Positions 1 to 64,000 of a DNA stretch of 64,000 bases are shown here, one piece after another. The stretch lies in IMG/VR virus record IMGVR_UViG_3300046744_000381, positions 32,001-96,000 of that record; one strand, written 5' to 3'. Below the pieces are notes generated by a model. It was not told the DNA's origin, did not search any database, and was given only the letters and a program-made list of their open reading frames with translations. The translations under genes were made by a program, and so were the position numbers. Position 1 is the first letter of the stretch; every line of letters begins with the position of its first letter. The stretch is from a virus.

Positions 1-170
1 GTAATACAGGTTGGGGTACAATTAAATTTACCAAAACATCTTTACAAAATAAAATAACAAAAGAAATAGGTTGTTGGCTAAATGAACAAAAGTTTCAAAC
101 AGTAACTAAAGGAAAAATGATAGATATAGGCACGTGGAAAGGCTACAATTATTATTTAAATAAATTTTAA
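1..170 (+). CDS. 3' end of a probable sugar-phosphate nucleotidyltransferase (partial)
   Basis: Frame starting at 3 reads NTGWGTIKF...GKMIDIGTWKGYNYYLNKF* with TAA at 168-170. A C-terminal DIGT motif is typical of NTP-transferase domains. Not in the ORF track. Confidence 0.5.
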   Translation, partial: NTGWGTIKFTKTSLQNKITKEIGCWLNEQKFQTVTKGKMIDIGTWKGYNYYLNKF

Positions 171-1217
171 AGGCTCTATCCATTTGTATAGTGATTTTTT
201 AGATAGTAAGTATTCTTTATTATATCTCAATGTATCTACATCCAACTCTATCCAATTATTTTGTTTCATCCTTTCGCAAGCACTTGTTATTTCTTTTAGT
301 AGTAATTGTAATCTTACACTGTGATCTTTTTCAATGTCAAATTGCAAATCAAAATATTTGTCATACAATTTAAATCCCATTTCTTTTAAGTAGTGATTAA
401 CACCAGGCTGCCCCCAAATTATTATAGGACGTTCATATAACATACTTTTCCATACTTTTTCTGTAATATAAAAACCAAAATCATCAATGCTAGTATCTTG
501 TACTAAAATAAATTTATATTCAGACAAAAAATTACTAGAACTTTCTGTCCATTTTATTGCTTGGCTATGATTTGTAAAATCTTTTCTATCCATTACAAAA
601 TCTTTGTTTAACACATTATGTGTATAATCTATTTTGTATTTTTTACATTGTTCTTGCATAGTTATATCGTCAATTTTAGATTGACTTAAATCTACAGGAA
701 GTTGCCTAGAAACTAATTCGTAATTCATAACATTACGATACTCTCTTGGAAACCTACTAAAAGTAGCAAATTTATCATACTTAATTTTTGATACAACAAC
801 ACTGCTATTGATAGATTGCGCCATTTGTATAAAAACAGGAAATGGATAAGTTTTAATTTTGTTTTTATACAAGTTACGGTTAAACCAATTAGTATAATTT
901 TCGTATTCTTTATTTAGATTTGCCGTTAAAAGTATAACATTTAATTCAGGCACCTCATACTTTATACAGTCGTTATGAATTATTTCATATAGTTTTTCTA
1001 TGCCAAAACTTATCCAACTACAATCTAAAATTAATTTAGTTTCTTTGGCTCTTTTTAATTCATCTGATGTTAATTCACAAAACATATCACCATCGTGTTC
1101 CCAAAAATCATTAAGAGATTTACAAACATATTTTTTTAAAAACTGTAAACTGTCTAACCAATCTCGGTTATAACTCAAACCATCTGCTAATATGGTATCA
1201 GGAATAGGATAATTCAT
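156..1217 (-). CDS. Glycosyltransferase-like protein (GT-B/GT10-like C-terminus, 'TEK' family)
   Basis: YITEKVWKSMLYERPIIIWG...LKEMGFKLY...FD motif; paralogue of 26878..27957. Confidence 0.5.
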   Translation of the reverse strand: MNYPIPDTILADGLSYNRDWLDSLQFLKKYVCKSLNDFWEHDGDMFCELTSDELKRAKETKLILDCSWISFGIEKLYEIIHNDCIKYEVPELNVILLTANLNKEYENYTNWFNRNLYKNKIKTYPFPVFIQMAQSINSSVVVSKIKYDKFATFSRFPREYRNVMNYELVSRQLPVDLSQSKIDDITMQEQCKKYKIDYTHNVLNKDFVMDRKDFTNHSQAIKWTESSSNFLSEYKFILVQDTSIDDFGFYITEKVWKSMLYERPIIIWGQPGVNHYLKEMGFKLYDKYFDLQFDIEKDHSVRLQLLLKEITSACERMKQNNWIELDVDTLRYNKEYLLSKKSLYKWIEPLKFI

Positions 1218-1221
1218 AAAA

Positions 1222-1228
1222 TATTTAG
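1222..1228 (-). promoter_or_regulatory. T4-late-like promoter CTAAATA, 4 nt before the ATG of 156..1217
   Basis: TATTTAG on + at 1222-1228, in the divergent intergenic gap. Confidence 0.5.
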
Positions 1229-1257
1229 TTGACGTTTGGTTAAATATATGTTATTAT
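1229..1257 (+). promoter_or_regulatory. sigma70-type promoter TTGACG-17-TATTAT with extended TG
   Basis: TTGACG 1229-1234, TG 1249-1250, TATTAT 1252-1257, ATG at 1263. A TAAATA box (1241-1246) lies in the spacer. Confidence 0.6.
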
Positions 1258-1262
1258 GGCAT

Positions 1263-1922
1263 ATGTCAAATGTAGAAACAGATGTAAATTTGGAAATAAA
1301 AGTGTACGAAAACATAAACGTTAGAGAATACAATCCATCTGATAGAGATATAATTGAAAAATTTAGGATGTTAGCTAAACGTGACGGCAATGAAGCACTT
1401 GCCGGCGACAAATACGACCCTGACACAGTAAATGGACAAACTTGGATGACATTTGTAGAGGACGAGCTTGCAAGTGTAAGTGTCGTCGAACGTAGTCATT
1501 ACACAGGAGATCCAAAAATTGCAGGACGTATTTGTAGATATCATATTTTAAAAAAGTTTAGGCATAGTAATGCTGGGTTTCGTATGTTGCCAAATCAAGT
1601 ACAATGGGCAAAGGACAATGGACTAAAAGTATTATACTGGACACACGATGTAAACAACAAAGCATTAAATGCAATGTATCAAGGTAAAAAACGTATGGGT
1701 ATGCGAGGCGAATCTGTTCCGTATTTTATGACCGATACTTACCGTGCATTTAAATTACAACCTGATATGATTTTTAAAGTAAGTGAAAAATCTAACTTTT
1801 TACAATATGTATATGCAAACATATTAGATGAAAATTATGTATGGCGACCAGATTACAAAACTATTTTGTACTGTATGCATAATGGCACTATAGACGATTC
1901 AGTAAAAGCTGCTGTTCTATAG
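1263..1922 (+). CDS. GNAT-fold acetyltransferase-like protein
   Basis: RICRYHILKKFRHSNAGFRML (motif A-like) and WTHDVNNKALNAMY (motif B-like). Start moved from TTG 1236 to ATG 1263 on promoter position. Confidence 0.6.
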   Translation: MSNVETDVNLEIKVYENINVREYNPSDRDIIEKFRMLAKRDGNEALAGDKYDPDTVNGQTWMTFVEDELASVSVVERSHYTGDPKIAGRICRYHILKKFRHSNAGFRMLPNQVQWAKDNGLKVLYWTHDVNNKALNAMYQGKKRMGMRGESVPYFMTDTYRAFKLQPDMIFKVSEKSNFLQYVYANILDENYVWRPDYKTILYCMHNGTIDDSVKAAVL

Positions 1923-2724
1923 AATCCTTAATGTAATCTGTTATACAAATTTTTTCACCTACGCTATTAAATGCCCACATCCAAATATCAGCAGGTATTA
2001 AATTGTTATCATTACAATATTTTTCTTGTAAGGGTTTTGCTATTTCTGTAATGTATGTTGCACGAAACTTAGGAAGTATAGTTTTTACAACTTCTGATGC
2101 TGTTGTATTAAAATAATTGTAACTATAGTATTGCCCTATTGGTAAAGTTAGAGTTTGTGGAAGGCTATCGGAAAATACAATACCTGCTCTAAAACCGGCC
2201 ATTAAGAAATTTTTACTTAAACTAAATGCAACTGCATCAAACACATCTAAACTAGTATCTAAAGTATCAAGTGTGCATCCATAAAAAGCACAATCTAAAA
2301 ATATTTTACAATTATTAGTTATACAATGATTTATTAAATTACTAAACCAATTAGTAATACCGCCTTCGTGATTAGGCTGACTTACTAATATGTAACTATT
2401 TGGCAAGATATTATCTATATCAGTTGGAGATATACAATAGTTTTTATATGGATCTAGTATACTGTAATAAAATTTATAATCTGTATCAAAATAATAAAAT
2501 TGATCATATTTACTGTGTATGTGAGCACATTGATGAGTTAGTGCCTCGTGTATACCATTACACATTGCCCACTCTTTTTTATTTTCGCAGCCACTAAAAT
2601 TTTTTATCCAGTCCATCCAATGTTTTTTATATAAAGAAACGTCTGTACCAGAACCTTTATTAACAAGATTAATTTTTTTTAATTCGTCTTTTATTGGTTT
2701 AGGACAAAAACTGTACACCGTCAT
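1888..2724 (-). CDS. Fold-type I PLP-dependent enzyme (aminotransferase/decarboxylase-like), short
   Basis: SQPN, FLDCAF (DxAF/Y) and FSLSKNF..AGFRAG (S-x-S-K...G-x-R-x-G PLP-lysine motif). Confidence 0.7.
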   Translation of the reverse strand: MTVYSFCPKPIKDELKKINLVNKGSGTDVSLYKKHWMDWIKNFSGCENKKEWAMCNGIHEALTHQCAHIHSKYDQFYYFDTDYKFYYSILDPYKNYCISPTDIDNILPNSYILVSQPNHEGGITNWFSNLINHCITNNCKIFLDCAFYGCTLDTLDTSLDVFDAVAFSLSKNFLMAGFRAGIVFSDSLPQTLTLPIGQYYSYNYFNTTASEVVKTILPKFRATYITEIAKPLQEKYCNDNNLIPADIWMWAFNSVGEKICITDYIKDSIEQQLLLNRL

Positions 2725-3404
2725 ATTATATACTTTCTTTTTGGCAAATCAGGATTAACAAACATAGACAAATCTATATCAAATTTATTATATTCTATAT
2801 AATTATCCAATATGTTGTACATAATTTTATGGTTTGAATTTGTAAAGTGTCCTTTTCTTAGATCTAGTTTTCCTATATTATAATCTGTTTTCCAATATTT
2901 TTGTTCTTTGTCAAAAACATCACACAAGCAAAAATTGTTATCAAAACTGTCTTTAAAACCCGGAATATACAAAATATCTTTACGTAAGTTTTTTATGTAG
3001 TTGAGATATGAAATGTGTTGGAAATTTGAATATTCTGTGTTTTCAATATACTTGTAATAATATAAAGCAGCATCTAATATATCATTCCATCCTTGTTTTG
3101 CAGCATCTTCTTTCCAAAATGTGCTATACTCATAGTTTACAAAGTGTCTAGTCTTATTAGTATCTTTAATTGTTATTCTTCTAGGATGCGTGACTAAAAA
3201 AATAATTTTATCAAATCTCTCGTGTGTTTTTGTAAACTGTTCTGCAGAAAATAAAAGACTAGCACTCCATTCACAAAAGTTTGTTATGTCATATTTTTCA
3301 GAAAGTAATTCCCACCAACTTTGCTTTACAAAAGGATATTGTGAATAGTCTTTTACACCTATAGGGTTTGCACCAAAACTATCACCGTAAATTGCAATTT
3401 TCAT
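2721..3404 (-). CDS. SGNH/GDSL hydrolase-like protein
   Basis: N-terminal IAIYGDSF and C-terminal GHF...H. Confidence 0.55.
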   Translation of the reverse strand: MKIAIYGDSFGANPIGVKDYSQYPFVKQSWWELLSEKYDITNFCEWSASLLFSAEQFTKTHERFDKIIFLVTHPRRITIKDTNKTRHFVNYEYSTFWKEDAAKQGWNDILDAALYYYKYIENTEYSNFQHISYLNYIKNLRKDILYIPGFKDSFDNNFCLCDVFDKEQKYWKTDYNIGKLDLRKGHFTNSNHKIMYNILDNYIEYNKFDIDLSMFVNPDLPKRKYII

Positions 3405-4140
3405 TTATAACCTCTGCTGCATTTTTGTGTGTTAACTTTCCAAAATGTAAAAAATCTCTTGCATCATCTAATTTAGGAAAAAAATCACACTTTAAAAGAT
3501 TTGCAGTTTCTTCAAAATAACTTGCTTGATAATAATTTGTTTTAGAACTCCAAAAGTGTTCACAAGCTAATGCTTCAAATTTAAAAAATTGTTGAGAATG
3601 AACAAGATTTTTATTCCATATTTTATACAAAACTTTCATATCATTGTTGTAATTATCCCAATGACTGCCAGACCAAGGTCCTATACGATTAATTTTATCA
3701 TCGGCGTAATATAATAATCTACCATAATCTGTCCATAATTGTATCACAGTATGCGGAATTCCAAAATTTTCAAAAAATTTAAGACTATTATGCCAACTAA
3801 AAATTGTGCTGGTGCCGCTTTGTCCAAGATTTATTACAGGTCTTTTTACAATATCACTCAATTGCTGGCAAATAGTTTCTTCAATAGCTAAAGCTTCTCC
3901 AAAGACTTGACTACAACCAAAAATCACAATAGAGTCTTCCCAATTTATGTCATTCCATTCGGCATCTCTATAAAAGTTAGAATTTAACTTGTAAGAAACT
4001 TCTTTATCATAATAATTCCATTGTGATCCTAATTGTGTTTTATTTTTCTCATAATCAGTTCTTTCTTGAATACTAAGATAATCAGGAAGTAAATTTCTAT
4101 TATAATTTTCAGCAAGAGGACCGTTAAGTAATTTATACAA
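3382..4140 (-). CDS. SGNH hydrolase-like protein (GCS variant)
   Basis: IFGCSQVFG, INLGQSGTS and DFLHFG (DxxH); TTG start. Confidence 0.55.
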   Translation of the reverse strand: MYKLLNGPLAENYNRNLLPDYLSIQERTDYEKNKTQLGSQWNYYDKEVSYKLNSNFYRDAEWNDINWEDSIVIFGCSQVFGEALAIEETICQQLSDIVKRPVINLGQSGTSTIFSWHNSLKFFENFGIPHTVIQLWTDYGRLLYYADDKINRIGPWSGSHWDNYNNDMKVLYKIWNKNLVHSQQFFKFEALACEHFWSSKTNYYQASYFEETANLLKCDFFPKLDDARDFLHFGKLTHKNAAEVINENCNLR

Positions 4141-4675
4141 TTAAATTTCCTTTATCATACAAATCTTTTACTACGTCAAAAGTGTAAGGAGGCATAAAAC
4201 ACACACTAAAATTTATTCTAGGATGTTTGCTTTTTGTATTATCCACCCCGTGAGGAATATTTTTAAAAAGAATAGGATCTTTGTACATTACACTTTCAAT
4301 AATAGAACCATTGTGTTTTTGTTTCCAGTCTTGCCAGTCACCTTCAGATCCTTTCCAATCTGGCATATGATAAAAATCCAGTGTATTGTTTTTATAACTT
4401 TCGCTGCAAGGAATTAAAATTGCACAGGTTCTGCCATTGTCAACGTGAGGTGGCAAATACTCTCCTGCTCTACAGGCAACTAATAATCCCATATAACTCC
4501 AGATTGGCAATAATTGATCTTTTAACCATTGAGGTTCATATTGCTTGTAATACTGTACATATCCTCTATTTTCTTCTTCTGGTGCTATTTCTACCCATCC
4601 TGACTTGTCATCAACCACGGCTTTAATCTCATCATAGTCCACATATAGTTCTTTTAAGAAAACATAATTACTCAT
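4133..4675 (-). CDS. Fe(II)/2OG oxygenase-like (DSBH) protein
   Basis: LPPHVD...ILIP...PHGVDN...RINFS: HxD...H...R pattern. Confidence 0.65.
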   Translation of the reverse strand: MSNYVFLKELYVDYDEIKAVVDDKSGWVEIAPEEENRGYVQYYKQYEPQWLKDQLLPIWSYMGLLVACRAGEYLPPHVDNGRTCAILIPCSESYKNNTLDFYHMPDWKGSEGDWQDWKQKHNGSIIESVMYKDPILFKNIPHGVDNTKSKHPRINFSVCFMPPYTFDVVKDLYDKGNLIV

Positions 4676-5433
4676 TTTCCTAATACCATTTTTTTAATAT
4701 TACACGTACTATCTAAAATATATTTTATTGCGTTTACAATATCTTTATCGTTGACATTTTGTTTCAAGTCAATACAGGTGTAATTTTCATTATTGCCAAT
4801 AAAGATTATAAATTTATCTCTATGCAAATCAGCAATGTGATTTTTGTCTGTAATAATTATAGTAGCATCGTCTAAATTATCGTGTGTGTCAAAAAACTTT
4901 TGCACCATATCATTATTATAATCTTGTCCAATATTATAATCTTGTTTCCACTTTGATATCAAATCATCGTTGCTAATTATATCTATCATATCGCTATAAG
5001 TCCTGTCAATATGAAACAACAAATTGTACCTAGGTTGATCGGTATAATTTACACCGTTGTGTATACTGTCTGCATTTGTGATAACCGGTGTACTATAATA
5101 ATAATCTACTTCTTTCTCGTCAATTTTAAATTTAATCAAGTGCGGATTAGGATCTATTGGTAAGATTAATGTGGCGCCCCTAGTAAAATCACTGTGCCAT
5201 CCTGTTTCGTGCCCCGGTGGTATATAACTAAAGCTGTATGTGCTTGTGTGTAATAATTTATTTTTTATTTTTATTGCTTCTACATTTAAAGGAAATACTA
5301 TATCTTTGTGTTCACTGAATAAAGTTTTACCTCTATCATTTGAGTATAAAGGCCAGTGGGTTATGCTTTGACAACATTCGTGCAAATATTCTTTGTTATA
5401 TTCAATATCAACTGTGACAATGTAATCATCCAT
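4672..5433 (-). CDS. Fe(II)/2OG oxygenase-like protein with a degenerate SDR-like C-terminal extension
   Basis: GWHSD...IHNGVN...RYNL. The C-terminal DIVNAIKYILDSTCNIKKMVL resembles the end of the adjacent SDR (YVADVIQWIIDAPECIESITL). Confidence 0.6.
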   Translation of the reverse strand: MDDYIVTVDIEYNKEYLHECCQSITHWPLYSNDRGKTLFSEHKDIVFPLNVEAIKIKNKLLHTSTYSFSYIPPGHETGWHSDFTRGATLILPIDPNPHLIKFKIDEKEVDYYYSTPVITNADSIHNGVNYTDQPRYNLLFHIDRTYSDMIDIISNDDLISKWKQDYNIGQDYNNDMVQKFFDTHDNLDDATIIITDKNHIADLHRDKFIIFIGNNENYTCIDLKQNVNDKDIVNAIKYILDSTCNIKKMVLGK

Positions 5434-5989
5434 TAGTTTTATCCTTTGTTAAAGTAATACTTTCTATACATTCTGGTGCATCAATAATCCATTGTATAAC
5501 ATCGGCAACATATTCTGTATTTAATTTAACTTCGTCAGGATGATATCTATCTACTAAAGGAGTATGCATATGTCCTAAACTGATATATGTACATTTTACA
5601 TTAGGAGTGATATCTTCTCTATTGTGATTAATTGTTTCACATAATCTTTGTAATGCTAATTTTTCAGCACCATAACTAATATATTTTAACCAAGGTTGCT
5701 CTTTATTAATGTGATCACTTATACTACCTATACAAATTAAATGCACAGTCTTTTTATTAGCTTCAAATAATTCATACAACATATGTAATAATCTAACTTG
5801 ACTATAATTATTCATTTTTTCTGTGTAACAATTTAGTATTATCACATCATAGTGAATTGCAACGTGACAAAATTTTATCATTCCTTCATCAGTTGATAAA
5901 TCGTAATTATTAGTTCTACTTGCATAACTGGTATTTTTTATAGCACTTGCTAATCCATATTCGGCATTTCCTGTGGTTAAAATTTTCAT
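5426..5989 (-). CDS. Short-chain dehydrogenase/reductase (short form)
   Basis: ILTTGNAEYGLA Rossmann start, ICIGS, catalytic YGAEK (YxxxK). Confidence 0.7.
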   Translation of the reverse strand: MKILTTGNAEYGLASAIKNTSYASRTNNYDLSTDEGMIKFCHVAIHYDVIILNCYTEKMNNYSQVRLLHMLYELFEANKKTVHLICIGSISDHINKEQPWLKYISYGAEKLALQRLCETINHNREDITPNVKCTYISLGHMHTPLVDRYHPDEVKLNTEYVADVIQWIIDAPECIESITLTKDKTNG

Positions 5990-6432
5990 TGTTTTGCTGC
6001 CTGTATTGTTAGACTTAATCTATGAGATTCAATTTCACTAATATCGTGCGGTACATCAACTTGAAGACGATGCCAAGTGGATATTGGTGCTGTAATTTCA
6101 TATATAATATTTTCCATATTGTCGTCATACCATCTTGTTTTGACATCCGGTCCTCCAGATAAAAGTGTGTAATTATAGCAAAACGTTCTGCCTTGATCAA
6201 TATGGGGAGTAAGTTGCCTGCCTGAAAGTTGGTAATATACTTCTACAGGATAATTAAAATAAGGTTGTAAAAAATCTTGTAATTCATTATCTACTTTGGT
6301 TGAAAAATACCACCAATCCCATTCACCGCTATCATCGAAAGCATTAGGTCTTTTATACAACTCCTCTATATCTGTAATTACTAAATTTTTAGGAATTGAT
6401 GGTATAAAATTAGATAATTCAAATAACTTCAT
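5986..6432 (-). CDS. Fe(II)/2OG oxygenase-like protein
   Basis: LTPHID...VPHDI...RLSLT. Start probably ATG 6432 (AAGGA SD) rather than 6453. Confidence 0.6.
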   Translation of the reverse strand: MKLFELSNFIPSIPKNLVITDIEELYKRPNAFDDSGEWDWWYFSTKVDNELQDFLQPYFNYPVEVYYQLSGRQLTPHIDQGRTFCYNYTLLSGGPDVKTRWYDDNMENIIYEITAPISTWHRLQVDVPHDISEIESHRLSLTIQAAKQ

Positions 6433-6910
6433 CGGATTTCCTTTTTTGTGCATACCAACTCAATGGCAATTTTAAAAATTTGTAATCTTCGCCTGTTACT
6501 TTTCCTCGGCAGTTACTACTACCGCATTTACATTCAGGAATATAATCTTTCTTAGTAAGCATAAATGTACCATAATCAACTGTTACAAATTCTCCTTGCT
6601 CTATATTTCTCAAAGCTCTAAAAACCACTTGACCGTCAATATACAAATTTGGATCACAACTGTGATTTATATATGCTTCGTACTCATTTCCTTGTGGTAA
6701 ATCAATAACAAGATCTTTATCTATTAGCAATCCTTTATACCATCCTTGCTCGCTAGGACGTCTAGCCATACCTCCTATTACAAAGATAATATCTCCTTTT
6801 TCAATTTGGTTTGTAGCATAACGACACAACCCGTGGACAGGACTTTCTTTTACTGCTGTATCACTATTAAAATAACAAAACCCAGTGTGCTGTTTATTCG
6901 AATCTATCAC
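6419..6910 (-). CDS. SET-domain protein-lysine methyltransferase with post-SET Zn motif
   Basis: SPVHGL, YINHSCDPN, ALRNIEQGEFVTVDY and post-SET CKCGSSNCRG. Confidence 0.9.
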   Translation of the reverse strand: MIDSNKQHTGFCYFNSDTAVKESPVHGLCRYATNQIEKGDIIFVIGGMARRPSEQGWYKGLLIDKDLVIDLPQGNEYEAYINHSCDPNLYIDGQVVFRALRNIEQGEFVTVDYGTFMLTKKDYIPECKCGSSNCRGKVTGEDYKFLKLPLSWYAQKRKSDEVI

Positions 6911-7442
6911 CGTGTAATTCCTTCAAATACGGATTACTATAATTTTCTCTTTCGTTAGCATTGTTAAAAATAAGATGTATTCGTGGTTCGTGATCGCCAT
7001 TTACAAAATTGTGCAATTGGTGAGTATCTGTCCAATATATTTTTCCTTTGGGCATATAGGCAACAAATGGAATGTCAGGAAAAACCATAAACGATAATTT
7101 AGAATTATTTATTATAGGAATATGATATCTAGTGTACAAATCAACGTGTGTGCTGTAACAACTTCGTTCGTGTAGAAACATAAGTCTTGCACTTGCTACA
7201 GTAAAGTCTAAAGTTGTTAAGACCTGTTTTAAATAGGTACCTTCTAAGTGAGGGTGAAAATTAATACATTTGTGTTCTATTCTAGTTTTGCCATATGCAT
7301 CTACATCGTCGTGCCAAGATATTTTAGAAGAATATTGTAAACAAATTTGACAATTATTCCATCCTACTAGGTCAATAATATTATTGCATTCTTTTGCTAT
7401 TAATTTATGATTAATTTCTTTTATTTCTTTAAAAGCCTGCAT
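6894..7442 (-). CDS. Aspartyl/asparaginyl beta-hydroxylase-like Fe(II)/2OG oxygenase
   Basis: ARLM...STHVD...RYHIPI...DTHQLHNFVN...RIHL; paralogue of 9515..10084. Confidence 0.7.
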   Translation of the reverse strand: MQAFKEIKEINHKLIAKECNNIIDLVGWNNCQICLQYSSKISWHDDVDAYGKTRIEHKCINFHPHLEGTYLKQVLTTLDFTVASARLMFLHERSCYSTHVDLYTRYHIPIINNSKLSFMVFPDIPFVAYMPKGKIYWTDTHQLHNFVNGDHEPRIHLIFNNANERENYSNPYLKELHGDRFE

Positions 7443-8101
7443 TATTGGTTTACCTTTCCTTTAAATCTTAAAGATAAACCAATTTTATATTTTGCTAACA
7501 TTTTTCCTGTAGCGTGTATATACTTACTATTAAAAATTAATAAGTTTCCAGGTTTATAATTTAAGGCTTGACCAGTTAATCCAAAAAACAATTCCTTTGG
7601 ACGAAAATTATTTTCTAAAGACGTGCAATACAAATTATCGTCTATTTCACAATTGGTACATCCTTGTACAGTAATGTCATCGTTTATTGATGTTTTTATA
7701 CTTTTGTTTTTATGAAACTCTGTATCGGTATCATTTAGCATCCAAGTTCTAGCTTGTTTGTCACTGCACCATTGATCAAAAACTACAAAAGGTTGATAGT
7801 TATCGCCTTCTACAAATAACGGTATTAGAACATTTATTGTATCGTGAATTCTATCTGCATCAGTATGAGGAAAATATGCATACGAATGCTTGTAAATATT
7901 ATCACCTAAGTTATAAGAAGTGTCTATGTTAAATTCAGTTAATATACTTTCAAGTTGTCGCACTACTTCAAATTCCCACGGATTGTTTATCTTTTCCATA
8001 TAATTAGAATTTACAACAAGATTTTGGTTTTCGTAAAAAAAATTTAAAATTTCTTTTCTTATTCCAAGAGGTATAACATCTTCGTATTCTTTATAGTGCA
8101 T
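7442..8101 (-). CDS. Fe(II)/2OG oxygenase-like protein
   Basis: YFPHTD...NVLIPL...PGNLLIFNSKYIHATG; paralogue of 10617..11294. Confidence 0.65.
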   Translation of the reverse strand: MHYKEYEDVIPLGIRKEILNFFYENQNLVVNSNYMEKINNPWEFEVVRQLESILTEFNIDTSYNLGDNIYKHSYAYFPHTDADRIHDTINVLIPLFVEGDNYQPFVVFDQWCSDKQARTWMLNDTDTEFHKNKSIKTSINDDITVQGCTNCEIDDNLYCTSLENNFRPKELFFGLTGQALNYKPGNLLIFNSKYIHATGKMLAKYKIGLSLRFKGKVNQ

Positions 8102-8104
8102 ATA

Positions 8105-8755
8105 TTATTTTATGACATCAACTTCTATATCCTGCTTGATTTTGGAAGGAAACATAAATCCAGTTTGATGATGTTCTCTTCTATTTTTTGTGCTGTCTTT
8201 AAATCCAATACCCATCATTAATGCAATAGGATTTTCATTTTTTACAATTTTAGAAACTTCTGTGTCGTCAAAACACGCACAACACCCAGTACCATAACCT
8301 AACATACTTGCTAATAAATTAAGATATCCCGCAGCAATGCCAATTGCCATATTTTCATCTCTTTTTAGTACATTTTTAGAAGCAGTAATATCTTTGTTAT
8401 TTTCAATATTATACAACTCGTCATTTGCATATTCATTAGGATTAGTTTTTGTTGCTGGATCAACTGATTCAAAAACTACTAAAAGATTTGCTAGTGTTTG
8501 ACTATTTGTTTCTTCAACACCGTCTTCTGGGCGTTTGAATCCTGCTGTATGTTTGTGTATATTTTCGATAATGCTTCTATTTGTTACAAAGTGTACTTTG
8601 TAAAAAGCAACGTTTTGTTTGCTAGGACAGTTCTTAACTGCGTGTACAAACAATTCTATATCTTCGTCAGGAATAGTTTGCTCTAAATCCCAGTTACGTT
8701 GACAATGCTGACTACGAATAATAGTCTTTTTAATATCTTTGTGTTCTAATTGCAT
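8105..8755 (-). CDS. Nitroreductase-fold flavoprotein
   Basis: RSQHCQRNWD, CPSKQN, AIGIAAGYLNLLASMLGYGTGCCACFD, MGIG; AGGAG SD; paralogue of 13777..14427. Confidence 0.8.
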   Translation of the reverse strand: MQLEHKDIKKTIIRSQHCQRNWDLEQTIPDEDIELFVHAVKNCPSKQNVAFYKVHFVTNRSIIENIHKHTAGFKRPEDGVEETNSQTLANLLVVFESVDPATKTNPNEYANDELYNIENNKDITASKNVLKRDENMAIGIAAGYLNLLASMLGYGTGCCACFDDTEVSKIVKNENPIALMMGIGFKDSTKNRREHHQTGFMFPSKIKQDIEVDVIK

Positions 8756-8766
8756 AATACATCTCC

Positions 8767-9525
8767 TTAAATATATTTATGCAATTTAGGATCATTAAAA
8801 TTAACTAGAGCTAAAATATGATATCTGTCGTCACCGTTTTTATTATTTACTGCGTGATTGTGTTGTGTATTGATTATCCAGGCTTCATTAAAACCATAGT
8901 GTTGCTCGTGTATTTCTCCGTCTAAATATACTAACATACTAGTAGCATCCTTATTTGTGATTAAAGGAATATGCACATATGCGTGAGTGTATTCTGTTTC
9001 ATAATAATTATGACTGTGCCAATTTATTCTTTGTTTATTATCTATTTTCGATATCATTATACGATCGCACATAGTCCAAGTAAACATTTCTTCAATGATA
9101 CTTTTAATATAAGGAATAGTGTCACATAAAGTTGTGTCAACTAGATGCTCAGGAGGAACCCTGCCATTTTCAATTAAGTGCTGCTTACCTAATATTTCCA
9201 TAAAGTCTAATGTTTCTCCAAATCCAAAATCTGGATCATTGCTGAAATTTCTTAAAAACTTTGCACTCCAATAATTACTAATACCTGCGCCTCGTATGCT
9301 TTTTACATCGTTGTTGTAACCTTGCCAATTTTCTAATGCAGATATTTCTTGACTTATCTTGTTTTGATTTAACTCTAAATCGCATAATTTAAAATGTGGC
9401 ACATATAATAATTTTTTAGCCAGTGAATTTTTTGCTCTATTGCTTTCACATCTAGGATGACAGGATTTATCAAAAGCCGGAGCAGATTCTGCATCTACTA
9501 ATTTATGATGTAAATCAACTATCAA
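8767..9525 (-). CDS. Asp/Asn beta-hydroxylase-like oxygenase with HxH metal motif
   Basis: RIMISK...NWHSH...VHIPL...NTQHNHAVNN...RYHI. Confidence 0.65.
   Translation of the reverse strand: MIVDLHHKLVDAESAPAFDKSCHPRCESNRAKNSLAKKLLYVPHFKLCDLELNQNKISQEISALENWQGYNNDVKSIRGAGISNYWSAKFLRNFSNDPDFGFGETLDFMEILGKQHLIENGRVPPEHLVDTTLCDTIPYIKSIIEEMFTWTMCDRIMISKIDNKQRINWHSHNYYETEYTHAYVHIPLITNKDATSMLVYLDGEIHEQHYGFNEAWIINTQHNHAVNNKNGDDRYHILALVNFNDPKLHKYI
8774..8781 (-). promoter_or_regulatory. T4-late-like promoter CATAAATA upstream of the nitroreductase
   Basis: TATTTATG on +, followed on the minus strand by AGGAG SD and ATG 8755. Confidence 0.5.
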
Positions 9526-10084
9526 GGATACAGCCTACTAAGTGTATTCTATTTTCTTTACTGGCATTCATAGCAGTATGCTCGTATCTTGTATCTGTAT
9601 GATACCATTTATTTTTTTCTAAATGTTTTACTTCGTCTCCAATAATCATAAAACAGCCATCTTGTGTTTTCATTGGATAATGTATCCTAGTTGTATTATC
9701 ATTATGCCAGGTTAAACAAGTCTTTGGCTGACTATTCATTATTCTTACTCTGCCAACATTGAATTTTTTTGTAAGAGCATTGTAAACTTCTTCAAACAAT
9801 GTGCCTTTAAATGCTGTGCAAAGTGTAGTAAACTGTTGTTCACGTAACGGTGGTTTACGTAAAGGAGTAATTATTTTACCATCTTCTTCGTATGATTTAT
9901 CCCAATCATACCACAAACTTGCCCTGCCTAATAAAAAATTATCTGGATCTTTTTTGGTGCTGTTCAAACAAATTTGATCCTGACAATCGTCTCGAAACCA
10001 ATGTATGGTTCCGTTATCCATTAACTTATTAAATTCATCATATAATTCAAGAATAGGTAAATCTAATTCTGTATAATAACTCAT
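9515..10084 (-). CDS. Asp/Asn beta-hydroxylase-like Fe(II)/2OG oxygenase
   Basis: RVRIM...LTWHND...RIHYPM...DTRYEHTAMN...RIHL. Confidence 0.7.
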   Translation of the reverse strand: MSYYTELDLPILELYDEFNKLMDNGTIHWFRDDCQDQICLNSTKKDPDNFLLGRASLWYDWDKSYEEDGKIITPLRKPPLREQQFTTLCTAFKGTLFEEVYNALTKKFNVGRVRIMNSQPKTCLTWHNDNTTRIHYPMKTQDGCFMIIGDEVKHLEKNKWYHTDTRYEHTAMNASKENRIHLVGCILDS

Positions 10085-10620
10085 TGCTCTCTCGGTAAAA
10101 TTGTCATTGTTTTTACATTATATTTATTAGCCAACTCTGATGCCTGAAAAATAATTTGTGCTGCTTCTTGGCAGGGAATATAGTATTGTGGTTGTAAAAA
10201 TTTAAGTATTTTTTCAGATCCTACATACCCAAATTTTAGTAACACAGTGGAACAGTGGCACTTGATACTACTTAATTGTAAACTTGCTGCTTCTAAGCTT
10301 GCTTTGTGAGCTGTATACGGATGCGGAAAGTCTTTCATACCGTCAGTGGTATTGCTACCTAAATTAACAATTACTTTTGTTTTATTTTTCCACTTTCGAT
10401 GTAATTCATACAGCATATCAGTTTGATAATAAAGATTATATGCATTGTTGATAAACACATCGCACTCTTCGCTGTCTTTTATAATACGTCTGCGGTCCTC
10501 TGCTAATTTTATATTATAACCTGTGGTCCTACTAAACCCTATAAAATTATCTTTTACTTCGGGCAATTCACTAAAAGCTTTGCCTATACCTGACGTATGT
10601 CCTGTGATTGCATATTTCAT
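10081..10620 (-). CDS. Short-chain dehydrogenase/reductase (short form)
   Basis: AITGHTSGIG, FINNA, VNLGS, YTAHK. Confidence 0.8.
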   Translation of the reverse strand: MKYAITGHTSGIGKAFSELPEVKDNFIGFSRTTGYNIKLAEDRRRIIKDSEECDVFINNAYNLYYQTDMLYELHRKWKNKTKVIVNLGSNTTDGMKDFPHPYTAHKASLEAASLQLSSIKCHCSTVLLKFGYVGSEKILKFLQPQYYIPCQEAAQIIFQASELANKYNVKTMTILPREQ

Positions 10621-11294
10621 TTTACTTCCTTGTCAAACTCGCCTTTAAATCTTAGACTCAAGCCCATTTTCCAATCACAATCCATTCTACCAGTACAATG
10701 AATATGTTTGCTATCAAAAATTATTAAACTACCAGGAGTAAAATCAACAGCAATACCTGATAAATTTTTAAACAATAATCTATCTCGACCACGTGCTTCC
10801 AAACACCTAGTAAACATTTCTTCATCTATATCAACATCAGTTTTATTTTCTACTATGCTATCTTTAAACGGAAATCTACGTTTTTTATTATGTTCAAACT
10901 CTGATGCAGCAGCATACCATTTGCCCATCCAAGTTGCACCACTGCTAAAATCATTTATATATTGATCAAATATACAAAACTTTTGTTCTAAATCATTGTG
11001 TACTTTTAAAGGAATAAGAACATTAAAACAAGGATAATCTATACTTGTATCACAATGTGGAAAATATGGATCATTGTGTTTGTAAATATTATCGCCTATA
11101 TTCTCTAAATTGGTATTGAAGTAATTTGATAAAACAGGTTTTATATTCTCTTGTACAATAGATAAATTCCAAGGATCTTCAATTTTGTACATTCCATTTG
11201 TTAAATGTGTATCTGCAAATCTATTATTGTAAAATTCAACTATAGTATCTATTCTAGTTTGATCAAAAACATCTTCGTAAATCTTATAATGCAT
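10617..11294 (-). CDS. Fe(II)/2OG oxygenase-like protein
   Basis: YFPHCD...NVLIPL...PGSLIIFDSKHIHCTG. Start set at MHYK (11294) by alignment with paralogue 7442..8101. Confidence 0.65.
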   Translation of the reverse strand: MHYKIYEDVFDQTRIDTIVEFYNNRFADTHLTNGMYKIEDPWNLSIVQENIKPVLSNYFNTNLENIGDNIYKHNDPYFPHCDTSIDYPCFNVLIPLKVHNDLEQKFCIFDQYINDFSSGATWMGKWYAAASEFEHNKKRRFPFKDSIVENKTDVDIDEEMFTRCLEARGRDRLLFKNLSGIAVDFTPGSLIIFDSKHIHCTGRMDCDWKMGLSLRFKGEFDKEVK

Positions 11295-12405
11295 CTGATT
11301 TTCTTTTAGGAATTTTGCTATCTGCACTACTTACACAACTTTCTGTCATACAAGGCATTGGTTTATCAAATAACTTAAATCCTGTTTCTATGTTGCCAAG
11401 CGGAACATCGTGGCAAGAGTAACTACGTTTAACACTGCCATCTGGTTCACGTATGATTATACCTTGGTATCCAGCATTGCAACTCCAGCCTTTAAATTTG
11501 TTGAAGTTGAAAGCATTAAAACGTTCAGCTTGATCCATATACCAAGCTTGTCCTTTTGAATCTCTAAATTCTACTTGCATATGCCAAGGCACACTAGCAT
11601 CGGGCTTATACATACTATCCTTAGGTATTTCAAATTTGGGCTTAGGTCTGTCTACAAATTTTCTTTTAGATTCTGTGTAGGCTCGCTGTGGCATTCCGTT
11701 CCACAAACGTTTTAGGTCTTTTTCTTTGTATCCTTCAACCACCTTGCTCGCAGTAGGATCGGATTGCGGTTTAAGGGTAACGTTGATTCCTTGGTTGTGA
11801 AAGAAGAGAGCATTCTCCCAATCACGTTCAAACCATTCTGGTACCATAACTTGATTAATTGTAACTTGTACATCGTGCTCCTGACAAAAAATTAACTTGT
11901 CTGCAAATTCTTGCATCTTCTCTTTGCTATTAACGTGTTCTGTGTGCAGACTTGCTGTTATACTTGCTCTGTGAAAAGCTTTAGCATATTCAACATATGT
12001 TTCAAACCACTTCATTGGACGTGAACAGTTACTTGTCATATGTACACTGGTGTAGTTTGTGTTGTCTACGTCATCAGCCAGATGTTGTAAAATGTCCAAG
12101 TAGCCAGGGTGAAAAGTAGGCTCACCACCACTAAGACTAAAATGATAACTATTAAATCCGTTTTCACGTGCTTGCCTCTTTATCTCATCTATGGTCCGTA
12201 AGCATAGTTCTGTAGGACGGTGGTCTTTACGGTCACTGCGGGCATAAGGCCAACAATAACTACATCTGTAGTTGCAGAATCTTCCGAGGAGCCAACTAAC
12301 AGTGAATATGTCACGATACAACAGGGTACGCTGACCGACACTAACAATGTCGTCAAAAGGTATCTTAGTAAAATCATAGTTACTCCACTTTAAGTCTTCA
12401 GTCAT
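11284..12405 (-). CDS. Radical SAM protein with C-terminal twitch/SPASM-like Cys domain (class B here)
   Basis: CNYRCSYC, SGGEP, MTSN; C-terminal FKGWSC...SC...PC...C. Confidence 0.9.
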   Translation of the reverse strand: MTEDLKWSNYDFTKIPFDDIVSVGQRTLLYRDIFTVSWLLGRFCNYRCSYCWPYARSDRKDHRPTELCLRTIDEIKRQARENGFNSYHFSLSGGEPTFHPGYLDILQHLADDVDNTNYTSVHMTSNCSRPMKWFETYVEYAKAFHRASITASLHTEHVNSKEKMQEFADKLIFCQEHDVQVTINQVMVPEWFERDWENALFFHNQGINVTLKPQSDPTASKVVEGYKEKDLKRLWNGMPQRAYTESKRKFVDRPKPKFEIPKDSMYKPDASVPWHMQVEFRDSKGQAWYMDQAERFNAFNFNKFKGWSCNAGYQGIIIREPDGSVKRSYSCHDVPLGNIETGFKLFDKPMPCMTESCVSSADSKIPKRKSDAL

Positions 12406-12410
12406 AACTT

Positions 12411-12439
12411 ATTATAACACTCCTTAATTTATTTGTCAA
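12411..12439 (-). promoter_or_regulatory. Consensus sigma70 promoter TTGACA-17-TATAAT with extended TG
   Basis: Minus strand reads TTGACA AATAAATTAAGGAGTGT TATAAT AAGTT ATG(12405). Confidence 0.8.
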
Positions 12440-13757
12440 ATATTTTACTGTATTGTGGTGCAACATCAAGTATATTTTGATTTCTTGCTTTATCAAGATA
12501 GTTAGTAAAATTTACAAATTCTTGTAAGTAATCTTTAGCATAATCTTCTTTGTTGGCAAATTTTAAAATACTATCTAAAATATTTACTGCTTTTTCTTTT
12601 ACTAAAGGATCAATTTCGTTGTCTTTTATAATTTTATCTTCCCATAATTTATAATGGAGAAATAATTCTTGCTTTAGTTCTGTACTTAGCAATTTTATAT
12701 TTGTTCTTTTTGGTCCGTGTGCAACGTGGTGTGTAATTATTGGACGTTTTTTTGAACTATTAATTTTTTTAAATCCGCTTTCTTTAAGCTTCCACCACAT
12801 AAATTCTGGTATATGAAAAACATTGTATGCAGTAACAGTGCAAGCAAGCCAAGCAAATATATTTTTATTTTCAATGCATAATTCATCTAACTTTTGTAAA
12901 TTTTTATATGCTTGACTCCATTTTAAAGGCCAACGCTGGTATTCTACCATATCGCCAAAACCATCAATACTTGCGCCTATTCTAACTTGTCCAAAATGTT
13001 CCCACATTTTTAAGACACGAGGAGGCAAACTTGTCATATTTGTATTATATTCTATAATAATTTTTTTTGAATAACCGCTATCGATACATTTTTGTAAAAA
13101 TTCGTAATGCCTTTCGATCATCATTGGTTCACCGCCGGCCATATAAACGTGTTTGATGTTAGGAATATTTTTTTCAATACTATTCCAAAATACATCACTG
13201 CCGTGCCAATCATAATCATTAGTAAATAGTCTTCCTTTTGAATTACGTTCTAATGTTACAGTACCGTGTGTATCAATATAATCATTTGTTTTATGATAAT
13301 CTACCCATTGTTCAAACCAAGTATGGCTATCAGTTGGACCACACATTCTACAAGCAAGATTGCATAAATTACCAAAACGTAAATCATAATATGTTACAGG
13401 TATTTCACTTATTGAACCATCTTCGTCAGTAGCATCTCTTGCTTTATCTATTGTAAAAGTAGGCCAGTTTTGTTGTTCGTATTGACGCCTGCTGTTTAAT
13501 CCTGCTTCTTCTTCTTGTTGACATCTTCCACATTCTTTGCTCCATACGCCATTGAGCATATTCTTTCTTACAGTTTTCATAAGGTCTGCATTACGTGCAT
13601 CTTCTAAAGAATCACGTTGTGCATTATAAGGAGTTCCGTTGCTGTGTCTAATTACTCCCTGATTTTCTGTTACGTTTGCTTGACAACATATACGAATATC
13701 GCCATTGTTTCTTACAGCTTGAAAATTCCAAGGAATTGGACAGAAGGTGTCTTTCAT
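12429..13757 (-). CDS. N-terminal twitch-domain radical SAM protein (class A)
   Basis: N-terminal CPIPW...ICC...CGRC, then CNLACRMC, AGGEP, YNTN, SIDG. Confidence 0.9.
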   Translation of the reverse strand: MKDTFCPIPWNFQAVRNNGDIRICCQANVTENQGVIRHSNGTPYNAQRDSLEDARNADLMKTVRKNMLNGVWSKECGRCQQEEEAGLNSRRQYEQQNWPTFTIDKARDATDEDGSISEIPVTYYDLRFGNLCNLACRMCGPTDSHTWFEQWVDYHKTNDYIDTHGTVTLERNSKGRLFTNDYDWHGSDVFWNSIEKNIPNIKHVYMAGGEPMMIERHYEFLQKCIDSGYSKKIIIEYNTNMTSLPPRVLKMWEHFGQVRIGASIDGFGDMVEYQRWPLKWSQAYKNLQKLDELCIENKNIFAWLACTVTAYNVFHIPEFMWWKLKESGFKKINSSKKRPIITHHVAHGPKRTNIKLLSTELKQELFLHYKLWEDKIIKDNEIDPLVKEKAVNILDSILKFANKEDYAKDYLQEFVNFTNYLDKARNQNILDVAPQYSKIFDK

Positions 13758-13761
13758 CTAT

Positions 13762-13767
13762 TATTTA
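13762..13767 (-). promoter_or_regulatory. T4-late-like TAAATA box 4 nt before ATG 13757
   Basis: TATTTA on + in the 19-nt intergenic gap. Confidence 0.45.
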
Positions 13768-13776
13768 ATAGAAATA

Positions 13777-14427
13777 TTAGTAATGCTTTTTAACTTTGAT
13801 CTTTTGTTTTGGCTTTGTTGGAAACATAAAACCAGTTTCGTGATGCTCTCTTCTATTACGAGTTACATCTTTGTAACCTATTCCCATCATAAGCAAAACA
13901 GGACCATTTAACTCTAAAAGTTTTTCAATAGCATCGCCATCGAAACAAGCACAACAACCAGTACCATAGCCCATCATAGCACTAGTAACATTTGCGTATC
14001 CTGCTGCAATACCTACAGCCATTTGCTGATCTCTTTTAAATGTTTCTTTCTCTGATTCGGAAAGTTCTTTTCCTAAATCCATCTTTAATATTTCGTCATT
14101 TCTAAATACACTCTTATCTCTATTTAGATGCCCGTTATATGCCTCAAAGACAATTAACAAATTAGCTAAAGTTTGGCTGTTTGTTTCACCTTCCATTGTT
14201 ACAAAGTTGGTTGTGAAACCTTCTGTCTTACTGTGGATTGCTTCAATTAAGTTTCTATCGGTAATCATATGTGCTTTGTAAAATGCAACATTTTGTTTGC
14301 TAGGACATTGTGTTATAGCGTGTTGAATAAGATCTAAATCTTCTTGCGGTATTTGCTTTGATAAATCCCAGTTACGCTGACAGTGTTGGCTTCTAATGAC
14401 TGCTTTTTCAATTTGTTTATGATCCAT
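13777..14427 (-). CDS. Nitroreductase-fold flavoprotein
   Basis: RSQHCQRNWDL, CPSKQNVAFY, GYGTGCCACFD; close paralogue of 8105..8755; AGGAG SD. Confidence 0.8.
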   Translation of the reverse strand: MDHKQIEKAVIRSQHCQRNWDLSKQIPQEDLDLIQHAITQCPSKQNVAFYKAHMITDRNLIEAIHSKTEGFTTNFVTMEGETNSQTLANLLIVFEAYNGHLNRDKSVFRNDEILKMDLGKELSESEKETFKRDQQMAVGIAAGYANVTSAMMGYGTGCCACFDGDAIEKLLELNGPVLLMMGIGYKDVTRNRREHHETGFMFPTKPKQKIKVKKHY

Positions 14428-14449
14428 TGTAGTCTCCTGTATACAAACG

Positions 14450-14457
14450 TATTTATT
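14450..14457 (-). promoter_or_regulatory. T4-late-like promoter AATAAATA upstream of the nitroreductase
   Basis: TATTTATT on +, then AGGAG SD (14434-14438) and ATG 14427. Confidence 0.5.
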
Positions 14458-15053
14458 TAATTTTTATTAATTCTTATTTCCTGATACCATTCTTTTACTT
14501 CTTCAATATTTTCGTACATTAAACTTAATTGTTGAGTATTTTGCTTGTAGGTTTTTTTGGTAGGATTATATTTTCCATTTACAAAAGATATTTTATCAAG
14601 GTCTTGTAAAGTATATCTTTCTTTGTAATTAATAAGATGTTTAGTACTTTCAAACTTTTGTATAGAATATTTTAACATATCAAAAAATTCTCTTTTATAA
14701 ATTATATATTGATCGAGTTGCTTTGAAATATTAAAACTATGATAATTTGTTGTTTTAGCTGCTATACCCCAGCTTATAACTTGTCGCCAGCGATCGTTTG
14801 TTTCTGTAACTATTAATGGATTAGAAAATAACCAATCGTAAAAAGTATCTGTGTAATAGCCATATGATAAATCTGGATGAATTATTATTACAGAGTTTTC
14901 CGGAATAGATTTTATTTTATCCTCAATATTTACTTGTGCATTAGGTATTGGAGTTTTAAAATATTCTCCCAAAAATAACATATTATTTTTATTAGCAATA
15001 TGCCTTGCTAAAAAATGAGAACCTGTCCTCGGTTCTCCATATACGATTTGCAA
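14457..15053 (-). CDS. Sulfotransferase-like (P-loop fold) protein
   Basis: N-terminal GEPRTGSHFL (5'-PSB-like), LGEYF, and RWRQVISW (3'-PB-like S). Confidence 0.55.
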   Translation of the reverse strand: MQIVYGEPRTGSHFLARHIANKNNMLFLGEYFKTPIPNAQVNIEDKIKSIPENSVIIIHPDLSYGYYTDTFYDWLFSNPLIVTETNDRWRQVISWGIAAKTTNYHSFNISKQLDQYIIYKREFFDMLKYSIQKFESTKHLINYKERYTLQDLDKISFVNGKYNPTKKTYKQNTQQLSLMYENIEEVKEWYQEIRINKN

Positions 15054-15054
15054 A

Positions 15055-15549
15055 TTATGACAACCTTTCGGTAACTATACTAATAGACTCGCTCACTCCA
15101 TAGACTAAAAAACAAAACTTTATGTTAGATTCATTAACCCAACGTCTATATAAAGAATTATCAAACACTAATGTAGAATTTAATGCACAATTAGTGTTGG
15201 CAAAATGTAATATTTTTTGTTCTCTTGAATAATCAAACAACGGTATGAAAATAGTTGTATTAGAGCCGTTAACTTTATTTGCCGTTTTAAATGAGTTTCT
15301 TTTTGTATTTCCTTCAATTCTATTTGACCCTAGTATGGTAATGTTTAAATCTTTTTCTTTCAGATAATTTGTAATAGGTCTAAGTAAATTTGTATAAGGT
15401 TTCCATCTATGACTTTGATTCTTAGGGTTGTGTGGCAAATACGAGATTCCCTTATCAAAAAGATGATTTTCTGTTGTGACAAATTTTCTTACAGCATCCA
15501 AAGAATCTTTACTCAACATTTTGTAGTTTATGTTTTTTGTGTAGAACAT
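15055..15549 (-). CDS. Hypothetical protein, possibly a degenerate DSBH oxygenase lacking metal ligands
   Basis: TTIFIPL and LVFDNSLYRRWVN resemble strands of the neighbouring oxygenases, but the HxD and distal His are absent. Confidence 0.4.
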   Translation of the reverse strand: MFYTKNINYKMLSKDSLDAVRKFVTTENHLFDKGISYLPHNPKNQSHRWKPYTNLLRPITNYLKEKDLNITILGSNRIEGNTKRNSFKTANKVNGSNTTIFIPLFDYSREQKILHFANTNCALNSTLVFDNSLYRRWVNESNIKFCFLVYGVSESISIVTERLS

Positions 15550-15570
15550 TTTATCCTCAATAGTTTTATA

Positions 15571-15578
15571 TATTTATC
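15571..15578 (-). promoter_or_regulatory. T4-late-like promoter GATAAATA
   Basis: TATTTATC on +, followed on the minus strand by GAGGA SD and ATG 15549. Confidence 0.5.
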
Positions 15579-16797
15579 AGAGGTTACGTAAGTAATCTAG
15601 TTGTCCAGGTTCTAGTTGTGTATCTTCAAAGTATGGCTGAATTTCATTGAACAACCAAGGGTTATGTTCTTTCCAATGTTCATTACGTATAATATTCATA
15701 CGAGTATCATTGCGTAAAAACATTCCAAAATCGCCATCTTGCTCTAATTCTTTAATTAACAGCTCATAGTGAGATTTTGCATCGTATAAGTATGACAAAT
15801 GTTTAGGCATTTTAACATTAGCAATTTTAACTTTTAGCAAATCAATTAATTTGAGCTTTACATCAAAAGGTAAGTTACGTGGCATCATCCAATTAGGACC
15901 ATCAACAATAGCATTTTTTTGATAAAACTGTTCTTTGATGCAAAAGTCAATTAGTTGATAGCACAGATTTACATTATATATAGATGTAACACTATGCACA
16001 GTAGTTGTGTGTTTACCATAATGTTCTTTCATTGTAATCATATTACTTAATGTAGTATTCCATTCGCTTCCTTTACGTAAAAAATCATTAAATTTACCAA
16101 ACTGATCAACGCTTGCTGTCAGGTAAACGCCTTCACATTCTTTTAACAATTGATGCAATATTTCATTTGGTAATAAAGTTCCATTTGTAGTAATATGCAC
16201 AACTAATTTTTCTCTATTACACTTTTGTAATAGCTGTATCATTTTTTCCTGTTCCATCAAAGGTTCGCCGCCTAGGAACTTAATAAATGTTAAATCACTC
16301 ACGTCAGCTGTTTCGATCCATTTGTTTTCGGCAATAATACCACGCTTTTCAAATGGATATCCCATCTTCTTTGCATCACTGTACCATTGTGTGCTTAATT
16401 CAGGTCCACACATTCTACATTTATTATTACAAACATTACTAAATGTTACATCAATGTTTGTAAGTTTAGCAACTTTACCTCTTGTATCATCTGTAGGTAA
16501 ATTTAAAAAATTATATGGAGAGTTATAAATGTCTGTACGCATACTATTACCAGATGTTTTTTCATCTTCGTAACATTTACTGCATCCAGGAATCATTTCA
16601 TCATTTAAAACACTTTCTCTATTTTGTTGCATAAAAGGATGGTTAAAAGGATCCTCTAAAGATAAATTTAAATCTGTTGGAACGTGTTCGTGTCTAAAAT
16701 AACAACAGGGCATAACACGACCGTCTGGACGAATGGCCATATGGTGCATAGGAAGTTGACACGCATACTTTGGCAAATCCGACATTAGCTTTTCCAA
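15577..16797 (-). CDS. N-terminal twitch-domain radical SAM protein (class A)
   Basis: CQLPM...PCC...CSKC; CNNKCRMC; LGGEP; TTNG. The start may be 16785. Confidence 0.9.
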   Translation of the reverse strand: MEKLMSDLPKYACQLPMHHMAIRPDGRVMPCCYFRHEHVPTDLNLSLEDPFNHPFMQQNRESVLNDEMIPGCSKCYEDEKTSGNSMRTDIYNSPYNFLNLPTDDTRGKVAKLTNIDVTFSNVCNNKCRMCGPELSTQWYSDAKKMGYPFEKRGIIAENKWIETADVSDLTFIKFLGGEPLMEQEKMIQLLQKCNREKLVVHITTNGTLLPNEILHQLLKECEGVYLTASVDQFGKFNDFLRKGSEWNTTLSNMITMKEHYGKHTTTVHSVTSIYNVNLCYQLIDFCIKEQFYQKNAIVDGPNWMMPRNLPFDVKLKLIDLLKVKIANVKMPKHLSYLYDAKSHYELLIKELEQDGDFGMFLRNDTRMNIIRNEHWKEHNPWLFNEIQPYFEDTQLEPGQLDYLRNL

Positions 16798-17339
16798 TGA
16801 TCCGGTTGCATTGGGTCTATACTAATTTCATTAATACATAACTGTTTAGGCTGATCAATAACCCATTTAATATATTTTGTAGCTTCGTCAATGTCTATAA
16901 CAGTCCTGTTAGGATGCTTTTCTTGATTATTACTCAATGTTCCAAAACTTATATAACTAATTTTAGGTCCACTGTGCCAAACACCATTTAATCCTAAAGT
17001 GTTTGAATAATCTCTTAATGCTTTCTTTTCTGCATTGTATAACCAGCTGCCGCCTTTTTTTACTCTGTCAGTTGTACTACCAACATTAATAATGTGACAC
17101 CAATGCTTTTCCAACATACATTTATGATAAACGATATTCAATAAAGTGGTTTGATGAAACTTAAATAACGCACTGCAATTTATAAAAACATCGTGTTCAC
17201 ATACACGTTCTGCTAATCTTTCTTGATCTAGTTTACGTGCTAAATCATATCCTGTGGTTTGGCTGCAAAATTCTGCATCCGGATACAATTTGTGTAAGGC
17301 TTGAGAAATGCCTGTTTCTTTGTTACCCGTTATAATCAT
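16785..17339 (-). CDS. Short-chain dehydrogenase/reductase (short form)
   Basis: IITGNKETGIS, FINCS, INVGS, YNAEK. Confidence 0.75.
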   Translation of the reverse strand: MIITGNKETGISQALHKLYPDAEFCSQTTGYDLARKLDQERLAERVCEHDVFINCSALFKFHQTTLLNIVYHKCMLEKHWCHIINVGSTTDRVKKGGSWLYNAEKKALRDYSNTLGLNGVWHSGPKISYISFGTLSNNQEKHPNRTVIDIDEATKYIKWVIDQPKQLCINEISIDPMQPDHWKS

Positions 17340-18501
17340 CTAGTACCTCTGTTTGTAAATGGTTACCAAGAACTTCTAAATATCTATCTTTATGCATACT
17401 CTTAGGAGCACACAATCCGCAACCGCAAGTCATTTTAGGACAAATAATAGTTGGCATAGTGTTAGTTTTCATTTTTTGTTTTAAATCTTCAATAATTTTT
17501 TTGCCTTCACTAAGTTTTCCAATACGCCCACGTTTACCGTGTTCAAATTTTGCTTGGCAAGTTTGATGATGATAAACACTATCAGTTTGTTGTTCGATAT
17601 GTAAGAAAAACCAATTAACACTACAACTCCAGCCTTTAAACTCTCTAAAGTCTACAAAATTACTTTTGCGACTTTTTGCACCTGCGTGTAACAACATATC
17701 TCTGCTGCCGCAACAAGGACGTCCAATACTGTTGCCAAGTTTTTTCTTTTCATTTTTCTTTTCACCGGCTGCACTCAAAACTTTGCTTATTTCTTTTTCA
17801 TCATTTTTCTTTTCATTTTTTACACGCCAATAATCTTTAAACCAAGCAAGTTGTTCATCATTATACTTGTGTGCAAAACTAGGACGACTATCCGGTTCTT
17901 CGCCGATCACTCTCGGAACATAGTCAACTTGGTGCTGTTCCAAGAAATTACATAATTCTTTACACTCGTCAAAGTATTCAGCGTGGAACATTACGTTTAC
18001 ACTTACAGTAAAATTATGATTTTGACCTTGATAATGAAATTGTAATATTCTATCCTTAACTTGTTGTTTAAGTTTTTGGTCGCTTTCACTATGATAACTA
18101 ACAGTGGCGTGATCAAAGTTTTGCATAACCGCAACACCCATTTTTTCGCCCATTGCACCGTTGGTTGTTAGAGCAAATCCACATTCCCATTTATCTTTAT
18201 ATTTTGTATCATATTCTGTTCTAAGATATTGAGCAAATGGAATAAAATTAGGATTTACTGTCGGTTCTCCTCCTGTAAATCCAATATTTGCTATTTTACT
18301 TTTTCTGTATTCAAGATGTATATCGATATATTCGTATAAAAAATCTACATTATTTTTTAATTCTTCAAGTGTTGCGTGTGCTGAAAAATTATCGTGCCTA
18401 TGTACTGGACAATAGCTACAATCATAATTGCATCTGCGTCCAGTATCCCAAGTAACCTGAAAGACGTGACCTGTAAGTAGGTCTATAGTATCAAAACTCA
18501 T
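17323..18501 (-). CDS. Radical SAM protein with C-terminal Cys-rich auxiliary domain (class B)
   Basis: CNYDCSYC, TGGEP, TTNG; PCC, FKGWSC, TC, CPKMTCGCGLC. Confidence 0.9.
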   Translation of the reverse strand: MSFDTIDLLTGHVFQVTWDTGRRCNYDCSYCPVHRHDNFSAHATLEELKNNVDFLYEYIDIHLEYRKSKIANIGFTGGEPTVNPNFIPFAQYLRTEYDTKYKDKWECGFALTTNGAMGEKMGVAVMQNFDHATVSYHSESDQKLKQQVKDRILQFHYQGQNHNFTVSVNVMFHAEYFDECKELCNFLEQHQVDYVPRVIGEEPDSRPSFAHKYNDEQLAWFKDYWRVKNEKKNDEKEISKVLSAAGEKKNEKKKLGNSIGRPCCGSRDMLLHAGAKSRKSNFVDFREFKGWSCSVNWFFLHIEQQTDSVYHHQTCQAKFEHGKRGRIGKLSEGKKIIEDLKQKMKTNTMPTIICPKMTCGCGLCAPKSMHKDRYLEVLGNHLQTEVLDDYNG

Positions 18502-19315
18502 TAATTTCCTTTATCATTTCAGGCACTCTTTGTTCTGCCCACTGTCTTTCGTCACACCACCAGCATTCATTGCATATAGGTACATCCATACCAGGTGTGT
18601 ACTTGGTAAAATCCTTGACAACATCTGATACAACGTGATTATGATTAATATCTCCTTCACAGCTACGTGTAGTATAATATAAATCCTCCACATTGTAAAG
18701 ATAATATTGTGCAACAATCCAATCTTTTTTTACATATCTAAAAGGATGACAAAAATGTGCCTTTAATTTTGGGCTATAATAAAGAACATCTATTAATTTA
18801 GCATCTTCGGCATTTCCGTCTCTGTTTTTCATACGGTCTTCACGTGAATCGTCTGGATTCTTACTTGTAGCATTGAATACAGCATCTAAATTATATTCCC
18901 AACTTGCAAATTTGTTAAAATCTCCAACAATAATTTGATCTCCGCTTCTGCCATTTATTATAGGACCACTTACTCCGTGTTCTAATGCAGGAGGAATAAA
19001 TGTTGTATGCCTATTTTCAATAATTTCTGGATAAAGACTTTTTAATTTATTGAAAACTTGTATACTCCACCATCCTTGCCACGGTCTTGTTTCCCAACAA
19101 CGCTGATATGTAATAACATCTATTTTACAATCTAATTGATTATCTGTTATAATCTTGCCTAGCAAGTAACATAACAATGCGCTGTCTGCACCTCCACTTA
19201 AATTTACACCAATACGTTTCCACTTTTTACTAAACAGTATATCTAAATGGTTTACTTTTGTTATTATAAATTCGTCACTTAGTTTTTCATACAATTTGTT
19301 GCTTGCTTCAAACAT
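18491..19315 (-). CDS. QueC-like PP-loop ATPase (adenine nucleotide alpha-hydrolase fold)
   Basis: LSGGADS PP-loop; C-terminal TRSC...CNECWWCDER Zn motif. Start set at MFEASN (19315), overlapping the upstream stop. Confidence 0.75.
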   Translation of the reverse strand: MFEASNKLYEKLSDEFIITKVNHLDILFSKKWKRIGVNLSGGADSALLCYLLGKIITDNQLDCKIDVITYQRCWETRPWQGWWSIQVFNKLKSLYPEIIENRHTTFIPPALEHGVSGPIINGRSGDQIIVGDFNKFASWEYNLDAVFNATSKNPDDSREDRMKNRDGNAEDAKLIDVLYYSPKLKAHFCHPFRYVKKDWIVAQYYLYNVEDLYYTTRSCEGDINHNHVVSDVVKDFTKYTPGMDVPICNECWWCDERQWAEQRVPEMIKEINEF

Positions 19316-20573
19316 TTCTATAAATCCTATTTGTGTTTTTATCAAATTGATAATTTGTAAAATGGTCGTTAAATTCTTGTTTCCATATAACATCAGTTTT
19401 TTTAATATATTCTTTAAATGCTGTCCAATGTTTTTCTTCTACTTTATGATTATGAATATATTCCCAGATGTTTTTAATGCCTTGATATGCAATAAAACAA
19501 TCACTTCTATCTTTTGATGTAAATTTTGTTAGGTATGCAATAGCACTATTAAGTTCTCTTTCGGTTTCGTCTTTGAAATGCAACATCATAAGAGCAGGAT
19601 TTAGGTAGTCAGGTGTGTATATAATACTAATGTTAATAAAATCACATTCTAATTCTATAAACCCTTTAATAATATCTTTAAACTGCATAAGCTGATATAC
19701 ACCAGTTGTACATATTAGTGCAATTTTTGTTTTTTTACTTCGTACAGATTTAAAAGTTGCAATATTTTTTGCTAATGTATCCCAATCGCCGCCTCTAAAA
19801 TATTGATACATTCCTGGGCTACAATCAATACTTATTTTGACTTCACTGCTACCAAACTTATCTAAACAATCACTAAGAGCTATTGGATCAAAAGGTGCAT
19901 TAAAATTTGTATGAAACATCACAAACATATTTTTTGCATTTGGATGTTCTGCAAGTCTTTTCAGTGTTGGTAAGAATGGCTTTTGATATAATACTTCGCC
20001 GCCTGCAAAGTCTACTCTTTCTAGATTTGGAAAGTTTTCGATAAGATCATCAACTACTTCTAGTGCCATTTCGGTATTTAACTCGATGCGTAGATCTTCG
20101 TCAATGTGTTCTCTATGCATATCTTGTGTAAGTTGTAGTAAATTATGTTCACGATCAATTTCATCAGGCTGATAACGTTTTAGTTTTGTCATCCATCCAC
20201 TACTAAAAGCTGCACTACAATGTAGACAAGCCATATTACAAGCATTACTAAAACGTATTTCGATAGTTTTAAGGCCTTCAAATTTAGTAGCACCTGTGCC
20301 ATAATCAGTGTAGCTTGTATCAGGCGGAGATTCCTGTCTCATACTAATACCGGCATTTTGTTCTTCAACGACTTGACACATATCACAGCCTCTAGGCCAG
20401 TTACCTTGGAGTAAATCTAGTCTGTGTTTTTTAAATGCGTCATTGTTAAAATACTGACTAGGTAAATGTCCTTTTGCTAACCATTGTAATCTGTCAGATT
20501 GCTGTGGACAACTTGTAGCAAATTGTTGTTTCAAATTTAAACCACCTAATGCATAATAACAAGGCTTACTCAT
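19308..20573 (-). CDS. N-terminal twitch-domain radical SAM protein (class A, variant)
   Basis: PCYY...TSCP...CDMC; CNMACLHC; AGGEV; HTN; SIDC. Confidence 0.88.
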   Translation of the reverse strand: MSKPCYYALGGLNLKQQFATSCPQQSDRLQWLAKGHLPSQYFNNDAFKKHRLDLLQGNWPRGCDMCQVVEEQNAGISMRQESPPDTSYTDYGTGATKFEGLKTIEIRFSNACNMACLHCSAAFSSGWMTKLKRYQPDEIDREHNLLQLTQDMHREHIDEDLRIELNTEMALEVVDDLIENFPNLERVDFAGGEVLYQKPFLPTLKRLAEHPNAKNMFVMFHTNFNAPFDPIALSDCLDKFGSSEVKISIDCSPGMYQYFRGGDWDTLAKNIATFKSVRSKKTKIALICTTGVYQLMQFKDIIKGFIELECDFINISIIYTPDYLNPALMMLHFKDETERELNSAIAYLTKFTSKDRSDCFIAYQGIKNIWEYIHNHKVEEKHWTAFKEYIKKTDVIWKQEFNDHFTNYQFDKNTNRIYRNV

Positions 20574-21972
20574 TAAATATATCCTTCATTTCTGGAAATG
20601 TTTCTTCAAATGTTATTCCACGTTGTCGATCACACAAGGATAAAAATTCTTTCATTTCGGGTAGTCGTCTACTCCAATCTTCACTTTCCATAAAATTTAC
20701 CATACCTTGTAAACGTTTGATACCATATCCTGCATCTCGCCATTGATCGTATGTGACAGCTTTTTTACCGTGCTTGTACCATATAGGTACTCCCTTTTCC
20801 CAATTATCTTCCCACCAAGGATAAAACTCTTCATATTTTTTGCGTACTTCTGCCTTAAACCATTTAGGCAAAACTTTTACATTTAAATGAGGAGGGTGAT
20901 ATACAAAATGATAATTTATTCCTCCTGCACCAAATGGCCACATATTTACTTTTTGAAATCCTTGTTCTAACTTCCATTTTATAAAGTCAGGCAAGTAATA
21001 AATGTTTAATGCTTGAACTGCACAAGCAACTGTAATTTCAACATTTACACTTGTTTGTTTATCTAATATATGAAATACTTCTTCTGTGCGCTTCCATTTG
21101 CTAGGATAGCGTATATAATCATTCATTTCGTGAATACTATCAACACTATAATGAAAACGTACTAGCTTGAACTGTTTCCACAAGTCAAATAAATCTTCGC
21201 GCCACTCTACACCATTTGAATTATAGCGTAGTTCTAAATCCTTTGCGATACCCTGTCGTATTGCTTCTTCAAGAATCTCATAATGTTCTTCAATTATTAA
21301 ACTTTCGCCACCTGCAAAGTAAATTTGTTGCATATTAGGCATCTGGTCATAAAACTGTTTCCAAAACACAGGATTTTGTTTATGCCAATTATAACTACTG
21401 CCGTTTGTACTGCCCTTATCCTGCCATTGCATTGTTTCTTTAAGGCTTTTGTTTTGTACAGCAGGAAATATTTTTTTATAATCTTTAATCCACCCTGAAC
21501 TATCGTGTGGTGAACACATTACACAAGCAAGTTGACATTTAGTACCAAAACGTAAATCAATGTATGCCAACTGTGGAGGTACTTCTCCATCTTCAGTAGT
21601 ATTAGCAATTAGTTCATCTACATTAGTGCGTTGACTCCAATATTCAGTTTCCCACATACGCTTACTATTGTGTCCTGCTGCTTCTTCTCTATAACACTTC
21701 AAACAACTAGGTGGCTTTTCGCCATTCATCATTTGCTTACGCACATTTTTCATATACTCGCTATTCCAAGCAGTTTGAAAATCTGTTACGTTAAGATTAT
21801 TAGGTTTGCCGTCATCGGTTTTAAGAATACCAACTTGTCCACCGTGCTCTTTATCATTTGTAGGACCAACCGAACTTGCATTTGCTGTGCAACAAACTCT
21901 CATACTACCGTCTGGTCTTGTGCTAAGATGTACCCAAGGAAGGATACAAAACGTGTCACTTACTTTATTCAT
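20566..21972 (-). CDS. N-terminal twitch-domain radical SAM protein (class A)
   Basis: CILPW...VCC...CLKC; CQLACVMC; AGGES; YNSNG. Looks most like 12429..13757. A TAAGTA box lies 4 nt before the ATG. Confidence 0.9.
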   Translation of the reverse strand: MNKVSDTFCILPWVHLSTRPDGSMRVCCTANASSVGPTNDKEHGGQVGILKTDDGKPNNLNVTDFQTAWNSEYMKNVRKQMMNGEKPPSCLKCYREEAAGHNSKRMWETEYWSQRTNVDELIANTTEDGEVPPQLAYIDLRFGTKCQLACVMCSPHDSSGWIKDYKKIFPAVQNKSLKETMQWQDKGSTNGSSYNWHKQNPVFWKQFYDQMPNMQQIYFAGGESLIIEEHYEILEEAIRQGIAKDLELRYNSNGVEWREDLFDLWKQFKLVRFHYSVDSIHEMNDYIRYPSKWKRTEEVFHILDKQTSVNVEITVACAVQALNIYYLPDFIKWKLEQGFQKVNMWPFGAGGINYHFVYHPPHLNVKVLPKWFKAEVRKKYEEFYPWWEDNWEKGVPIWYKHGKKAVTYDQWRDAGYGIKRLQGMVNFMESEDWSRRLPEMKEFLSLCDRQRGITFEETFPEMKDIFNE

Positions 21973-23063
21973 ACTGTACTTATGTTATTATCTATGTAGT
22001 TTATTTCATTATGATATGCTTTGTTTTTTGCACAAGTTCTAATACATCTACTTAAATGCATTTCGTGTTCCGGATCCCAACTTGCATACAATAACTTTTT
22101 ATACCAAGTGTGTTCTAAAATTTCTTCTTTACTATGGTGCCGTAAACTATTCCAATTTGGTTCAAATTTATTTAACTTATCTAGTATGCCTTCCTTATTT
22201 TTGAAAGCACTATCCCAAAGAAAACAACAAGGCCATAATGTTAAATCGCTTGCAATAAATATTTCACCTTCGTGAATGTATTTGCACACAACTGTTTTTA
22301 AAATTTCTTGTTTTTTTGTTTCAAAATCTTTATTTTGTTTTTTTGCTTTGTATTGGGCAATAAATTTATCTAAATCTTTTACATCTTTTTTCTTACTATG
22401 TTCCTTAGACCCTGTAGTAGTAATTTTCTTTTCTTCAACTACAACTTTTTTAATTTCCTTGTCTTTTTTAGAAATTTTTGCTATCCAGTCGTGATAGCTG
22501 TTACGCATACCGGTTCTTGTAGCAAAAGTAAATCCTAAACTTTCAGCGTGTATTTTTGCTTTATCAACTTCGTGTTCATTATGGTCAAATATAATATAAA
22601 TCCAACTTGCACTTCCTGTAGGAGCATAAAAACTATATGCTTGCATATTACGTGATACAATATTAAATTTTGTGTTTACTCTATATATGTGATTAGTTTG
22701 CTCGTGGCCGTCTACGCAAAAATGTATAAACACTAGTCCAGGTCTTTCGGCTGCGATTTTACCTAGCCTTGCCCACCATTCAGCTTTTTGTATTCCTCCG
22801 TTGGTACTAAGTTCGCAGTATCCTCCCATACTTGATAGGTAATCAACCATATCAACACATTCGATATGCAGTGCAGGATCTCCTAGTACACCGCAAAACT
22901 TAAATTCTACTCCAGTATAATCATCAGGTGGAAATATACGTTTTATATCCTCAAATGTAAAACTTTGTATAGTCAATAGATCTTTGTTAAGTGTTCTAGC
23001 ACACCCCGGACAGGCTGCATTACAATCACTTGTGATTTCTAATTCTACTTTTTTAATTTTCAT
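21969..23063 (-). CDS. Radical SAM protein with C-terminal SPASM/twitch (class C)
   Basis: LEITSDCNAACPGCAR, CGVLGDP, STNGG; C-terminal C...PCC...CIRTC. Confidence 0.9.
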   Translation of the reverse strand: MKIKKVELEITSDCNAACPGCARTLNKDLLTIQSFTFEDIKRIFPPDDYTGVEFKFCGVLGDPALHIECVDMVDYLSSMGGYCELSTNGGIQKAEWWARLGKIAAERPGLVFIHFCVDGHEQTNHIYRVNTKFNIVSRNMQAYSFYAPTGSASWIYIIFDHNEHEVDKAKIHAESLGFTFATRTGMRNSYHDWIAKISKKDKEIKKVVVEEKKITTTGSKEHSKKKDVKDLDKFIAQYKAKKQNKDFETKKQEILKTVVCKYIHEGEIFIASDLTLWPCCFLWDSAFKNKEGILDKLNKFEPNWNSLRHHSKEEILEHTWYKKLLYASWDPEHEMHLSRCIRTCAKNKAYHNEINYIDNNISTV

Positions 23064-23083
23064 AATATGCGCACTTTACTTAG

Positions 23084-23098
23084 CTAAATATATTTATG
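23084..23098. promoter_or_regulatory. Back-to-back late-like promoters in the palindrome TAAATATATTTA
   Basis: CTAAATA on + (23084-23090), 5 nt before ATG 23096; CATAAATA on - (23098-23091), upstream of ATG 23063. Confidence 0.6.
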
Positions 23099-24301
23099 AA
23101 TAACAAATTGTGTGCTGCACCTTTTATATCTTTTTATACAGGCTCTAATCATAAAGTGACTAGCTGCTGTGCTATGTATGACCCGATAGGTAATAGCAAT
23201 AAAGACACATTTGAAAACATTATGAATTCAACCACTGCAAAACGTGTGCGTAAAACGTTAATGAACAACGAATTTCCGCCTGAATGTTCTGCTTGTGCAG
23301 ATGTTGAAAAACAAACAGGAGATATTGCAAGTGTAAGGAAATTTAGTAATCGCTTAGTAGACAATACAGATTTTTTAAATAATACTGCATCAGACGGAAC
23401 TTTAATAAAACAAACTCCTGTGTTTTTAGATTTACTGTTCAGTAATAAATGTAATTTTGCTTGTATGGGGTGTGATCCTACACTTAGCAGTACTATTGCA
23501 GACAAATACACAGACGCATATGATCTAGTTTTTGATAAATCCTATGAAAGAAAAAATTGGCACAATAAATCAGATATTGTAGATTATATATTAAAATATA
23601 AAGATAGTATTAGGCTTATACATTTCAACGGTGGTGAACCATTTATGCAGACAGAAGTTCACGAAATCTTAGACGTGCTAAAAAAACATAATTTACAAAA
23701 ACAAATAAAAATATGGTCACATACAAACGGAAGTGTAAAAAAATATAAAGGCGTTGATGTTATAGAAGACTACTTACAATATTGGGGAGAAAATTGCGAA
23801 ATTAGTTTAAGCCACGATTTACATTATGCCAAAGGCGAATATGTTAGATACGGACTTGTAACTAAAAAATGGGAAGAAAATTTTCAACGTATTACAGATG
23901 CAAACATAATGATTAATATACATACAAGTTACAATATTTTTAATTGTTTACATTTGTGCGATTTATTTGATTACTATACAAAACATTTAAATCATAAAGG
24001 CGATTTAAGTTTATGTCCCTGGTATAATCCTAAGCCGTTTACTGCTCCACTAGCACAAGTTAACAGTGATATACTTTACAAAGCAAATGACCAACTTAAC
24101 GAAATGCAAATGATATTAGCCAAAGGTGGTAAAAATATTGCGTGGAATACTAGAGAACTTAGAAACTTTTTAAACATCAAATGGGAAGATATAGAAGAAC
24201 AACATAATAGATTTAAAAAATCAATAACTAAATTTGACTTACTTAGAAATACTAATTTTGTAGAAACATTTCCAGAGCTGCGTTGTCTTTATGAAAATTG
24301 A
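23096..24301 (+). CDS. N-terminal twitch-domain radical SAM protein (class A), inverted orientation
   Basis: CAAPF...SCC...CSAC; CNFACMGC; NGGEP; HTNG. Confidence 0.9.
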   Translation: MNNKLCAAPFISFYTGSNHKVTSCCAMYDPIGNSNKDTFENIMNSTTAKRVRKTLMNNEFPPECSACADVEKQTGDIASVRKFSNRLVDNTDFLNNTASDGTLIKQTPVFLDLLFSNKCNFACMGCDPTLSSTIADKYTDAYDLVFDKSYERKNWHNKSDIVDYILKYKDSIRLIHFNGGEPFMQTEVHEILDVLKKHNLQKQIKIWSHTNGSVKKYKGVDVIEDYLQYWGENCEISLSHDLHYAKGEYVRYGLVTKKWEENFQRITDANIMINIHTSYNIFNCLHLCDLFDYYTKHLNHKGDLSLCPWYNPKPFTAPLAQVNSDILYKANDQLNEMQMILAKGGKNIAWNTRELRNFLNIKWEDIEEQHNRFKKSITKFDLLRNTNFVETFPELRCLYEN

Positions 24302-25374
24302 GCTGCAAATGGATCAAATTTTGCTCCGCATTTTTCACTACAAACTCCTAATTTACCTTCTTTAATTGATTGTGCATTCCAACTATCTTCGATGCTTTTT
24401 AACAAAGGTCCGTCCATTACTTTTTTCATATCATTCATTATTACATTGATGCCGCCTTTGCCGCCTGCTTTATCAATATGATCCCATATTTGTTCTACTT
24501 TAGGATCTTTATGCCACCATTTATACATACGTCCAGCAGTCCAACAACAAGGCATTAGTAACCCTTCTGCTGTAATAAAAATATTTCCAGCGTCTTTGAC
24601 TTTGCATTTTATTTTAGCTACGTTGTAATAATCCATCATAGTGCCGTATTGTTTAGCAATCGTTTCTTGTTTTGCAAGTTCTTTATTTGCAAACTTTACT
24701 TCATTTGGCTTTGATAATGTTTGTGTTTTTTCGCCTTTACGATTTATAGCTTGATGTTTTTCTTTACCAGTCATTTTCTTAGTACTGTAGAAACGTCCTG
24801 TTTTTTTCTTTATAAACTTTTCACAACCCCATTCGTTTGCAAGACGTTCTGCTTCTTCTACTTGATGCTCGTTGTGTTGGAATATAATATAATCCCAACG
24901 TGCTCTACCGCCTGCTGCAATAAAAGCCTTCATATTTGTTTCAACTTTATCCCATTGTACATTTTGTCTATATAAATGATTTGTATCCTCTAGTCCGTCA
25001 ACACTAAAAATTACAGCACCGTTGCGGCCAAAAACTTGTGCAAGTTCCATCCACCAAGGCATATCTCTAGCGCCAGCATTGGTATTCATACTAAGCCACA
25101 TTGTAGGATTATGTTCTCTAAAATATTTGAATATTTCTAATGTATCTTTTGCAACTATAGGATCACCTAAGTTTCCACACATATACATAGTTTTTAATTG
25201 TTTAATAAAATCAGGTTTAAAAATTTTTTTTGCTTTTTGCAAAGTTATTTCAGCATTTGTTAAATGAGGATTGTCGTCACCACCATTCATATTCCTATCG
25301 CACATAGGACAGGCTGCTTGACATTTTTGTGTTATTTCTAAATGTACTTCTTTTACATCTTCATACTTATACAT
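24289..25374 (-). CDS. Radical SAM protein with C-terminal SPASM/twitch (class C)
   Basis: LEITQKCQAACPMCDR, CGNLGDP, SVDG; C...PCC...CSEKC; paralogue of 21969..23063. Confidence 0.9.
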   Translation of the reverse strand: MYKYEDVKEVHLEITQKCQAACPMCDRNMNGGDDNPHLTNAEITLQKAKKIFKPDFIKQLKTMYMCGNLGDPIVAKDTLEIFKYFREHNPTMWLSMNTNAGARDMPWWMELAQVFGRNGAVIFSVDGLEDTNHLYRQNVQWDKVETNMKAFIAAGGRARWDYIIFQHNEHQVEEAERLANEWGCEKFIKKKTGRFYSTKKMTGKEKHQAINRKGEKTQTLSKPNEVKFANKELAKQETIAKQYGTMMDYYNVAKIKCKVKDAGNIFITAEGLLMPCCWTAGRMYKWWHKDPKVEQIWDHIDKAGGKGGINVIMNDMKKVMDGPLLKSIEDSWNAQSIKEGKLGVCSEKCGAKFDPFAAQFS

Positions 25375-25796
25375 TCAATTTCCTCAAAACCACCTGCTGG
25401 TGTAAAATAATAGTTATCAAACTTTTTCATCTCTCTATGAAAAGATTGCATTTTATCTGCAGGGAATACAATACTTAAATTATTAACTATTCCTACTGAT
25501 TTGTCAAGAACTTTTTTTGCTTTATTATGAATACATCGTCCAAAATGAAATCCTCCTAACAATATTTTTTTATGTTTCAAATCCTGTAAATCACAGGAAT
25601 TAATTCCTTGAAACCAATCGGATATTTCTCTGCCACTACCATCAACAAAAATATCAGCATATCTTTCTAATTCCGGAATCATTGATTTTAAGTAATGAGA
25701 AAATGCAAAACATTGACTAAGAAGATCAGGAAACTGTTTTACATCTTCATCTTCACAATATTTCCAAGGATCTATTATTACAAACGCTGTTTTCAT
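25353..25796 (-). CDS. Isochorismatase/cysteine-hydrolase-like protein
   Basis: AFVIIDPW N-terminus and LGGFHFGRCI (catalytic-Cys-like segment). Confidence 0.45.
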   Translation of the reverse strand: MKTAFVIIDPWKYCEDEDVKQFPDLLSQCFAFSHYLKSMIPELERYADIFVDGSGREISDWFQGINSCDLQDLKHKKILLGGFHFGRCIHNKAKKVLDKSVGIVNNLSIVFPADKMQSFHREMKKFDNYYFTPAGGFEEIECISMKM

Positions 25797-26878
25797 TTAT
25801 TATTTCCATAATCTAGCCAAGGATTAAAATTATAGGCTTTTTCTATAGGAGGATCATCTGGATGAACCAATACATAAACACTAGGATTTTCATCTACTAT
25901 CCAGCCTCCGTGTTTTTTTACATAATACTGTACTAACAAACTATAACTTCCGTCAGTTAAATCTGTGTTTGATTTATAAGAATTACTACTAAATTTAATC
26001 TTGTTGCCGTACCGTAAAATATGCACCGCCATATTTTCGGCTTGCTTTTCTCTTGCTAGTGCTATGCCACCAAATAAATCATAACCTAAATTTAAATCTT
26101 CAGATAATTTACGCAATGCTATATTATCTCTCGGATGACAAGGACCACCGTCTCCCATACCGGCCTTCATATAAGCATTACTCATAATTCTTTTAGTGCT
26201 GTTTGCTAGTGCATCTGTTACTACATCCACATTAATGTTTCCTTTTTTTACAGCCACATCCTGTATCATATTAACAATACCGAGTTTTGTGCTTATAAAG
26301 GTGTTATAAAATACTTTAATACATTCGCATTCGTCCCAAGTACCGGTAACTATACTACAATCGTTTTCTGTAATACTTTGGTAGAATTCTTCAAGCAACA
26401 CATCCGGCTCGCCATTTTCTGTGCCAATCATAATCATTTCTGGATTCAACATATCATTTGCGACTGTTCCCATAGCAATTAAATAAGGATTATAACTTAA
26501 ATTGGTATTTGTTACTAAAGGTGAAATTTGTTCACGCATAACACCAGGAAGCACTGTACTAATAACAACTAATCTTTGATTACGATTCATATGTTTATTG
26601 CATTCAATTACTGCTTCTTTAAGTTGAGTGTAATCAAAATCTTTTGCTGGCAGATGTGTAATAGGCAGACTGCCGTCATATTCGGATTGATGAGGTGTAG
26701 CAACTGAAATAAAAACTATTTCTGCGCCGGAAACAGCTCCTTGTATATTAGGCCATAGCGTTATATGCTTGCTATGTTTTTTTATTTTATCGTATCCGTT
26801 AATACAATGACCTTTTTGAGCTGCTGCTTCTGCGCAAGGCATTCCTAACTTTCCTAATCCTATAAAACTAACGTTCAT
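25793..26878 (-). CDS. ugd: UDP-glucose/GDP-mannose 6-dehydrogenase family protein (short C-terminal domain)
   Basis: IGLGKLG, SVATP, STVLPG, YNP, KVFYNTF, GDGGPCHPRD (catalytic Cys). Confidence 0.85.
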   Translation of the reverse strand: MNVSFIGLGKLGMPCAEAAAQKGHCINGYDKIKKHSKHITLWPNIQGAVSGAEIVFISVATPHQSEYDGSLPITHLPAKDFDYTQLKEAVIECNKHMNRNQRLVVISTVLPGVMREQISPLVTNTNLSYNPYLIAMGTVANDMLNPEMIMIGTENGEPDVLLEEFYQSITENDCSIVTGTWDECECIKVFYNTFISTKLGIVNMIQDVAVKKGNINVDVVTDALANSTKRIMSNAYMKAGMGDGGPCHPRDNIALRKLSEDLNLGYDLFGGIALAREKQAENMAVHILRYGNKIKFSSNSYKSNTDLTDGSYSLLVQYYVKKHGGWIVDENPSVYVLVHPDDPPIEKAYNFNPWLDYGNNK

Positions 26879-27957
26879 TAAACTGCTCCATTGGTAATTA
26901 AATTAAAATTATCGTACGTGGCATTTTTATTGTAAAGAACATTATATAACTCGAAATTATGTTTTACACGTTCAGCCATTTGATTTCTAATTTTAATTAA
27001 ATGTTTTTCGTCGTATGTAGAAAATCTTTTTAAATTATCAACTATAATTTGTATCCTTGTTTGTAACGGCAAATCAAAATCATACGACTCGTCAATCCAA
27101 GGAGCAAATGTATAGTAACCTAAATCTCGCATCCTATCCAGTGTTCCAGGGCATCCTAAATTGATAAAGGGCATTCCTATTGCAGGAGCTTTAAAAGATT
27201 TTTCTGTAAGAAACATTTTATTATTATCAACCCAAGTTTCTGTATTTAGAAATAAAAAACTATATTTGCATTGTTTTGGAAATTTATAAACAGGATTCAC
27301 ATTTTTTAGATCCGGTTCATCTAAAATGTCGAATTTAAAATTTTTAAAATTTGTTTCAGGATGTTGTTCATAATATTGATACATTTGTTCATAAGCATCA
27401 GCAAAAGTAGTATATCCATATTTTGCTAGATTGTTTTCAAAAATCTTTTCTATAAGTGATGCTCTATGATATCTATAGGCTCTATTTAAATTCATATATA
27501 TTTTTTTTGGTTTATACTTTACTACATTTTTTACTGGCTCTAAAAATTTATAAAATATAGGATTAGTAATATGAATTATGTTCGGGTCGTTTGTTTTACA
27601 TTTTTCTGGGGAAACAATATAAATTTTTGATTGAATAAATTTGCTTATGCGTTTTACAGTTTCAATTAATGTTTTATTTGATTCTAGTAAATCGCATATT
27701 ACAATTTTATTTTTTTCTTTCTCTAAAAAATCTTTATGTCTATTTAAAAATCCAATGATTTCAAATTCCCATTTATCAATGTATATCTGGTCTTCGCTGT
27801 TTATATAAAAAATAGGAATAATTTTTGGATAATCATCATCACGTTTTGTATAAACGATTTCTGTATTAGCTTCCTTCAAGTAATCATCTGTAAAATCTAG
27901 TTGAGCATATCTTGTTTGGTCTTCGTCAAACAATAAAATAATATTTTTATCTTTCAT
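26878..27957 (-). CDS. Glycosyltransferase-like protein ('TEK' family)
   Basis: LNRAYRYHR, TET, FLTEKSFKAPAIGMPFINLG, GYYTF..WIDESYD; paralogue of 156..1217. Confidence 0.5.
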   Translation of the reverse strand: MKDKNIILLFDEDQTRYAQLDFTDDYLKEANTEIVYTKRDDDYPKIIPIFYINSEDQIYIDKWEFEIIGFLNRHKDFLEKEKNKIVICDLLESNKTLIETVKRISKFIQSKIYIVSPEKCKTNDPNIIHITNPIFYKFLEPVKNVVKYKPKKIYMNLNRAYRYHRASLIEKIFENNLAKYGYTTFADAYEQMYQYYEQHPETNFKNFKFDILDEPDLKNVNPVYKFPKQCKYSFLFLNTETWVDNNKMFLTEKSFKAPAIGMPFINLGCPGTLDRMRDLGYYTFAPWIDESYDFDLPLQTRIQIIVDNLKRFSTYDEKHLIKIRNQMAERVKHNFELYNVLYNKNATYDNFNLITNGAV

Positions 27958-28171
27958 AAATTAATTTTATATCCTTACCGGGGCCAACTTTACTTGGTAA
28001 ATCTCCATATTGTTCAATATACCATTCTATTACAGCTATGTACCATTTTTGACTATTGTGATGCGCTTTTTTATTAAACTGCCAAATATTATCATTTGTT
28101 GCTTGCATAGTACTCAAAGCTCTAGCACTTTCTTTCTGCATTTCTCTTAATGTCAAATTACTTAAATCCAA
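27947..28171 (-). CDS. Small hypothetical protein (74 aa)
   Basis: Fills the gap exactly, overlapping both neighbours. Confidence 0.6.
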   Translation of the reverse strand: MDLSNLTLREMQKESARALSTMQATNDNIWQFNKKAHHNSQKWYIAVIEWYIEQYGDLPSKVGPGKDIKLIYER

Positions 28172-29204
28172 TTTTCATAAACCTTTTGTACTTTGGCAAT
28201 TCTAATTCGCCTTCATATAACACAGTTGTCATTGGTAACTTATCACTAAACTCTTTTAAATCCTTGCTGCAATTGACGTGTTCTTCAATCTCAAAATAAT
28301 CGTTTCCTTGTACAACAATTAATTTGCCATCTGGTATTCTATTGTACCATTCTGTAAAATTATGTATATGTTCGGAACTTGTATTGATTATAGTATCCGG
28401 CGTGTCCCATAATAATTCTTCTTCACCGTTTGATTTATAAACACGATAAACGTGATCGTCATTGAAGTTTATATCGTGTATATCTTGAACACTTGCTTTA
28501 AATTTCCAATCATCCACTACCCATTTTTTATTAAATATTTCTGCAATAGTAGGACAACTATTATCAACATCAAAACTTCTAATTTTTATAACATCTAAAT
28601 TGTTTTCAAACATCATTGTTGCAAGTGTTCCATACCAGCCTGCACACAAAAAAACTGTTCCTAAACTCATACTTGTTTTTTTAAGTTCGTCTATTAACCA
28701 TAACTTACTTTCAAGTTGTCCTCTACTAAAGCAATCTTCGTCAAACTTAATTTCTTTTTCCAGCAATGTTTTAAAAGCATATACAAACTGACTATTAGTA
28801 TAGTGTTCTAATAATCTCCATAAATCATAATAGTTGTCATTTAACACTAATCCTTTTAAATCTTTGCTTTTTAAAATCCTAAATATACTGTGTATATTTT
28901 TGTCAAGTACAGCTTTACGTAAATCTTCAGTGCCAGGTAATAATCTAAATAAGCTATGCAAGTTTTCTTCAAGTACCGCTTTACGTAAATCTTCAGTTTC
29001 TCCAATTATGCGTTTATTATCAATTACACGAAATATACTATGCCAATTTTCTTCCATTACAGCTTTGCGCAAATCTTCATTACAATCCGATAATTTAAAT
29101 ATGCTTGTTAAATCTTGATCAATATATGCTCTGCGGAGATCTGAAAGACGCTCATCGTGTTTGTACAATAGCTCAAATCTGTCTAGTAACTTATAAATTT
29201 CCAT
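28158..29204 (-). CDS. Class I SAM-dependent methyltransferase-like protein with N-terminal helical repeats
   Basis: FLCAGWYG (motif I-like), RSFDVD, IINTSSEH; N-terminal EDLRKAVxxxNxHSxFR repeats. Confidence 0.6.
   Translation of the reverse strand: MEIYKLLDRFELLYKHDERLSDLRRAYIDQDLTSIFKLSDCNEDLRKAVMEENWHSIFRVIDNKRIIGETEDLRKAVLEENLHSLFRLLPGTEDLRKAVLDKNIHSIFRILKSKDLKGLVLNDNYYDLWRLLEHYTNSQFVYAFKTLLEKEIKFDEDCFSRGQLESKLWLIDELKKTSMSLGTVFLCAGWYGTLATMMFENNLDVIKIRSFDVDNSCPTIAEIFNKKWVVDDWKFKASVQDIHDINFNDDHVYRVYKSNGEEELLWDTPDTIINTSSEHIHNFTEWYNRIPDGKLIVVQGNDYFEIEEHVNCSKDLKEFSDKLPMTTVLYEGELELPKYKRFMKIGFK
28815..29145 (-). repeat. Coding tandem repeat: 3 strong and 2 degenerate units of about 22-28 aa
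   Basis: Units begin on + at about 28881, 28947 and 29031 and share GCTTTRCGYAAATCTTCA. Confidence 0.8.
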
Positions 29205-30831
29205 TAAACTTTTCTCTTAACCAGTCAAAGTCGTTTATCATTTTCAGTAATTCAATATTTCCTTTGTTAGCACTTCCGTACATTGTACCTTCTTTTGCAC
29301 CTTTTATTGCAAAATCTCCAAATGGTTTATCACGCCCAATTGATGACCAAATTTTAAGACGTCTATCAGTTTCAACATCTTTTTGTCTATCAATTACTTT
29401 ACTACTTAGCTTACAACATTCTCTAAAGGCACTTTTCCAAGTTTCGAATTCTCCTGTATTAAACGCAGTAATATTAGATACTTGTTGTATTGCTCTAAAT
29501 TTAGAACTAATGCTTGTTGTCATATCTGGCTTACTAGTATCCATATCAATTGTTGCTTGCCTTGGGAATAATTTTACTCCGCCGTATCCATACACTAGCC
29601 CGTTAATGGGATTTCTACTACGCCAAACGTGAACGTGATCCCATTGCCAAACAGGAACTTGATAATTAAAATCAAAATCTTCAATTATATTAGCATCACC
29701 GTCTACGATATAAAACATTGATGTTGTACACTGCTTTGCAGCTTCTATGTGTGCTTGGTGTATGCCTTTGACACCGTGTACACGCTTTGCATTAGGAACC
29801 TTTTCTTTGAGAAGACTATAATTTTCATCAGCATTTGGTTCTTGATAACTTATGAATACAACGTCATACGGCTTAGGATTACTAATTACTTTATTATGTT
29901 CTTTTTTATTTGCTATGAACATAAATTGCCATTCTCTTTGACTAATTTTACAATGTTTACTACATAATACAACACCGTCGTGATATTCACCATTAAGATA
30001 TACGTGATTAATTTTCCTATCATATTCATTATCAAATGTAAAATATTCATCAAAAGTATAATCATCAACTAATTCAATATGGGCAGGAACTACATAAAAC
30101 AGTTCTGTTTCTGATTTTTCTAATGCTTGTAAATAATCTTCATAACTGTCAACAAAATAAATTTCATATTTTGCAGGACCTGAACCTGTTTGGCTCCATT
30201 CTTTACGTGCTACAGGAAATCTGTAATCAACTTCTTTTTTTGTTAAAGGCCGATTTTTACTACATAAAAATAAACCATTATATAATTTTTTGTCGTTTAC
30301 TTGATGCACAAATGCGTGATTCTGTTGTCGTAAATCTGACTTATGATGTGTTATGTAAAAGTCTTTAACTAGATTAGTGGCTTGTATATTTTTACTACTC
30401 ATCCAAAACATTTGTGTTTTAGACTTTTCTAATGCAACACTATATTCTTCATAACTATCTATTTCAAAATAATCAAATGACTTTGGTGTACTTGCAGTAA
30501 TTTCAACAAATTTTTTATTAATAAAAAATCTATAATCAATTTCTTTTTGTGAAATTTTTGATGTTTTTGGTACAAGACTTATGCCATCGTAATCATCGCC
30601 GTTTAAAAACATATGCACATATTTTTGACTCCATTCGTCAGGTTCATAATCAAAATGAAAGTCATCATTTATAACCAAGTCAGGATACACTATCCAAAAG
30701 AAGTTAGTAATACAACTTGCCTGTGCTTGTTCTATTGTTTCAGCACATTTAAGGGTCGGTATCTTAGATTTTAGAGCTTTTAACTCAGCTTGATACAAAT
30801 TTTTGTTTGCAATTAGATAAACATCGTACAT
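29191..30831 (-). CDS. GT-A-fold glycosyltransferase-like protein with three degenerate N-terminal domain repeats
   Basis: The C-terminal domain DVVFISYQEPNA...RVHGVKG...IVDGD...GYGGVKL matches 34292..35215. It is preceded by 3 copies of a FxxV...DF.FD...H.F.NG...G..L unit lacking DxD. Confidence 0.6.
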   Translation of the reverse strand: MYDVYLIANKNLYQAELKALKSKIPTLKCAETIEQAQASCITNFFWIVYPDLVINDDFHFDYEPDEWSQKYVHMFLNGDDYDGISLVPKTSKISQKEIDYRFFINKKFVEITASTPKSFDYFEIDSYEEYSVALEKSKTQMFWMSSKNIQATNLVKDFYITHHKSDLRQQNHAFVHQVNDKKLYNGLFLCSKNRPLTKKEVDYRFPVARKEWSQTGSGPAKYEIYFVDSYEDYLQALEKSETELFYVVPAHIELVDDYTFDEYFTFDNEYDRKINHVYLNGEYHDGVVLCSKHCKISQREWQFMFIANKKEHNKVISNPKPYDVVFISYQEPNADENYSLLKEKVPNAKRVHGVKGIHQAHIEAAKQCTTSMFYIVDGDANIIEDFDFNYQVPVWQWDHVHVWRSRNPINGLVYGYGGVKLFPRQATIDMDTSKPDMTTSISSKFRAIQQVSNITAFNTGEFETWKSAFRECCKLSSKVIDRQKDVETDRRLKIWSSIGRDKPFGDFAIKGAKEGTMYGSANKGNIELLKMINDFDWLREKFNGNL

Positions 30832-30837
30832 ACATTA

Positions 30838-30866
30838 ATTATACTAAGAAAAACTAATCTTGTCAA
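30838..30866 (-). promoter_or_regulatory. Consensus sigma70 promoter TTGACA-17-TATAAT
   Basis: TGTCAA 30861-30866 and ATTATA 30838-30843 on +. The predicted +1 coincides with ATG 30831. Confidence 0.8.
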
Positions 30867-30872
30867 CATTAG

Positions 30873-30880
30873 AATAAATA
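30873..30880 (+). promoter_or_regulatory. T4-late-like promoter AATAAATA
   Basis: Followed by AGGAG SD (30887-30891) and ATG 30898. Confidence 0.6.
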
Positions 30881-30897
30881 CATTGTAGGAGAAAAGT

Positions 30898-32346
30898 ATG
30901 ACTGATTTTATACCCGGAGATTCGTATCGAATTGATATTGTAGGTGCTGATAGCACATTAATTATTGATAGCTGGCTAAGCCAAATTAAAGCAAATGTTG
31001 TTAACAGAGATGGCGTTATTCAAGTTGATACAACATTTGGTAAGCTATACGGTCCTATGGTAGGAAATGTTGAGAATGAAGAAGGTGATGTACTAGTAAA
31101 TGCTAGTAGTCGTACAGTTCATATGGATGTTGTCGGTAATTTAAAAGATTCTAACAATAACGTTGTAGTAGATGTACAACGGAGTTTGTTAAAAGGAAAT
31201 TTTGAAGGTAATTTAGTTAACACTAACGGCGATATGATTTACGATGCGTCAACAAATACGTTGGTTGTAGATAGAATAGTAGGAGATTTATATGGAACTC
31301 ATCACGGAGAAGTTGAGTTAGTAGGATCTATTAGCGGAACAGTTAATGGCAATCTAATCGGATCAAGTAATGGTACACACTCGGGCGAAGTAATGGGTAA
31401 TGTAACAGGTGATCTACGTGGTGATGTAGTTGACGGCGAAGGCAACATTATGCTTAATGGCTCCAACGGTACTTTAAATGGAAATTTAAAAGGTGGTATA
31501 TTAACTCCAGACACAGATGAACACGTATTAACGTGGAATTCTACACTAAGACATCACGTTATTAGAGCAGGATTAGAACATCCTGATTCGCACAAATCTG
31601 TTTTAAAATTAGGCAATACTGACAGAGAAACTATGTATACAGGAAACATAAATTGGTATGATGATTCTCCTGTACTTACATTGCTAGATTATGATGGTAC
31701 AGATAAACCAAGTATACTTGCAGAATTTAATGGTTGTGTAATGGGCCAAGTAATTGATGAAAATAGAGCACCAGTGCTGACTGTAAATGAAGGACAAGTT
31801 AGACTCGAAGGCGGTTCGACAGGTGAAATCAATATTGGTTACAACAGCACAGAAACAATACAAGTATATGCTGACAATATAAGTTATAAACTTCAATCAA
31901 ACCCGGTTAACACTTCTAATTTAGGACAAGTAAATTATTTTGCTTTCAACGGTGACCACGAAAATATGCTTCCACTTAATCCTGGAGATCATTTGATGGT
32001 AAACACTTGTCACGCCTGGGACGGATTGTCATATAAAATCGGAGGCGGCTTTGGTTTTTATGCAAACACAGACGTAACACCAGATCCAGACTTAGAAATA
32101 TATCCAACAGATTTTGCAATTACGTTAAGCGATGGAAAAAATTTGCCTAGTGCATTTTGGGATAATCCAACAGGATTAAATTTTGACGGTAAGGGTGTTT
32201 TAGCAGTGCCAATTATGAAGTCAAAAGGTTTTACAGAAGCAGAAAAAACTGATATTGATTATGCAGATGAAGGTATGATTATATTTAATAAATCAACCAA
32301 AAAGTTTCAAGGATACAATGGAACTAGTTGGGTTGATTTAGGATAG
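30898..32346 (+). CDS. Virion fibre/structural-like protein with Gly-periodic repeats
   Basis: GxxxGxxxG runs (GSISGTVNGNLIG...GEVMGNVTGDLRG) and a C-terminal EGMIIFNKSTKKFQGYNGTSWVDL fibre-type motif; late-like promoter. Confidence 0.6.
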   Translation: MTDFIPGDSYRIDIVGADSTLIIDSWLSQIKANVVNRDGVIQVDTTFGKLYGPMVGNVENEEGDVLVNASSRTVHMDVVGNLKDSNNNVVVDVQRSLLKGNFEGNLVNTNGDMIYDASTNTLVVDRIVGDLYGTHHGEVELVGSISGTVNGNLIGSSNGTHSGEVMGNVTGDLRGDVVDGEGNIMLNGSNGTLNGNLKGGILTPDTDEHVLTWNSTLRHHVIRAGLEHPDSHKSVLKLGNTDRETMYTGNINWYDDSPVLTLLDYDGTDKPSILAEFNGCVMGQVIDENRAPVLTVNEGQVRLEGGSTGEINIGYNSTETIQVYADNISYKLQSNPVNTSNLGQVNYFAFNGDHENMLPLNPGDHLMVNTCHAWDGLSYKIGGGFGFYANTDVTPDPDLEIYPTDFAITLSDGKNLPSAFWDNPTGLNFDGKGVLAVPIMKSKGFTEAEKTDIDYADEGMIIFNKSTKKFQGYNGTSWVDLG

Positions 32347-32926
32347 GAATAACTGCTTCGGCTTCTGGCCACCTAGTCGAAGATAAAGTTTCGTAAAATT
32401 TATCAACATTAATTTTCCAAAAAGTTTGAAATGTTCCTTTGTATTCAAGCTCTACAGGATTTTGAAGAACACCTGCTTTGTGAAAATACTTTGCCCAAAA
32501 ATTATGCACTTTATTTTGACTACCGACATCACCGGTGTGTGTGCTAAGATATAAAGGTTTATCTCTACCGATGCCTTCAATACAAGCAGGCAACAAAAAT
32601 TGCGAAGCGTGTGAATAATGTATATCGGTCTTCCCTTTAAGACTCTTTACTCTATCTTTTCCGATTAAATGAGTTAACACACAAGTTCTTGCACCGATAC
32701 GGTATGCATTTTTTCCTAGTATTCCTAACTCTTCTAATTTATGTGCAACTACTGTTCCTACAACTCTATTATTAAAAAGTAATAACCAAAGTTTTGCATC
32801 TTCGTATTTTTTAATATAATCTATAAGCATTTCTTGGCTGCTGTTATTATAGAATTTTTTCTTGTGTGCTTCAATAAAAAAATCAGTTAGGTCTATATCG
32901 TTATTGTATAATTTTACTTCAAACAT
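32324..32926 (-). CDS. GNAT-like hypothetical protein
   Basis: LWLLLFNNRVVGTV...RIGARTCV...LLPACI loosely matches 1263..1922. Start set at MFEVK (32926). Confidence 0.4.
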   Translation of the reverse strand: MFEVKLYNNDIDLTDFFIEAHKKKFYNNSSQEMLIDYIKKYEDAKLWLLLFNNRVVGTVVAHKLEELGILGKNAYRIGARTCVLTHLIGKDRVKSLKGKTDIHYSHASQFLLPACIEGIGRDKPLYLSTHTGDVGSQNKVHNFWAKYFHKAGVLQNPVELEYKGTFQTFWKINVDKFYETLSSTRWPEAEAVIPILNQPN

Positions 32927-34292
32927 AAGTTTCGCATAAATCAAAAAAATCTGCCATTTCAGGAAAAACTTCAATATGATTTACTCCGCGTCGACGATTT
33001 TGTTCTTTAAAAAATTTATGAAAATCCTGTCTTCCTTGTATAATCTTTTCTAATGGATATTCTGTTTTTTCCATATAGTCAACCACACGTCTAAACTTTT
33101 CATACTCAATTGTACTAAACGCATCTTTACGTTCGTCGTCTACATTTTCTTTAATAAATTGCAAATGATCACGCATATAACTAAGATATTCTTTTGGCAA
33201 AATATTCATATCATATTGTAAAGGTTCTTTTAAATGTGGAGTATCAAACCCCAAACGTTGCCATCTATGTGTATCGACATTATTGTATTTTTTGCGCCAT
33301 TCTAATATTTTTTCTAACAGTGTACGGAATGTTGTTACACTAAAAATATTAAATGTAATCATTAAAACCATCGGTGCTTCGCAATTACGCATAAAGTAAT
33401 CTAAGTTGCGTTCAAACACTTCAATGTCTAATCCATCACGAATATATTCTGCACGTTTGCCCCAAGTATCAATACTTGTAAACATTTTAAAACGTCTAAT
33501 CTTATTATTTGTTAACAAGTTGTTTACACGATCTGTAAATTTTGCTAATTGTTTCGGTTTGCCGCCTAAGTTACTGTTACAATTAAGTTCTAATTCTGGC
33601 TTCGGATCTGCATCAAGCATATCAAATAATCTATATGTACTTTGCTGGATAGTCGGTTCGCCACCTGTAATACGTAGTATATGTAAATCTTTACTAAGTT
33701 CGGGCCACCATTTCCAAAATGCATCCAAATATGGATTATTTTCTTCTTCAAATATTTGAAACCAATCAATGTCGCATCTATGATTTTTTACCATATCATA
33801 AGGACCGTGTTGCTTGATCTCTTGATAATATCTGCTACTTGCTTTTGGATGACAATATCCGCAACGGAAGTTGCACTCGTTGCCAAACGAAACTTCTAAG
33901 TATTCTGGATTAACATCAAACTCTGCACCACCTTCTTTAACAGCATTTAATCTATGTTTAAAGAAAATAGTTTGATTGCGTTGTTTTCTGTCACTAACAT
34001 AGTCTTTACCCATTGCTTCAATCTTCCAGCAATAGTTGCATCCACTGGGCTGTTCGCCCTTCATCATAGCAGCACGTTCTGCTTTCTTTTGTGCTGTGTT
34101 GTGTATAGCACTAGGATTTTCCAGTAGCGGTGCTGTATCAATCTTGTGAGGAGCAGGATGATAACAACTGTGTGTTTCACCTGTTTGAAAATATATGTTT
34201 GCGTGATACCATTTAGCAAAACAAAACGTTGGAGATATTTCCTGCGTAATCTTATCGATACGCTTGATTTCTTCGCTTTCGCTACGTTCCAT
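32919..34292 (-). CDS. N-terminal twitch-domain radical SAM protein (class A)
   Basis: FCFAKW...HSCYH...CNYC; CNFRCGYC; TGGEP; NSN; SID. Confidence 0.9.
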   Translation of the reverse strand: MERSESEEIKRIDKITQEISPTFCFAKWYHANIYFQTGETHSCYHPAPHKIDTAPLLENPSAIHNTAQKKAERAAMMKGEQPSGCNYCWKIEAMGKDYVSDRKQRNQTIFFKHRLNAVKEGGAEFDVNPEYLEVSFGNECNFRCGYCHPKASSRYYQEIKQHGPYDMVKNHRCDIDWFQIFEEENNPYLDAFWKWWPELSKDLHILRITGGEPTIQQSTYRLFDMLDADPKPELELNCNSNLGGKPKQLAKFTDRVNNLLTNNKIRRFKMFTSIDTWGKRAEYIRDGLDIEVFERNLDYFMRNCEAPMVLMITFNIFSVTTFRTLLEKILEWRKKYNNVDTHRWQRLGFDTPHLKEPLQYDMNILPKEYLSYMRDHLQFIKENVDDERKDAFSTIEYEKFRRVVDYMEKTEYPLEKIIQGRQDFHKFFKEQNRRRGVNHIEVFPEMADFFDLCETYV

Positions 34293-35215
34293 TACTGTTC
34301 TCTATCTAAGAATTGTTTGCTGTTGTCACGTGCAGGGTTTTGATATACTGTTTTAAAAAACTTGCTTTGATTTCCATCAAATGGTTCGGCAGCAATAGGC
34401 AAATCTAGTTCATCTATTAACGAATATCCAAGGTCAACTGTGTCCTGTTCCATTTGATCTTCATCTAACTCTTTGTTGTCCCAATAATTGTTTAGCCATT
34501 TAAAATCACGTACATTTACAAAGTCCCAATCTGTACACATAGTTTTATATAAACCTTCTCTTGCTCCGTAAATAGCCCAACGTCCATTTTCTACATCTGC
34601 ACCAATCATTTGCCAGATGTATAAACGATGCAAGTTTTTCCAATGATTATTTTTAAATTCGTCAACTGTTACACGTAGTCCTTGATCTAGTGCCATCTTA
34701 ACGCCTTCACGGAACCCAGCACGCCACGCTTGATGAGGTGTAGCATTATTATGTACATCGCTAAAAGTTCCGTTCATCTGTACATATTGTGTATTCCAAC
34801 AAAAATCAACTTGAGCGTGTTGATTATCTGCAGGTGCATTTTCGTGTGTACGCATATCAAGAACATATTGCTTTGGCCAACATTTTATTCCTCCATTACC
34901 GTAGCTCAAGCCATTTATAACATTTTTTGCAGTCCAACTTATAACTTTATCTGTTAAATCTAAATTTTCATCAAAGTCTATTGCTTGTGAAAGGAAATCA
35001 TCTCTAATACAATTATCGCCATCAATAGTAATAAATCGATCAGTTTCACTTAATTCAGCACAAGCCTTATGAGCTGCATCAGATCCTTCGACACCGTGTA
35101 CACGTTTTGCCCACGGAACTTTTTTGCACAGATCTGCATAATTTTTTTCTGCATTTGGTTCATCGTAACTAAGATAAACAATATCATAATCAATTACACG
35201 GAATGTATTAGCCAT
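34292..35215 (-). CDS. GT-A-fold glycosyltransferase-like protein
   Basis: DIVYLSYDEPNA, RVHGVEGSDAAH, TIDGD (DxD), YGNGGIK, AWRAGFRE. Confidence 0.6.
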   Translation of the reverse strand: MANTFRVIDYDIVYLSYDEPNAEKNYADLCKKVPWAKRVHGVEGSDAAHKACAELSETDRFITIDGDNCIRDDFLSQAIDFDENLDLTDKVISWTAKNVINGLSYGNGGIKCWPKQYVLDMRTHENAPADNQHAQVDFCWNTQYVQMNGTFSDVHNNATPHQAWRAGFREGVKMALDQGLRVTVDEFKNNHWKNLHRLYIWQMIGADVENGRWAIYGAREGLYKTMCTDWDFVNVRDFKWLNNYWDNKELDEDQMEQDTVDLGYSLIDELDLPIAAEPFDGNQSKFFKTVYQNPARDNSKQFLDREQ

Positions 35216-35768
35216 TTATAACCTCGTGGTAGTATGTAGAAAACTTTCTTATAGTATAAAGGCTTACGTTAATATTGTCAATTTCAAACTTACTGGTAAA
35301 AGGTATTTTTTTTGTTTTAGAGAAATCTAATGTTTTATACAAAACGTTAGGATCGAATAACTTTGTTACACTGTATACCTGATTGCTAGGATTAATAGAG
35401 ATTTTTTGAGATTGCACATAATTTTCAAAGTCTTTGTTCAGTTCTAATTCCCAGCACTTACTTTTGTTATTTTGTTTTATTTTAACTTCGTAAGTGTCTT
35501 TGATTTCTTTTGGTATTTCGTAAACAAAATTTTGTGTATTAAAACTTTCGTTATACTGCTGTTTGCTTTTTAATACATATCTTTTTTCAATAAAGTCATA
35601 TTCAACTTTATAATCACGAAGTGATTCTTTGCCTTCTGCAAAATGACGAACTTGCTCAAAATCTACTAATAAGTTTTCAAAGTTTTCATCAGGGTTGCGT
35701 GTAACTTTATCAATTACACCGTTTTCATCAAAACAAACGTATCTATCAGTGCTAATTGTAATTCTCAT
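35208..35768 (-). CDS. Hypothetical protein
   Basis: 186-aa ORF overlapping both neighbours in the operon. Confidence 0.6.
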   Translation of the reverse strand: MRITISTDRYVCFDENGVIDKVTRNPDENFENLLVDFEQVRHFAEGKESLRDYKVEYDFIEKRYVLKSKQQYNESFNTQNFVYEIPKEIKDTYEVKIKQNNKSKCWELELNKDFENYVQSQKISINPSNQVYSVTKLFDPNVLYKTLDFSKTKKIPFTSKFEIDNINVSLYTIRKFSTYYHEVING

Positions 35769-36610
35769 TGTATTCCTAAATACTTTTCATATATGTTAAT
35801 TATACGGTCAACTACAAAGTCATCTTCTGTATAATGAAAAACTCCAGCTTGTGTATAATTGCCTATTTTAAGTTGCAAGTCTTCACCTAAATATGTGCCT
35901 ACACGATTTTGCCATTTATCAACTACACTGTTTTGCCAATTTTGTATTCTTGGCTTCATATGTACAAAGCTAGGATATTTAGCACGTGGGTTTGTTACTT
36001 GACTTTCTATGCCCATAATCTTTACAGCAATAGCACTTGATAAATCTATACTGCATTTACGTTGATACATTTTACCGCCGGTGTGTTGTCTATAAAATTG
36101 TTGCCAATTATTTGTTATCATTTCTAGCCAGGTGTAAAACTCGTGTGCAGTATCTGATTTTTTATAATAATGTAATCCACTGTATAGATTTGGTAGTTTG
36201 TTTTTTGCAAATGTGTGTCTATAGTAATCATTTGTTACAAGTTCGTTTCTATAAGTGTAAACATTACTTGTAAAAAACAAATCATAGTTTTTTAAAAAGT
36301 TAAACCAACTGCTAATATCTTGCAAAACAAGCATATCAGTATCCATAACTAATGATTCGTCATATGGAGTTGCGTGATATGTTTTCCATCTATTTTCTAT
36401 TTTCCAATCACTATCTTTAGCGTGATCTCCCCAAGGTATTTCTACAATATCATCGAAAATTTGTTTGTATTTGTCTTGCACTGTATCGTTGGTTATTAAA
36501 CATATTTTTGCATTTTCGTTAGTAGCACGAATACTCATAGCATTTAAATATGCTTGTTGTACATAATCAACATCTGTGTTCTGTGCAAGCATTGTAAAGT
36601 TATTGCTCAT
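35765..36610 (-). CDS. GT-A (GT8-like) glycosyltransferase
   Basis: TPYDESLVMDTDML (DxD), YSGLHY, FVHMK. Confidence 0.65.
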   Translation of the reverse strand: MSNNFTMLAQNTDVDYVQQAYLNAMSIRATNENAKICLITNDTVQDKYKQIFDDIVEIPWGDHAKDSDWKIENRWKTYHATPYDESLVMDTDMLVLQDISSWFNFLKNYDLFFTSNVYTYRNELVTNDYYRHTFAKNKLPNLYSGLHYYKKSDTAHEFYTWLEMITNNWQQFYRQHTGGKMYQRKCSIDLSSAIAVKIMGIESQVTNPRAKYPSFVHMKPRIQNWQNSVVDKWQNRVGTYLGEDLQLKIGNYTQAGVFHYTEDDFVVDRIINIYEKYLGIQ

Positions 36611-37418
36611 TGATAACTCTCGCTAAACTAAACTTATTCATAACGTGTAAATTACTGCCTTTAAATTTTACAAAAGTGTATTCCCCAAGTCTGTCTCGTT
36701 TTTCTACTAGTAAATCAAATGCATCGTCTTTTATTGATAGAAGTATGTCTCTATCAATTGCATAAAACTTTTTGCCAGGTATTGTACCAACAAAATTGTT
36801 TTCTGTGTATCCAGATAGTATATGCACTGCTATACTAAATGCAAAATCATTTCTGTACACAGTATTTTTAAATTGATACACACCTCTATAGTGTATATAA
36901 TTTTCTTTTATATGTTTAACTAAATTAAAAAAAACTTCACTTGTGTTGTTTTTTCTAAAATATATTACAGTAGCCCAATAAAAATCTATGCCGCCGTCAC
37001 TAATAGATTTAAATTCAGGTGTGCCATTGTGTATTCCTAAATGTGTTGCATCTTTGTATAACAAAAGATCTTTTTGCTGTGTAAAACAATTTAACAATTT
37101 ATCATTTGCTATTATATAATCAGTGTCCATTACAATAGTTTCTTCATAAGGAGATAAGTCGAAACTATGCTCTCTGCCGTAATTGTTAAAATTAAGAACA
37201 CGTTTGTTTAATGAACCATCTCGGTATGCTTTTCTGCTTGTTAATCCATCTTCTACTTTTATAATCTGATCAAAACACTTGTTGTCAACGTCAACATTGG
37301 TTACTAAACTCACAGGTAATTGTAGATATTTTTGTATGCGGTTCGCACAAAAAATAGCTTGGTTTACGTAATTTATACTTTCATTGTTAAATGCAAATAA
37401 TAGTACACCTTGACTCAT
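36600..37418 (-). CDS. GT-A (GT8-like) glycosyltransferase
   Basis: SPYEETIVMDTDY (DxD), RNDFAFSIA, LHVMNK; paralogue of 35765..36610. Confidence 0.65.
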   Translation of the reverse strand: MSQGVLLFAFNNESINYVNQAIFCANRIQKYLQLPVSLVTNVDVDNKCFDQIIKVEDGLTSRKAYRDGSLNKRVLNFNNYGREHSFDLSPYEETIVMDTDYIIANDKLLNCFTQQKDLLLYKDATHLGIHNGTPEFKSISDGGIDFYWATVIYFRKNNTSEVFFNLVKHIKENYIHYRGVYQFKNTVYRNDFAFSIAVHILSGYTENNFVGTIPGKKFYAIDRDILLSIKDDAFDLLVEKRDRLGEYTFVKFKGSNLHVMNKFSLARVINEQ

Positions 37419-37762
37419 AAATTCATAATACTTTCAACAGATCTTTCATTCATAAGTTTATTGTATTCTGTTAGGAATCTATTTGAATATGATTGATAAT
37501 TATTAAGAATTGCATTTGTAAATTCTTGTAAGTCTTCGCATTCAACAGGTATATCATTATCATCAATAATAATAGTTGACTCTTGTTTTAATGAAAGTAA
37601 GCTTTGACAAAAACTTATAAGTTCACGAGTAATGGAAAATTGACCGCCTTTGTAATACAAAACAAGATTTTCTTTGTATTGTTCTTTTAAGATTCTTGTT
37701 TGATTATTCAAGGTAACCATATAATTGCTTATCTCAAGGGCTTTTTCAAGACGTTCGTCCAT
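37415..37762 (-). CDS. Hypothetical protein, first gene of the glycosyltransferase operon (possible fibre-assembly chaperone)
   Basis: 115-aa helical protein with AGGAG SD, immediately after the virion genes. The chaperone role is a positional guess. Confidence 0.5.
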   Translation of the reverse strand: MDERLEKALEISNYMVTLNNQTRILKEQYKENLVLYYKGGQFSITRELISFCQSLLSLKQESTIIIDDNDIPVECEDLQEFTNAILNNYQSYSNRFLTEYNKLMNERSVESIMNL

Positions 37763-37788
37763 AATTTTCTCCTAACTATACCTAGTAT

Positions 37789-37817
37789 AGTATATAACAA
37801 AATTTGATAAATGTCAA
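37789..37817 (-). promoter_or_regulatory. sigma70 promoter TTGACA-17-TATACT
   Basis: TGTCAA 37812-37817 and AGTATA 37789-37794 on +, in the intergenic gap. Confidence 0.75.
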
Positions 37818-37820
37818 AGG

Positions 37821-38906
37821 TTAAAGTGAACTATCTACTGCACCTGTTGGTGGTGTTTGTACAATAGCATTAAATGTGCTTGCACCGATATTAAATGTAC
37901 TATTAGGAGTAAAAGTATAAAGATTACTTGTCACTGTGCCGCCGACTTGTTCATCAGTGGGCGAACCTTGCTCGCCTGATTCTACCTGATAACCTGTACC
38001 TGTATCACTGTCATCAAATATAATTTCAAATATCATTTGACTGTCGTTTGGGATAACTAAATTAATTTGATATTCGTTATCATCATAAATTTGTTCTACA
38101 GGAATTGCTCCTGTGTTGCCTCCTGAGACACCGCCGCCTACTTTTGTATATAACCTAGTAGCACTATTAAAAAACCCACCACTAGTTGCACTGTTTGTGC
38201 TTATTGAACCTAGTGCATATTCGCTACCAGTTCCGCCTGTTCCTAATGATTCTGTAAAATAATTTGTTGCTTTTTTCCAAAAACGTATTTTACCCATTTC
38301 TGCTAGTATTCTATTCCAGTCCCAATCTTTACTATTTGTAGTACCAGTTGTTCCTCCTGTGAGACTAGCATCAAATCTTATTTGTCCACCTGCATTAAAA
38401 AAATGATTACGTGCATTCGCACTACTCCAACTTACAGTAACTCTATGTCCGATTCTATAAGTTCCGCCTGTGCCCCAAGCAGTTGATCTTGTGCTTGTTA
38501 CAGTTGTAGAACTACTGGTTAGCATACCTGCTTCGTCAAAATTTGCAGAAGGAAATTCTGTTGTATCTCTGTTGAAAGATATTACATCATTGACAAACAA
38601 AGTAAAATCTGTTATATTGGCCCACTGAATTATATCGCCAACATCAACCCTATTCAATGCTATTCTTGTATTATCAGTAGCAAATTGATGTATATGTCCC
38701 GCTTGCAAATCTTTCCATAAATCGTATTGTTGTAAACTTGTAATTACATCGCTAACGCCAGGGGTACTGCCGCCGACAACTAAATCACTTAAAAGTGTAC
38801 GTCCATATCCTAAATCAACATTACTAGTAGTAGGACCAACAATCGGCGACATCAGATTATGGATGCCGTTATAGTCTGATGCTAATATTGGTGTTCCGAC
38901 TGCCAT
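37821..38906 (-). CDS. Virion structural protein
   Basis: G/S/T-rich; NARNHFFNAGGQIRF...DW..IL..MG shared with 38916..40097. Confidence 0.6.
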   Translation of the reverse strand: MAVGTPILASDYNGIHNLMSPIVGPTTSNVDLGYGRTLLSDLVVGGSTPGVSDVITSLQQYDLWKDLQAGHIHQFATDNTRIALNRVDVGDIIQWANITDFTLFVNDVISFNRDTTEFPSANFDEAGMLTSSSTTVTSTRSTAWGTGGTYRIGHRVTVSWSSANARNHFFNAGGQIRFDASLTGGTTGTTNSKDWDWNRILAEMGKIRFWKKATNYFTESLGTGGTGSEYALGSISTNSATSGGFFNSATRLYTKVGGGVSGGNTGAIPVEQIYDDNEYQINLVIPNDSQMIFEIIFDDSDTGTGYQVESGEQGSPTDEQVGGTVTSNLYTFTPNSTFNIGASTFNAIVQTPPTGAVDSSL

Positions 38907-38915
38907 TTGTATTCC

Positions 38916-40097
38916 TTATAACATTTGTATTCTTGTAATTGTAGGAGATGAATTTTCAACATATGGACCTGTTGAACGATATTCAGAGATTACACTGCTC
39001 AACTCGCCTTCTACTCTTTCATCTGCTCCGCCAGAACCGTTTGCATCATCAGTAAATTCAATCTTAAACTGTATTTGTTTTGAACTATTTTCTTTAGCGT
39101 ATATAATATAATCATTTTCGATGTACACTCCGCTACCTGTTTTAGTATACACTACTTGATATGTGCTTGTCAACTCATAATTACCAATAGTGCTGCCTGT
39201 TCCATTATTATTAGAACTTGTTGTATCAGCAAAATTAAATTTTATAGTTCCCATATTTGAAAGCATAGCAGCCCAATCTACTGATTTTTGATAATTCACT
39301 GTACCGCTGTTAGGAAGTCCTGTTAAACTACTTGTAAATCTTAATTCGCCACCTGCGTTAAAAAATCCTCTACGTGCATTACTATCAGCAAATGTAACTT
39401 GAAATTCGTGTATAACTTGCTGAGGTGTTGCTGTTCCGCCCCATAAATCTGTTCTTGTTGCTGTGTCTTTGATGGCCGGATCGGCTTGTGTAGCATCTAC
39501 ATTAAATTTCGCATTTTCACATATTGTGGTTAATGATTCATAAGTTTGATATGATTCTTCACCAATTGTATGCAAAAACGCACCTCCGCTTATGTATGCT
39601 CCCCAACTAGGATCGCCTATTGGAGATGTTAATGGGGTACCTGATGTTCGGTCATATGCATCATATAATTCAAATTCAGTTGCACTTAAAACTTTTGCAT
39701 AGCCTGAGACACCATTAAGTTGTGTCATTCCTTGCACACCAATAATATAGTCTACCCATATTCCTTCAATAAGAAGATGTGCTTCGTTTGTTTGTATTGT
39801 TACAACATTAGAGTTACTTGTGTTAATGGATGCATTTGCGATACTAATTTGTGTGGTATTATCCTTAACTTGCTTAATTAATGATGTCGGTTCGGTACCA
39901 ATTTGATGAGTTCTAATTTTTATAAGGTCTGCATATAATGCATTCATTTCAGTTGCTAATACCACATTTTCTTGAGGAACTTGAGATGAACTAACTGCTT
40001 GATTATATCCGCTAGTTCCAACGCCTACTCCTAAAAGATTACCAATTCTTGATTGTAAAAAATTGTACCTTGCAGCAGAAATTATTTGATTTACCAT
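38916..40097 (-). CDS. Virion structural protein with an inserted beta-domain
   Basis: NARRGFFNAGGELRF...DWAAMLSNMG, plus an insert (GVQGMTQLNG...ATEFELY) absent from the paralogue. Confidence 0.6.
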   Translation of the reverse strand: MVNQIISAARYNFLQSRIGNLLGVGVGTSGYNQAVSSSQVPQENVVLATEMNALYADLIKIRTHQIGTEPTSLIKQVKDNTTQISIANASINTSNSNVVTIQTNEAHLLIEGIWVDYIIGVQGMTQLNGVSGYAKVLSATEFELYDAYDRTSGTPLTSPIGDPSWGAYISGGAFLHTIGEESYQTYESLTTICENAKFNVDATQADPAIKDTATRTDLWGGTATPQQVIHEFQVTFADSNARRGFFNAGGELRFTSSLTGLPNSGTVNYQKSVDWAAMLSNMGTIKFNFADTTSSNNNGTGSTIGNYELTSTYQVVYTKTGSGVYIENDYIIYAKENSSKQIQFKIEFTDDANGSGGADERVEGELSSVISEYRSTGPYVENSSPTITRIQML

Positions 40098-40118
40098 ATA
40101 CTTTCACCTTTTATATAC

Positions 40119-41624
40119 TTATGTTTTCAAAACACACTCAACTAATTTCTCGTCTTCACTGTCATTAGATTCTAATGCTACTCCAACAAGTGCGGTTGTT
40201 TGTATAGTGCCGCAAACACCATCTTCCCAAGCATATACTGCCTGACCTTTTGCAATAGGACCTTTAACTCTTACAGGAAGTCTTCCTTTTAAACCAATGT
40301 ATTGACCGTCTGCATCACTGTTCATCATTACAGCTGGATCTGTAGATACTACACCAATACACATATCACTTGCTTTTGCTGGTTCTACTTCGTGATCTGG
40401 ATGTCCGCATACTGCAACTGCTGTACCTGCTGGCAATTCTTCAGCAGTGGTATATTTCTCTGCAAGGTCAGCATATCTAGCACGAGTAGCAGTACCAGTA
40501 AAAATATTTGCAACTAAGTTACCGTTTGCATCTCTGACTGCTACTGTATTAGCATCTGCGTTTATAGAGCCAGTTCTATCAACACCATCTACAACTAATG
40601 CACTGGCTTTTGTAGCTGTGCCATTAAATGTAGTTGCGTGTACTGTATTCCAACGTGCGCTAGATGTTCCAATTGTATAAGCATTGTCAATACCTGGGAT
40701 TAGTGCAATATCTGTTCCATTTGTAAATCTAGCAATTTCTAGTAAGCCAGTACCTGATGTGTATGTTTGAAATTTTATTTCATCGCCAATTAAATTAGAT
40801 AATGTTGCTTCATTGCCGTTAGTTACGTGTACTTGGAAGTCTAAACTATCTCCAATTTTTATACCTGCATCGTCTTGAAAATTAACGGCTGTGCCTGCGC
40901 CTGCAGATCTAATAAATTCACTAGAATCTAAACCATCAAATTTGAGAGCATTACTTGCTGATCCCCAAAAGTAAGGCAAAACTGTGTCATCGTCTACACC
41001 TGTAATACCTGTACTAGGTGTTCTAATTAATGTAATACCTTTTTTTACTACCGGAAAATGTCCCGGAATATCATAATCATCTAATGATGCTGGTTGATTG
41101 CTACTAGGTGTAAATGCTGCATCACTAATCATATAAACTGGATTGTTATCGATTAATGCAATTATAACTGGCACAGTTACATCTGATGGCGCTGATGCAA
41201 CATTTGTACTTAATAATTGTGTTGTTCCTGATCCTGCTGCTTGAGGTCCTACTAAAATAAATTCATTTGCACTTGTTCTTGCAAATAATTGATTTGTATT
41301 ACTATTATACCATAGGTCCCCTTCAACAAGGCCTGCTGGTTGTGAAGAACTTACTTCTGCTCCACCTGCTGTTTTCCAAGTTGTTCCTGTGTAATATTTT
41401 AGTTTGTTTGTTGAACTGTCAAACCAAACTTGTCCGCTAAGTGCTTTGCTTGGACTGGTCGAACCTGCAAAACTTTCTAGTAAAAATAAAAAGTTTTCGT
41501 TTTGCGCCTCTCCATAACCACTATAGTTTTTACCAATTAATTTTAAGTCAGTTGTATTATCAACTGTGCCGTCTTCAAGCGATAGTAATTGCTCTCCGCT
41601 AAATCTGTTAATTATGTATGCCAT
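40119..41624 (-). CDS. Tail fibre-like protein with a C-terminal ADLAE-type domain
   Basis: Shared N-terminus (DGTVD..TDL.LIGKNY..YG...NENF..LLE.FA...GQVWFD); C-terminal YADLAEKY...IGVVSTDPA..MN...GRLPVRV. Confidence 0.65.
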   Translation of the reverse strand: MAYIINRFSGEQLLSLEDGTVDNTTDLKLIGKNYSGYGEAQNENFLFLLESFAGSTSPSKALSGQVWFDSSTNKLKYYTGTTWKTAGGAEVSSSQPAGLVEGDLWYNSNTNQLFARTSANEFILVGPQAAGSGTTQLLSTNVASAPSDVTVPVIIALIDNNPVYMISDAAFTPSSNQPASLDDYDIPGHFPVVKKGITLIRTPSTGITGVDDDTVLPYFWGSASNALKFDGLDSSEFIRSAGAGTAVNFQDDAGIKIGDSLDFQVHVTNGNEATLSNLIGDEIKFQTYTSGTGLLEIARFTNGTDIALIPGIDNAYTIGTSSARWNTVHATTFNGTATKASALVVDGVDRTGSINADANTVAVRDANGNLVANIFTGTATRARYADLAEKYTTAEELPAGTAVAVCGHPDHEVEPAKASDMCIGVVSTDPAVMMNSDADGQYIGLKGRLPVRVKGPIAKGQAVYAWEDGVCGTIQTTALVGVALESNDSEDEKLVECVLKT

Positions 41625-41643
41625 CTTTGTTCCTCATATAGTA

Positions 41644-41651
41644 TATTTATT
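41644..41651 (-). promoter_or_regulatory. T4-late-like promoter AATAAATA
   Basis: TATTTATT on + in the intergenic gap, followed by GAGGA SD and ATG 41624. Confidence 0.6.
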
Positions 41652-41655
41652 TGTT

Positions 41656-43629
41656 TTATGGATACGCTACTGTTGATACGTGTTCCCAAGTTCCGGCAAC
41701 TACTTTAAATTTAATAGTATACCTTGTGACAGTAAATGTTGGCGCTATCGGTACAGGACTAATGTTGAAGTCTTGTAATACACTAACGTTTTGTGTACCG
41801 CCGCTATCCACAGCCGTAAAACTTTTATTTAATTCTGCATTCACATCCGCAGTATCAGTTCCTGATGGTGCTATACTACTACCGTGTATTGCAGCTTGCG
41901 TACCATTAGGTATTGTTGAAGGATCAACTAATGAAGTTAAAATTAATAATACATCATTGTTTACACCTGCGCCATTGTTAATTGCTATTGTTAGTCCAGT
42001 AAGATCAAGACCAAAAACAAGTGTTTTAGCACCAATTTCAGTTTCAACATATTGTTTTGTTGCTACCGCATCAGCGTCTGATTCTGTAAGTGCCGGGTTT
42101 TCTGCAACAGCTCTCGGACTTATTGGAGTTTTTACACCTTTTATTTCAACTGGTGTGCCTACCACTTCAATTGGTCCGTTGGATGCTAATTCAATACTTG
42201 CTGCTGTGTTTGTAATTCTGTTTGAATCAATACCAATATTATCAACTGTGATACTTCCTAATGTACCAATGTTAACAAGTCCGGGTGCATCTGTGACAGT
42301 TGCAGCAAGTGCAGTTCTAGTTAATAATGGTGTACCGTCCATCATATAAGCACCATTTATATCTGCAATATCGATATTATCTTCAGTTGTCCAGGCTAGT
42401 GTGCCAATTCTATATGTCCACTTTATACTGCCACCTGTAGTTTCGATTAACAACCCTGCATCATCAATAAATTCGCTAGAACTATCTAACAGTGTACTAT
42501 CCTCTGGAATAGCAAGTTGAATATTTTTATCTGCTATTCTTAAGGATTTAACATCTTCTGTTGTTTGTGTGCCAACACGTAGTTCGCCAGCAACACGCAA
42601 ATCTCCATTTACTATTAGATTGTGTTGATCTCCGTTAGTACCAATTACAACACCTTGTGTAATTGCAGCTACTGGATCGCCTTCACTGTCTATTCTTGAT
42701 ATTGTTGGATCAGGAGCATTGTTAAATATTCCTAATCTATTATTTGTAGCATCAAATTTTAATGCTGAATAGTATGTGCTTGCTACTTTAGAAAGCTTTA
42801 CTTCTAAATCGCCGCCGTTTCGTAAATTTATAATTTCTGAACCAGTGCCTGCTGCTTTAATTTGTATATTTTGTCCTGATGAAACAGTACCTACTTTTAA
42901 TCCCTCAACATTGTTTATAAGTAACGGGCCTACCATTGTATCGCCATTAGTATCGGTAGCACTTACAAAACTATCAACCGTAAAAGAAGTACCAAATTCG
43001 TCAGTAATTGCAAGAGCTTTATCAGCAACACCATCAAATATAAATGAGCTATACGAGTTGTTAATATTTAATCCCATTCTTAAATTAGGAAAACCTGCAA
43101 GTTCGAGCCCTGGGGTAAATGATTCTCTTGCTAATACTGCTAATGGTGTTCCTGCTACGTAAAAAAGTACAATTGTTTTATCTAAACTAAATGAGTCTTT
43201 TATAGTATCAACTTTTATTCCACTCAATCCCTGTGTCTTTGTATATTGAGGGCCTATTAATATCCAGTCGGTTCCGTCCCAAAAATAGACTTGATTATTT
43301 GCACTGTTTATCCAAATATCGCCTACAACTTTTTCCAACGGTGCAGTGCCGCTTACAACGCTGCTATCCGTGCTTCTAAATGTAGATCCATCGTATACTT
43401 TTAATCTATCAGTAACAGTGTCAAACCAAACTTGTCCTTTTATAGGCTTTGCAGGTGCAGAAACATTTGCAAAACTTTCTAATAATTTAATAAAGTTTTC
43501 GTTTATTAATTCACCAAATCCTTGATAATTTTTACCTATAAAAGTTAAATCAGTCGTTGTATTATCAATTTTACCATCAATTAATTCTGTTAATAATGTA
43601 CCGTCGGTTTTGTTTAATCTATAGCTCAT
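41656..43629 (-). CDS. Tail fibre-like protein
   Basis: Same N-terminal module as its two neighbours; DAVATKQYV fibre motif. Confidence 0.65.
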   Translation of the reverse strand: MSYRLNKTDGTLLTELIDGKIDNTTTDLTFIGKNYQGFGELINENFIKLLESFANVSAPAKPIKGQVWFDTVTDRLKVYDGSTFRSTDSSVVSGTAPLEKVVGDIWINSANNQVYFWDGTDWILIGPQYTKTQGLSGIKVDTIKDSFSLDKTIVLFYVAGTPLAVLARESFTPGLELAGFPNLRMGLNINNSYSSFIFDGVADKALAITDEFGTSFTVDSFVSATDTNGDTMVGPLLINNVEGLKVGTVSSGQNIQIKAAGTGSEIINLRNGGDLEVKLSKVASTYYSALKFDATNNRLGIFNNAPDPTISRIDSEGDPVAAITQGVVIGTNGDQHNLIVNGDLRVAGELRVGTQTTEDVKSLRIADKNIQLAIPEDSTLLDSSSEFIDDAGLLIETTGGSIKWTYRIGTLAWTTEDNIDIADINGAYMMDGTPLLTRTALAATVTDAPGLVNIGTLGSITVDNIGIDSNRITNTAASIELASNGPIEVVGTPVEIKGVKTPISPRAVAENPALTESDADAVATKQYVETEIGAKTLVFGLDLTGLTIAINNGAGVNNDVLLILTSLVDPSTIPNGTQAAIHGSSIAPSGTDTADVNAELNKSFTAVDSGGTQNVSVLQDFNISPVPIAPTFTVTRYTIKFKVVAGTWEHVSTVAYP

Positions 43630-45653
43630 ATAATCTGCCCCGTATATATAATATAATTCATTGCTACAAATGGATCAGTTGTGTTTAACGGAGTATTAGT
43701 TGCACCTGGTATACTACCTGTAGTTGATATTTTAGTACCGTTTGCACCATCAGCTGCACCGCCGCCTGCGCTTGTATTCGAACCTGTCTGTGATGCAATA
43801 GTTGTAGTTGCATAAAATTGATCGCCTGTGTCACTGTCTAGTGAGTGAGTGTGATCTGGTAAGTTAGATTCTGCAATAGTTGAAGTAGGATTACCACTTA
43901 CACCACCTATTGTGCCTGTACCTGAAGTAATTCTATTATTATTATTTGATGGACTTCCGAGTAAACCTACAGGATGTCTACCTGCTAAATCAGGAACTCT
44001 AAATGTTCCTCCGCCTGCATCGCCATATGTTGTGCCAATAACATCAAATAATAAATTATATGTAGTTGTAATATACGAATCACCATTACATATTAACCAT
44101 CCCGAAGGAGCAGTTGTTCCAGCATATGGTGTAACTGTGCCAATTGGAATTGTTTGTATGCTTCCAATAATATCACTTTGTGTTGTTTTATATAAATTAC
44201 TTCCTCTAGCAACTAAAAATTCGTCTGATCCAACAATAGCACTAGGTAAAGCGCCTTTGTTTGTTACAAATGTAGGATCAATAACACTGTTTGCTAGTGT
44301 TTTTGTTAATCCGCCAGTTTGTCCATCAAACGAAAAGCTATCTGCCGAAACTTCACCTTCAAGTCTAAATGTTGTTGCACTATTTAATTTTCCTGCACTA
44401 GTTGCAGATCCAGTTAGCGTTCCTGTTATACTTAAACTACTACCTGCTTTAGGCTGAATAGATGTTGTATTAAGTCTATTGGCGTAAAGATTGTCGTAAT
44501 AAAGTGCCGAAGTACCTAAATTATGTGTATTATTGTTTTCTGGAATAATGTTTTCTGCTGTAATATTACTTGCTACTGTGAGTGTACCGCCGACGTGTGC
44601 ATCTAATGCTACGCCAATACCACCGGGTGTTGTAATCGATCCTGTAATACTACTAGTTGAATTTGTTGTATCAGCAGTTTTAATTGTTCCACTTACTAAT
44701 AAGTTTCCAGTAACATCTAATGCTTCAGTAGGACTCGCATTGTTAATACCAACTGTGTTTACACTTTCGGTTGGCTTCACTCTGATAGCAGGTGTTTGTG
44801 TAACAGTTGATCTAATATCAAGTGTACCTGTTCCAAAATGTTCTAATACGCTATCTGAATCCTCTACAAAAACACTTAATGTTTTTGTTTGACCAAATTC
44901 TATACCTCTGTTATCGCTTACTCTAATAGGAGCATTGATAGTTTGTTTTCCTGCTTCTGCATCGTTCCTTACAAAACTTGTTCCAGACACTGGCAAGTTG
45001 TTTATAACAAGATTATTAGCTTGTTCGGCTGTACCATTTAGAACACTTGTTAAAGATCTATTTAAATTAATACCAATTTTCAGTGGATAAGATGAAGTAT
45101 AGCCAGCAATGTTACTTTTTGGTGCAAATTCTTCATCGCTTATTAATGCAACAATCACATTTTCACTATAAATTGCTGTAACTTGTTTTGCAGGAGTGTC
45201 GTCGGCTCTATCAATTGAGATCGATAAAGCGCCGGTTATAGCTGCACTACTGTAACTTGGTCCTACTAACACATACCCGCTACCTGTGTAGATATACATT
45301 TGACTATTTTCAGTATCTACCCAAATATCGCCCACTGTACTATTATCAACGGCAGGTTGTACTGCTGATTTTTTAACGCCGCCTGCAGCAACCCATTGGG
45401 TGCCGTCATAAATTTTTAATTGGTCTATACCGGCAGTTGTATCATACCATAACTGTCCTTCAACAGGATTACCTGGAGGATTTGGATTAGCAAAATTTTC
45501 TAACATATTTAAGAAGTTTGTATTAACACTACTTCCATAGTCAGTTAAATTTCTTCCTATAAGTTGTAAACTTGTATCAGTATTAATACTACTATCTTCT
45601 ACAGTGATGGTACCTTTGTTTGCCTCATCTGTAAATGGAATTTCATATGCCAT
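43626..45653 (-). CDS. Tail fibre protein with a phage tail-collar domain
   Basis: Shared N-terminal module; IPIGTVTPYAGTTAPSGWLICNG...LFDVIGTTYG...FRVPDLAGR collar; LPDHTH; MNYIIY terminus. Confidence 0.85.
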   Translation of the reverse strand: MAYEIPFTDEANKGTITVEDSSINTDTSLQLIGRNLTDYGSSVNTNFLNMLENFANPNPPGNPVEGQLWYDTTAGIDQLKIYDGTQWVAAGGVKKSAVQPAVDNSTVGDIWVDTENSQMYIYTGSGYVLVGPSYSSAAITGALSISIDRADDTPAKQVTAIYSENVIVALISDEEFAPKSNIAGYTSSYPLKIGINLNRSLTSVLNGTAEQANNLVINNLPVSGTSFVRNDAEAGKQTINAPIRVSDNRGIEFGQTKTLSVFVEDSDSVLEHFGTGTLDIRSTVTQTPAIRVKPTESVNTVGINNASPTEALDVTGNLLVSGTIKTADTTNSTSSITGSITTPGGIGVALDAHVGGTLTVASNITAENIIPENNNTHNLGTSALYYDNLYANRLNTTSIQPKAGSSLSITGTLTGSATSAGKLNSATTFRLEGEVSADSFSFDGQTGGLTKTLANSVIDPTFVTNKGALPSAIVGSDEFLVARGSNLYKTTQSDIIGSIQTIPIGTVTPYAGTTAPSGWLICNGDSYITTTYNLLFDVIGTTYGDAGGGTFRVPDLAGRHPVGLLGSPSNNNNRITSGTGTIGGVSGNPTSTIAESNLPDHTHSLDSDTGDQFYATTTIASQTGSNTSAGGGAADGANGTKISTTGSIPGATNTPLNTTDPFVAMNYIIYTGQII

Positions 45654-46258
45654 TAGCTATTACCTCCGCTAAGGCTCTGAACTCTTACAGTATAGTCTAT
45701 TTGGATAAGTCTGTTTAATGATTTTTGCACAGGATGAAAAATTACGTGTGTAATAAGTCTACCCGTTCCACTTGAACTATATCCTCTTAAACCTAGTTCG
45801 TCAAATACAAATTGTTGTTCTGTATCTGCTGCTGTGTCAAATGCATCTTGTCCATCTGGTTCGCCGTAATCAAGTAGAGCACTCACGACTACATCTGTAT
45901 AATTTGTTCCGCTTACGTGTCTGGTTTCGATTTTATTTCTTGTAGGATCAGTATTATTTACATTGTTGCTATCTATAACTTTGGTGTAGGTTTGATTATA
46001 TAAGCTTGCGTTTGTACCAGTGCTGTTAGGAGTAAGATATGTTATGATTCCAGTTGGATCGACTATTGTTCCTCCATTACCAAAACTCATTTCACTAATA
46101 AAACCTTGTCCAATATTGCCTAAACTTTCAGCAAGACTGATACTCATATTTTCATAATGAATTGCATTGCGTTTGTCTACAAACACAAAACCTGATTCAG
46201 GGTTATATATTTTAATATGACCCTCTATGTGTACACCGTTATGTTCTTTTTCTATCAT
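45653..46258 (-). CDS. Baseplate/virion structural protein
   Basis: GHIKI...NAIHYEN...FDELGL...THVIFHPVQKS; lies between the baseplate and fibre genes. Confidence 0.55.
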   Translation of the reverse strand: MIEKEHNGVHIEGHIKIYNPESGFVFVDKRNAIHYENMSISLAESLGNIGQGFISEMSFGNGGTIVDPTGIITYLTPNSTGTNASLYNQTYTKVIDSNNVNNTDPTRNKIETRHVSGTNYTDVVVSALLDYGEPDGQDAFDTAADTEQQFVFDELGLRGYSSSGTGRLITHVIFHPVQKSLNRLIQIDYTVRVQSLSGGNS

Positions 46259-46274
46259 AATACTATCCTTATTG

Positions 46275-46282
46275 TATTTATC
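46275..46282 (-). promoter_or_regulatory. T4-late-like promoter GATAAATA overlapping the stop of the giant gene
   Basis: TATTTATC on +, followed by AGGA SD and ATG 46258. Confidence 0.55.
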
Positions 46283-49200
46283 GGGCGAGCTTATATGTGC
46301 TATCTGTTAGGAATCTGCTTATAGTGTTCTTACTGCTTGCAAGACTTATTCCGTCATCATTCCAAATTTTACCAGTTTTTCTAATTATTCTAATTTCAGT
46401 ATCAGCAAGAGGTGCAGTAACTAATGTTAAAATATTATTTTCAACAGTAAATTCTGCTGGAACTACTACATCTCCTCCTGGACTATCTTGATCTAATGCT
46501 TCGTTGTACTGATAATAATTAGTATCAGCAGTAGAATTATTTGGATCAATTGGTGTAGCTTTTCTTAATCTTGTACCAGCTACAAAAACATCAAATTCAT
46601 TAACACTTGTTGGTGTCCAATTTAAATTAAATGTTTTTGCTGCACCATCACCTGTAAATAGTTGTGTATATGTAGTATCTTGGTAAGGAATAGTCTCGCT
46701 TACACCTTGATGGAAAACTCTGCTATTAGCTGAATGCACATCTTTTACACCAGTTCCTAGTGTTCCTCTTCTTAATTGTCTTAATACATTTCCTTGTTTT
46801 ACAAAATATTCAATTCTTTCACCGTTTATAAAAATTATACCAGGAATTGCAAGCTCTTTATTAGGTTCATCTAAACCATCTGAACTTTTTAAGTTAATAC
46901 TTAGATCATACCAATTTAAATCAACTGCTAAATCATATTCCATTCCGCTGTTAATTCTCTTATAATGATATCTATTGAGAACGTCTTTGAATATTCTATA
47001 TGCAAATTTCTGCTTACTTACATCAGCAGTAAAATATAATATTTCAATTCTATCATTTTTTATTGGGCGCTCACTTAAAATAATTGATTGTCTATTATCA
47101 GATAATGTATAATCTGCTTGCGAAGTTAAAAACTTGCCATTTAGAAATACCCAAGCATATTCAGGACCGGGTATTTTCTTGTCTAGTTTTATTTCACCTC
47201 TGCTAAGTAAGTTTCTTGTAAGATAATTAGCAGATCCTTCTGCTGCATTTGTATCCTCATATGAAACACGTAAACTTAGTCTTTCAAATTCATTTGTATC
47301 GTGATTTGAAAATACATAAATTTTTACATCTTGTGTAGGAATATCTTTTAAACTTAATCTTTCACTATCTACAACTCTGATACTATCAATTTTAAAATCA
47401 GTGCTATCGTCAAAGTATAACGACGGCGTATCGTCTTTAGCAGCAAGTGCTATTAGATCCCTAACATATCCTTGTAACTTAATTGTAACTTCTTGTCCAG
47501 TCTTTGTATATTCCTGTACAGTACCAATTACATTAGTGCTATCATTGAGTGTAAAATTAATTTGATCTAATGGAGCGTAATCAACTAACGTGCCTGCATT
47601 GCTTAATTTAATTACTGTATCTACAAAAAAGTATTCTGCATTGTCTATTAAATATACTCTAAGTATATCTCCAGATTTTCCAATTTCTCTGGTTGTAAAT
47701 TCTATTCTGCCGTTTGTAGTACTGTATATATAATTTATAGGATCAACTAATTGATCATTTATATAAACTAAAATATCTAATTGAGAAATTTTAGTTTGAT
47801 CTAATAATTGCCAATTGTCTATTTCATATGCTCTATCAACTGTCATAGTGTGCTTTTTGACATATCCAGCATCTAAAAATTTATCGCCTACTTTAACTAG
47901 GATATTATGACTAATTGGTTTTTTGTTAAACGGCAGTGGTACTGCACCATTTGATCCAAAAGTGTGTGATCTTTGTGTAGATACAGTTCTATCAAACGTA
48001 TCATCTATTGCAAGTTGACTGTATTGCTTTCCTGTACCTTTATAAAGAGTATATGTTATAATGCTATTAGCCGGTGGCACTTCACCAAATACAAGCATAA
48101 CCTTATTTGCATTATCGCCATATTCAGGTCCTGATGCATCTAATCCAAAAGATGTACTTATGACTCCGTTAACACTTACTACTGCCGTTACGTTTTGTTC
48201 AAACTTATAAAACGTTACAAAGTTAGCAGTGTTACCGTCACCAGTAAACGTATCACTTTCTATTATGTTAGACCCATTTGTACCAATTGTCAAGAAAGAA
48301 AGATGCTTTCCAACTGGTAATAAACTACTATCCGAAATCCTAAGTAGTTTTTCTGAATAATCTATTTCATACTGTGCAGGATCTAAAACAACATTATCTA
48401 ATTTTACAATTACACTATCTTGTGTAGCTGGTAAATTTTCTAAATAGTATTCAGCACTGCCGCCATCTGTTCTAAAATTTTGTACAGTAATTACGCCTTG
48501 TCCGTCATTTACACGCTCGTAAACTTGTAGATCTAGTGTATCTAAAATTTGTCCAGGTACTTGTTCTTCGGTACCTTTACTTGTTGTTGGACTTACAAAA
48601 TCATCACCGTCAATTACAATATTGCCTGCGTCAATGCCTGTTGCTGTACTAAACTGTCCTGCAACATTTGTTAAATCGCCGCCATTTATTTGTGTATCAA
48701 AGATTACGCCACTTGGTGTAACTGCACCATCGCTTGTTTCTTTTCTAACAATTATCGTATCGCCGTCTCTAGTTACTAGTTGATCTTCATCTAGTATAAA
48801 TGTGCTTGTTATTCCGTCACCTGTAATAGTCAACATTATTGAATCTTCTGGTGCTTCTGATGTTCCGTAAGCTTCACTATCAATTCTTACAGGATTATCA
48901 TTAATACCTGCTGTTGCAGCCTTATAATATACATTATATTTTACACCTGCTTCAAATGGCACACTAACAGTTATTGATCCTGTACTACCATCAAGCACAA
49001 ATACTTCATCTTCTAGGTTCCCACTAAATCTATCAAATGGTGTAGAACCAAATAAATCTCCGTTGTTAAAACCTTGTGATGCTCCAAAGCTTGCTGTATC
49101 AATTTGCACACCGCCATAGTCTACGCCATCCATAAGTTGAGATAATTCTTTACCAAACTGACCAGTTGTTGGATTATAGTAAAAATTAATTCTATCTGAT

Positions 49201-52200
49201 GCACTTAGATAATTCACATCTTTGTCGTATTCAATTACGATAGTTTTGTTATTTGATGGTGCATTTGCAAAACTCACTACACCATAATATCTTGGATAGG
49301 TTACAGTTTTATCTAGTATATTACTAATACTGTAATCTGTTGCTAGTTGTTCAACTCCGTCTACTGTGACTGTAATCTTAGAAGGCCTAACATCAATTGG
49401 CCATTTTAAGATAAAATCAATTTGTGATCCTGTACCTGTAAATGTTTGCGTAACATCCAAATCAGTAACAAAATAACTTCCTGTAATCCTATCAAACTTT
49501 ATTAACATATGTGTTGATCTAACCGGAGAATTGCCAATGATAGCAGTTGCTCTAGCTGGCTTGGCTGTACTATAATCTTCTTGATCACCTTCAAATGTTA
49601 AAGTAGGAGCTGTTATATATTTTAAGTTTGCAAAATCAATTACAATACCTGTAACTTTGCCTTCGTTGATAGTGGTAGAACCAATTACTGTTGGGCCGCC
49701 GCCACCGCTCATAACTAATCTAGGTGCATTTGTCCAGCCAGTTCCGCCATCTGTCAATACAACTTCTTTTACTTCAAATCCTACATTGTCAAACCAATTT
49801 TTTTGAGGATAAGTTGTTACAAACTCACTGTAATTTCTAATTTGACTATCTAAGACTTGTGCAGTTTCTGATACAATTTTTTCAGCATTTAAATCATATC
49901 GTGGAGGTAAATCAAAATCAGTTACGTTTGTTTGTGTAGGATCAATATTTTCATAAGCACTAACAAATTCTCTAATTTTTGTGCTATAAGGTTTTACTTC
50001 ATTTACATAGTCGTTGTAGCTTTCTAAACTATCACTCTTGTATGTTGTTTTTTGATCTAATCCACCTACGTTATGTTTTGCTTTTATAAATGCAGTTTTG
50101 AATATCCAATCTATGGTCGGTTGTTCAGCAAGTGCATATCTCACACTACTAAAGAAAAGTTTATTCCACTCTACTTTCAATTCGTCTACAAATATAGTTT
50201 GATTAATTGTGTTTAAAATTATTCTTACTTCTTCGCCTGCATCTCTGTCATACAATGCGCTATCGTAAACTGCTTTGTCGAATCCAAAACGTTCGTTGTT
50301 AAATAACAATCTACTAAATTCTATAGTTCCGTTTTGTCTTCCTATTGTTTCATAGTTTACAGTATAATCTACTTCTAATTGATTATCTATTTTTTTCAAT
50401 AATAACCAACCACCAGAGCCAATAGTTTCTATTTTTATAATATCGCCTAAATTGTCTTTTAGCCCACCGAGAGCATAACTTCCTGGTACTAAGTAATCAA
50501 TATTTGTTTCTTTACTGTAGCCTTCTGCATACCAATCTATGTATTTCCAATAAAGGCTGGCATCATAACTTTGATTATTAATACGTATCCATTCTTTTTC
50601 GGTTGAATTCCAGATATAAGTTGCCCAAAAACCTAACAATGTAGTATCAGTTGTAATTAATGCAGTAAATGGCCTTACAGTAACAGTCGTAGTTGTTGAA
50701 TTATAATTTTTACCTTCATTTATAATATTTGCTTCTATAACTTGACCAAGATTATTAATAACAGTTTCAATTTCAGCTCCTATGCCAGAACCTGTAATTG
50801 TAACTTTTGGACCTCTACGTTTAGTATCAGTTGCACTGTTAAATGCAGGATCAATATAGCCTCTACCTGCATTTGTAATAGTGACTTTTGTCAATCTGCC
50901 ATCTACAATATCAACACTTAATTGTGCTTGGTCTAATTTAGATGTACCGATAAAACGTAACAATGTTTCATTCTCTACAACAGTATCGTATTCTCTTGAG
51001 ACATTAGTAGGTTGTGGATCTTTAGAAGATAGTCCACTTATATCAAATTCATCTACAATTAATTTTTTTGATAAAACAAGATTTATTCTTTCGATAACTT
51101 GCTTTAATGCTTCTGTACGGTTTACAAACATTGTTTGTAAAGGATCATCCAAAATTCCATATCTTCTAGCCGGACTTAAAGTTGTTACAGGTAACAATGT
51201 TCTTTGTTTATCGTATCCTACTAAACTATCTATCCATTTACTTACAACTCTATCATTGGGCTGACTTGTAGCAAGACCTTCTGTAAGAAGGTTGTATTCT
51301 CTATGTATATTATTAATTTTTACTTCTTCAGTATTATAATATTCAAAATGCAAAACAGTGTCAGTGTCTTTTACTAAATTTGTACAATTGTATATTGCAA
51401 AATTATTTCTTCCAAACATACCTAAGAATCTATATCCGTTAGCAGCAGGATCCTCAATTAACGATGCAACAGCATTAGCAGTAATAGTTCTGTTTGTAAT
51501 TGTTGGTAAAACTTTTGAGTTTTTTACCCAATAGTAATATTTTGCCGAAAACAAACCAGTAATTGGATCGTAAACATTTTTTCTTACATATCGTTGATTG
51601 CCGTATCTAGATACACCACTTACACCATCTGCTAAACCTTCTGTGGTATCTGCAATAGCGTCCCATTCGTCTGGTAATAATGTTGAAGATACCCATTCAT
51701 AGATATCAATACTGTAACCAGGTATAATTTTGTTCCAAACATTAGAACTATAATCAGCATTTTTTTGGTATGGATTATACCATTTGACTGCATTCAAATC
51801 CCACAGCAACTCGCCAACACGTTCTTCGCCCCAAGGATTAACTACTCCGGTATTTGTATTACCAATATTATACACTGCTGGATCATAATAAAGTTTATAA
51901 TTTATTTCTCTTTCAGCAGCATTAGCAATTTTACCTTGGATAGGATCTATCAAATCTATATATGTAATTAAATCACTTGTTACACTATCGTATAAAAAGG
52001 CTCCACGCATTTTATCATAATTAATAAAATCTGTTGCTTCGCCAAGCGTGTTCCAGTTTGTAATATCTTTGTCGTGACGTAAATCAAAAATTAAACCAAA
52101 TTTACTATCACCTGTGTCTAATCCTTCAAATCCTAGATACAAGTGATTATTTTGATATAATATTTCTACATCATCGGCAGTTGACAAGTCTCTTTGTAAT

Positions 52201-55200
52201 GTCAGGCCGTTGTCTATATAATATGATTCGTAATCAATAACTTCACTTACAGTGTAAATTTCATTCAAAAGTTCGTAAGTATATGCTTGCGGTCTTCTAC
52301 TTGAAAAATCATATAACTTTGTACTATTATTATCAAAGGAAGTAGCATTTGAATCAAATTGTGTACCACCAATATTTAAACCATTAATACCAATTACACA
52401 TAATTTATTATTACTAAATTCAACCTTATATCCGAATCTTTCATTTTTACTAGAAGCAGGAGCTTGTAACGTCTGTGTGTTTTCAAAAGCAAGCGAAGAT
52501 GAATTATATTTGTAAATATAGACAAGTCCTTTATCTATACCGGTATCGGTATTTGTTTCTATATCTGCTGAATTAGCACCTACTGCTATATAATTTCCAT
52601 CGTCACTTAATGCTACACTTGTTCCCCATAAGATATCTGTATTTGGCGTAGTGATAGCTTCATAAAAAGCATAGCGTCCTTCTTGTAATCTATATACATT
52701 TACTTGAAATTCATCTGTACTAGTATTAAAAGCAGTAAATGTTAAAACTTCACCGTTTGTGCTTACATCAATATTTTTTCCTGCTTGATTCGTATTGTTA
52801 AATGCAGTGCTGTCATTATCGCCTTGAATTGTTGAACTGTAAGGCAAATAACCAAATCTGTCTACATTATTATCAACACTTTCCCATAACGCAATATCTG
52901 TTGGGCCGTTACCGCCTTTTGGAATATCGACTTTTGCTTTATACAGTTGTCCATTTTCTTGAACAATAGCACCAGTTACATATGAATGGAAGTTATCCCA
53001 GTCTCCTCTAAATGTAACATCTATTGTTCCTCTCATTTCCATTATAGAATAAGTTGTGTCGTAAAGATAAACTCTACCGTTATTGCCTTCACTGCGTACA
53101 TAAAGTTTATATGTTTCATCTGTAGTAAATGCAGTTTCCAAGCCAATACCAAATTTTTCATCGCCAGTAGGTTCATTTGAAACAAATTGTTCTAACAAGT
53201 AATATGAGTTATCTAGATTTTTCTTATATACATAAACAATACCTTGGTTGGTTAATCCACTTGCATATCCTTCATCGTCTGCAGGAATTTTGTAGACTTG
53301 TTCCCAATCTCTACTGTTTGTATTAATGCTACTACTATCATCATCTGTAGCCCTTTTTGCTCTCCATAACGTGCCTCTATCGCTTACAATATCATCTTTT
53401 AAAATGTTGAATGATGATTCAGCTTCGCCCCTGTATCGTGTTTTAACATTACTTGCAAGAGGCGCTGCTACGAACATAAACTGACCATCTCCGGAAAATT
53501 TAATTTTTTGGCCAAATGCACTTGCACTATTATGTAAATTTGTAGGTACAATTATTTCTTGTATAAAGTTTAACGTTTGTGTTTCGCTTGACCTAGTATA
53601 AACATAAACCTTGCCATCTATTGGCCTACCGACTGCAAATATACTATTAAAGTCGTTTACAGCAAAACTAGATCCGTATCCGCCGTCTCCGTTTTCTATG
53701 TTAAACAATTCTTGTTTTCCTGAGAAAATTTTGTTGTTTTTAAATACACCAAATTTGTCATTTGCAACATTATCTATCCAGATAGTATTGTTTTCATTTA
53801 ATCCAAATTTATTAATATCTGCATTTACATTACTAGGAGTATCGTAACGTTTTGAAAGTAATTTAGTAATAATACCAGTAGTACTATCATTCAAGTCTAA
53901 AAATTCTTCATTAAAAGTAATATCAGCTACTACACTGACAACAGTACCAGAAATATTGTTTATTTTATAAAATCCGTCGATATTATCGTCAATAAATTGT
54001 ACACCAAATATTTCACCTATAGCTAAATCAGGAATACTATCAAATTTTAAATCAAATCCTGTAGTTGTTTTAGTATATGTTTCAACTCTGTTTGAAATAA
54101 GAGTGTGTTGATATATGTTCCAGCTATTTTTTTCTGACGTTACCCAAATTATATTATCTATCGGGACATTGGCTATATCTAATTCCAAAATATCATTTGG
54201 TGTTTTAGCAAGAAAGTCTATTTGATCTAAACTAACATAGCCAGCAGTTTTAGAATATTCATCTGTGCTATATTTGTAAGGAAATGGATTTTTGGTATAG
54301 TTTTGCGGTTTTATATAAACTTTTGATTCAGGAATTTCATAAACTAAGTCTGTTCTGTTTGTGTCCACAGCATCAACAAGTTCAATTAATTGAGGTTCAA
54401 TTCTAAATTTTGTTTCGTCTAGTTTATATTCAAGTTCATCAAATGTATCAGTTGCGCCGTATTGAGCATTTCTTATTGCCCATTCTTCATAAAACTCTAA
54501 ACTTTCTTGATCTGTACTTCCTAATTTATCAAAGAATTTAGTTAAACTATTCAGTGTTCCTTTTTCTTGGATAAATCCTTGATAAAATTTATATTGGCTA
54601 ATATCATCTTCAATTATATTATCAAGATATTCTCTTTTCTGATAACCAATCAAATGCTGCGCAAGGCGTTGCTGTTCAGTATCAAAATTATCTGTATCTA
54701 AATCATAAAAATCTGCAAACTGATTTACTTTGTAATCAAAGTTTGCTTTGAGACCGCTTTCTGGTCTATCGTCTAATCTATTCCATAAACTGCTGTCAAA
54801 TACAGAATCTCCACTTATAAATATATTGGCTGAATAATAAAATTCTTTATATTTTACTAAATCGCCAAGTGCATAATCCTGCCACTGTTCCCATTCTGTA
54901 ATATTTGCTTGATCGTAAATAAATCCTGGAATATTTAAATTACCATTCCAATTATCTGTTCTATAACCTACAACTTTTATACGTTCTTGTCTATACCCAC
55001 TTGATGGATTATATATTGTATCATTGAACACTGTTTTATTATCTATAATTACCGAATGATCTTTTTGTATCAAACCTAACTTGCAAAAGTAAATTGCATT
55101 GTCAGCAGTGTTTGGCAAAATAGTAACACTATTACCGGTATCTCTACTAATATTAACACTATAATCTTTGACCGCAGTTCCGTCTAAATTAAGTATTTTA

Positions 55201-58200
55201 TAACCAAATATATTTTCCTTAACATTATCTATAACAAAATAATCTTTTCCAAAAGTCAAACTATTTGCACACGGACTTAGTGTAATTATTGTTCCTACAC
55301 TCCAGTTTTGTGTTGTATAGAATAGAAACTCTTTTATGCTTAATGTCCAGTCTTCAACGGCTTCAGTTTCACGGTTAAAAAAGTCAAAAACAAATCCTTG
55401 CTTTTTTAAGTAATCTTCATAACCCTGTATAAAATCTACAACTTCTTGTGCAGTTGCTAATACTGCACCGTAATTAATTGTATTAGTATCGTTGCCAAAG
55501 TTTTTTCTAAGAGTTGCAGTTGCTCCTCCGATAATAGGCAAATTACGTAACGGACTATAGAAACTTGGATCAAATTGATCAGTTGTTGTATGGTTTACAT
55601 TTACTCTATAATATGTATTTTCATATCTTACAATTTTACCTGCAATATATTGTTTATCTTCTGTCCAATATAAAAAGCTTTCACTTATGCCCCCTACATT
55701 AATCGCAATATCATTACTAGATAAAATCGGAGTGCTATAAGTAAATACAGGATTTTCTTTGTCATATCCAGATATTTTGAATCCGTTTGTTCGTTTTTCG
55801 ATAATAACACCGCTATATGTTACAGTTGTAAGTGGAGAACTTTGTACCAAATCTATCTTATAATTTTCAAATGGAACAAAAACATTTCCTTTATTAGAAG
55901 GATTTTTGCTATCTAATACAAGTTTTAATTTTTGTTTTTCACCAAACCCGCCTAACTTGAATGCAATCTTGTGTTTAAGATTTTTTAACTTTTTTGTAAA
56001 ATTTTCATATTGACTAGTTACGTCACTTGCCATATAATCGTAAATGTAGTTACTAAAGCCTGCAGTCAAAATTTGTTCTCCATCTTTTTGTGTGTTGGTA
56101 CACAATAAGTTAGATAATTTTATTCTTTGGCTAGTTTCTCCGTTGTATACAAGTTGCCCTGTTAAATTTCTGCTAATTCTTGATCTATCAAACCCAACAC
56201 CTAATACTTGTGCCGGTCTATTAATCATAATTGCTTTTAATAATGCAAAAGGATATTCGCTACTACGTCTCCAAGCAGTTTCAGTAGGTGTATGATCACC
56301 AAATTTAAATGTTTGGCCATTTTGCACTGAAAAACTAAATTCATTTACATAACCACTGTTTAAAGGACTACGTACATTACCGTTTTGGTCTACAGGAATA
56401 TGTTTTGTTAATCCAGGGCGAATAAATCTTTTATCAGTACGTATTAGGTTGCTAGATCTAATTATACCTTTTTCTAAATCATTCCACAGTACTAGATTAT
56501 TTTGTGTATAAGGTGCAGGGCCGTATTTGCTTTCCCACCACGAAGGCTTTACACTTAATCCAAGCATTTCCCAAGGACGTAAGTTTGGCGAATCAGTATC
56601 ATAAGCATTAATATAAATGCCTCTCCAAAATCCTGCTAACGGTAAATTATTTTTATTGCTTCCAAAACCGTAATTATATGTAAATGTTTGTGTTTCAGAT
56701 ACAAAACTATTATCAGTATAATCAGCATTACCTGCTTTTGTTAACCAGTTTACAAAATCACTAATAAGAATTTTATTTAAATCACCAACTTTTACTTTAC
56801 TATTTCTGTATTCACCACTTACATAATCCCAAATATCAAATATACTCTTGTCATACGAAACTTTTATGTTATTGTAAAATCTTTTTTCTAATTCTAATAA
56901 CAAATTATCTCTATAATCGTTATAACCAATTATTATACTTCCGTCGTGTCCTCTGATCGCTGTTTGCGCTTCTTGATATGTTGTGTCGGAAAATACTTCT
57001 GGCTTGTATGCAGGATACAATCCTAATTTTGTAGGTGTTTGAGGAATATAGCTACCATTAGTAGTTTCATATTCGTATATCTCAATCATATCGTTTAGCA
57101 CTAAATTAAACTCTGTAGTGAATTGCACAAAGCCTTCACTAGTAAAAACATAATCTAAATTTACACAAACTTGCTCACCATTTACATAAACGTTTACAGC
57201 TTTTTCACTTAATGTATCTAGAGTAAACACATTTGATAATGCATAGAATTTAATATCAGGGTCTAAAACTTTGTGTTCTATTTTTTTATTTGCGCCAATA
57301 CCTGTCATATCTGAATGATAAAAAGGCATACTTGATTTTTTATCTTTTACTAATGATAATAAAACTTGATCTACTTGTTCTTTTATTGATCCGTCTAAAT
57401 TTAAATTTTCAGCTTCTTGTACAAACGCCCTTTTAAATTTACTATATTCATTTTTGGCAAAGTTTAGTGCAGCAACTAAATTATTTTCTTTGTTACTGAT
57501 AGTAAATAATGGCAAATTAATCGGTCCACTATGTTGTACAAATTTTCTACCGTATTTTTTTACATTTCCTAGATCACGCAAATTGTTTGCGCCAGGTTGT
57601 GTTCCTACAAAGTTAGGTACTTCTTCTGCAACGCTATCCACGTGGTCGCTGACTTCACCTAAAGTAAATTGTGTAATGTCTTCGTTTAAAGGATTTCTTT
57701 CAAAATTATGAGCAGTTTCATAATATCCTTTACTTGTTTTATTTGCTGTTTTTGAATGAGCTTTAATTATTAAAATATCATCTACATTTAAGTCAGTAAA
57801 AAACTGTACATTTATTCTGTTATTTGCATCAGTGGCAAAATTAAAATCAACGCCTTGTTTTTTTACAATATTGTTTACATAGACTATAATTTTTAAATCA
57901 GCAACAAGAGCACTCTCTTTGAAAACATCAACAATAAAGTTATTTGTACGTTCTTGTCCAGTATATTTTCTTATAACGTATTGTTTACTTAATGAAGGAG
58001 CCTTTACCCAGCCATTAACATAATTAAAATCTACACCTCTATGTTCAAATTTCTTTAAAAATCCAGTTGAGGTAGCAACTTGAAATACTTGATTGTTTAC
58101 TTCATATGTAAATGAATCTTTTAATAAACTAAAATCAAATAAAATATCACCAGTATTGGCTATATTTTTGTAAGACAAAGGAAATCCTAATTCTGGATCA

Positions 58201-60056
58201 TTTACTCCTTCTCCAATAGCATAACTAAAAATTCTACAGCCTTTAAAATCACTTGAAGGATATGTTATTGTATCGGAAAAACTGTTACCATTGGTATCAC
58301 ATAAATCAAACAACGGTGCTTGATTAACACCTGTTTTTTCTTGTGCTACATTCCAAGTCGTACCGTTGTAGTAATACATCTTGCCAGCATTTCGGTTACC
58401 ATCTTTAACAAGCACAGTGTCATTTGTATCAGGAAAAGTATCAGTTGTTTCAACTAAACTAATTTGTCTATTACCTTTAAAATCAAAAAACTTAACTTGT
58501 AAAATTTTTCCATAGACAAAAGAATCTGTATCATTAATAAACATTACTCTCATACCGTCAGATAATTCAATGCCGTCAACACTATAACCGGGTTGTCCTT
58601 CTATTTTTGACTTAACATCATCGGTATAATTGTCTATCAAATCAATATTATTTTTTGCTTTTGTACCAAAGTTAAATAGTTTTAATCCTTGATCAAATTC
58701 AATAATAGGACGTTTTGCTCTGCTATCTTCTGGAAGATCAAATGATTGTCCGTTTAATGCTGCACTCTGTGTAATAACATCTTTATGAAACCATCTATTG
58801 TATCTAGCCCACGGATTTCTGTCTGGACTTGCTTTGTTTACTACTATATAATCTTTTGTTCCAGCAAAACTTTTTGCATCACTAAAAGGAACTCTATCAA
58901 AGCCATTGTTATCAAACGGTACTTTGCTATCAGAAGTAAATATAGCAGGTACTTGTAAATCTTCAGCTGCAACAAGTTTTATTTCATCGCCAACACCTTC
59001 TACATACCACAGCCCTTCAGAATATTTTGCAGGTGTAACTTGACCAATAAAGTATACTTTCATTCCGTTACTTAATGCCCATCCGTCCGATGTGGTATAA
59101 GTTTGCTTGCCAATTATTTCATTGTCTATATCAATTATACTATTAGCATCTATATCTGATATAATTATTCTACTACTAATATTCAAATCGTATTGACTTA
59201 CAAAATATAATGTATCAGGTGCATCATCAGGAATAGTAAATTCTAATATACCTTTTTCGATATAATCTTGTGCAACGAAATCATCTTGATTTAGTAGTAC
59301 ATCATCGGCGTCTGGTGACAGTGTTACACCTTGTGTGTAAGTTTGATTTAGTATAGAACTATCATCAAGTTTTTCGTTTGGATCTACTCCCCTATATAGA
59401 GCAATACTTAAAGGGTTACCCGGAGAATCTATTTCAAACCTATAAGTTTGTCCTCTATATAAATTTAAGTTTGGATTTTTTGTTAAACCATCTGGATGAA
59501 ATAATAAACTAATATCATTATCTTGTTCTAATACCTCGACCCTATATGTGCTAACAACGTCTTTACTTTGACCTCTGACTGCTACTTCTTGCGGTCCATT
59601 AGGCAACCAATAGTATTCTCGGAAGTTAGCAAACTTATCCAGATTAATATTTGGATTCCACGCATAATACTCTTGTTCATTAAGATTACTATGATTTTCT
59701 GTGTTTGCATTGTAAGTCTTAAGCAATCCCATATAGTCATTATAATCACTATAATATTTTGTAGAACCTAAAAAATCTTCGTATATACTGACAGGCTCAA
59801 ACTGATAATCGGTTCTTAATTTAGAAACATCTTCTAAATAATTATCTAAAATAGTTGCTGCTTTTGCTTCTCGTTTTCCAACAAACCCATTTATTTTTTC
59901 AATTACTCCAGGATTAGTCAACTGGTCTAATGTACTACTTAAAAACTTCTTATTTTGTGGAGTTCTAAAAAACCTAGGTAAATGTTCTACACTACTTCTT
60001 TTTTCATTTTTGCCTGCTGGTAACGGAAATTCGTTTTGATCATCATTATATGACAT
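46278..60056 (-). CDS. Giant (4592 aa) baseplate wedge/virion structural protein, in a gp7-like position
   Basis: Follows gp6. Contains NAGRGY/DGGTGW-type repeats, F-T-G-D-G repeats, W-x4-Y-xx-G-x-V modules and FG-GAP-like blades. Confidence 0.7.
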   Translation of the reverse strand: MSYNDDQNEFPLPAGKNEKRSSVEHLPRFFRTPQNKKFLSSTLDQLTNPGVIEKINGFVGKREAKAATILDNYLEDVSKLRTDYQFEPVSIYEDFLGSTKYYSDYNDYMGLLKTYNANTENHSNLNEQEYYAWNPNINLDKFANFREYYWLPNGPQEVAVRGQSKDVVSTYRVEVLEQDNDISLLFHPDGLTKNPNLNLYRGQTYRFEIDSPGNPLSIALYRGVDPNEKLDDSSILNQTYTQGVTLSPDADDVLLNQDDFVAQDYIEKGILEFTIPDDAPDTLYFVSQYDLNISSRIIISDIDANSIIDIDNEIIGKQTYTTSDGWALSNGMKVYFIGQVTPAKYSEGLWYVEGVGDEIKLVAAEDLQVPAIFTSDSKVPFDNNGFDRVPFSDAKSFAGTKDYIVVNKASPDRNPWARYNRWFHKDVITQSAALNGQSFDLPEDSRAKRPIIEFDQGLKLFNFGTKAKNNIDLIDNYTDDVKSKIEGQPGYSVDGIELSDGMRVMFINDTDSFVYGKILQVKFFDFKGNRQISLVETTDTFPDTNDTVLVKDGNRNAGKMYYYNGTTWNVAQEKTGVNQAPLFDLCDTNGNSFSDTITYPSSDFKGCRIFSYAIGEGVNDPELGFPLSYKNIANTGDILFDFSLLKDSFTYEVNNQVFQVATSTGFLKKFEHRGVDFNYVNGWVKAPSLSKQYVIRKYTGQERTNNFIVDVFKESALVADLKIIVYVNNIVKKQGVDFNFATDANNRINVQFFTDLNVDDILIIKAHSKTANKTSKGYYETAHNFERNPLNEDITQFTLGEVSDHVDSVAEEVPNFVGTQPGANNLRDLGNVKKYGRKFVQHSGPINLPLFTISNKENNLVAALNFAKNEYSKFKRAFVQEAENLNLDGSIKEQVDQVLLSLVKDKKSSMPFYHSDMTGIGANKKIEHKVLDPDIKFYALSNVFTLDTLSEKAVNVYVNGEQVCVNLDYVFTSEGFVQFTTEFNLVLNDMIEIYEYETTNGSYIPQTPTKLGLYPAYKPEVFSDTTYQEAQTAIRGHDGSIIIGYNDYRDNLLLELEKRFYNNIKVSYDKSIFDIWDYVSGEYRNSKVKVGDLNKILISDFVNWLTKAGNADYTDNSFVSETQTFTYNYGFGSNKNNLPLAGFWRGIYINAYDTDSPNLRPWEMLGLSVKPSWWESKYGPAPYTQNNLVLWNDLEKGIIRSSNLIRTDKRFIRPGLTKHIPVDQNGNVRSPLNSGYVNEFSFSVQNGQTFKFGDHTPTETAWRRSSEYPFALLKAIMINRPAQVLGVGFDRSRISRNLTGQLVYNGETSQRIKLSNLLCTNTQKDGEQILTAGFSNYIYDYMASDVTSQYENFTKKLKNLKHKIAFKLGGFGEKQKLKLVLDSKNPSNKGNVFVPFENYKIDLVQSSPLTTVTYSGVIIEKRTNGFKISGYDKENPVFTYSTPILSSNDIAINVGGISESFLYWTEDKQYIAGKIVRYENTYYRVNVNHTTTDQFDPSFYSPLRNLPIIGGATATLRKNFGNDTNTINYGAVLATAQEVVDFIQGYEDYLKKQGFVFDFFNRETEAVEDWTLSIKEFLFYTTQNWSVGTIITLSPCANSLTFGKDYFVIDNVKENIFGYKILNLDGTAVKDYSVNISRDTGNSVTILPNTADNAIYFCKLGLIQKDHSVIIDNKTVFNDTIYNPSSGYRQERIKVVGYRTDNWNGNLNIPGFIYDQANITEWEQWQDYALGDLVKYKEFYYSANIFISGDSVFDSSLWNRLDDRPESGLKANFDYKVNQFADFYDLDTDNFDTEQQRLAQHLIGYQKREYLDNIIEDDISQYKFYQGFIQEKGTLNSLTKFFDKLGSTDQESLEFYEEWAIRNAQYGATDTFDELEYKLDETKFRIEPQLIELVDAVDTNRTDLVYEIPESKVYIKPQNYTKNPFPYKYSTDEYSKTAGYVSLDQIDFLAKTPNDILELDIANVPIDNIIWVTSEKNSWNIYQHTLISNRVETYTKTTTGFDLKFDSIPDLAIGEIFGVQFIDDNIDGFYKINNISGTVVSVVADITFNEEFLDLNDSTTGIITKLLSKRYDTPSNVNADINKFGLNENNTIWIDNVANDKFGVFKNNKIFSGKQELFNIENGDGGYGSSFAVNDFNSIFAVGRPIDGKVYVYTRSSETQTLNFIQEIIVPTNLHNSASAFGQKIKFSGDGQFMFVAAPLASNVKTRYRGEAESSFNILKDDIVSDRGTLWRAKRATDDDSSSINTNSRDWEQVYKIPADDEGYASGLTNQGIVYVYKKNLDNSYYLLEQFVSNEPTGDEKFGIGLETAFTTDETYKLYVRSEGNNGRVYLYDTTYSIMEMRGTIDVTFRGDWDNFHSYVTGAIVQENGQLYKAKVDIPKGGNGPTDIALWESVDNNVDRFGYLPYSSTIQGDNDSTAFNNTNQAGKNIDVSTNGEVLTFTAFNTSTDEFQVNVYRLQEGRYAFYEAITTPNTDILWGTSVALSDDGNYIAVGANSADIETNTDTGIDKGLVYIYKYNSSSLAFENTQTLQAPASSKNERFGYKVEFSNNKLCVIGINGLNIGGTQFDSNATSFDNNSTKLYDFSSRRPQAYTYELLNEIYTVSEVIDYESYYIDNGLTLQRDLSTADDVEILYQNNHLYLGFEGLDTGDSKFGLIFDLRHDKDITNWNTLGEATDFINYDKMRGAFLYDSVTSDLITYIDLIDPIQGKIANAAEREINYKLYYDPAVYNIGNTNTGVVNPWGEERVGELLWDLNAVKWYNPYQKNADYSSNVWNKIIPGYSIDIYEWVSSTLLPDEWDAIADTTEGLADGVSGVSRYGNQRYVRKNVYDPITGLFSAKYYYWVKNSKVLPTITNRTITANAVASLIEDPAANGYRFLGMFGRNNFAIYNCTNLVKDTDTVLHFEYYNTEEVKINNIHREYNLLTEGLATSQPNDRVVSKWIDSLVGYDKQRTLLPVTTLSPARRYGILDDPLQTMFVNRTEALKQVIERINLVLSKKLIVDEFDISGLSSKDPQPTNVSREYDTVVENETLLRFIGTSKLDQAQLSVDIVDGRLTKVTITNAGRGYIDPAFNSATDTKRRGPKVTITGSGIGAEIETVINNLGQVIEANIINEGKNYNSTTTTVTVRPFTALITTDTTLLGFWATYIWNSTEKEWIRINNQSYDASLYWKYIDWYAEGYSKETNIDYLVPGSYALGGLKDNLGDIIKIETIGSGGWLLLKKIDNQLEVDYTVNYETIGRQNGTIEFSRLLFNNERFGFDKAVYDSALYDRDAGEEVRIILNTINQTIFVDELKVEWNKLFFSSVRYALAEQPTIDWIFKTAFIKAKHNVGGLDQKTTYKSDSLESYNDYVNEVKPYSTKIREFVSAYENIDPTQTNVTDFDLPPRYDLNAEKIVSETAQVLDSQIRNYSEFVTTYPQKNWFDNVGFEVKEVVLTDGGTGWTNAPRLVMSGGGGPTVIGSTTINEGKVTGIVIDFANLKYITAPTLTFEGDQEDYSTAKPARATAIIGNSPVRSTHMLIKFDRITGSYFVTDLDVTQTFTGTGSQIDFILKWPIDVRPSKITVTVDGVEQLATDYSISNILDKTVTYPRYYGVVSFANAPSNNKTIVIEYDKDVNYLSASDRINFYYNPTTGQFGKELSQLMDGVDYGGVQIDTASFGASQGFNNGDLFGSTPFDRFSGNLEDEVFVLDGSTGSITVSVPFEAGVKYNVYYKAATAGINDNPVRIDSEAYGTSEAPEDSIMLTITGDGITSTFILDEDQLVTRDGDTIIVRKETSDGAVTPSGVIFDTQINGGDLTNVAGQFSTATGIDAGNIVIDGDDFVSPTTSKGTEEQVPGQILDTLDLQVYERVNDGQGVITVQNFRTDGGSAEYYLENLPATQDSVIVKLDNVVLDPAQYEIDYSEKLLRISDSSLLPVGKHLSFLTIGTNGSNIIESDTFTGDGNTANFVTFYKFEQNVTAVVSVNGVISTSFGLDASGPEYGDNANKVMLVFGEVPPANSIITYTLYKGTGKQYSQLAIDDTFDRTVSTQRSHTFGSNGAVPLPFNKKPISHNILVKVGDKFLDAGYVKKHTMTVDRAYEIDNWQLLDQTKISQLDILVYINDQLVDPINYIYSTTNGRIEFTTREIGKSGDILRVYLIDNAEYFFVDTVIKLSNAGTLVDYAPLDQINFTLNDSTNVIGTVQEYTKTGQEVTIKLQGYVRDLIALAAKDDTPSLYFDDSTDFKIDSIRVVDSERLSLKDIPTQDVKIYVFSNHDTNEFERLSLRVSYEDTNAAEGSANYLTRNLLSRGEIKLDKKIPGPEYAWVFLNGKFLTSQADYTLSDNRQSIILSERPIKNDRIEILYFTADVSKQKFAYRIFKDVLNRYHYKRINSGMEYDLAVDLNWYDLSINLKSSDGLDEPNKELAIPGIIFINGERIEYFVKQGNVLRQLRRGTLGTGVKDVHSANSRVFHQGVSETIPYQDTTYTQLFTGDGAAKTFNLNWTPTSVNEFDVFVAGTRLRKATPIDPNNSTADTNYYQYNEALDQDSPGGDVVVPAEFTVENNILTLVTAPLADTEIRIIRKTGKIWNDDGISLASSKNTISRFLTDSTYKLAR

Positions 60057-63000
60057 TAGTAGTTTACGCCTCCGGTAGAAGTTACATCAGAGCTTTGTAC
60101 TCCAACATTCAATATGTCATCGCTGGTTACAACTAACCCCGATGCTTTAAGTCTTGATTGCGTAATCGCATCAATTATTTCTACATCATCCACTGATGCA
60201 CTGCTTATTAGTATTTCGTCATTTTCGCTTTTAATTTCGTACAAGCTACCAAAACTTTGTGTTTCTTGTTTTGGTACTAAAACAACACTAACAATATCCG
60301 GTGCTGATTGATTTATAATATATGTTGCTAATTCGCTAAAATAAAATGTTTCGCCAAAGTCCCAGTTTTCTAATGCAAAGAAAGCATTAACCGAATCTAT
60401 AACACGACTTTTTACATCATTATCATTTACTACTCGGTCACTATTTTTGACTACTTTAATTGTTGCTTGTAAATCCACGTCACTTTTACTGCCCAAAATA
60501 GGTTTATATTTTACAGGATGATAAATTACATCATCACTTATACTTTTAATTGCTTGTACACTAGAGTTATAGTCTAAATACAAATTATCACTGCTAGGCG
60601 GCAAGGGTTTAGTTTGTGTGTTGCCTTTTATATAATCTCTATATTCGTTATCATAACTTTTTGTAAGCAAATATACATCAATAATATTACTACTACTAGG
60701 ATCTATTCTAGCTTGTTCATCAGCAGCGTGTGAATATTCAAATTTAATATCAGTCCTACCAAAATATGCAAGATAATCAGATGTAAACTCTAATGCGTTT
60801 GCAGTTTGATTGTATTTTAAAAATACGTCTCTATCAATTAAGTAAAATACGTCACCATTGTTATACTGACTTAATGCGCCAACTGCGCCCTGACTAGTTT
60901 TTGTATATATAGGCTCTTTATCTGCATCAATATAATTAAATGTTTCAGTTTTATTTACTGTTGTCTTTTTTTGGTAAATGTATTTTGTATTACTGTTAGT
61001 CTCGGGTGCAACAATATGTTCAAATAAATCTGGATCATCAACAACACCATCATTGTCAGTATCAAAAAAACTTATTTCTATCTTTTTGCTATTAATATAC
61101 CCTGCATCATTTTTATACTCTTTAGTAATTTGCCAAGGCCAATCCACAGTAAACGGATTAAGTGCATCAGGTTTTGTATTGATACTCAAAACCTTTATAA
61201 CATCCGAAACTATTGTGCCTGACTTACTGTCATATATTTTATTAGTGCTATCAAAAAAGAACCGTATTTGATCGTTGCTTTCAAATACATATCTGCGTCC
61301 TCTAGCAGTGACAGTATATTTTTGCCCATCTGTTTCAAATAATAATAGCCAACTGTTATCACTTTGTGTGTTTGTACTATCGCCAGTTTTTCCTAATCCA
61401 AATTCTGTACGTGTGTCAAGATTATTAGAAATAATTACACGCCACTGACTATTTTCAAAATCATATCTCAAACCAAATGTTTTAAAAGCAAAAGCTTGAT
61501 CTATAATTTGTGTTTTAACTGCATCAGTTATACTTGTATCAAGCACTGGAATAATTTCAGCTAGGACTGCATTTTGCGGTATTTTATCATTTAAAACAAT
61601 CGGGCCCAATCCTGTATCAGCATTTACTACTGTGCCATTATCTTCTACGCTAATAACCTTTACCCATTTATAAGTCGACGAGCCGGAAGTCGTTGCACTA
61701 CCTAAAGCAAGATCTCCGGTTGATGAAAAATAATAATTATTAGGAGCATCAAATTTTATCAACGCACCCGGAGTGACATATCTCATAATACTTTTTGTAA
61801 AACTAGAAACAGCTATAGGAGTACTATTAATTGTATCTATAAAATATCCAGTCGATCTATTAGTATCAAAAGTGGTAAAATTCCAAGAAAAATTTAAATT
61901 CTTTACACTTGTATTTCTTGGAAAGTTTTTGTAATAAAAGTTTAATAATTTTGTATCTTTTATTGCTGGTATAATTATATTGTTTATTGATGATTCTATA
62001 TCATTCCTAGTTACAAAATCAAAACTATATTTAGAATCTAAATTTTCAGTAAAAAGTATTCCGTCATCGCTGTAAAGCAAAGTATTGCTGTACTTGCCGC
62101 TTGCATCTCTTAAATCAAAATATCTACTGATTCCGCTACTAGTTCTGTTTACAGCTTTTGTTTTTATGATATTTTGATTTATACCTAGTGTTCCTATATT
62201 GTAATCTTCGCCTGTGATTAATCTATTTTGTGTGTAATAGGTACTAGGTGCATTTGTTTTAATTGAAGAATTACTTTCTGCAGCCGCACTGTTATCAATA
62301 ACAGTTTTTAGCTCCATTGTTAACGAAAGAGTTTCTACTTTACCGGCTTTACTTGTATAAGGCACAGTAATTGTTATGCCAGTCATATCACTAGGTACAA
62401 TCTTAAATTGTCTAGCATTACTTGTTCTGTAATAAACTTTAAATTTACCTTTAGGTAATGTACCAAACGTGCCATCACTAAAAATTAAACTAATTCTGTC
62501 TTGCACTCGGCTTAATACACCGTAAATATCTCGCACTTTTTTATTAATACTATTGTAGATAATATTGTTTCCTTCAATATTATCGACCTTGGTCCACAAT
62601 TTATTTTCTAAATTATTACTATCTAATTGATACAACCAAACATCACTGTTGTTTATATTGTCTGTATCAATGTTAATTGTAGTATTTGGAGTAGGGTTGT
62701 CAACAGTCACAACATTATTTTCTAATCTACCTTGTCTAAAATGTAAAAAGAATCCGCTGTTGTTAGAACCTGCTCCTTGACCGTCATCTCTGTATAAAAA
62801 TGCTAGTCTGTTACCTGCCAACGGTTCTTCTTCGTAAATTTTTTCTGCATCTATATCAGTGCTAACAATTTCAAATTGTGTTGTTATGCTATCTACATTT
62901 TTTGTAAAACTGTAAATAGGCAATCCACTATTGCTTATTGAATTTAATCTATATTGTTCTGTTAGAACACTATCGATAGTTTCTTTTTTAATACTTTTAC

Positions 63001-63511
63001 CAAACTTATTATCAGCTGGCAATGCAGAATTCAATATTTTTACAAATTGTTCATACCAGTCTGCATTTGTACTATCATTCCATATTACTGTTTGTCCGCT
63101 TAGATTAGTGCCGTTGCTGTCAATAACATCTTCTGTAGTGCTTATACTGTCAAACTTTAATAATCCGTTAGCTGTTTGATTTCTTTTAACATTATAACTT
63201 ACTAATCTTGCTAGACGTAGAACACTTTCTCTGCGTTCTGCTGTTTCTATGTAGTTCTCACGTGCATTTAAATCTGCACGGAATGCAATATTTTGTCCAA
63301 GGAAAGCAATTAGATCAATTAGTGCAAGGTATTCACTACTTTCAATATAGTCATTGAAATCCTCTGGGTAGTTTTGCCTAATATAGTTTATCATTGTACG
63401 GCGAAGATTATCAAAGTCGTAACTTTGAAAATCGGCATACTTAAAACTTTGATAAACTGTCTTCCAATCTTCTGCTAAAAGAAGTCTATTTTGACGTTCT
63501 GTACTTGACAT
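60056..63511 (-). CDS. gp6: Baseplate wedge subunit gp6-like (enlarged, 1151 aa)
   Basis: DFDNLR...DFNDYIESS...ENYIETAERRESVLRLA..VSY; FSDGTFG.LP; SIKTNAP..YYTQNR.ITGEDY. Confidence 0.85.
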   Translation of the reverse strand: MSSTERQNRLLLAEDWKTVYQSFKYADFQSYDFDNLRRTMINYIRQNYPEDFNDYIESSEYLALIDLIAFLGQNIAFRADLNARENYIETAERRESVLRLARLVSYNVKRNQTANGLLKFDSISTTEDVIDSNGTNLSGQTVIWNDSTNADWYEQFVKILNSALPADNKFGKSIKKETIDSVLTEQYRLNSISNSGLPIYSFTKNVDSITTQFEIVSTDIDAEKIYEEEPLAGNRLAFLYRDDGQGAGSNNSGFFLHFRQGRLENNVVTVDNPTPNTTINIDTDNINNSDVWLYQLDSNNLENKLWTKVDNIEGNNIIYNSINKKVRDIYGVLSRVQDRISLIFSDGTFGTLPKGKFKVYYRTSNARQFKIVPSDMTGITITVPYTSKAGKVETLSLTMELKTVIDNSAAAESNSSIKTNAPSTYYTQNRLITGEDYNIGTLGINQNIIKTKAVNRTSSGISRYFDLRDASGKYSNTLLYSDDGILFTENLDSKYSFDFVTRNDIESSINNIIIPAIKDTKLLNFYYKNFPRNTSVKNLNFSWNFTTFDTNRSTGYFIDTINSTPIAVSSFTKSIMRYVTPGALIKFDAPNNYYFSSTGDLALGSATTSGSSTYKWVKVISVEDNGTVVNADTGLGPIVLNDKIPQNAVLAEIIPVLDTSITDAVKTQIIDQAFAFKTFGLRYDFENSQWRVIISNNLDTRTEFGLGKTGDSTNTQSDNSWLLLFETDGQKYTVTARGRRYVFESNDQIRFFFDSTNKIYDSKSGTIVSDVIKVLSINTKPDALNPFTVDWPWQITKEYKNDAGYINSKKIEISFFDTDNDGVVDDPDLFEHIVAPETNSNTKYIYQKKTTVNKTETFNYIDADKEPIYTKTSQGAVGALSQYNNGDVFYLIDRDVFLKYNQTANALEFTSDYLAYFGRTDIKFEYSHAADEQARIDPSSSNIIDVYLLTKSYDNEYRDYIKGNTQTKPLPPSSDNLYLDYNSSVQAIKSISDDVIYHPVKYKPILGSKSDVDLQATIKVVKNSDRVVNDNDVKSRVIDSVNAFFALENWDFGETFYFSELATYIINQSAPDIVSVVLVPKQETQSFGSLYEIKSENDEILISSASVDDVEIIDAITQSRLKASGLVVTSDDILNVGVQSSDVTSTGGVNY

Positions 63512-63534
63512 TTGCCATTCCTTTACTTATATAA

Positions 63535-63565
63535 TATTTAGCTGAAAAATAAAGTACGCACTTTA
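63535..63565 (-). promoter_or_regulatory. Late-like promoter CTAAATA preceded by the near-palindrome TAAAGTGCGTACTTTA
   Basis: TATTTAG 63535-63541 and TAAAGTACGCACTTTA 63550-63565 on +. Confidence 0.55.
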
Positions 63566-64000
63566 AATGAGACCTGCAGATTCATCAAAAGTTAAACGCA
63601 AACTTTCAGATATATTGTATGGCAAATATGTTAACGCACACTCAATTTGAATGCCACTTTCAAATGTTTGTATAGTTACATTATCAACACTTACTCTTGG
63701 ATCGTAATTTATAATATCTGTAACATTTTTTATTATTGCTTCTTTTAAAGAATCAGTTAACGGTTCAAAAAGCACATCCCATATAATTGTTCCAAACTCT
63801 GGATTTTCAAGTTTTTCGCCTTGACGAATGTGAAAATGATTTATTATATCTTGTTTTATAAGTGCAAGATCGTATTTTACAAAATTATTTGTTTTGTTAT
63901 TTACTGTGCTAATACCTCTATATTTTTTACTAGTCACAGGAACATTTGTAGATTCTGCACCTACTGTAATATTTTTATAAAGAGATTTTTCGTTTACTGA
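63563..64000 (-). CDS. gp25: Baseplate wedge protein gp25 (lysozyme-like fold), 5' end outside the window
   Basis: DLALIKQDIINHFHIRQGEKLENPEFGTIIWDVLFEP...YDPRV. The frame stays open from 63937 to the window edge (SVNEKSLYKNITV...). Confidence 0.9.
   Translation of the reverse strand, partial: SVNEKSLYKNITVGAESTNVPVTSKKYRGISTVNNKTNNFVKYDLALIKQDIINHFHIRQGEKLENPEFGTIIWDVLFEPLTDSLKEAIIKNVTDIINYDPRVSVDNVTIQTFESGIQIECALTYLPYNISESLRLTFDESAGLI

Follow-up and report, generated by a model that had tools for sequence, protein, structure and literature searches.

Phage gene islands rich in radical SAM enzymes are not unprecedented. Published cases comprise the radical SAM cassettes in host recognition clusters of pelagimyophages, Campylobacter phages with 11–12 genes for such enzymes and a Tara phage genome with 12 (PMC7029224, PMC2853527, PMC5332604); none of these islands is known to have been characterised biochemically. 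A sequence-only reading of the locus described below had known of no characterised phage pathway of comparable enzymatic complexity, which is too strong a statement beside these printed examples. The island analyzed here belongs to a large, uncultured, oceanic phage with a genome of ~360 kb and lies in a window of 64,000 nucleotides (positions 32,001 to 96,000 of the 136,876-bp IMG/VR record IMGVR_UViG_3300046744_000381), to which all coordinates refer. It is shared with related phages and with predatory bacteria, and probably builds a heavily edited sugar decoration.

Results

The contig proved to be viral, and neither cellular nor chimeric at the island boundary: besides its place in IMG/VR, it carries a T4-type gp23 (E 4.7e-84), gp25 (Pfam GPW_gp25, 3.5e-7), a gp6-like wedge protein of 1151 aa matched in 96 jumbo-phage records and a Tail Collar domain in one protein of the fibre module (Pfam Collar, 9.2e-19), and its GC content does not shift across the 37.8-kb boundary. 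Outside the island, the virion module (37821–64000, minus strand) encodes five fibre-like proteins, a 201-aa protein without family assignment, a 4592-aa giant protein carrying a CBM_5_12 domain (Pfam, 2e-6), the wedge protein and gp25.

The island itself (156–37762) comprises 45 ORFs of at least 70 aa, 42 on the minus and three on the plus strand, at a coding density of 99.4%. Neighboring ORFs overlap in 34 of 44 pairs, nine pairs are separated by 0–35 nt and one by 66 nt, in line with the ~45 contiguous, mostly overlapping genes described earlier; the gene order, with transferases closest to the fibre genes and redox enzymes more distal, and the enzyme inventory were likewise largely borne out. 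On the opposite strand, the block continues for ~2.6 kb past the left edge of the window, where a fifth Asp_Arg_Hydrox protein is encoded together with a membrane protein resembling fatty-acid desaturases. The island proteins are soluble, with a transmembrane helix predicted in none of the 45, and no membrane or lipid-carrier machinery was found in the island. Pfam scans covered 44 of the 45 ORFs (all except the 74-aa g35); together with transmembrane prediction they detected no Wzx, Wzy, Gtr or polyprenyl-phosphate transferase, and they returned no match for a nucleotide-sugar starter (NTP-transferase, 4,6-dehydratase, DegT), so that the partial NTP-transferase named previously is not confirmed. 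Ten of the 45 genes lack a family match in two libraries.

Strong sigma70-like sites precede g45 (27 nt upstream), g41, g37 (a perfect TTGACA-17-TATAAT, 7 nt before the gene) and g18 (a perfect site, 6 nt upstream), and these four motifs suggest early transcription by host polymerase besides late transcription. The late-type motif TAAATA was found before 9 of 45 island starts, compared with 10 of the 34 structural genes and, in the left block, 4 of 42 genes. Short contigs from four RNA-labelled runs of two studies match g27–g31, g33, g34, g36–g38, g40 and g41 without mismatch; such contigs may reflect DNA carry-over and do not reveal the strand or the level of expression.

Next to the fibre genes, the island begins with g45, a 115-aa protein without assigned function, and the GT8-like paralogs g44 and g43 (35765–37762, minus strand). 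The g43/g44 profile matches glycogenin-1, a GT8 enzyme (E 3.6e-5), and its DxD (D90, D92) is invariant. They are followed by g42, which lacks an assignment, and g41, a glycosyltransferase of GT-A fold that carries a DGD motif (34292–35768, minus strand). The AF2 model of g41 (pLDDT 86.7) finds glycosyltransferases as top Foldseek matches (E from 7e-4) and aligns to B4GALNT1 (VIA Z 9.9, rmsd 3.1 Å, 143 residues), with many further GT-A transferases among the matches listed. As fold matches of this kind go, the Z score is modest. A second GT-A domain closes g37, where it follows degenerate N-terminal repeats (residues 322–535 against g41 residues 10–244: 34% identity, E 3e-35); g37 lies with g36 and g35 at 27947–30831 (minus strand). 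In g36, helical repeats stand in front of a class I SAM methyltransferase fold (model pLDDT 93.1; Foldseek to methyltransferases, E 3.3e-7), supporting the methyltransferase, and g41, g37 and g36 form one fused ORF in some relatives. Of about six glycosyltransferase-like proteins proposed, four are supported (g41, g37, g43, g44). The UDP-sugar dehydrogenase is g33, a UDP-glucose/GDP-mannose dehydrogenase-like protein identified by its N-terminal (UDPG_MGDP_dh_N, 1.1e-15) and central (1.5e-13) Pfam domains. It sits in a variable insert (g34, g33, g32; 25353–27957, minus strand) flanked by g34, a paralog of g01, and g32, neither with an assigned function; tblastn retrieved g32 and g33 in none and g34 in three of the 80 fetched viral loci.

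The motif CxxxCxxC occurs in ten of the 45 proteins (g18, g19, g23, g25, g27, g28, g29, g30, g31, g40), as reported before, with Pfam Radical_SAM above cut-off in g18, g19, g23, g25, g27, g28 and g30 and below it in g29, g31 and g40; a six-frame scan of the whole record gave ten matches, every one within the island. Three architectures are represented among the ten. Full-length N-terminal-twitch enzymes (NF033640) number six: g40 (32919–34292, minus strand; 300.8 bits, cut-off 170, CxxxCxxC at residue 140), g30, g28 and g27 in the radical SAM core (g25–g31, 17323–25374, minus strand except g30), and g23 and g19 further out. Class B is formed by g31 and g29, with BlsE and NifB as closest solved relatives, and class C by g25 and g18; g25 is closest to CteB, the best match of class C, MoaA and viperin. 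Closest solved relatives thus include nucleoside-sugar and nucleotide enzymes (BlsE, MoaA, viperin) beside peptide modifiers (CteB, SkfB), the BlsE (1.3e-6), MoaA and viperin matches being confined to the shared core domain and far below family cut-offs. The island's radical SAM enzymes may carry out, for example, C–H oxidation, epimerisation, decarboxylation or C-methylation, for which BlsE, BtrN and DesII are precedents. Modification of proteins or peptides is likewise a typical setting for SPASM/twitch radical SAM enzymes, SET domains and Asp/Arg hydroxylases. Embedded in the core is g26, a QueC-like PP-loop ATPase, for which the motif SGGADS stands and support comes solely from an Atlas look-up, with no Pfam match.

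Beyond this core, g24–g18 (11284–17339, minus strand) encode SDR-like (g24), radical SAM, nitroreductase (g20) and unassigned proteins, among them g22. The three proposed SDRs (g08, g16, g24) are indeed paralogous, and the adh_short score of g24 (19 bits) falls below cut-off. The variable far end (g01–g17, 156–11327, g02 on the plus strand) mostly lacks counterparts in the fetched ±10-kb loci. HMMs recovered the two nitroreductases (g13, g20), the SET domain (g10, E 4.5e-11), the GNAT protein (g02, 22.1 bits against 20.7) and the PLP enzyme (g03, a partial class I/II aminotransferase match, 20.0 against 19.7). Of about eight Fe/2OG oxygenases, the Asp/Arg-hydroxylase-type cupins g11, g14 and g15 exceed the Asp_Arg_Hydrox cut-off and g07 falls below it; the other four (g06, g09, g12, g17) show only HxD...H motifs read by eye. 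Motifs seen by eye are also all that stands behind the SGNH label of g04 (a GDS-motif protein, like g05) and the sulfotransferase-like label of g21, neither of which is confirmed. Between the transferases lie g38 (plus strand) and g39 (minus strand; 216 aa, unassigned) at 30898–32974. The 482-aa g38, which lies inside the island, is a fibre-like structural protein with Gly repeats (GxxxG), a C-terminus conserved in the alignment, weak PDB matches only and TAAATA before its start.

Linkage to the fibre genes is conserved: in all ten relatives whose sequence reaches beyond the g43–g45 homolog, a fibre homolog lies there, and the island comes after the fibre genes on their strand. Across 80 fetched viral loci, g18, g24–g26, g28, g29, g31, g35–g37 and g41 recur as a core, and the 38 loci of at least 21 kb hold 6–12 radical SAM genes each. 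All 80 loci contain g28 (81–94% identical), which is conserved like the capsid protein (86% versus 82.9% identity in the same phage pair), whereas the fibres of these phages are only 36–49% identical; g18 is present in 52 (median identity 81%), a g41 homolog in 66 and the g38 cluster in 32. The helical g35 is 64–82% identical in 65 loci, usually between g36 and g31. Four islands (L074, L066, L067, L061) stop after the g18 homolog and adjoin MoxR/VWA genes; g01–g17 are absent where islands end just past g18. Among the 103 accessory clusters found in the islands of relatives are carbamoyltransferase, FkbM methyltransferase, CTP_transf_3, APS kinase, GDSL, GNAT and TauD; typical sugar-decoration genes in this set are the carbamoyltransferase, FkbM methyltransferase, cytidylyltransferase and APS kinase.

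Part of the core (g28, g18, g31, a g19-like protein, the methyltransferase and the GT-A transferase) also occurs in Bdellovibrionota genomes, to which 34 of 47 loci sharing it are assigned. Within these 34 loci, g18 is found in 22, g31 in 33, g36 in 19 and g41 in 15, with g26 in only five; phage structural genes, g35, g38, SET and hydroxylases are absent from all of them. On a 2.9-Mb Bacteriovoracaceae chromosome the core lies beside GT2 genes, with two of 12 GT2 matches inside the 21-kb locus; the sole Wzx and all eight DegT matches lie outside, the classical locus, which holds Wzx and the two strongest DegT matches, being ~460–500 kb away.

Discussion

We tentatively favor, at somewhat less than even confidence, a pathway in the cytoplasm in which a sugar-type group is built, reworked by radical chemistry and passed on to a macromolecule, probably the virion fibres, product and target both being putative. 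The island would be a lineage-wide, phage-encoded tailoring pathway whose conserved core (GT8-like and GT-A transferases, methyltransferase, QueC-like PP-loop enzyme, SDR-like protein and at least seven radical SAM enzymes) would make and radically edit a nucleotide-sugar or glycan group. The transferases would attach it to a macromolecular acceptor, most likely a virion protein encoded in the fibre or baseplate module, and the variable periphery (cupin hydroxylases, nitroreductases, SET, GNAT and others) would diversify the product between phages. The glycan reading proposed earlier is supported in part, because of four GT-A or GT8-type transferases plus a methyltransferase, sugar-decoration genes in relatives, the occurrence of this core next to GT2 genes on a Bacteriovoracaceae chromosome and the lack of membrane or lipid-carrier machinery; a virion target gains support from the fibre-adjacent position, the embedded g38, the TAAATA motifs and the absence of transmembrane helices. 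The UDP-sugar dehydrogenase g33, the nucleoside-sugar and nucleotide enzymes among the radical SAM relatives, the capsid-level conservation of g28 and the contigs from RNA-labelled runs also speak for this reading. Against it count the lack of a canonical nucleotide-sugar starter in the 44 ORFs scanned, the location of Wzx and DegT outside the Bacteriovoracaceae radical SAM locus, the sigma70-like sites, the modest Z score of g41, the ten genes lacking a family match and the presence of enzyme types that also modify proteins or peptides.

It is unlikely that the enzymes instead act on the host cell, making or altering its nucleotide-sugars or its LPS or capsule components so as, for instance, to prevent superinfection or give the cell a different surface. 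Such islands are read in this way in the literature, where the interpretation was given for GT8, UDP-glucose dehydrogenase and related genes of the pelagimyophage host recognition cluster (Zaragoza-Solas 2020, PMC7029224). The sigma70-like sites would allow early expression, and a desaturase-like membrane protein adjoins the island. LpxO, which hydroxylates lipid A, belongs to the Asp_Arg_Hydrox family. However, the island lacks predicted transmembrane helices and, in the 44 ORFs scanned with Pfam, detectable Wzx, Wzy, Gtr or polyprenyl-phosphate transferase, its capsid-level core conservation despite divergent fibres misfits a host-strain-specific surface glycan, and the Bacteriovoracaceae gene set is separate from the Wzx/DegT locus.

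Slightly less plausible still is a sugar-independent, RiPP-like modification of a phage protein (fibres, g38 or g35) by twitch enzymes, SET, hydroxylases and nitroreductases. CteB and SkfB relatives, many sub-cut-off NCBIfam peptide-maturase matches (g18, g23, g25), SET and Asp_Arg_Hydrox domains, the helical repeats preceding the g36 methyltransferase fold and the conserved small g35 beside it point this way. Yet g35 is uniformly conserved, with neither variable core nor Cys, the four transferases require a sugar donor, no RRE/PqqD, protease or transporter was detected in the island, and the Bdellovibrionota loci keep the core with none of g35, g38, SET or the hydroxylases.

We consider it improbable that g26 and the radical SAM enzymes elaborate a 7-deazapurine or other base for phage DNA. 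This would accord with the QueC-like g26, with viperin, MoaA and BlsE among the closest solved relatives and with FolE, PRTase, GT-B and GalE-like epimerase genes 12–21 kb left of the window, but no TGT/DpdA Pfam match occurs in any of five related records, no QueC match exceeds cut-off, the island lies behind fibre rather than replication genes, and few core-bearing Bdellovibrionota loci keep g26. A diffusible natural product made during infection (an aminoglycoside-like or nucleoside antibiotic, or a signal) is very improbable, since an exporter, resistance gene or scaffold synthase (PKS, NRPS, cyclitol synthase) was not detected in the island and fibre-gene linkage is not expected of a secreted metabolite, although a conserved core with variable tailoring resembles a biosynthetic gene cluster and relatives add an AMP-binding enzyme (16 loci), tryptophan halogenase, B12-dependent radical SAM, carbamoyltransferase and Asn synthase.

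As a putative cytoplasmic sugar-tailoring pathway serving the virion fibres, the island can be likened to the “host recognition cluster” of marine T4-like phages.

Genome setting of the island

The island (window 156-37762) comprises 45 ORFs of at least 70 aa, numbered g01 to g45 from left to right with g45 nearest the fibre genes. All but three (42) lie on the minus strand, 34 of 44 adjacent pairs overlap, and 99.4% of the sequence is coding. GC content stays between 0.29 and 0.36 throughout the island and the virion genes, without a compositional break at 37.8 kb. The 136,876-bp record (38% complete by CheckV) is viral, since a T4-type capsid gene, gp25 and a Tail Collar fibre protein, a gp6-like wedge and the CheckV figures agree. 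The T4-type major capsid protein is encoded outside the window at record 117603-118589 (PF07068, E 4.7e-84), and PF07068 detects the same gene in four of five related records. Among GenBank phage records, 96 match the 1151-aa gp6-like wedge, always below 60% identity and in 84 cases over 80% or more of its length; its best matches (34-37%) are to jumbo myoviruses, among them Agrobacterium phage Atu_ph07 and Salicola phage SCTP-2. CheckV rates five records of 137, 246, 106, 102 and 96 kb as 38%, 67%, 30%, 28% and 26% complete, figures that each suggest a genome size of about 360 kb for the lineage. Megablast queries of 14.4 kb and 24.2 kb taken from the window had no match among GenBank phages; at the DNA level the phage appears to have no close relative in GenBank. 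Terminase_6N found no match in the record, an absence that is uninformative at 38% completeness.

The genes run in the order gp25, gp6-like wedge, a 4592-aa protein, fibres at window 37821-45653 and island, the last with an embedded fibre-like gene. This gene, g38 (window 30898-32346, plus strand), encodes a Gly-repeat fibre-like protein, not an enzyme, on the strand opposite to its surroundings, and its cluster recurs in 32 of 80 related loci. The 4592-aa ORF (window 46278-60056, minus strand), between wedge and fibres, has one CBM_5_12 match (E 2e-6); its product may be the counterpart of a VrlC-type giant baseplate protein. At its other end the island converges on a plus-strand block (record 21488-32170, window -10512 to 170) encoding a MoxR-type AAA ATPase with a DUF2201 VWA/metallopeptidase partner, a weakly matching Mtd_N protein, a subtilase fused to a plastocyanin-like domain, a fifth Asp_Arg_Hydrox protein and a 4-TM fatty-acid-desaturase-like protein with a perfect sigma70-like site. 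Another block (record 2695-18940) unites a family B DNA polymerase, a GT-B glycosyltransferase, a GalE-like epimerase, a phosphoribosyltransferase, GTP cyclohydrolase I and a 5'-3' exonuclease.

Ten radical SAM enzymes of three groups

All ten radical SAM candidates carry the CxxxCxxC motif. Pfam Radical_SAM scores seven above and three below its cut-off, the weaker three being paralogues or members of the family NF033640 (N_Twi_rSAM), and when all six frames of the record were scanned with Radical_SAM, there were ten matches, every one within the island. The proteins sort into three paralogue groups. Six match NF033640 end to end at a curated cut-off of 170 bits (g28 424, g19 366, g40 301, g30 250, g23 240 and g27 209 bits), whereas g18, g25, g29 and g31 do not reach it. 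In the NF033640 enzymes a Cys-rich twitch-like domain lies N-terminal to the core, with invariant C28, C90 and C93 ahead of C146, C150 and C153. The cut-off is reached in none of 14 model genomes, a homologue search with g23 returned environmental proteins only, and for this catalogued family the literature searched contained no paper on function. Class B (g29, g31) has BlsE, tetraether lipid synthase and NifB as nearest solved relatives, and class C (g18, g25) has CteB, MoaA, ChlB and viperin, with matches that in both classes span the common core domain only. The best solved match of the class B profile is BlsE (E 1.3e-6), and the NCBIfam BlsE model scores g29/g31 at 22.8-24.7 bits against a cut-off of 400.

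A conserved core in an abundant marine lineage

Of 173 candidate stretches that g28 picked out in IMG/VR, 172 were confirmed, and 80 loci were retained; g28 is found in every one at 81-94% identity (median 86%). Among metagenome proteins, 2,194 clusters match g28 at E ≤1e-5, some of them on contigs as long as 353,636 bp, and a scan of genome contigs with g19 alone found no relative. To define the core, every island protein was compared with the 80 viral loci by tblastn. Besides g28 it includes the class B genes g29 (79/80) and g31 (78/80), the class C genes g25 (56/80) and g18 (52/80, median identity 81%), and further g36 (71/80), g41 (66/80), g35 (65/80), g26 (53/80), g37 (43/80) and g24 (37/80), while g01-g17 and g32-g34 are rare or absent. 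In the 38 loci of at least 21 kb, motif-bearing radical SAM ORFs number 6-12 (median 9).

The position of the island is fixed as well: a fibre homologue in the same orientation follows the g43-g45 homologue in ten of the ten loci with more than 1.2 kb of sequence there. At the opposite end, convergent MoxR/VWA genes directly follow the g18 homologue in several relatives, which makes the 11-kb far end an expansion in the present phage. In one phage pair g28 is 86% and the capsid protein 82.9% identical, against 36-49% for the fibres. The relatives' islands contain 103 gene clusters without counterpart in the window, including an AMP-binding enzyme (16 loci), B12-dependent radical SAM enzymes, TauD, a tryptophan halogenase, a carbamoyltransferase, an FkbM methyltransferase, a cytidylyltransferase, APS kinase, Asn synthase and GDSL hydrolases. 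All sampled words from window 19001-29000 were found in 16 seawater or marine metagenome runs of 15 studies (2017-2025), so that this very genotype is widespread.

Predicted transferases and a predicted methyltransferase

Of the families named in the sequence-only reading, HMM searches confirmed the two nitroreductases, SET domain, UDP-sugar dehydrogenase and GNAT protein, and they also detected a partial aminotransferase and four Asp/Arg-hydroxylase-type cupins; an HMM built from these four cupins found no additional member among the 45 island proteins. Pfam detected no glycosyltransferase in 26878-37762, the part nearest the fibre genes. The structural model of g41 (pLDDT 86.7) adopts a GT-A fold, residues 1-156 giving Z scores of 8-9.9 against many GT-A enzymes, and the DGD motif D65-G-D67 is invariant; by fold and DxD motif, g41 is a predicted GT-A glycosyltransferase. 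Residues 322-535 of g37 are homologous to g41. The g43/g44 profile matches glycogenin-1 (GT8; E 3.6e-5) over the N-terminal ~95 residues only, with invariant D90 and D92, and has no Pfam match at E ≤0.01. In the model of g36 (pLDDT 93.1) a domain of helical repeats is joined to a class I methyltransferase fold, the C-terminal half reaching a Foldseek E-value of 3.3e-7 (probability 1.00) and superposing on TehB with TM 0.63 and rmsd 3.8 Å. No match to methyltransferases was found for g36 at the sequence level; by its fold it is a predicted class I SAM-dependent methyltransferase. In two related loci (L058:5662-8688 and L053:4080-7463) the g41-like GT-A, the g37-like region and the g36-like methyltransferase form a single ORF of 1008-1127 aa, and because these parts are fused there, their functions are suggested to act on one shared acceptor.

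None of the 45 island proteins has a predicted membrane helix (no hydrophobic 19-residue window of at least 1.6). Ten match nothing in Pfam or NCBIfam, the NCBIfam search of the ten unannotated proteins yielding nothing usable, and PDB sequence profiles of g41, g36 and g26 gave nothing significant. Among ten core proteins searched against PHROGs, the only match was a weak one of g43 to a family without assigned function. Collagen-like GXY runs, which would suit hydroxylysine-type glycosylation, are absent from all eight structural proteins checked.

Expression signals

Promoter evidence consists of consensus matches. The classical full T4 late box TATAAATA occurs once in the record against 17.45 expected and was dropped as late-promoter query in favour of the shorter TAAATA. 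This motif is strongly depleted (140 sites on both strands of the whole record) and lies 5-45 nt ahead of 23 of 121 starts, against 2.2 expected. The island contributes 9 of these starts (out of 45), the two structural blocks 10 (out of 34) and the replication-side block 4 (out of 42); examples in the window lie upstream of 1217, 13757, 14427, 15549, 23063, 23096, 30898, 41624, 46258 and 63511. TAAATA is likely the late-promoter core of this lineage. Strong sigma70-like sites (at least 11 of 12 positions) number 29 in the record, 12 of them within 80 nt upstream of a start, and four, at window 37789, 35253, 30838 and 12411, precede the island genes g45, g41, g37 and g18. Perfect TTGACA-17-TATAAT sites on the minus strand at window 12439-12411 (g18) and 30866-30838 (g37) end 6-7 nt before the annotated ATG, which implies leaderless mRNAs or true starts further downstream than annotated. 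Since both sigma70-like sites and TAAATA motifs precede its genes, the island looks open to early as well as late transcription. Short contigs matching the island with zero mismatches occur in four RNA-labelled runs of two studies, where they carry no strand information and may stem from DNA carry-over; they leave one stretch without cover.

Related gene clusters in Bdellovibrionota

A scan of one genome per species with the g28/g19 alignment identified 47 loci, of which 34 are Bdellovibrionota-type by label, on a 2.9-Mb chromosome and contigs of 0.8-3 Mb among others. Carriers are MAGs and chromosomes of Bacteriovoracaceae, Bdellovibrionales and Halobacteriovoraceae. Identity of g28 is 55-62% in the closest bacterial loci. 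Enzymes resembling g19 are encoded in all 34 loci, g31 in 33 (44% identity), g18 in 22 (median identity 64%), g25 in 20, the g36-like methyltransferase in 19 and the g41-like GT-A in 15. None of the 34 contains g35, g37, g38, g43/g44, the nitroreductase g13 or the Asp/Arg hydroxylase g15, nor does any of them match a phage structural gene. On the 2.9-Mb chromosome, the one genome for which these positions were read, two of 12 GT2 matches fall within the 21-kb kit locus; the sole Wzx match and all eight DegT matches lie outside it, the classical polysaccharide locus being about 460-500 kb away. Matches at 75-82% on short contigs labelled Flavobacteriales, Neisseriaceae and others retain g35 and the gene order of the phages; probably these contigs are phage sequence that was binned with bacteria.

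Candidate products and acceptors

Our preferred reading, held tentatively and at slightly less than even chances, is a cytoplasmic pathway that makes and radically tailors a sugar-type group and places it on a macromolecule, probably the virion fibres. A sugar-type substrate is suggested by the predicted transferases and methyltransferase, by the sugar dehydrogenase, by enzymes of sugar decoration in relatives and by the GT2 genes next to the kit in the bacterial chromosome. Four features point to a cytoplasmic acceptor: the island has no membrane component, it keeps its place behind the fibre genes, a fibre-like gene is embedded in it, and it carries late-type motifs. The virion fibres are the most economical candidate.

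Among the alternatives, remodelling of the host surface is an unlikely one, although the best placed. It follows the published view of a comparable phage island, the pelagimyophage HRC, whose genes are read as host O-chain modification in passages of PMC7029224 that contain no radical SAM classification. Against it, Pfam found no Wzx/Wzy, GtrA/B or polyprenyl-phosphate transferase, a result that speaks to membrane components and not to the supply of sugars to host machinery. Slightly less probable still is a modification of protein alone, as by a RiPP cluster. The island does hold a small conserved ORF, g35, the sole one among ORFs of at least 70 aa, but it is uniformly conserved, with no variable core, and no RRE, protease or transporter family was found in the island; a complex prediction for g31 with g35 scored 0.01 (mark 0.32), which counts neither for nor against pairing. 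Base hypermodification ranks lower again and appears improbable. Besides radical SAM enzymes it would employ g26, which combines the PP-loop motif SGGADS with a C-terminal CxxCxxC and groups among viral clusters partly carrying the QueC family. However, PF06508 (QueC) has no match above cut-off, leaving g26 only QueC-like, and PF01702 (TGT/DpdA) is matched in none of five records, although a divergent DpdA could escape this model. That the island produces a free metabolite is the least probable reading and very unlikely.

Returning to a decorated virion, a broader proposal would include the bacterial copies. A heavily C-H-functionalised sugar would be the joint product of the N-terminal-twitch radical SAM enzymes, their class B and C partners, the QueC-like ATPase, the methyltransferase and the GT-A transferases. 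The jumbo phages, an abundant marine lineage, would place this new sugar on their tail fibres, and in predatory Bdellovibrionota the same decoration would serve on a surface or secreted structure. The core would then represent previously uncharacterised radical-SAM glycan chemistry, linking adsorption and predation, a speculative proposal to which we give about one chance in four. If the product decorates virions, this would be phage-encoded glycosylation with unusual radical chemistry, bearing on host recognition in the ocean. The six paralogous N-terminal-twitch enzymes per genome constitute a family of radical SAM catalysts without assigned reaction, and the kit is abundant (g28 in 172 IMG/VR stretches) and conserved at the level of the capsid protein. 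The copies in cellular genomes could offer a route for testing; Bdellovibrio, the label of some of them, is a genus with cultured members.

Comparison with known systems

Fold matches of g41 include chlorovirus PBCV-1 A64R (2p73) and mimivirus R699 (9dzs), soluble virus-encoded GT-A transferases that act on virion proteins without host membrane machinery. These are eukaryotic giant viruses, the likeness to g41 is that of a generic GT-A fold, and we know of no radical SAM enzymes in their virion glycosylation pathways. Twitch or auxiliary-cluster radical SAM enzymes such as BtrN and DesII act on sugars and nucleosides. BlsE-type enzymes have auxiliary Cys clusters, as found here, but in six island enzymes the auxiliary domain is N-terminal. 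With the island, the Bdellovibrionota kit shares clustered g28, g18, g31, g19-like, g36-like and g41-like genes. The cultured 255-kb Vibrio phage K566 (OZ196521.1, 149937-180776) has three annotated radical SAM genes within ~5 kb and a fourth ~12 kb further; its radical SAM proteins are 22.5% identical to g28, and this 31-kb stretch (49 features, mostly hypothetical) contains no annotated virion or tail genes.

Phages with 11-12 radical SAM genes have been in print since 2010 and 2017. Campylobacter phages CP220 and CPt10 carry radical SAM modules (Timms et al. 2010, PMC2853527) and a T4-like Tara genome carries 12 such genes (Nishimura et al. 2017, PMC5332604). Like the present phage, these are T4-like phages rich in radical SAM genes, which there lie partly in exchangeable modules of five. 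The Campylobacter modules differ in being accompanied by an amidinotransferase, and the module passages of PMC2853527 do not describe them beside fibre genes. A g28 tblastn of 50,697 GenBank phage records gave three matches, none in a Campylobacter phage, and these phages are therefore not close relatives. The literature searched yielded no jumbo-phage lineage with such an island, no capsid-level conservation of a radical SAM core, no three-class make-up with six N-terminal-twitch enzymes and no kit common to phages and Bdellovibrionota.

The closest parallel in layout is the HRC of pelagimyophages and cyanomyophages, a large island in the structural region after the giant baseplate protein, as its description in PMC7029224 has it; the present island shares this layout, with fibre genes mixed with GT/LPS-type and radical SAM genes beside a giant, putative baseplate protein. 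In pelagimyophages the HRC averages 44.6 kb and already contains radical SAM cassettes, GT8, UDP-glucose dehydrogenase and Asp/Asn hydroxylase, the Asp/Asn beta-hydroxylase being a core gene there (PMC7029224, HRC passages). Pelagimyophage genomes measure 132-164 kb (PMC7029224), against about 360 kb here, and the gp6-like wedge of the present lineage is closest to Rak2/Atu_ph07-type jumbo phages. Whereas the HRC is described as hypervariable and under-recruiting (PMC7029224), the core here holds at least seven radical SAM genes and is conserved like the capsid protein: within the lineage the far end (g01-g17) and several paralogues vary, and g28 stays 81-94% identical in 80 of 80 loci.
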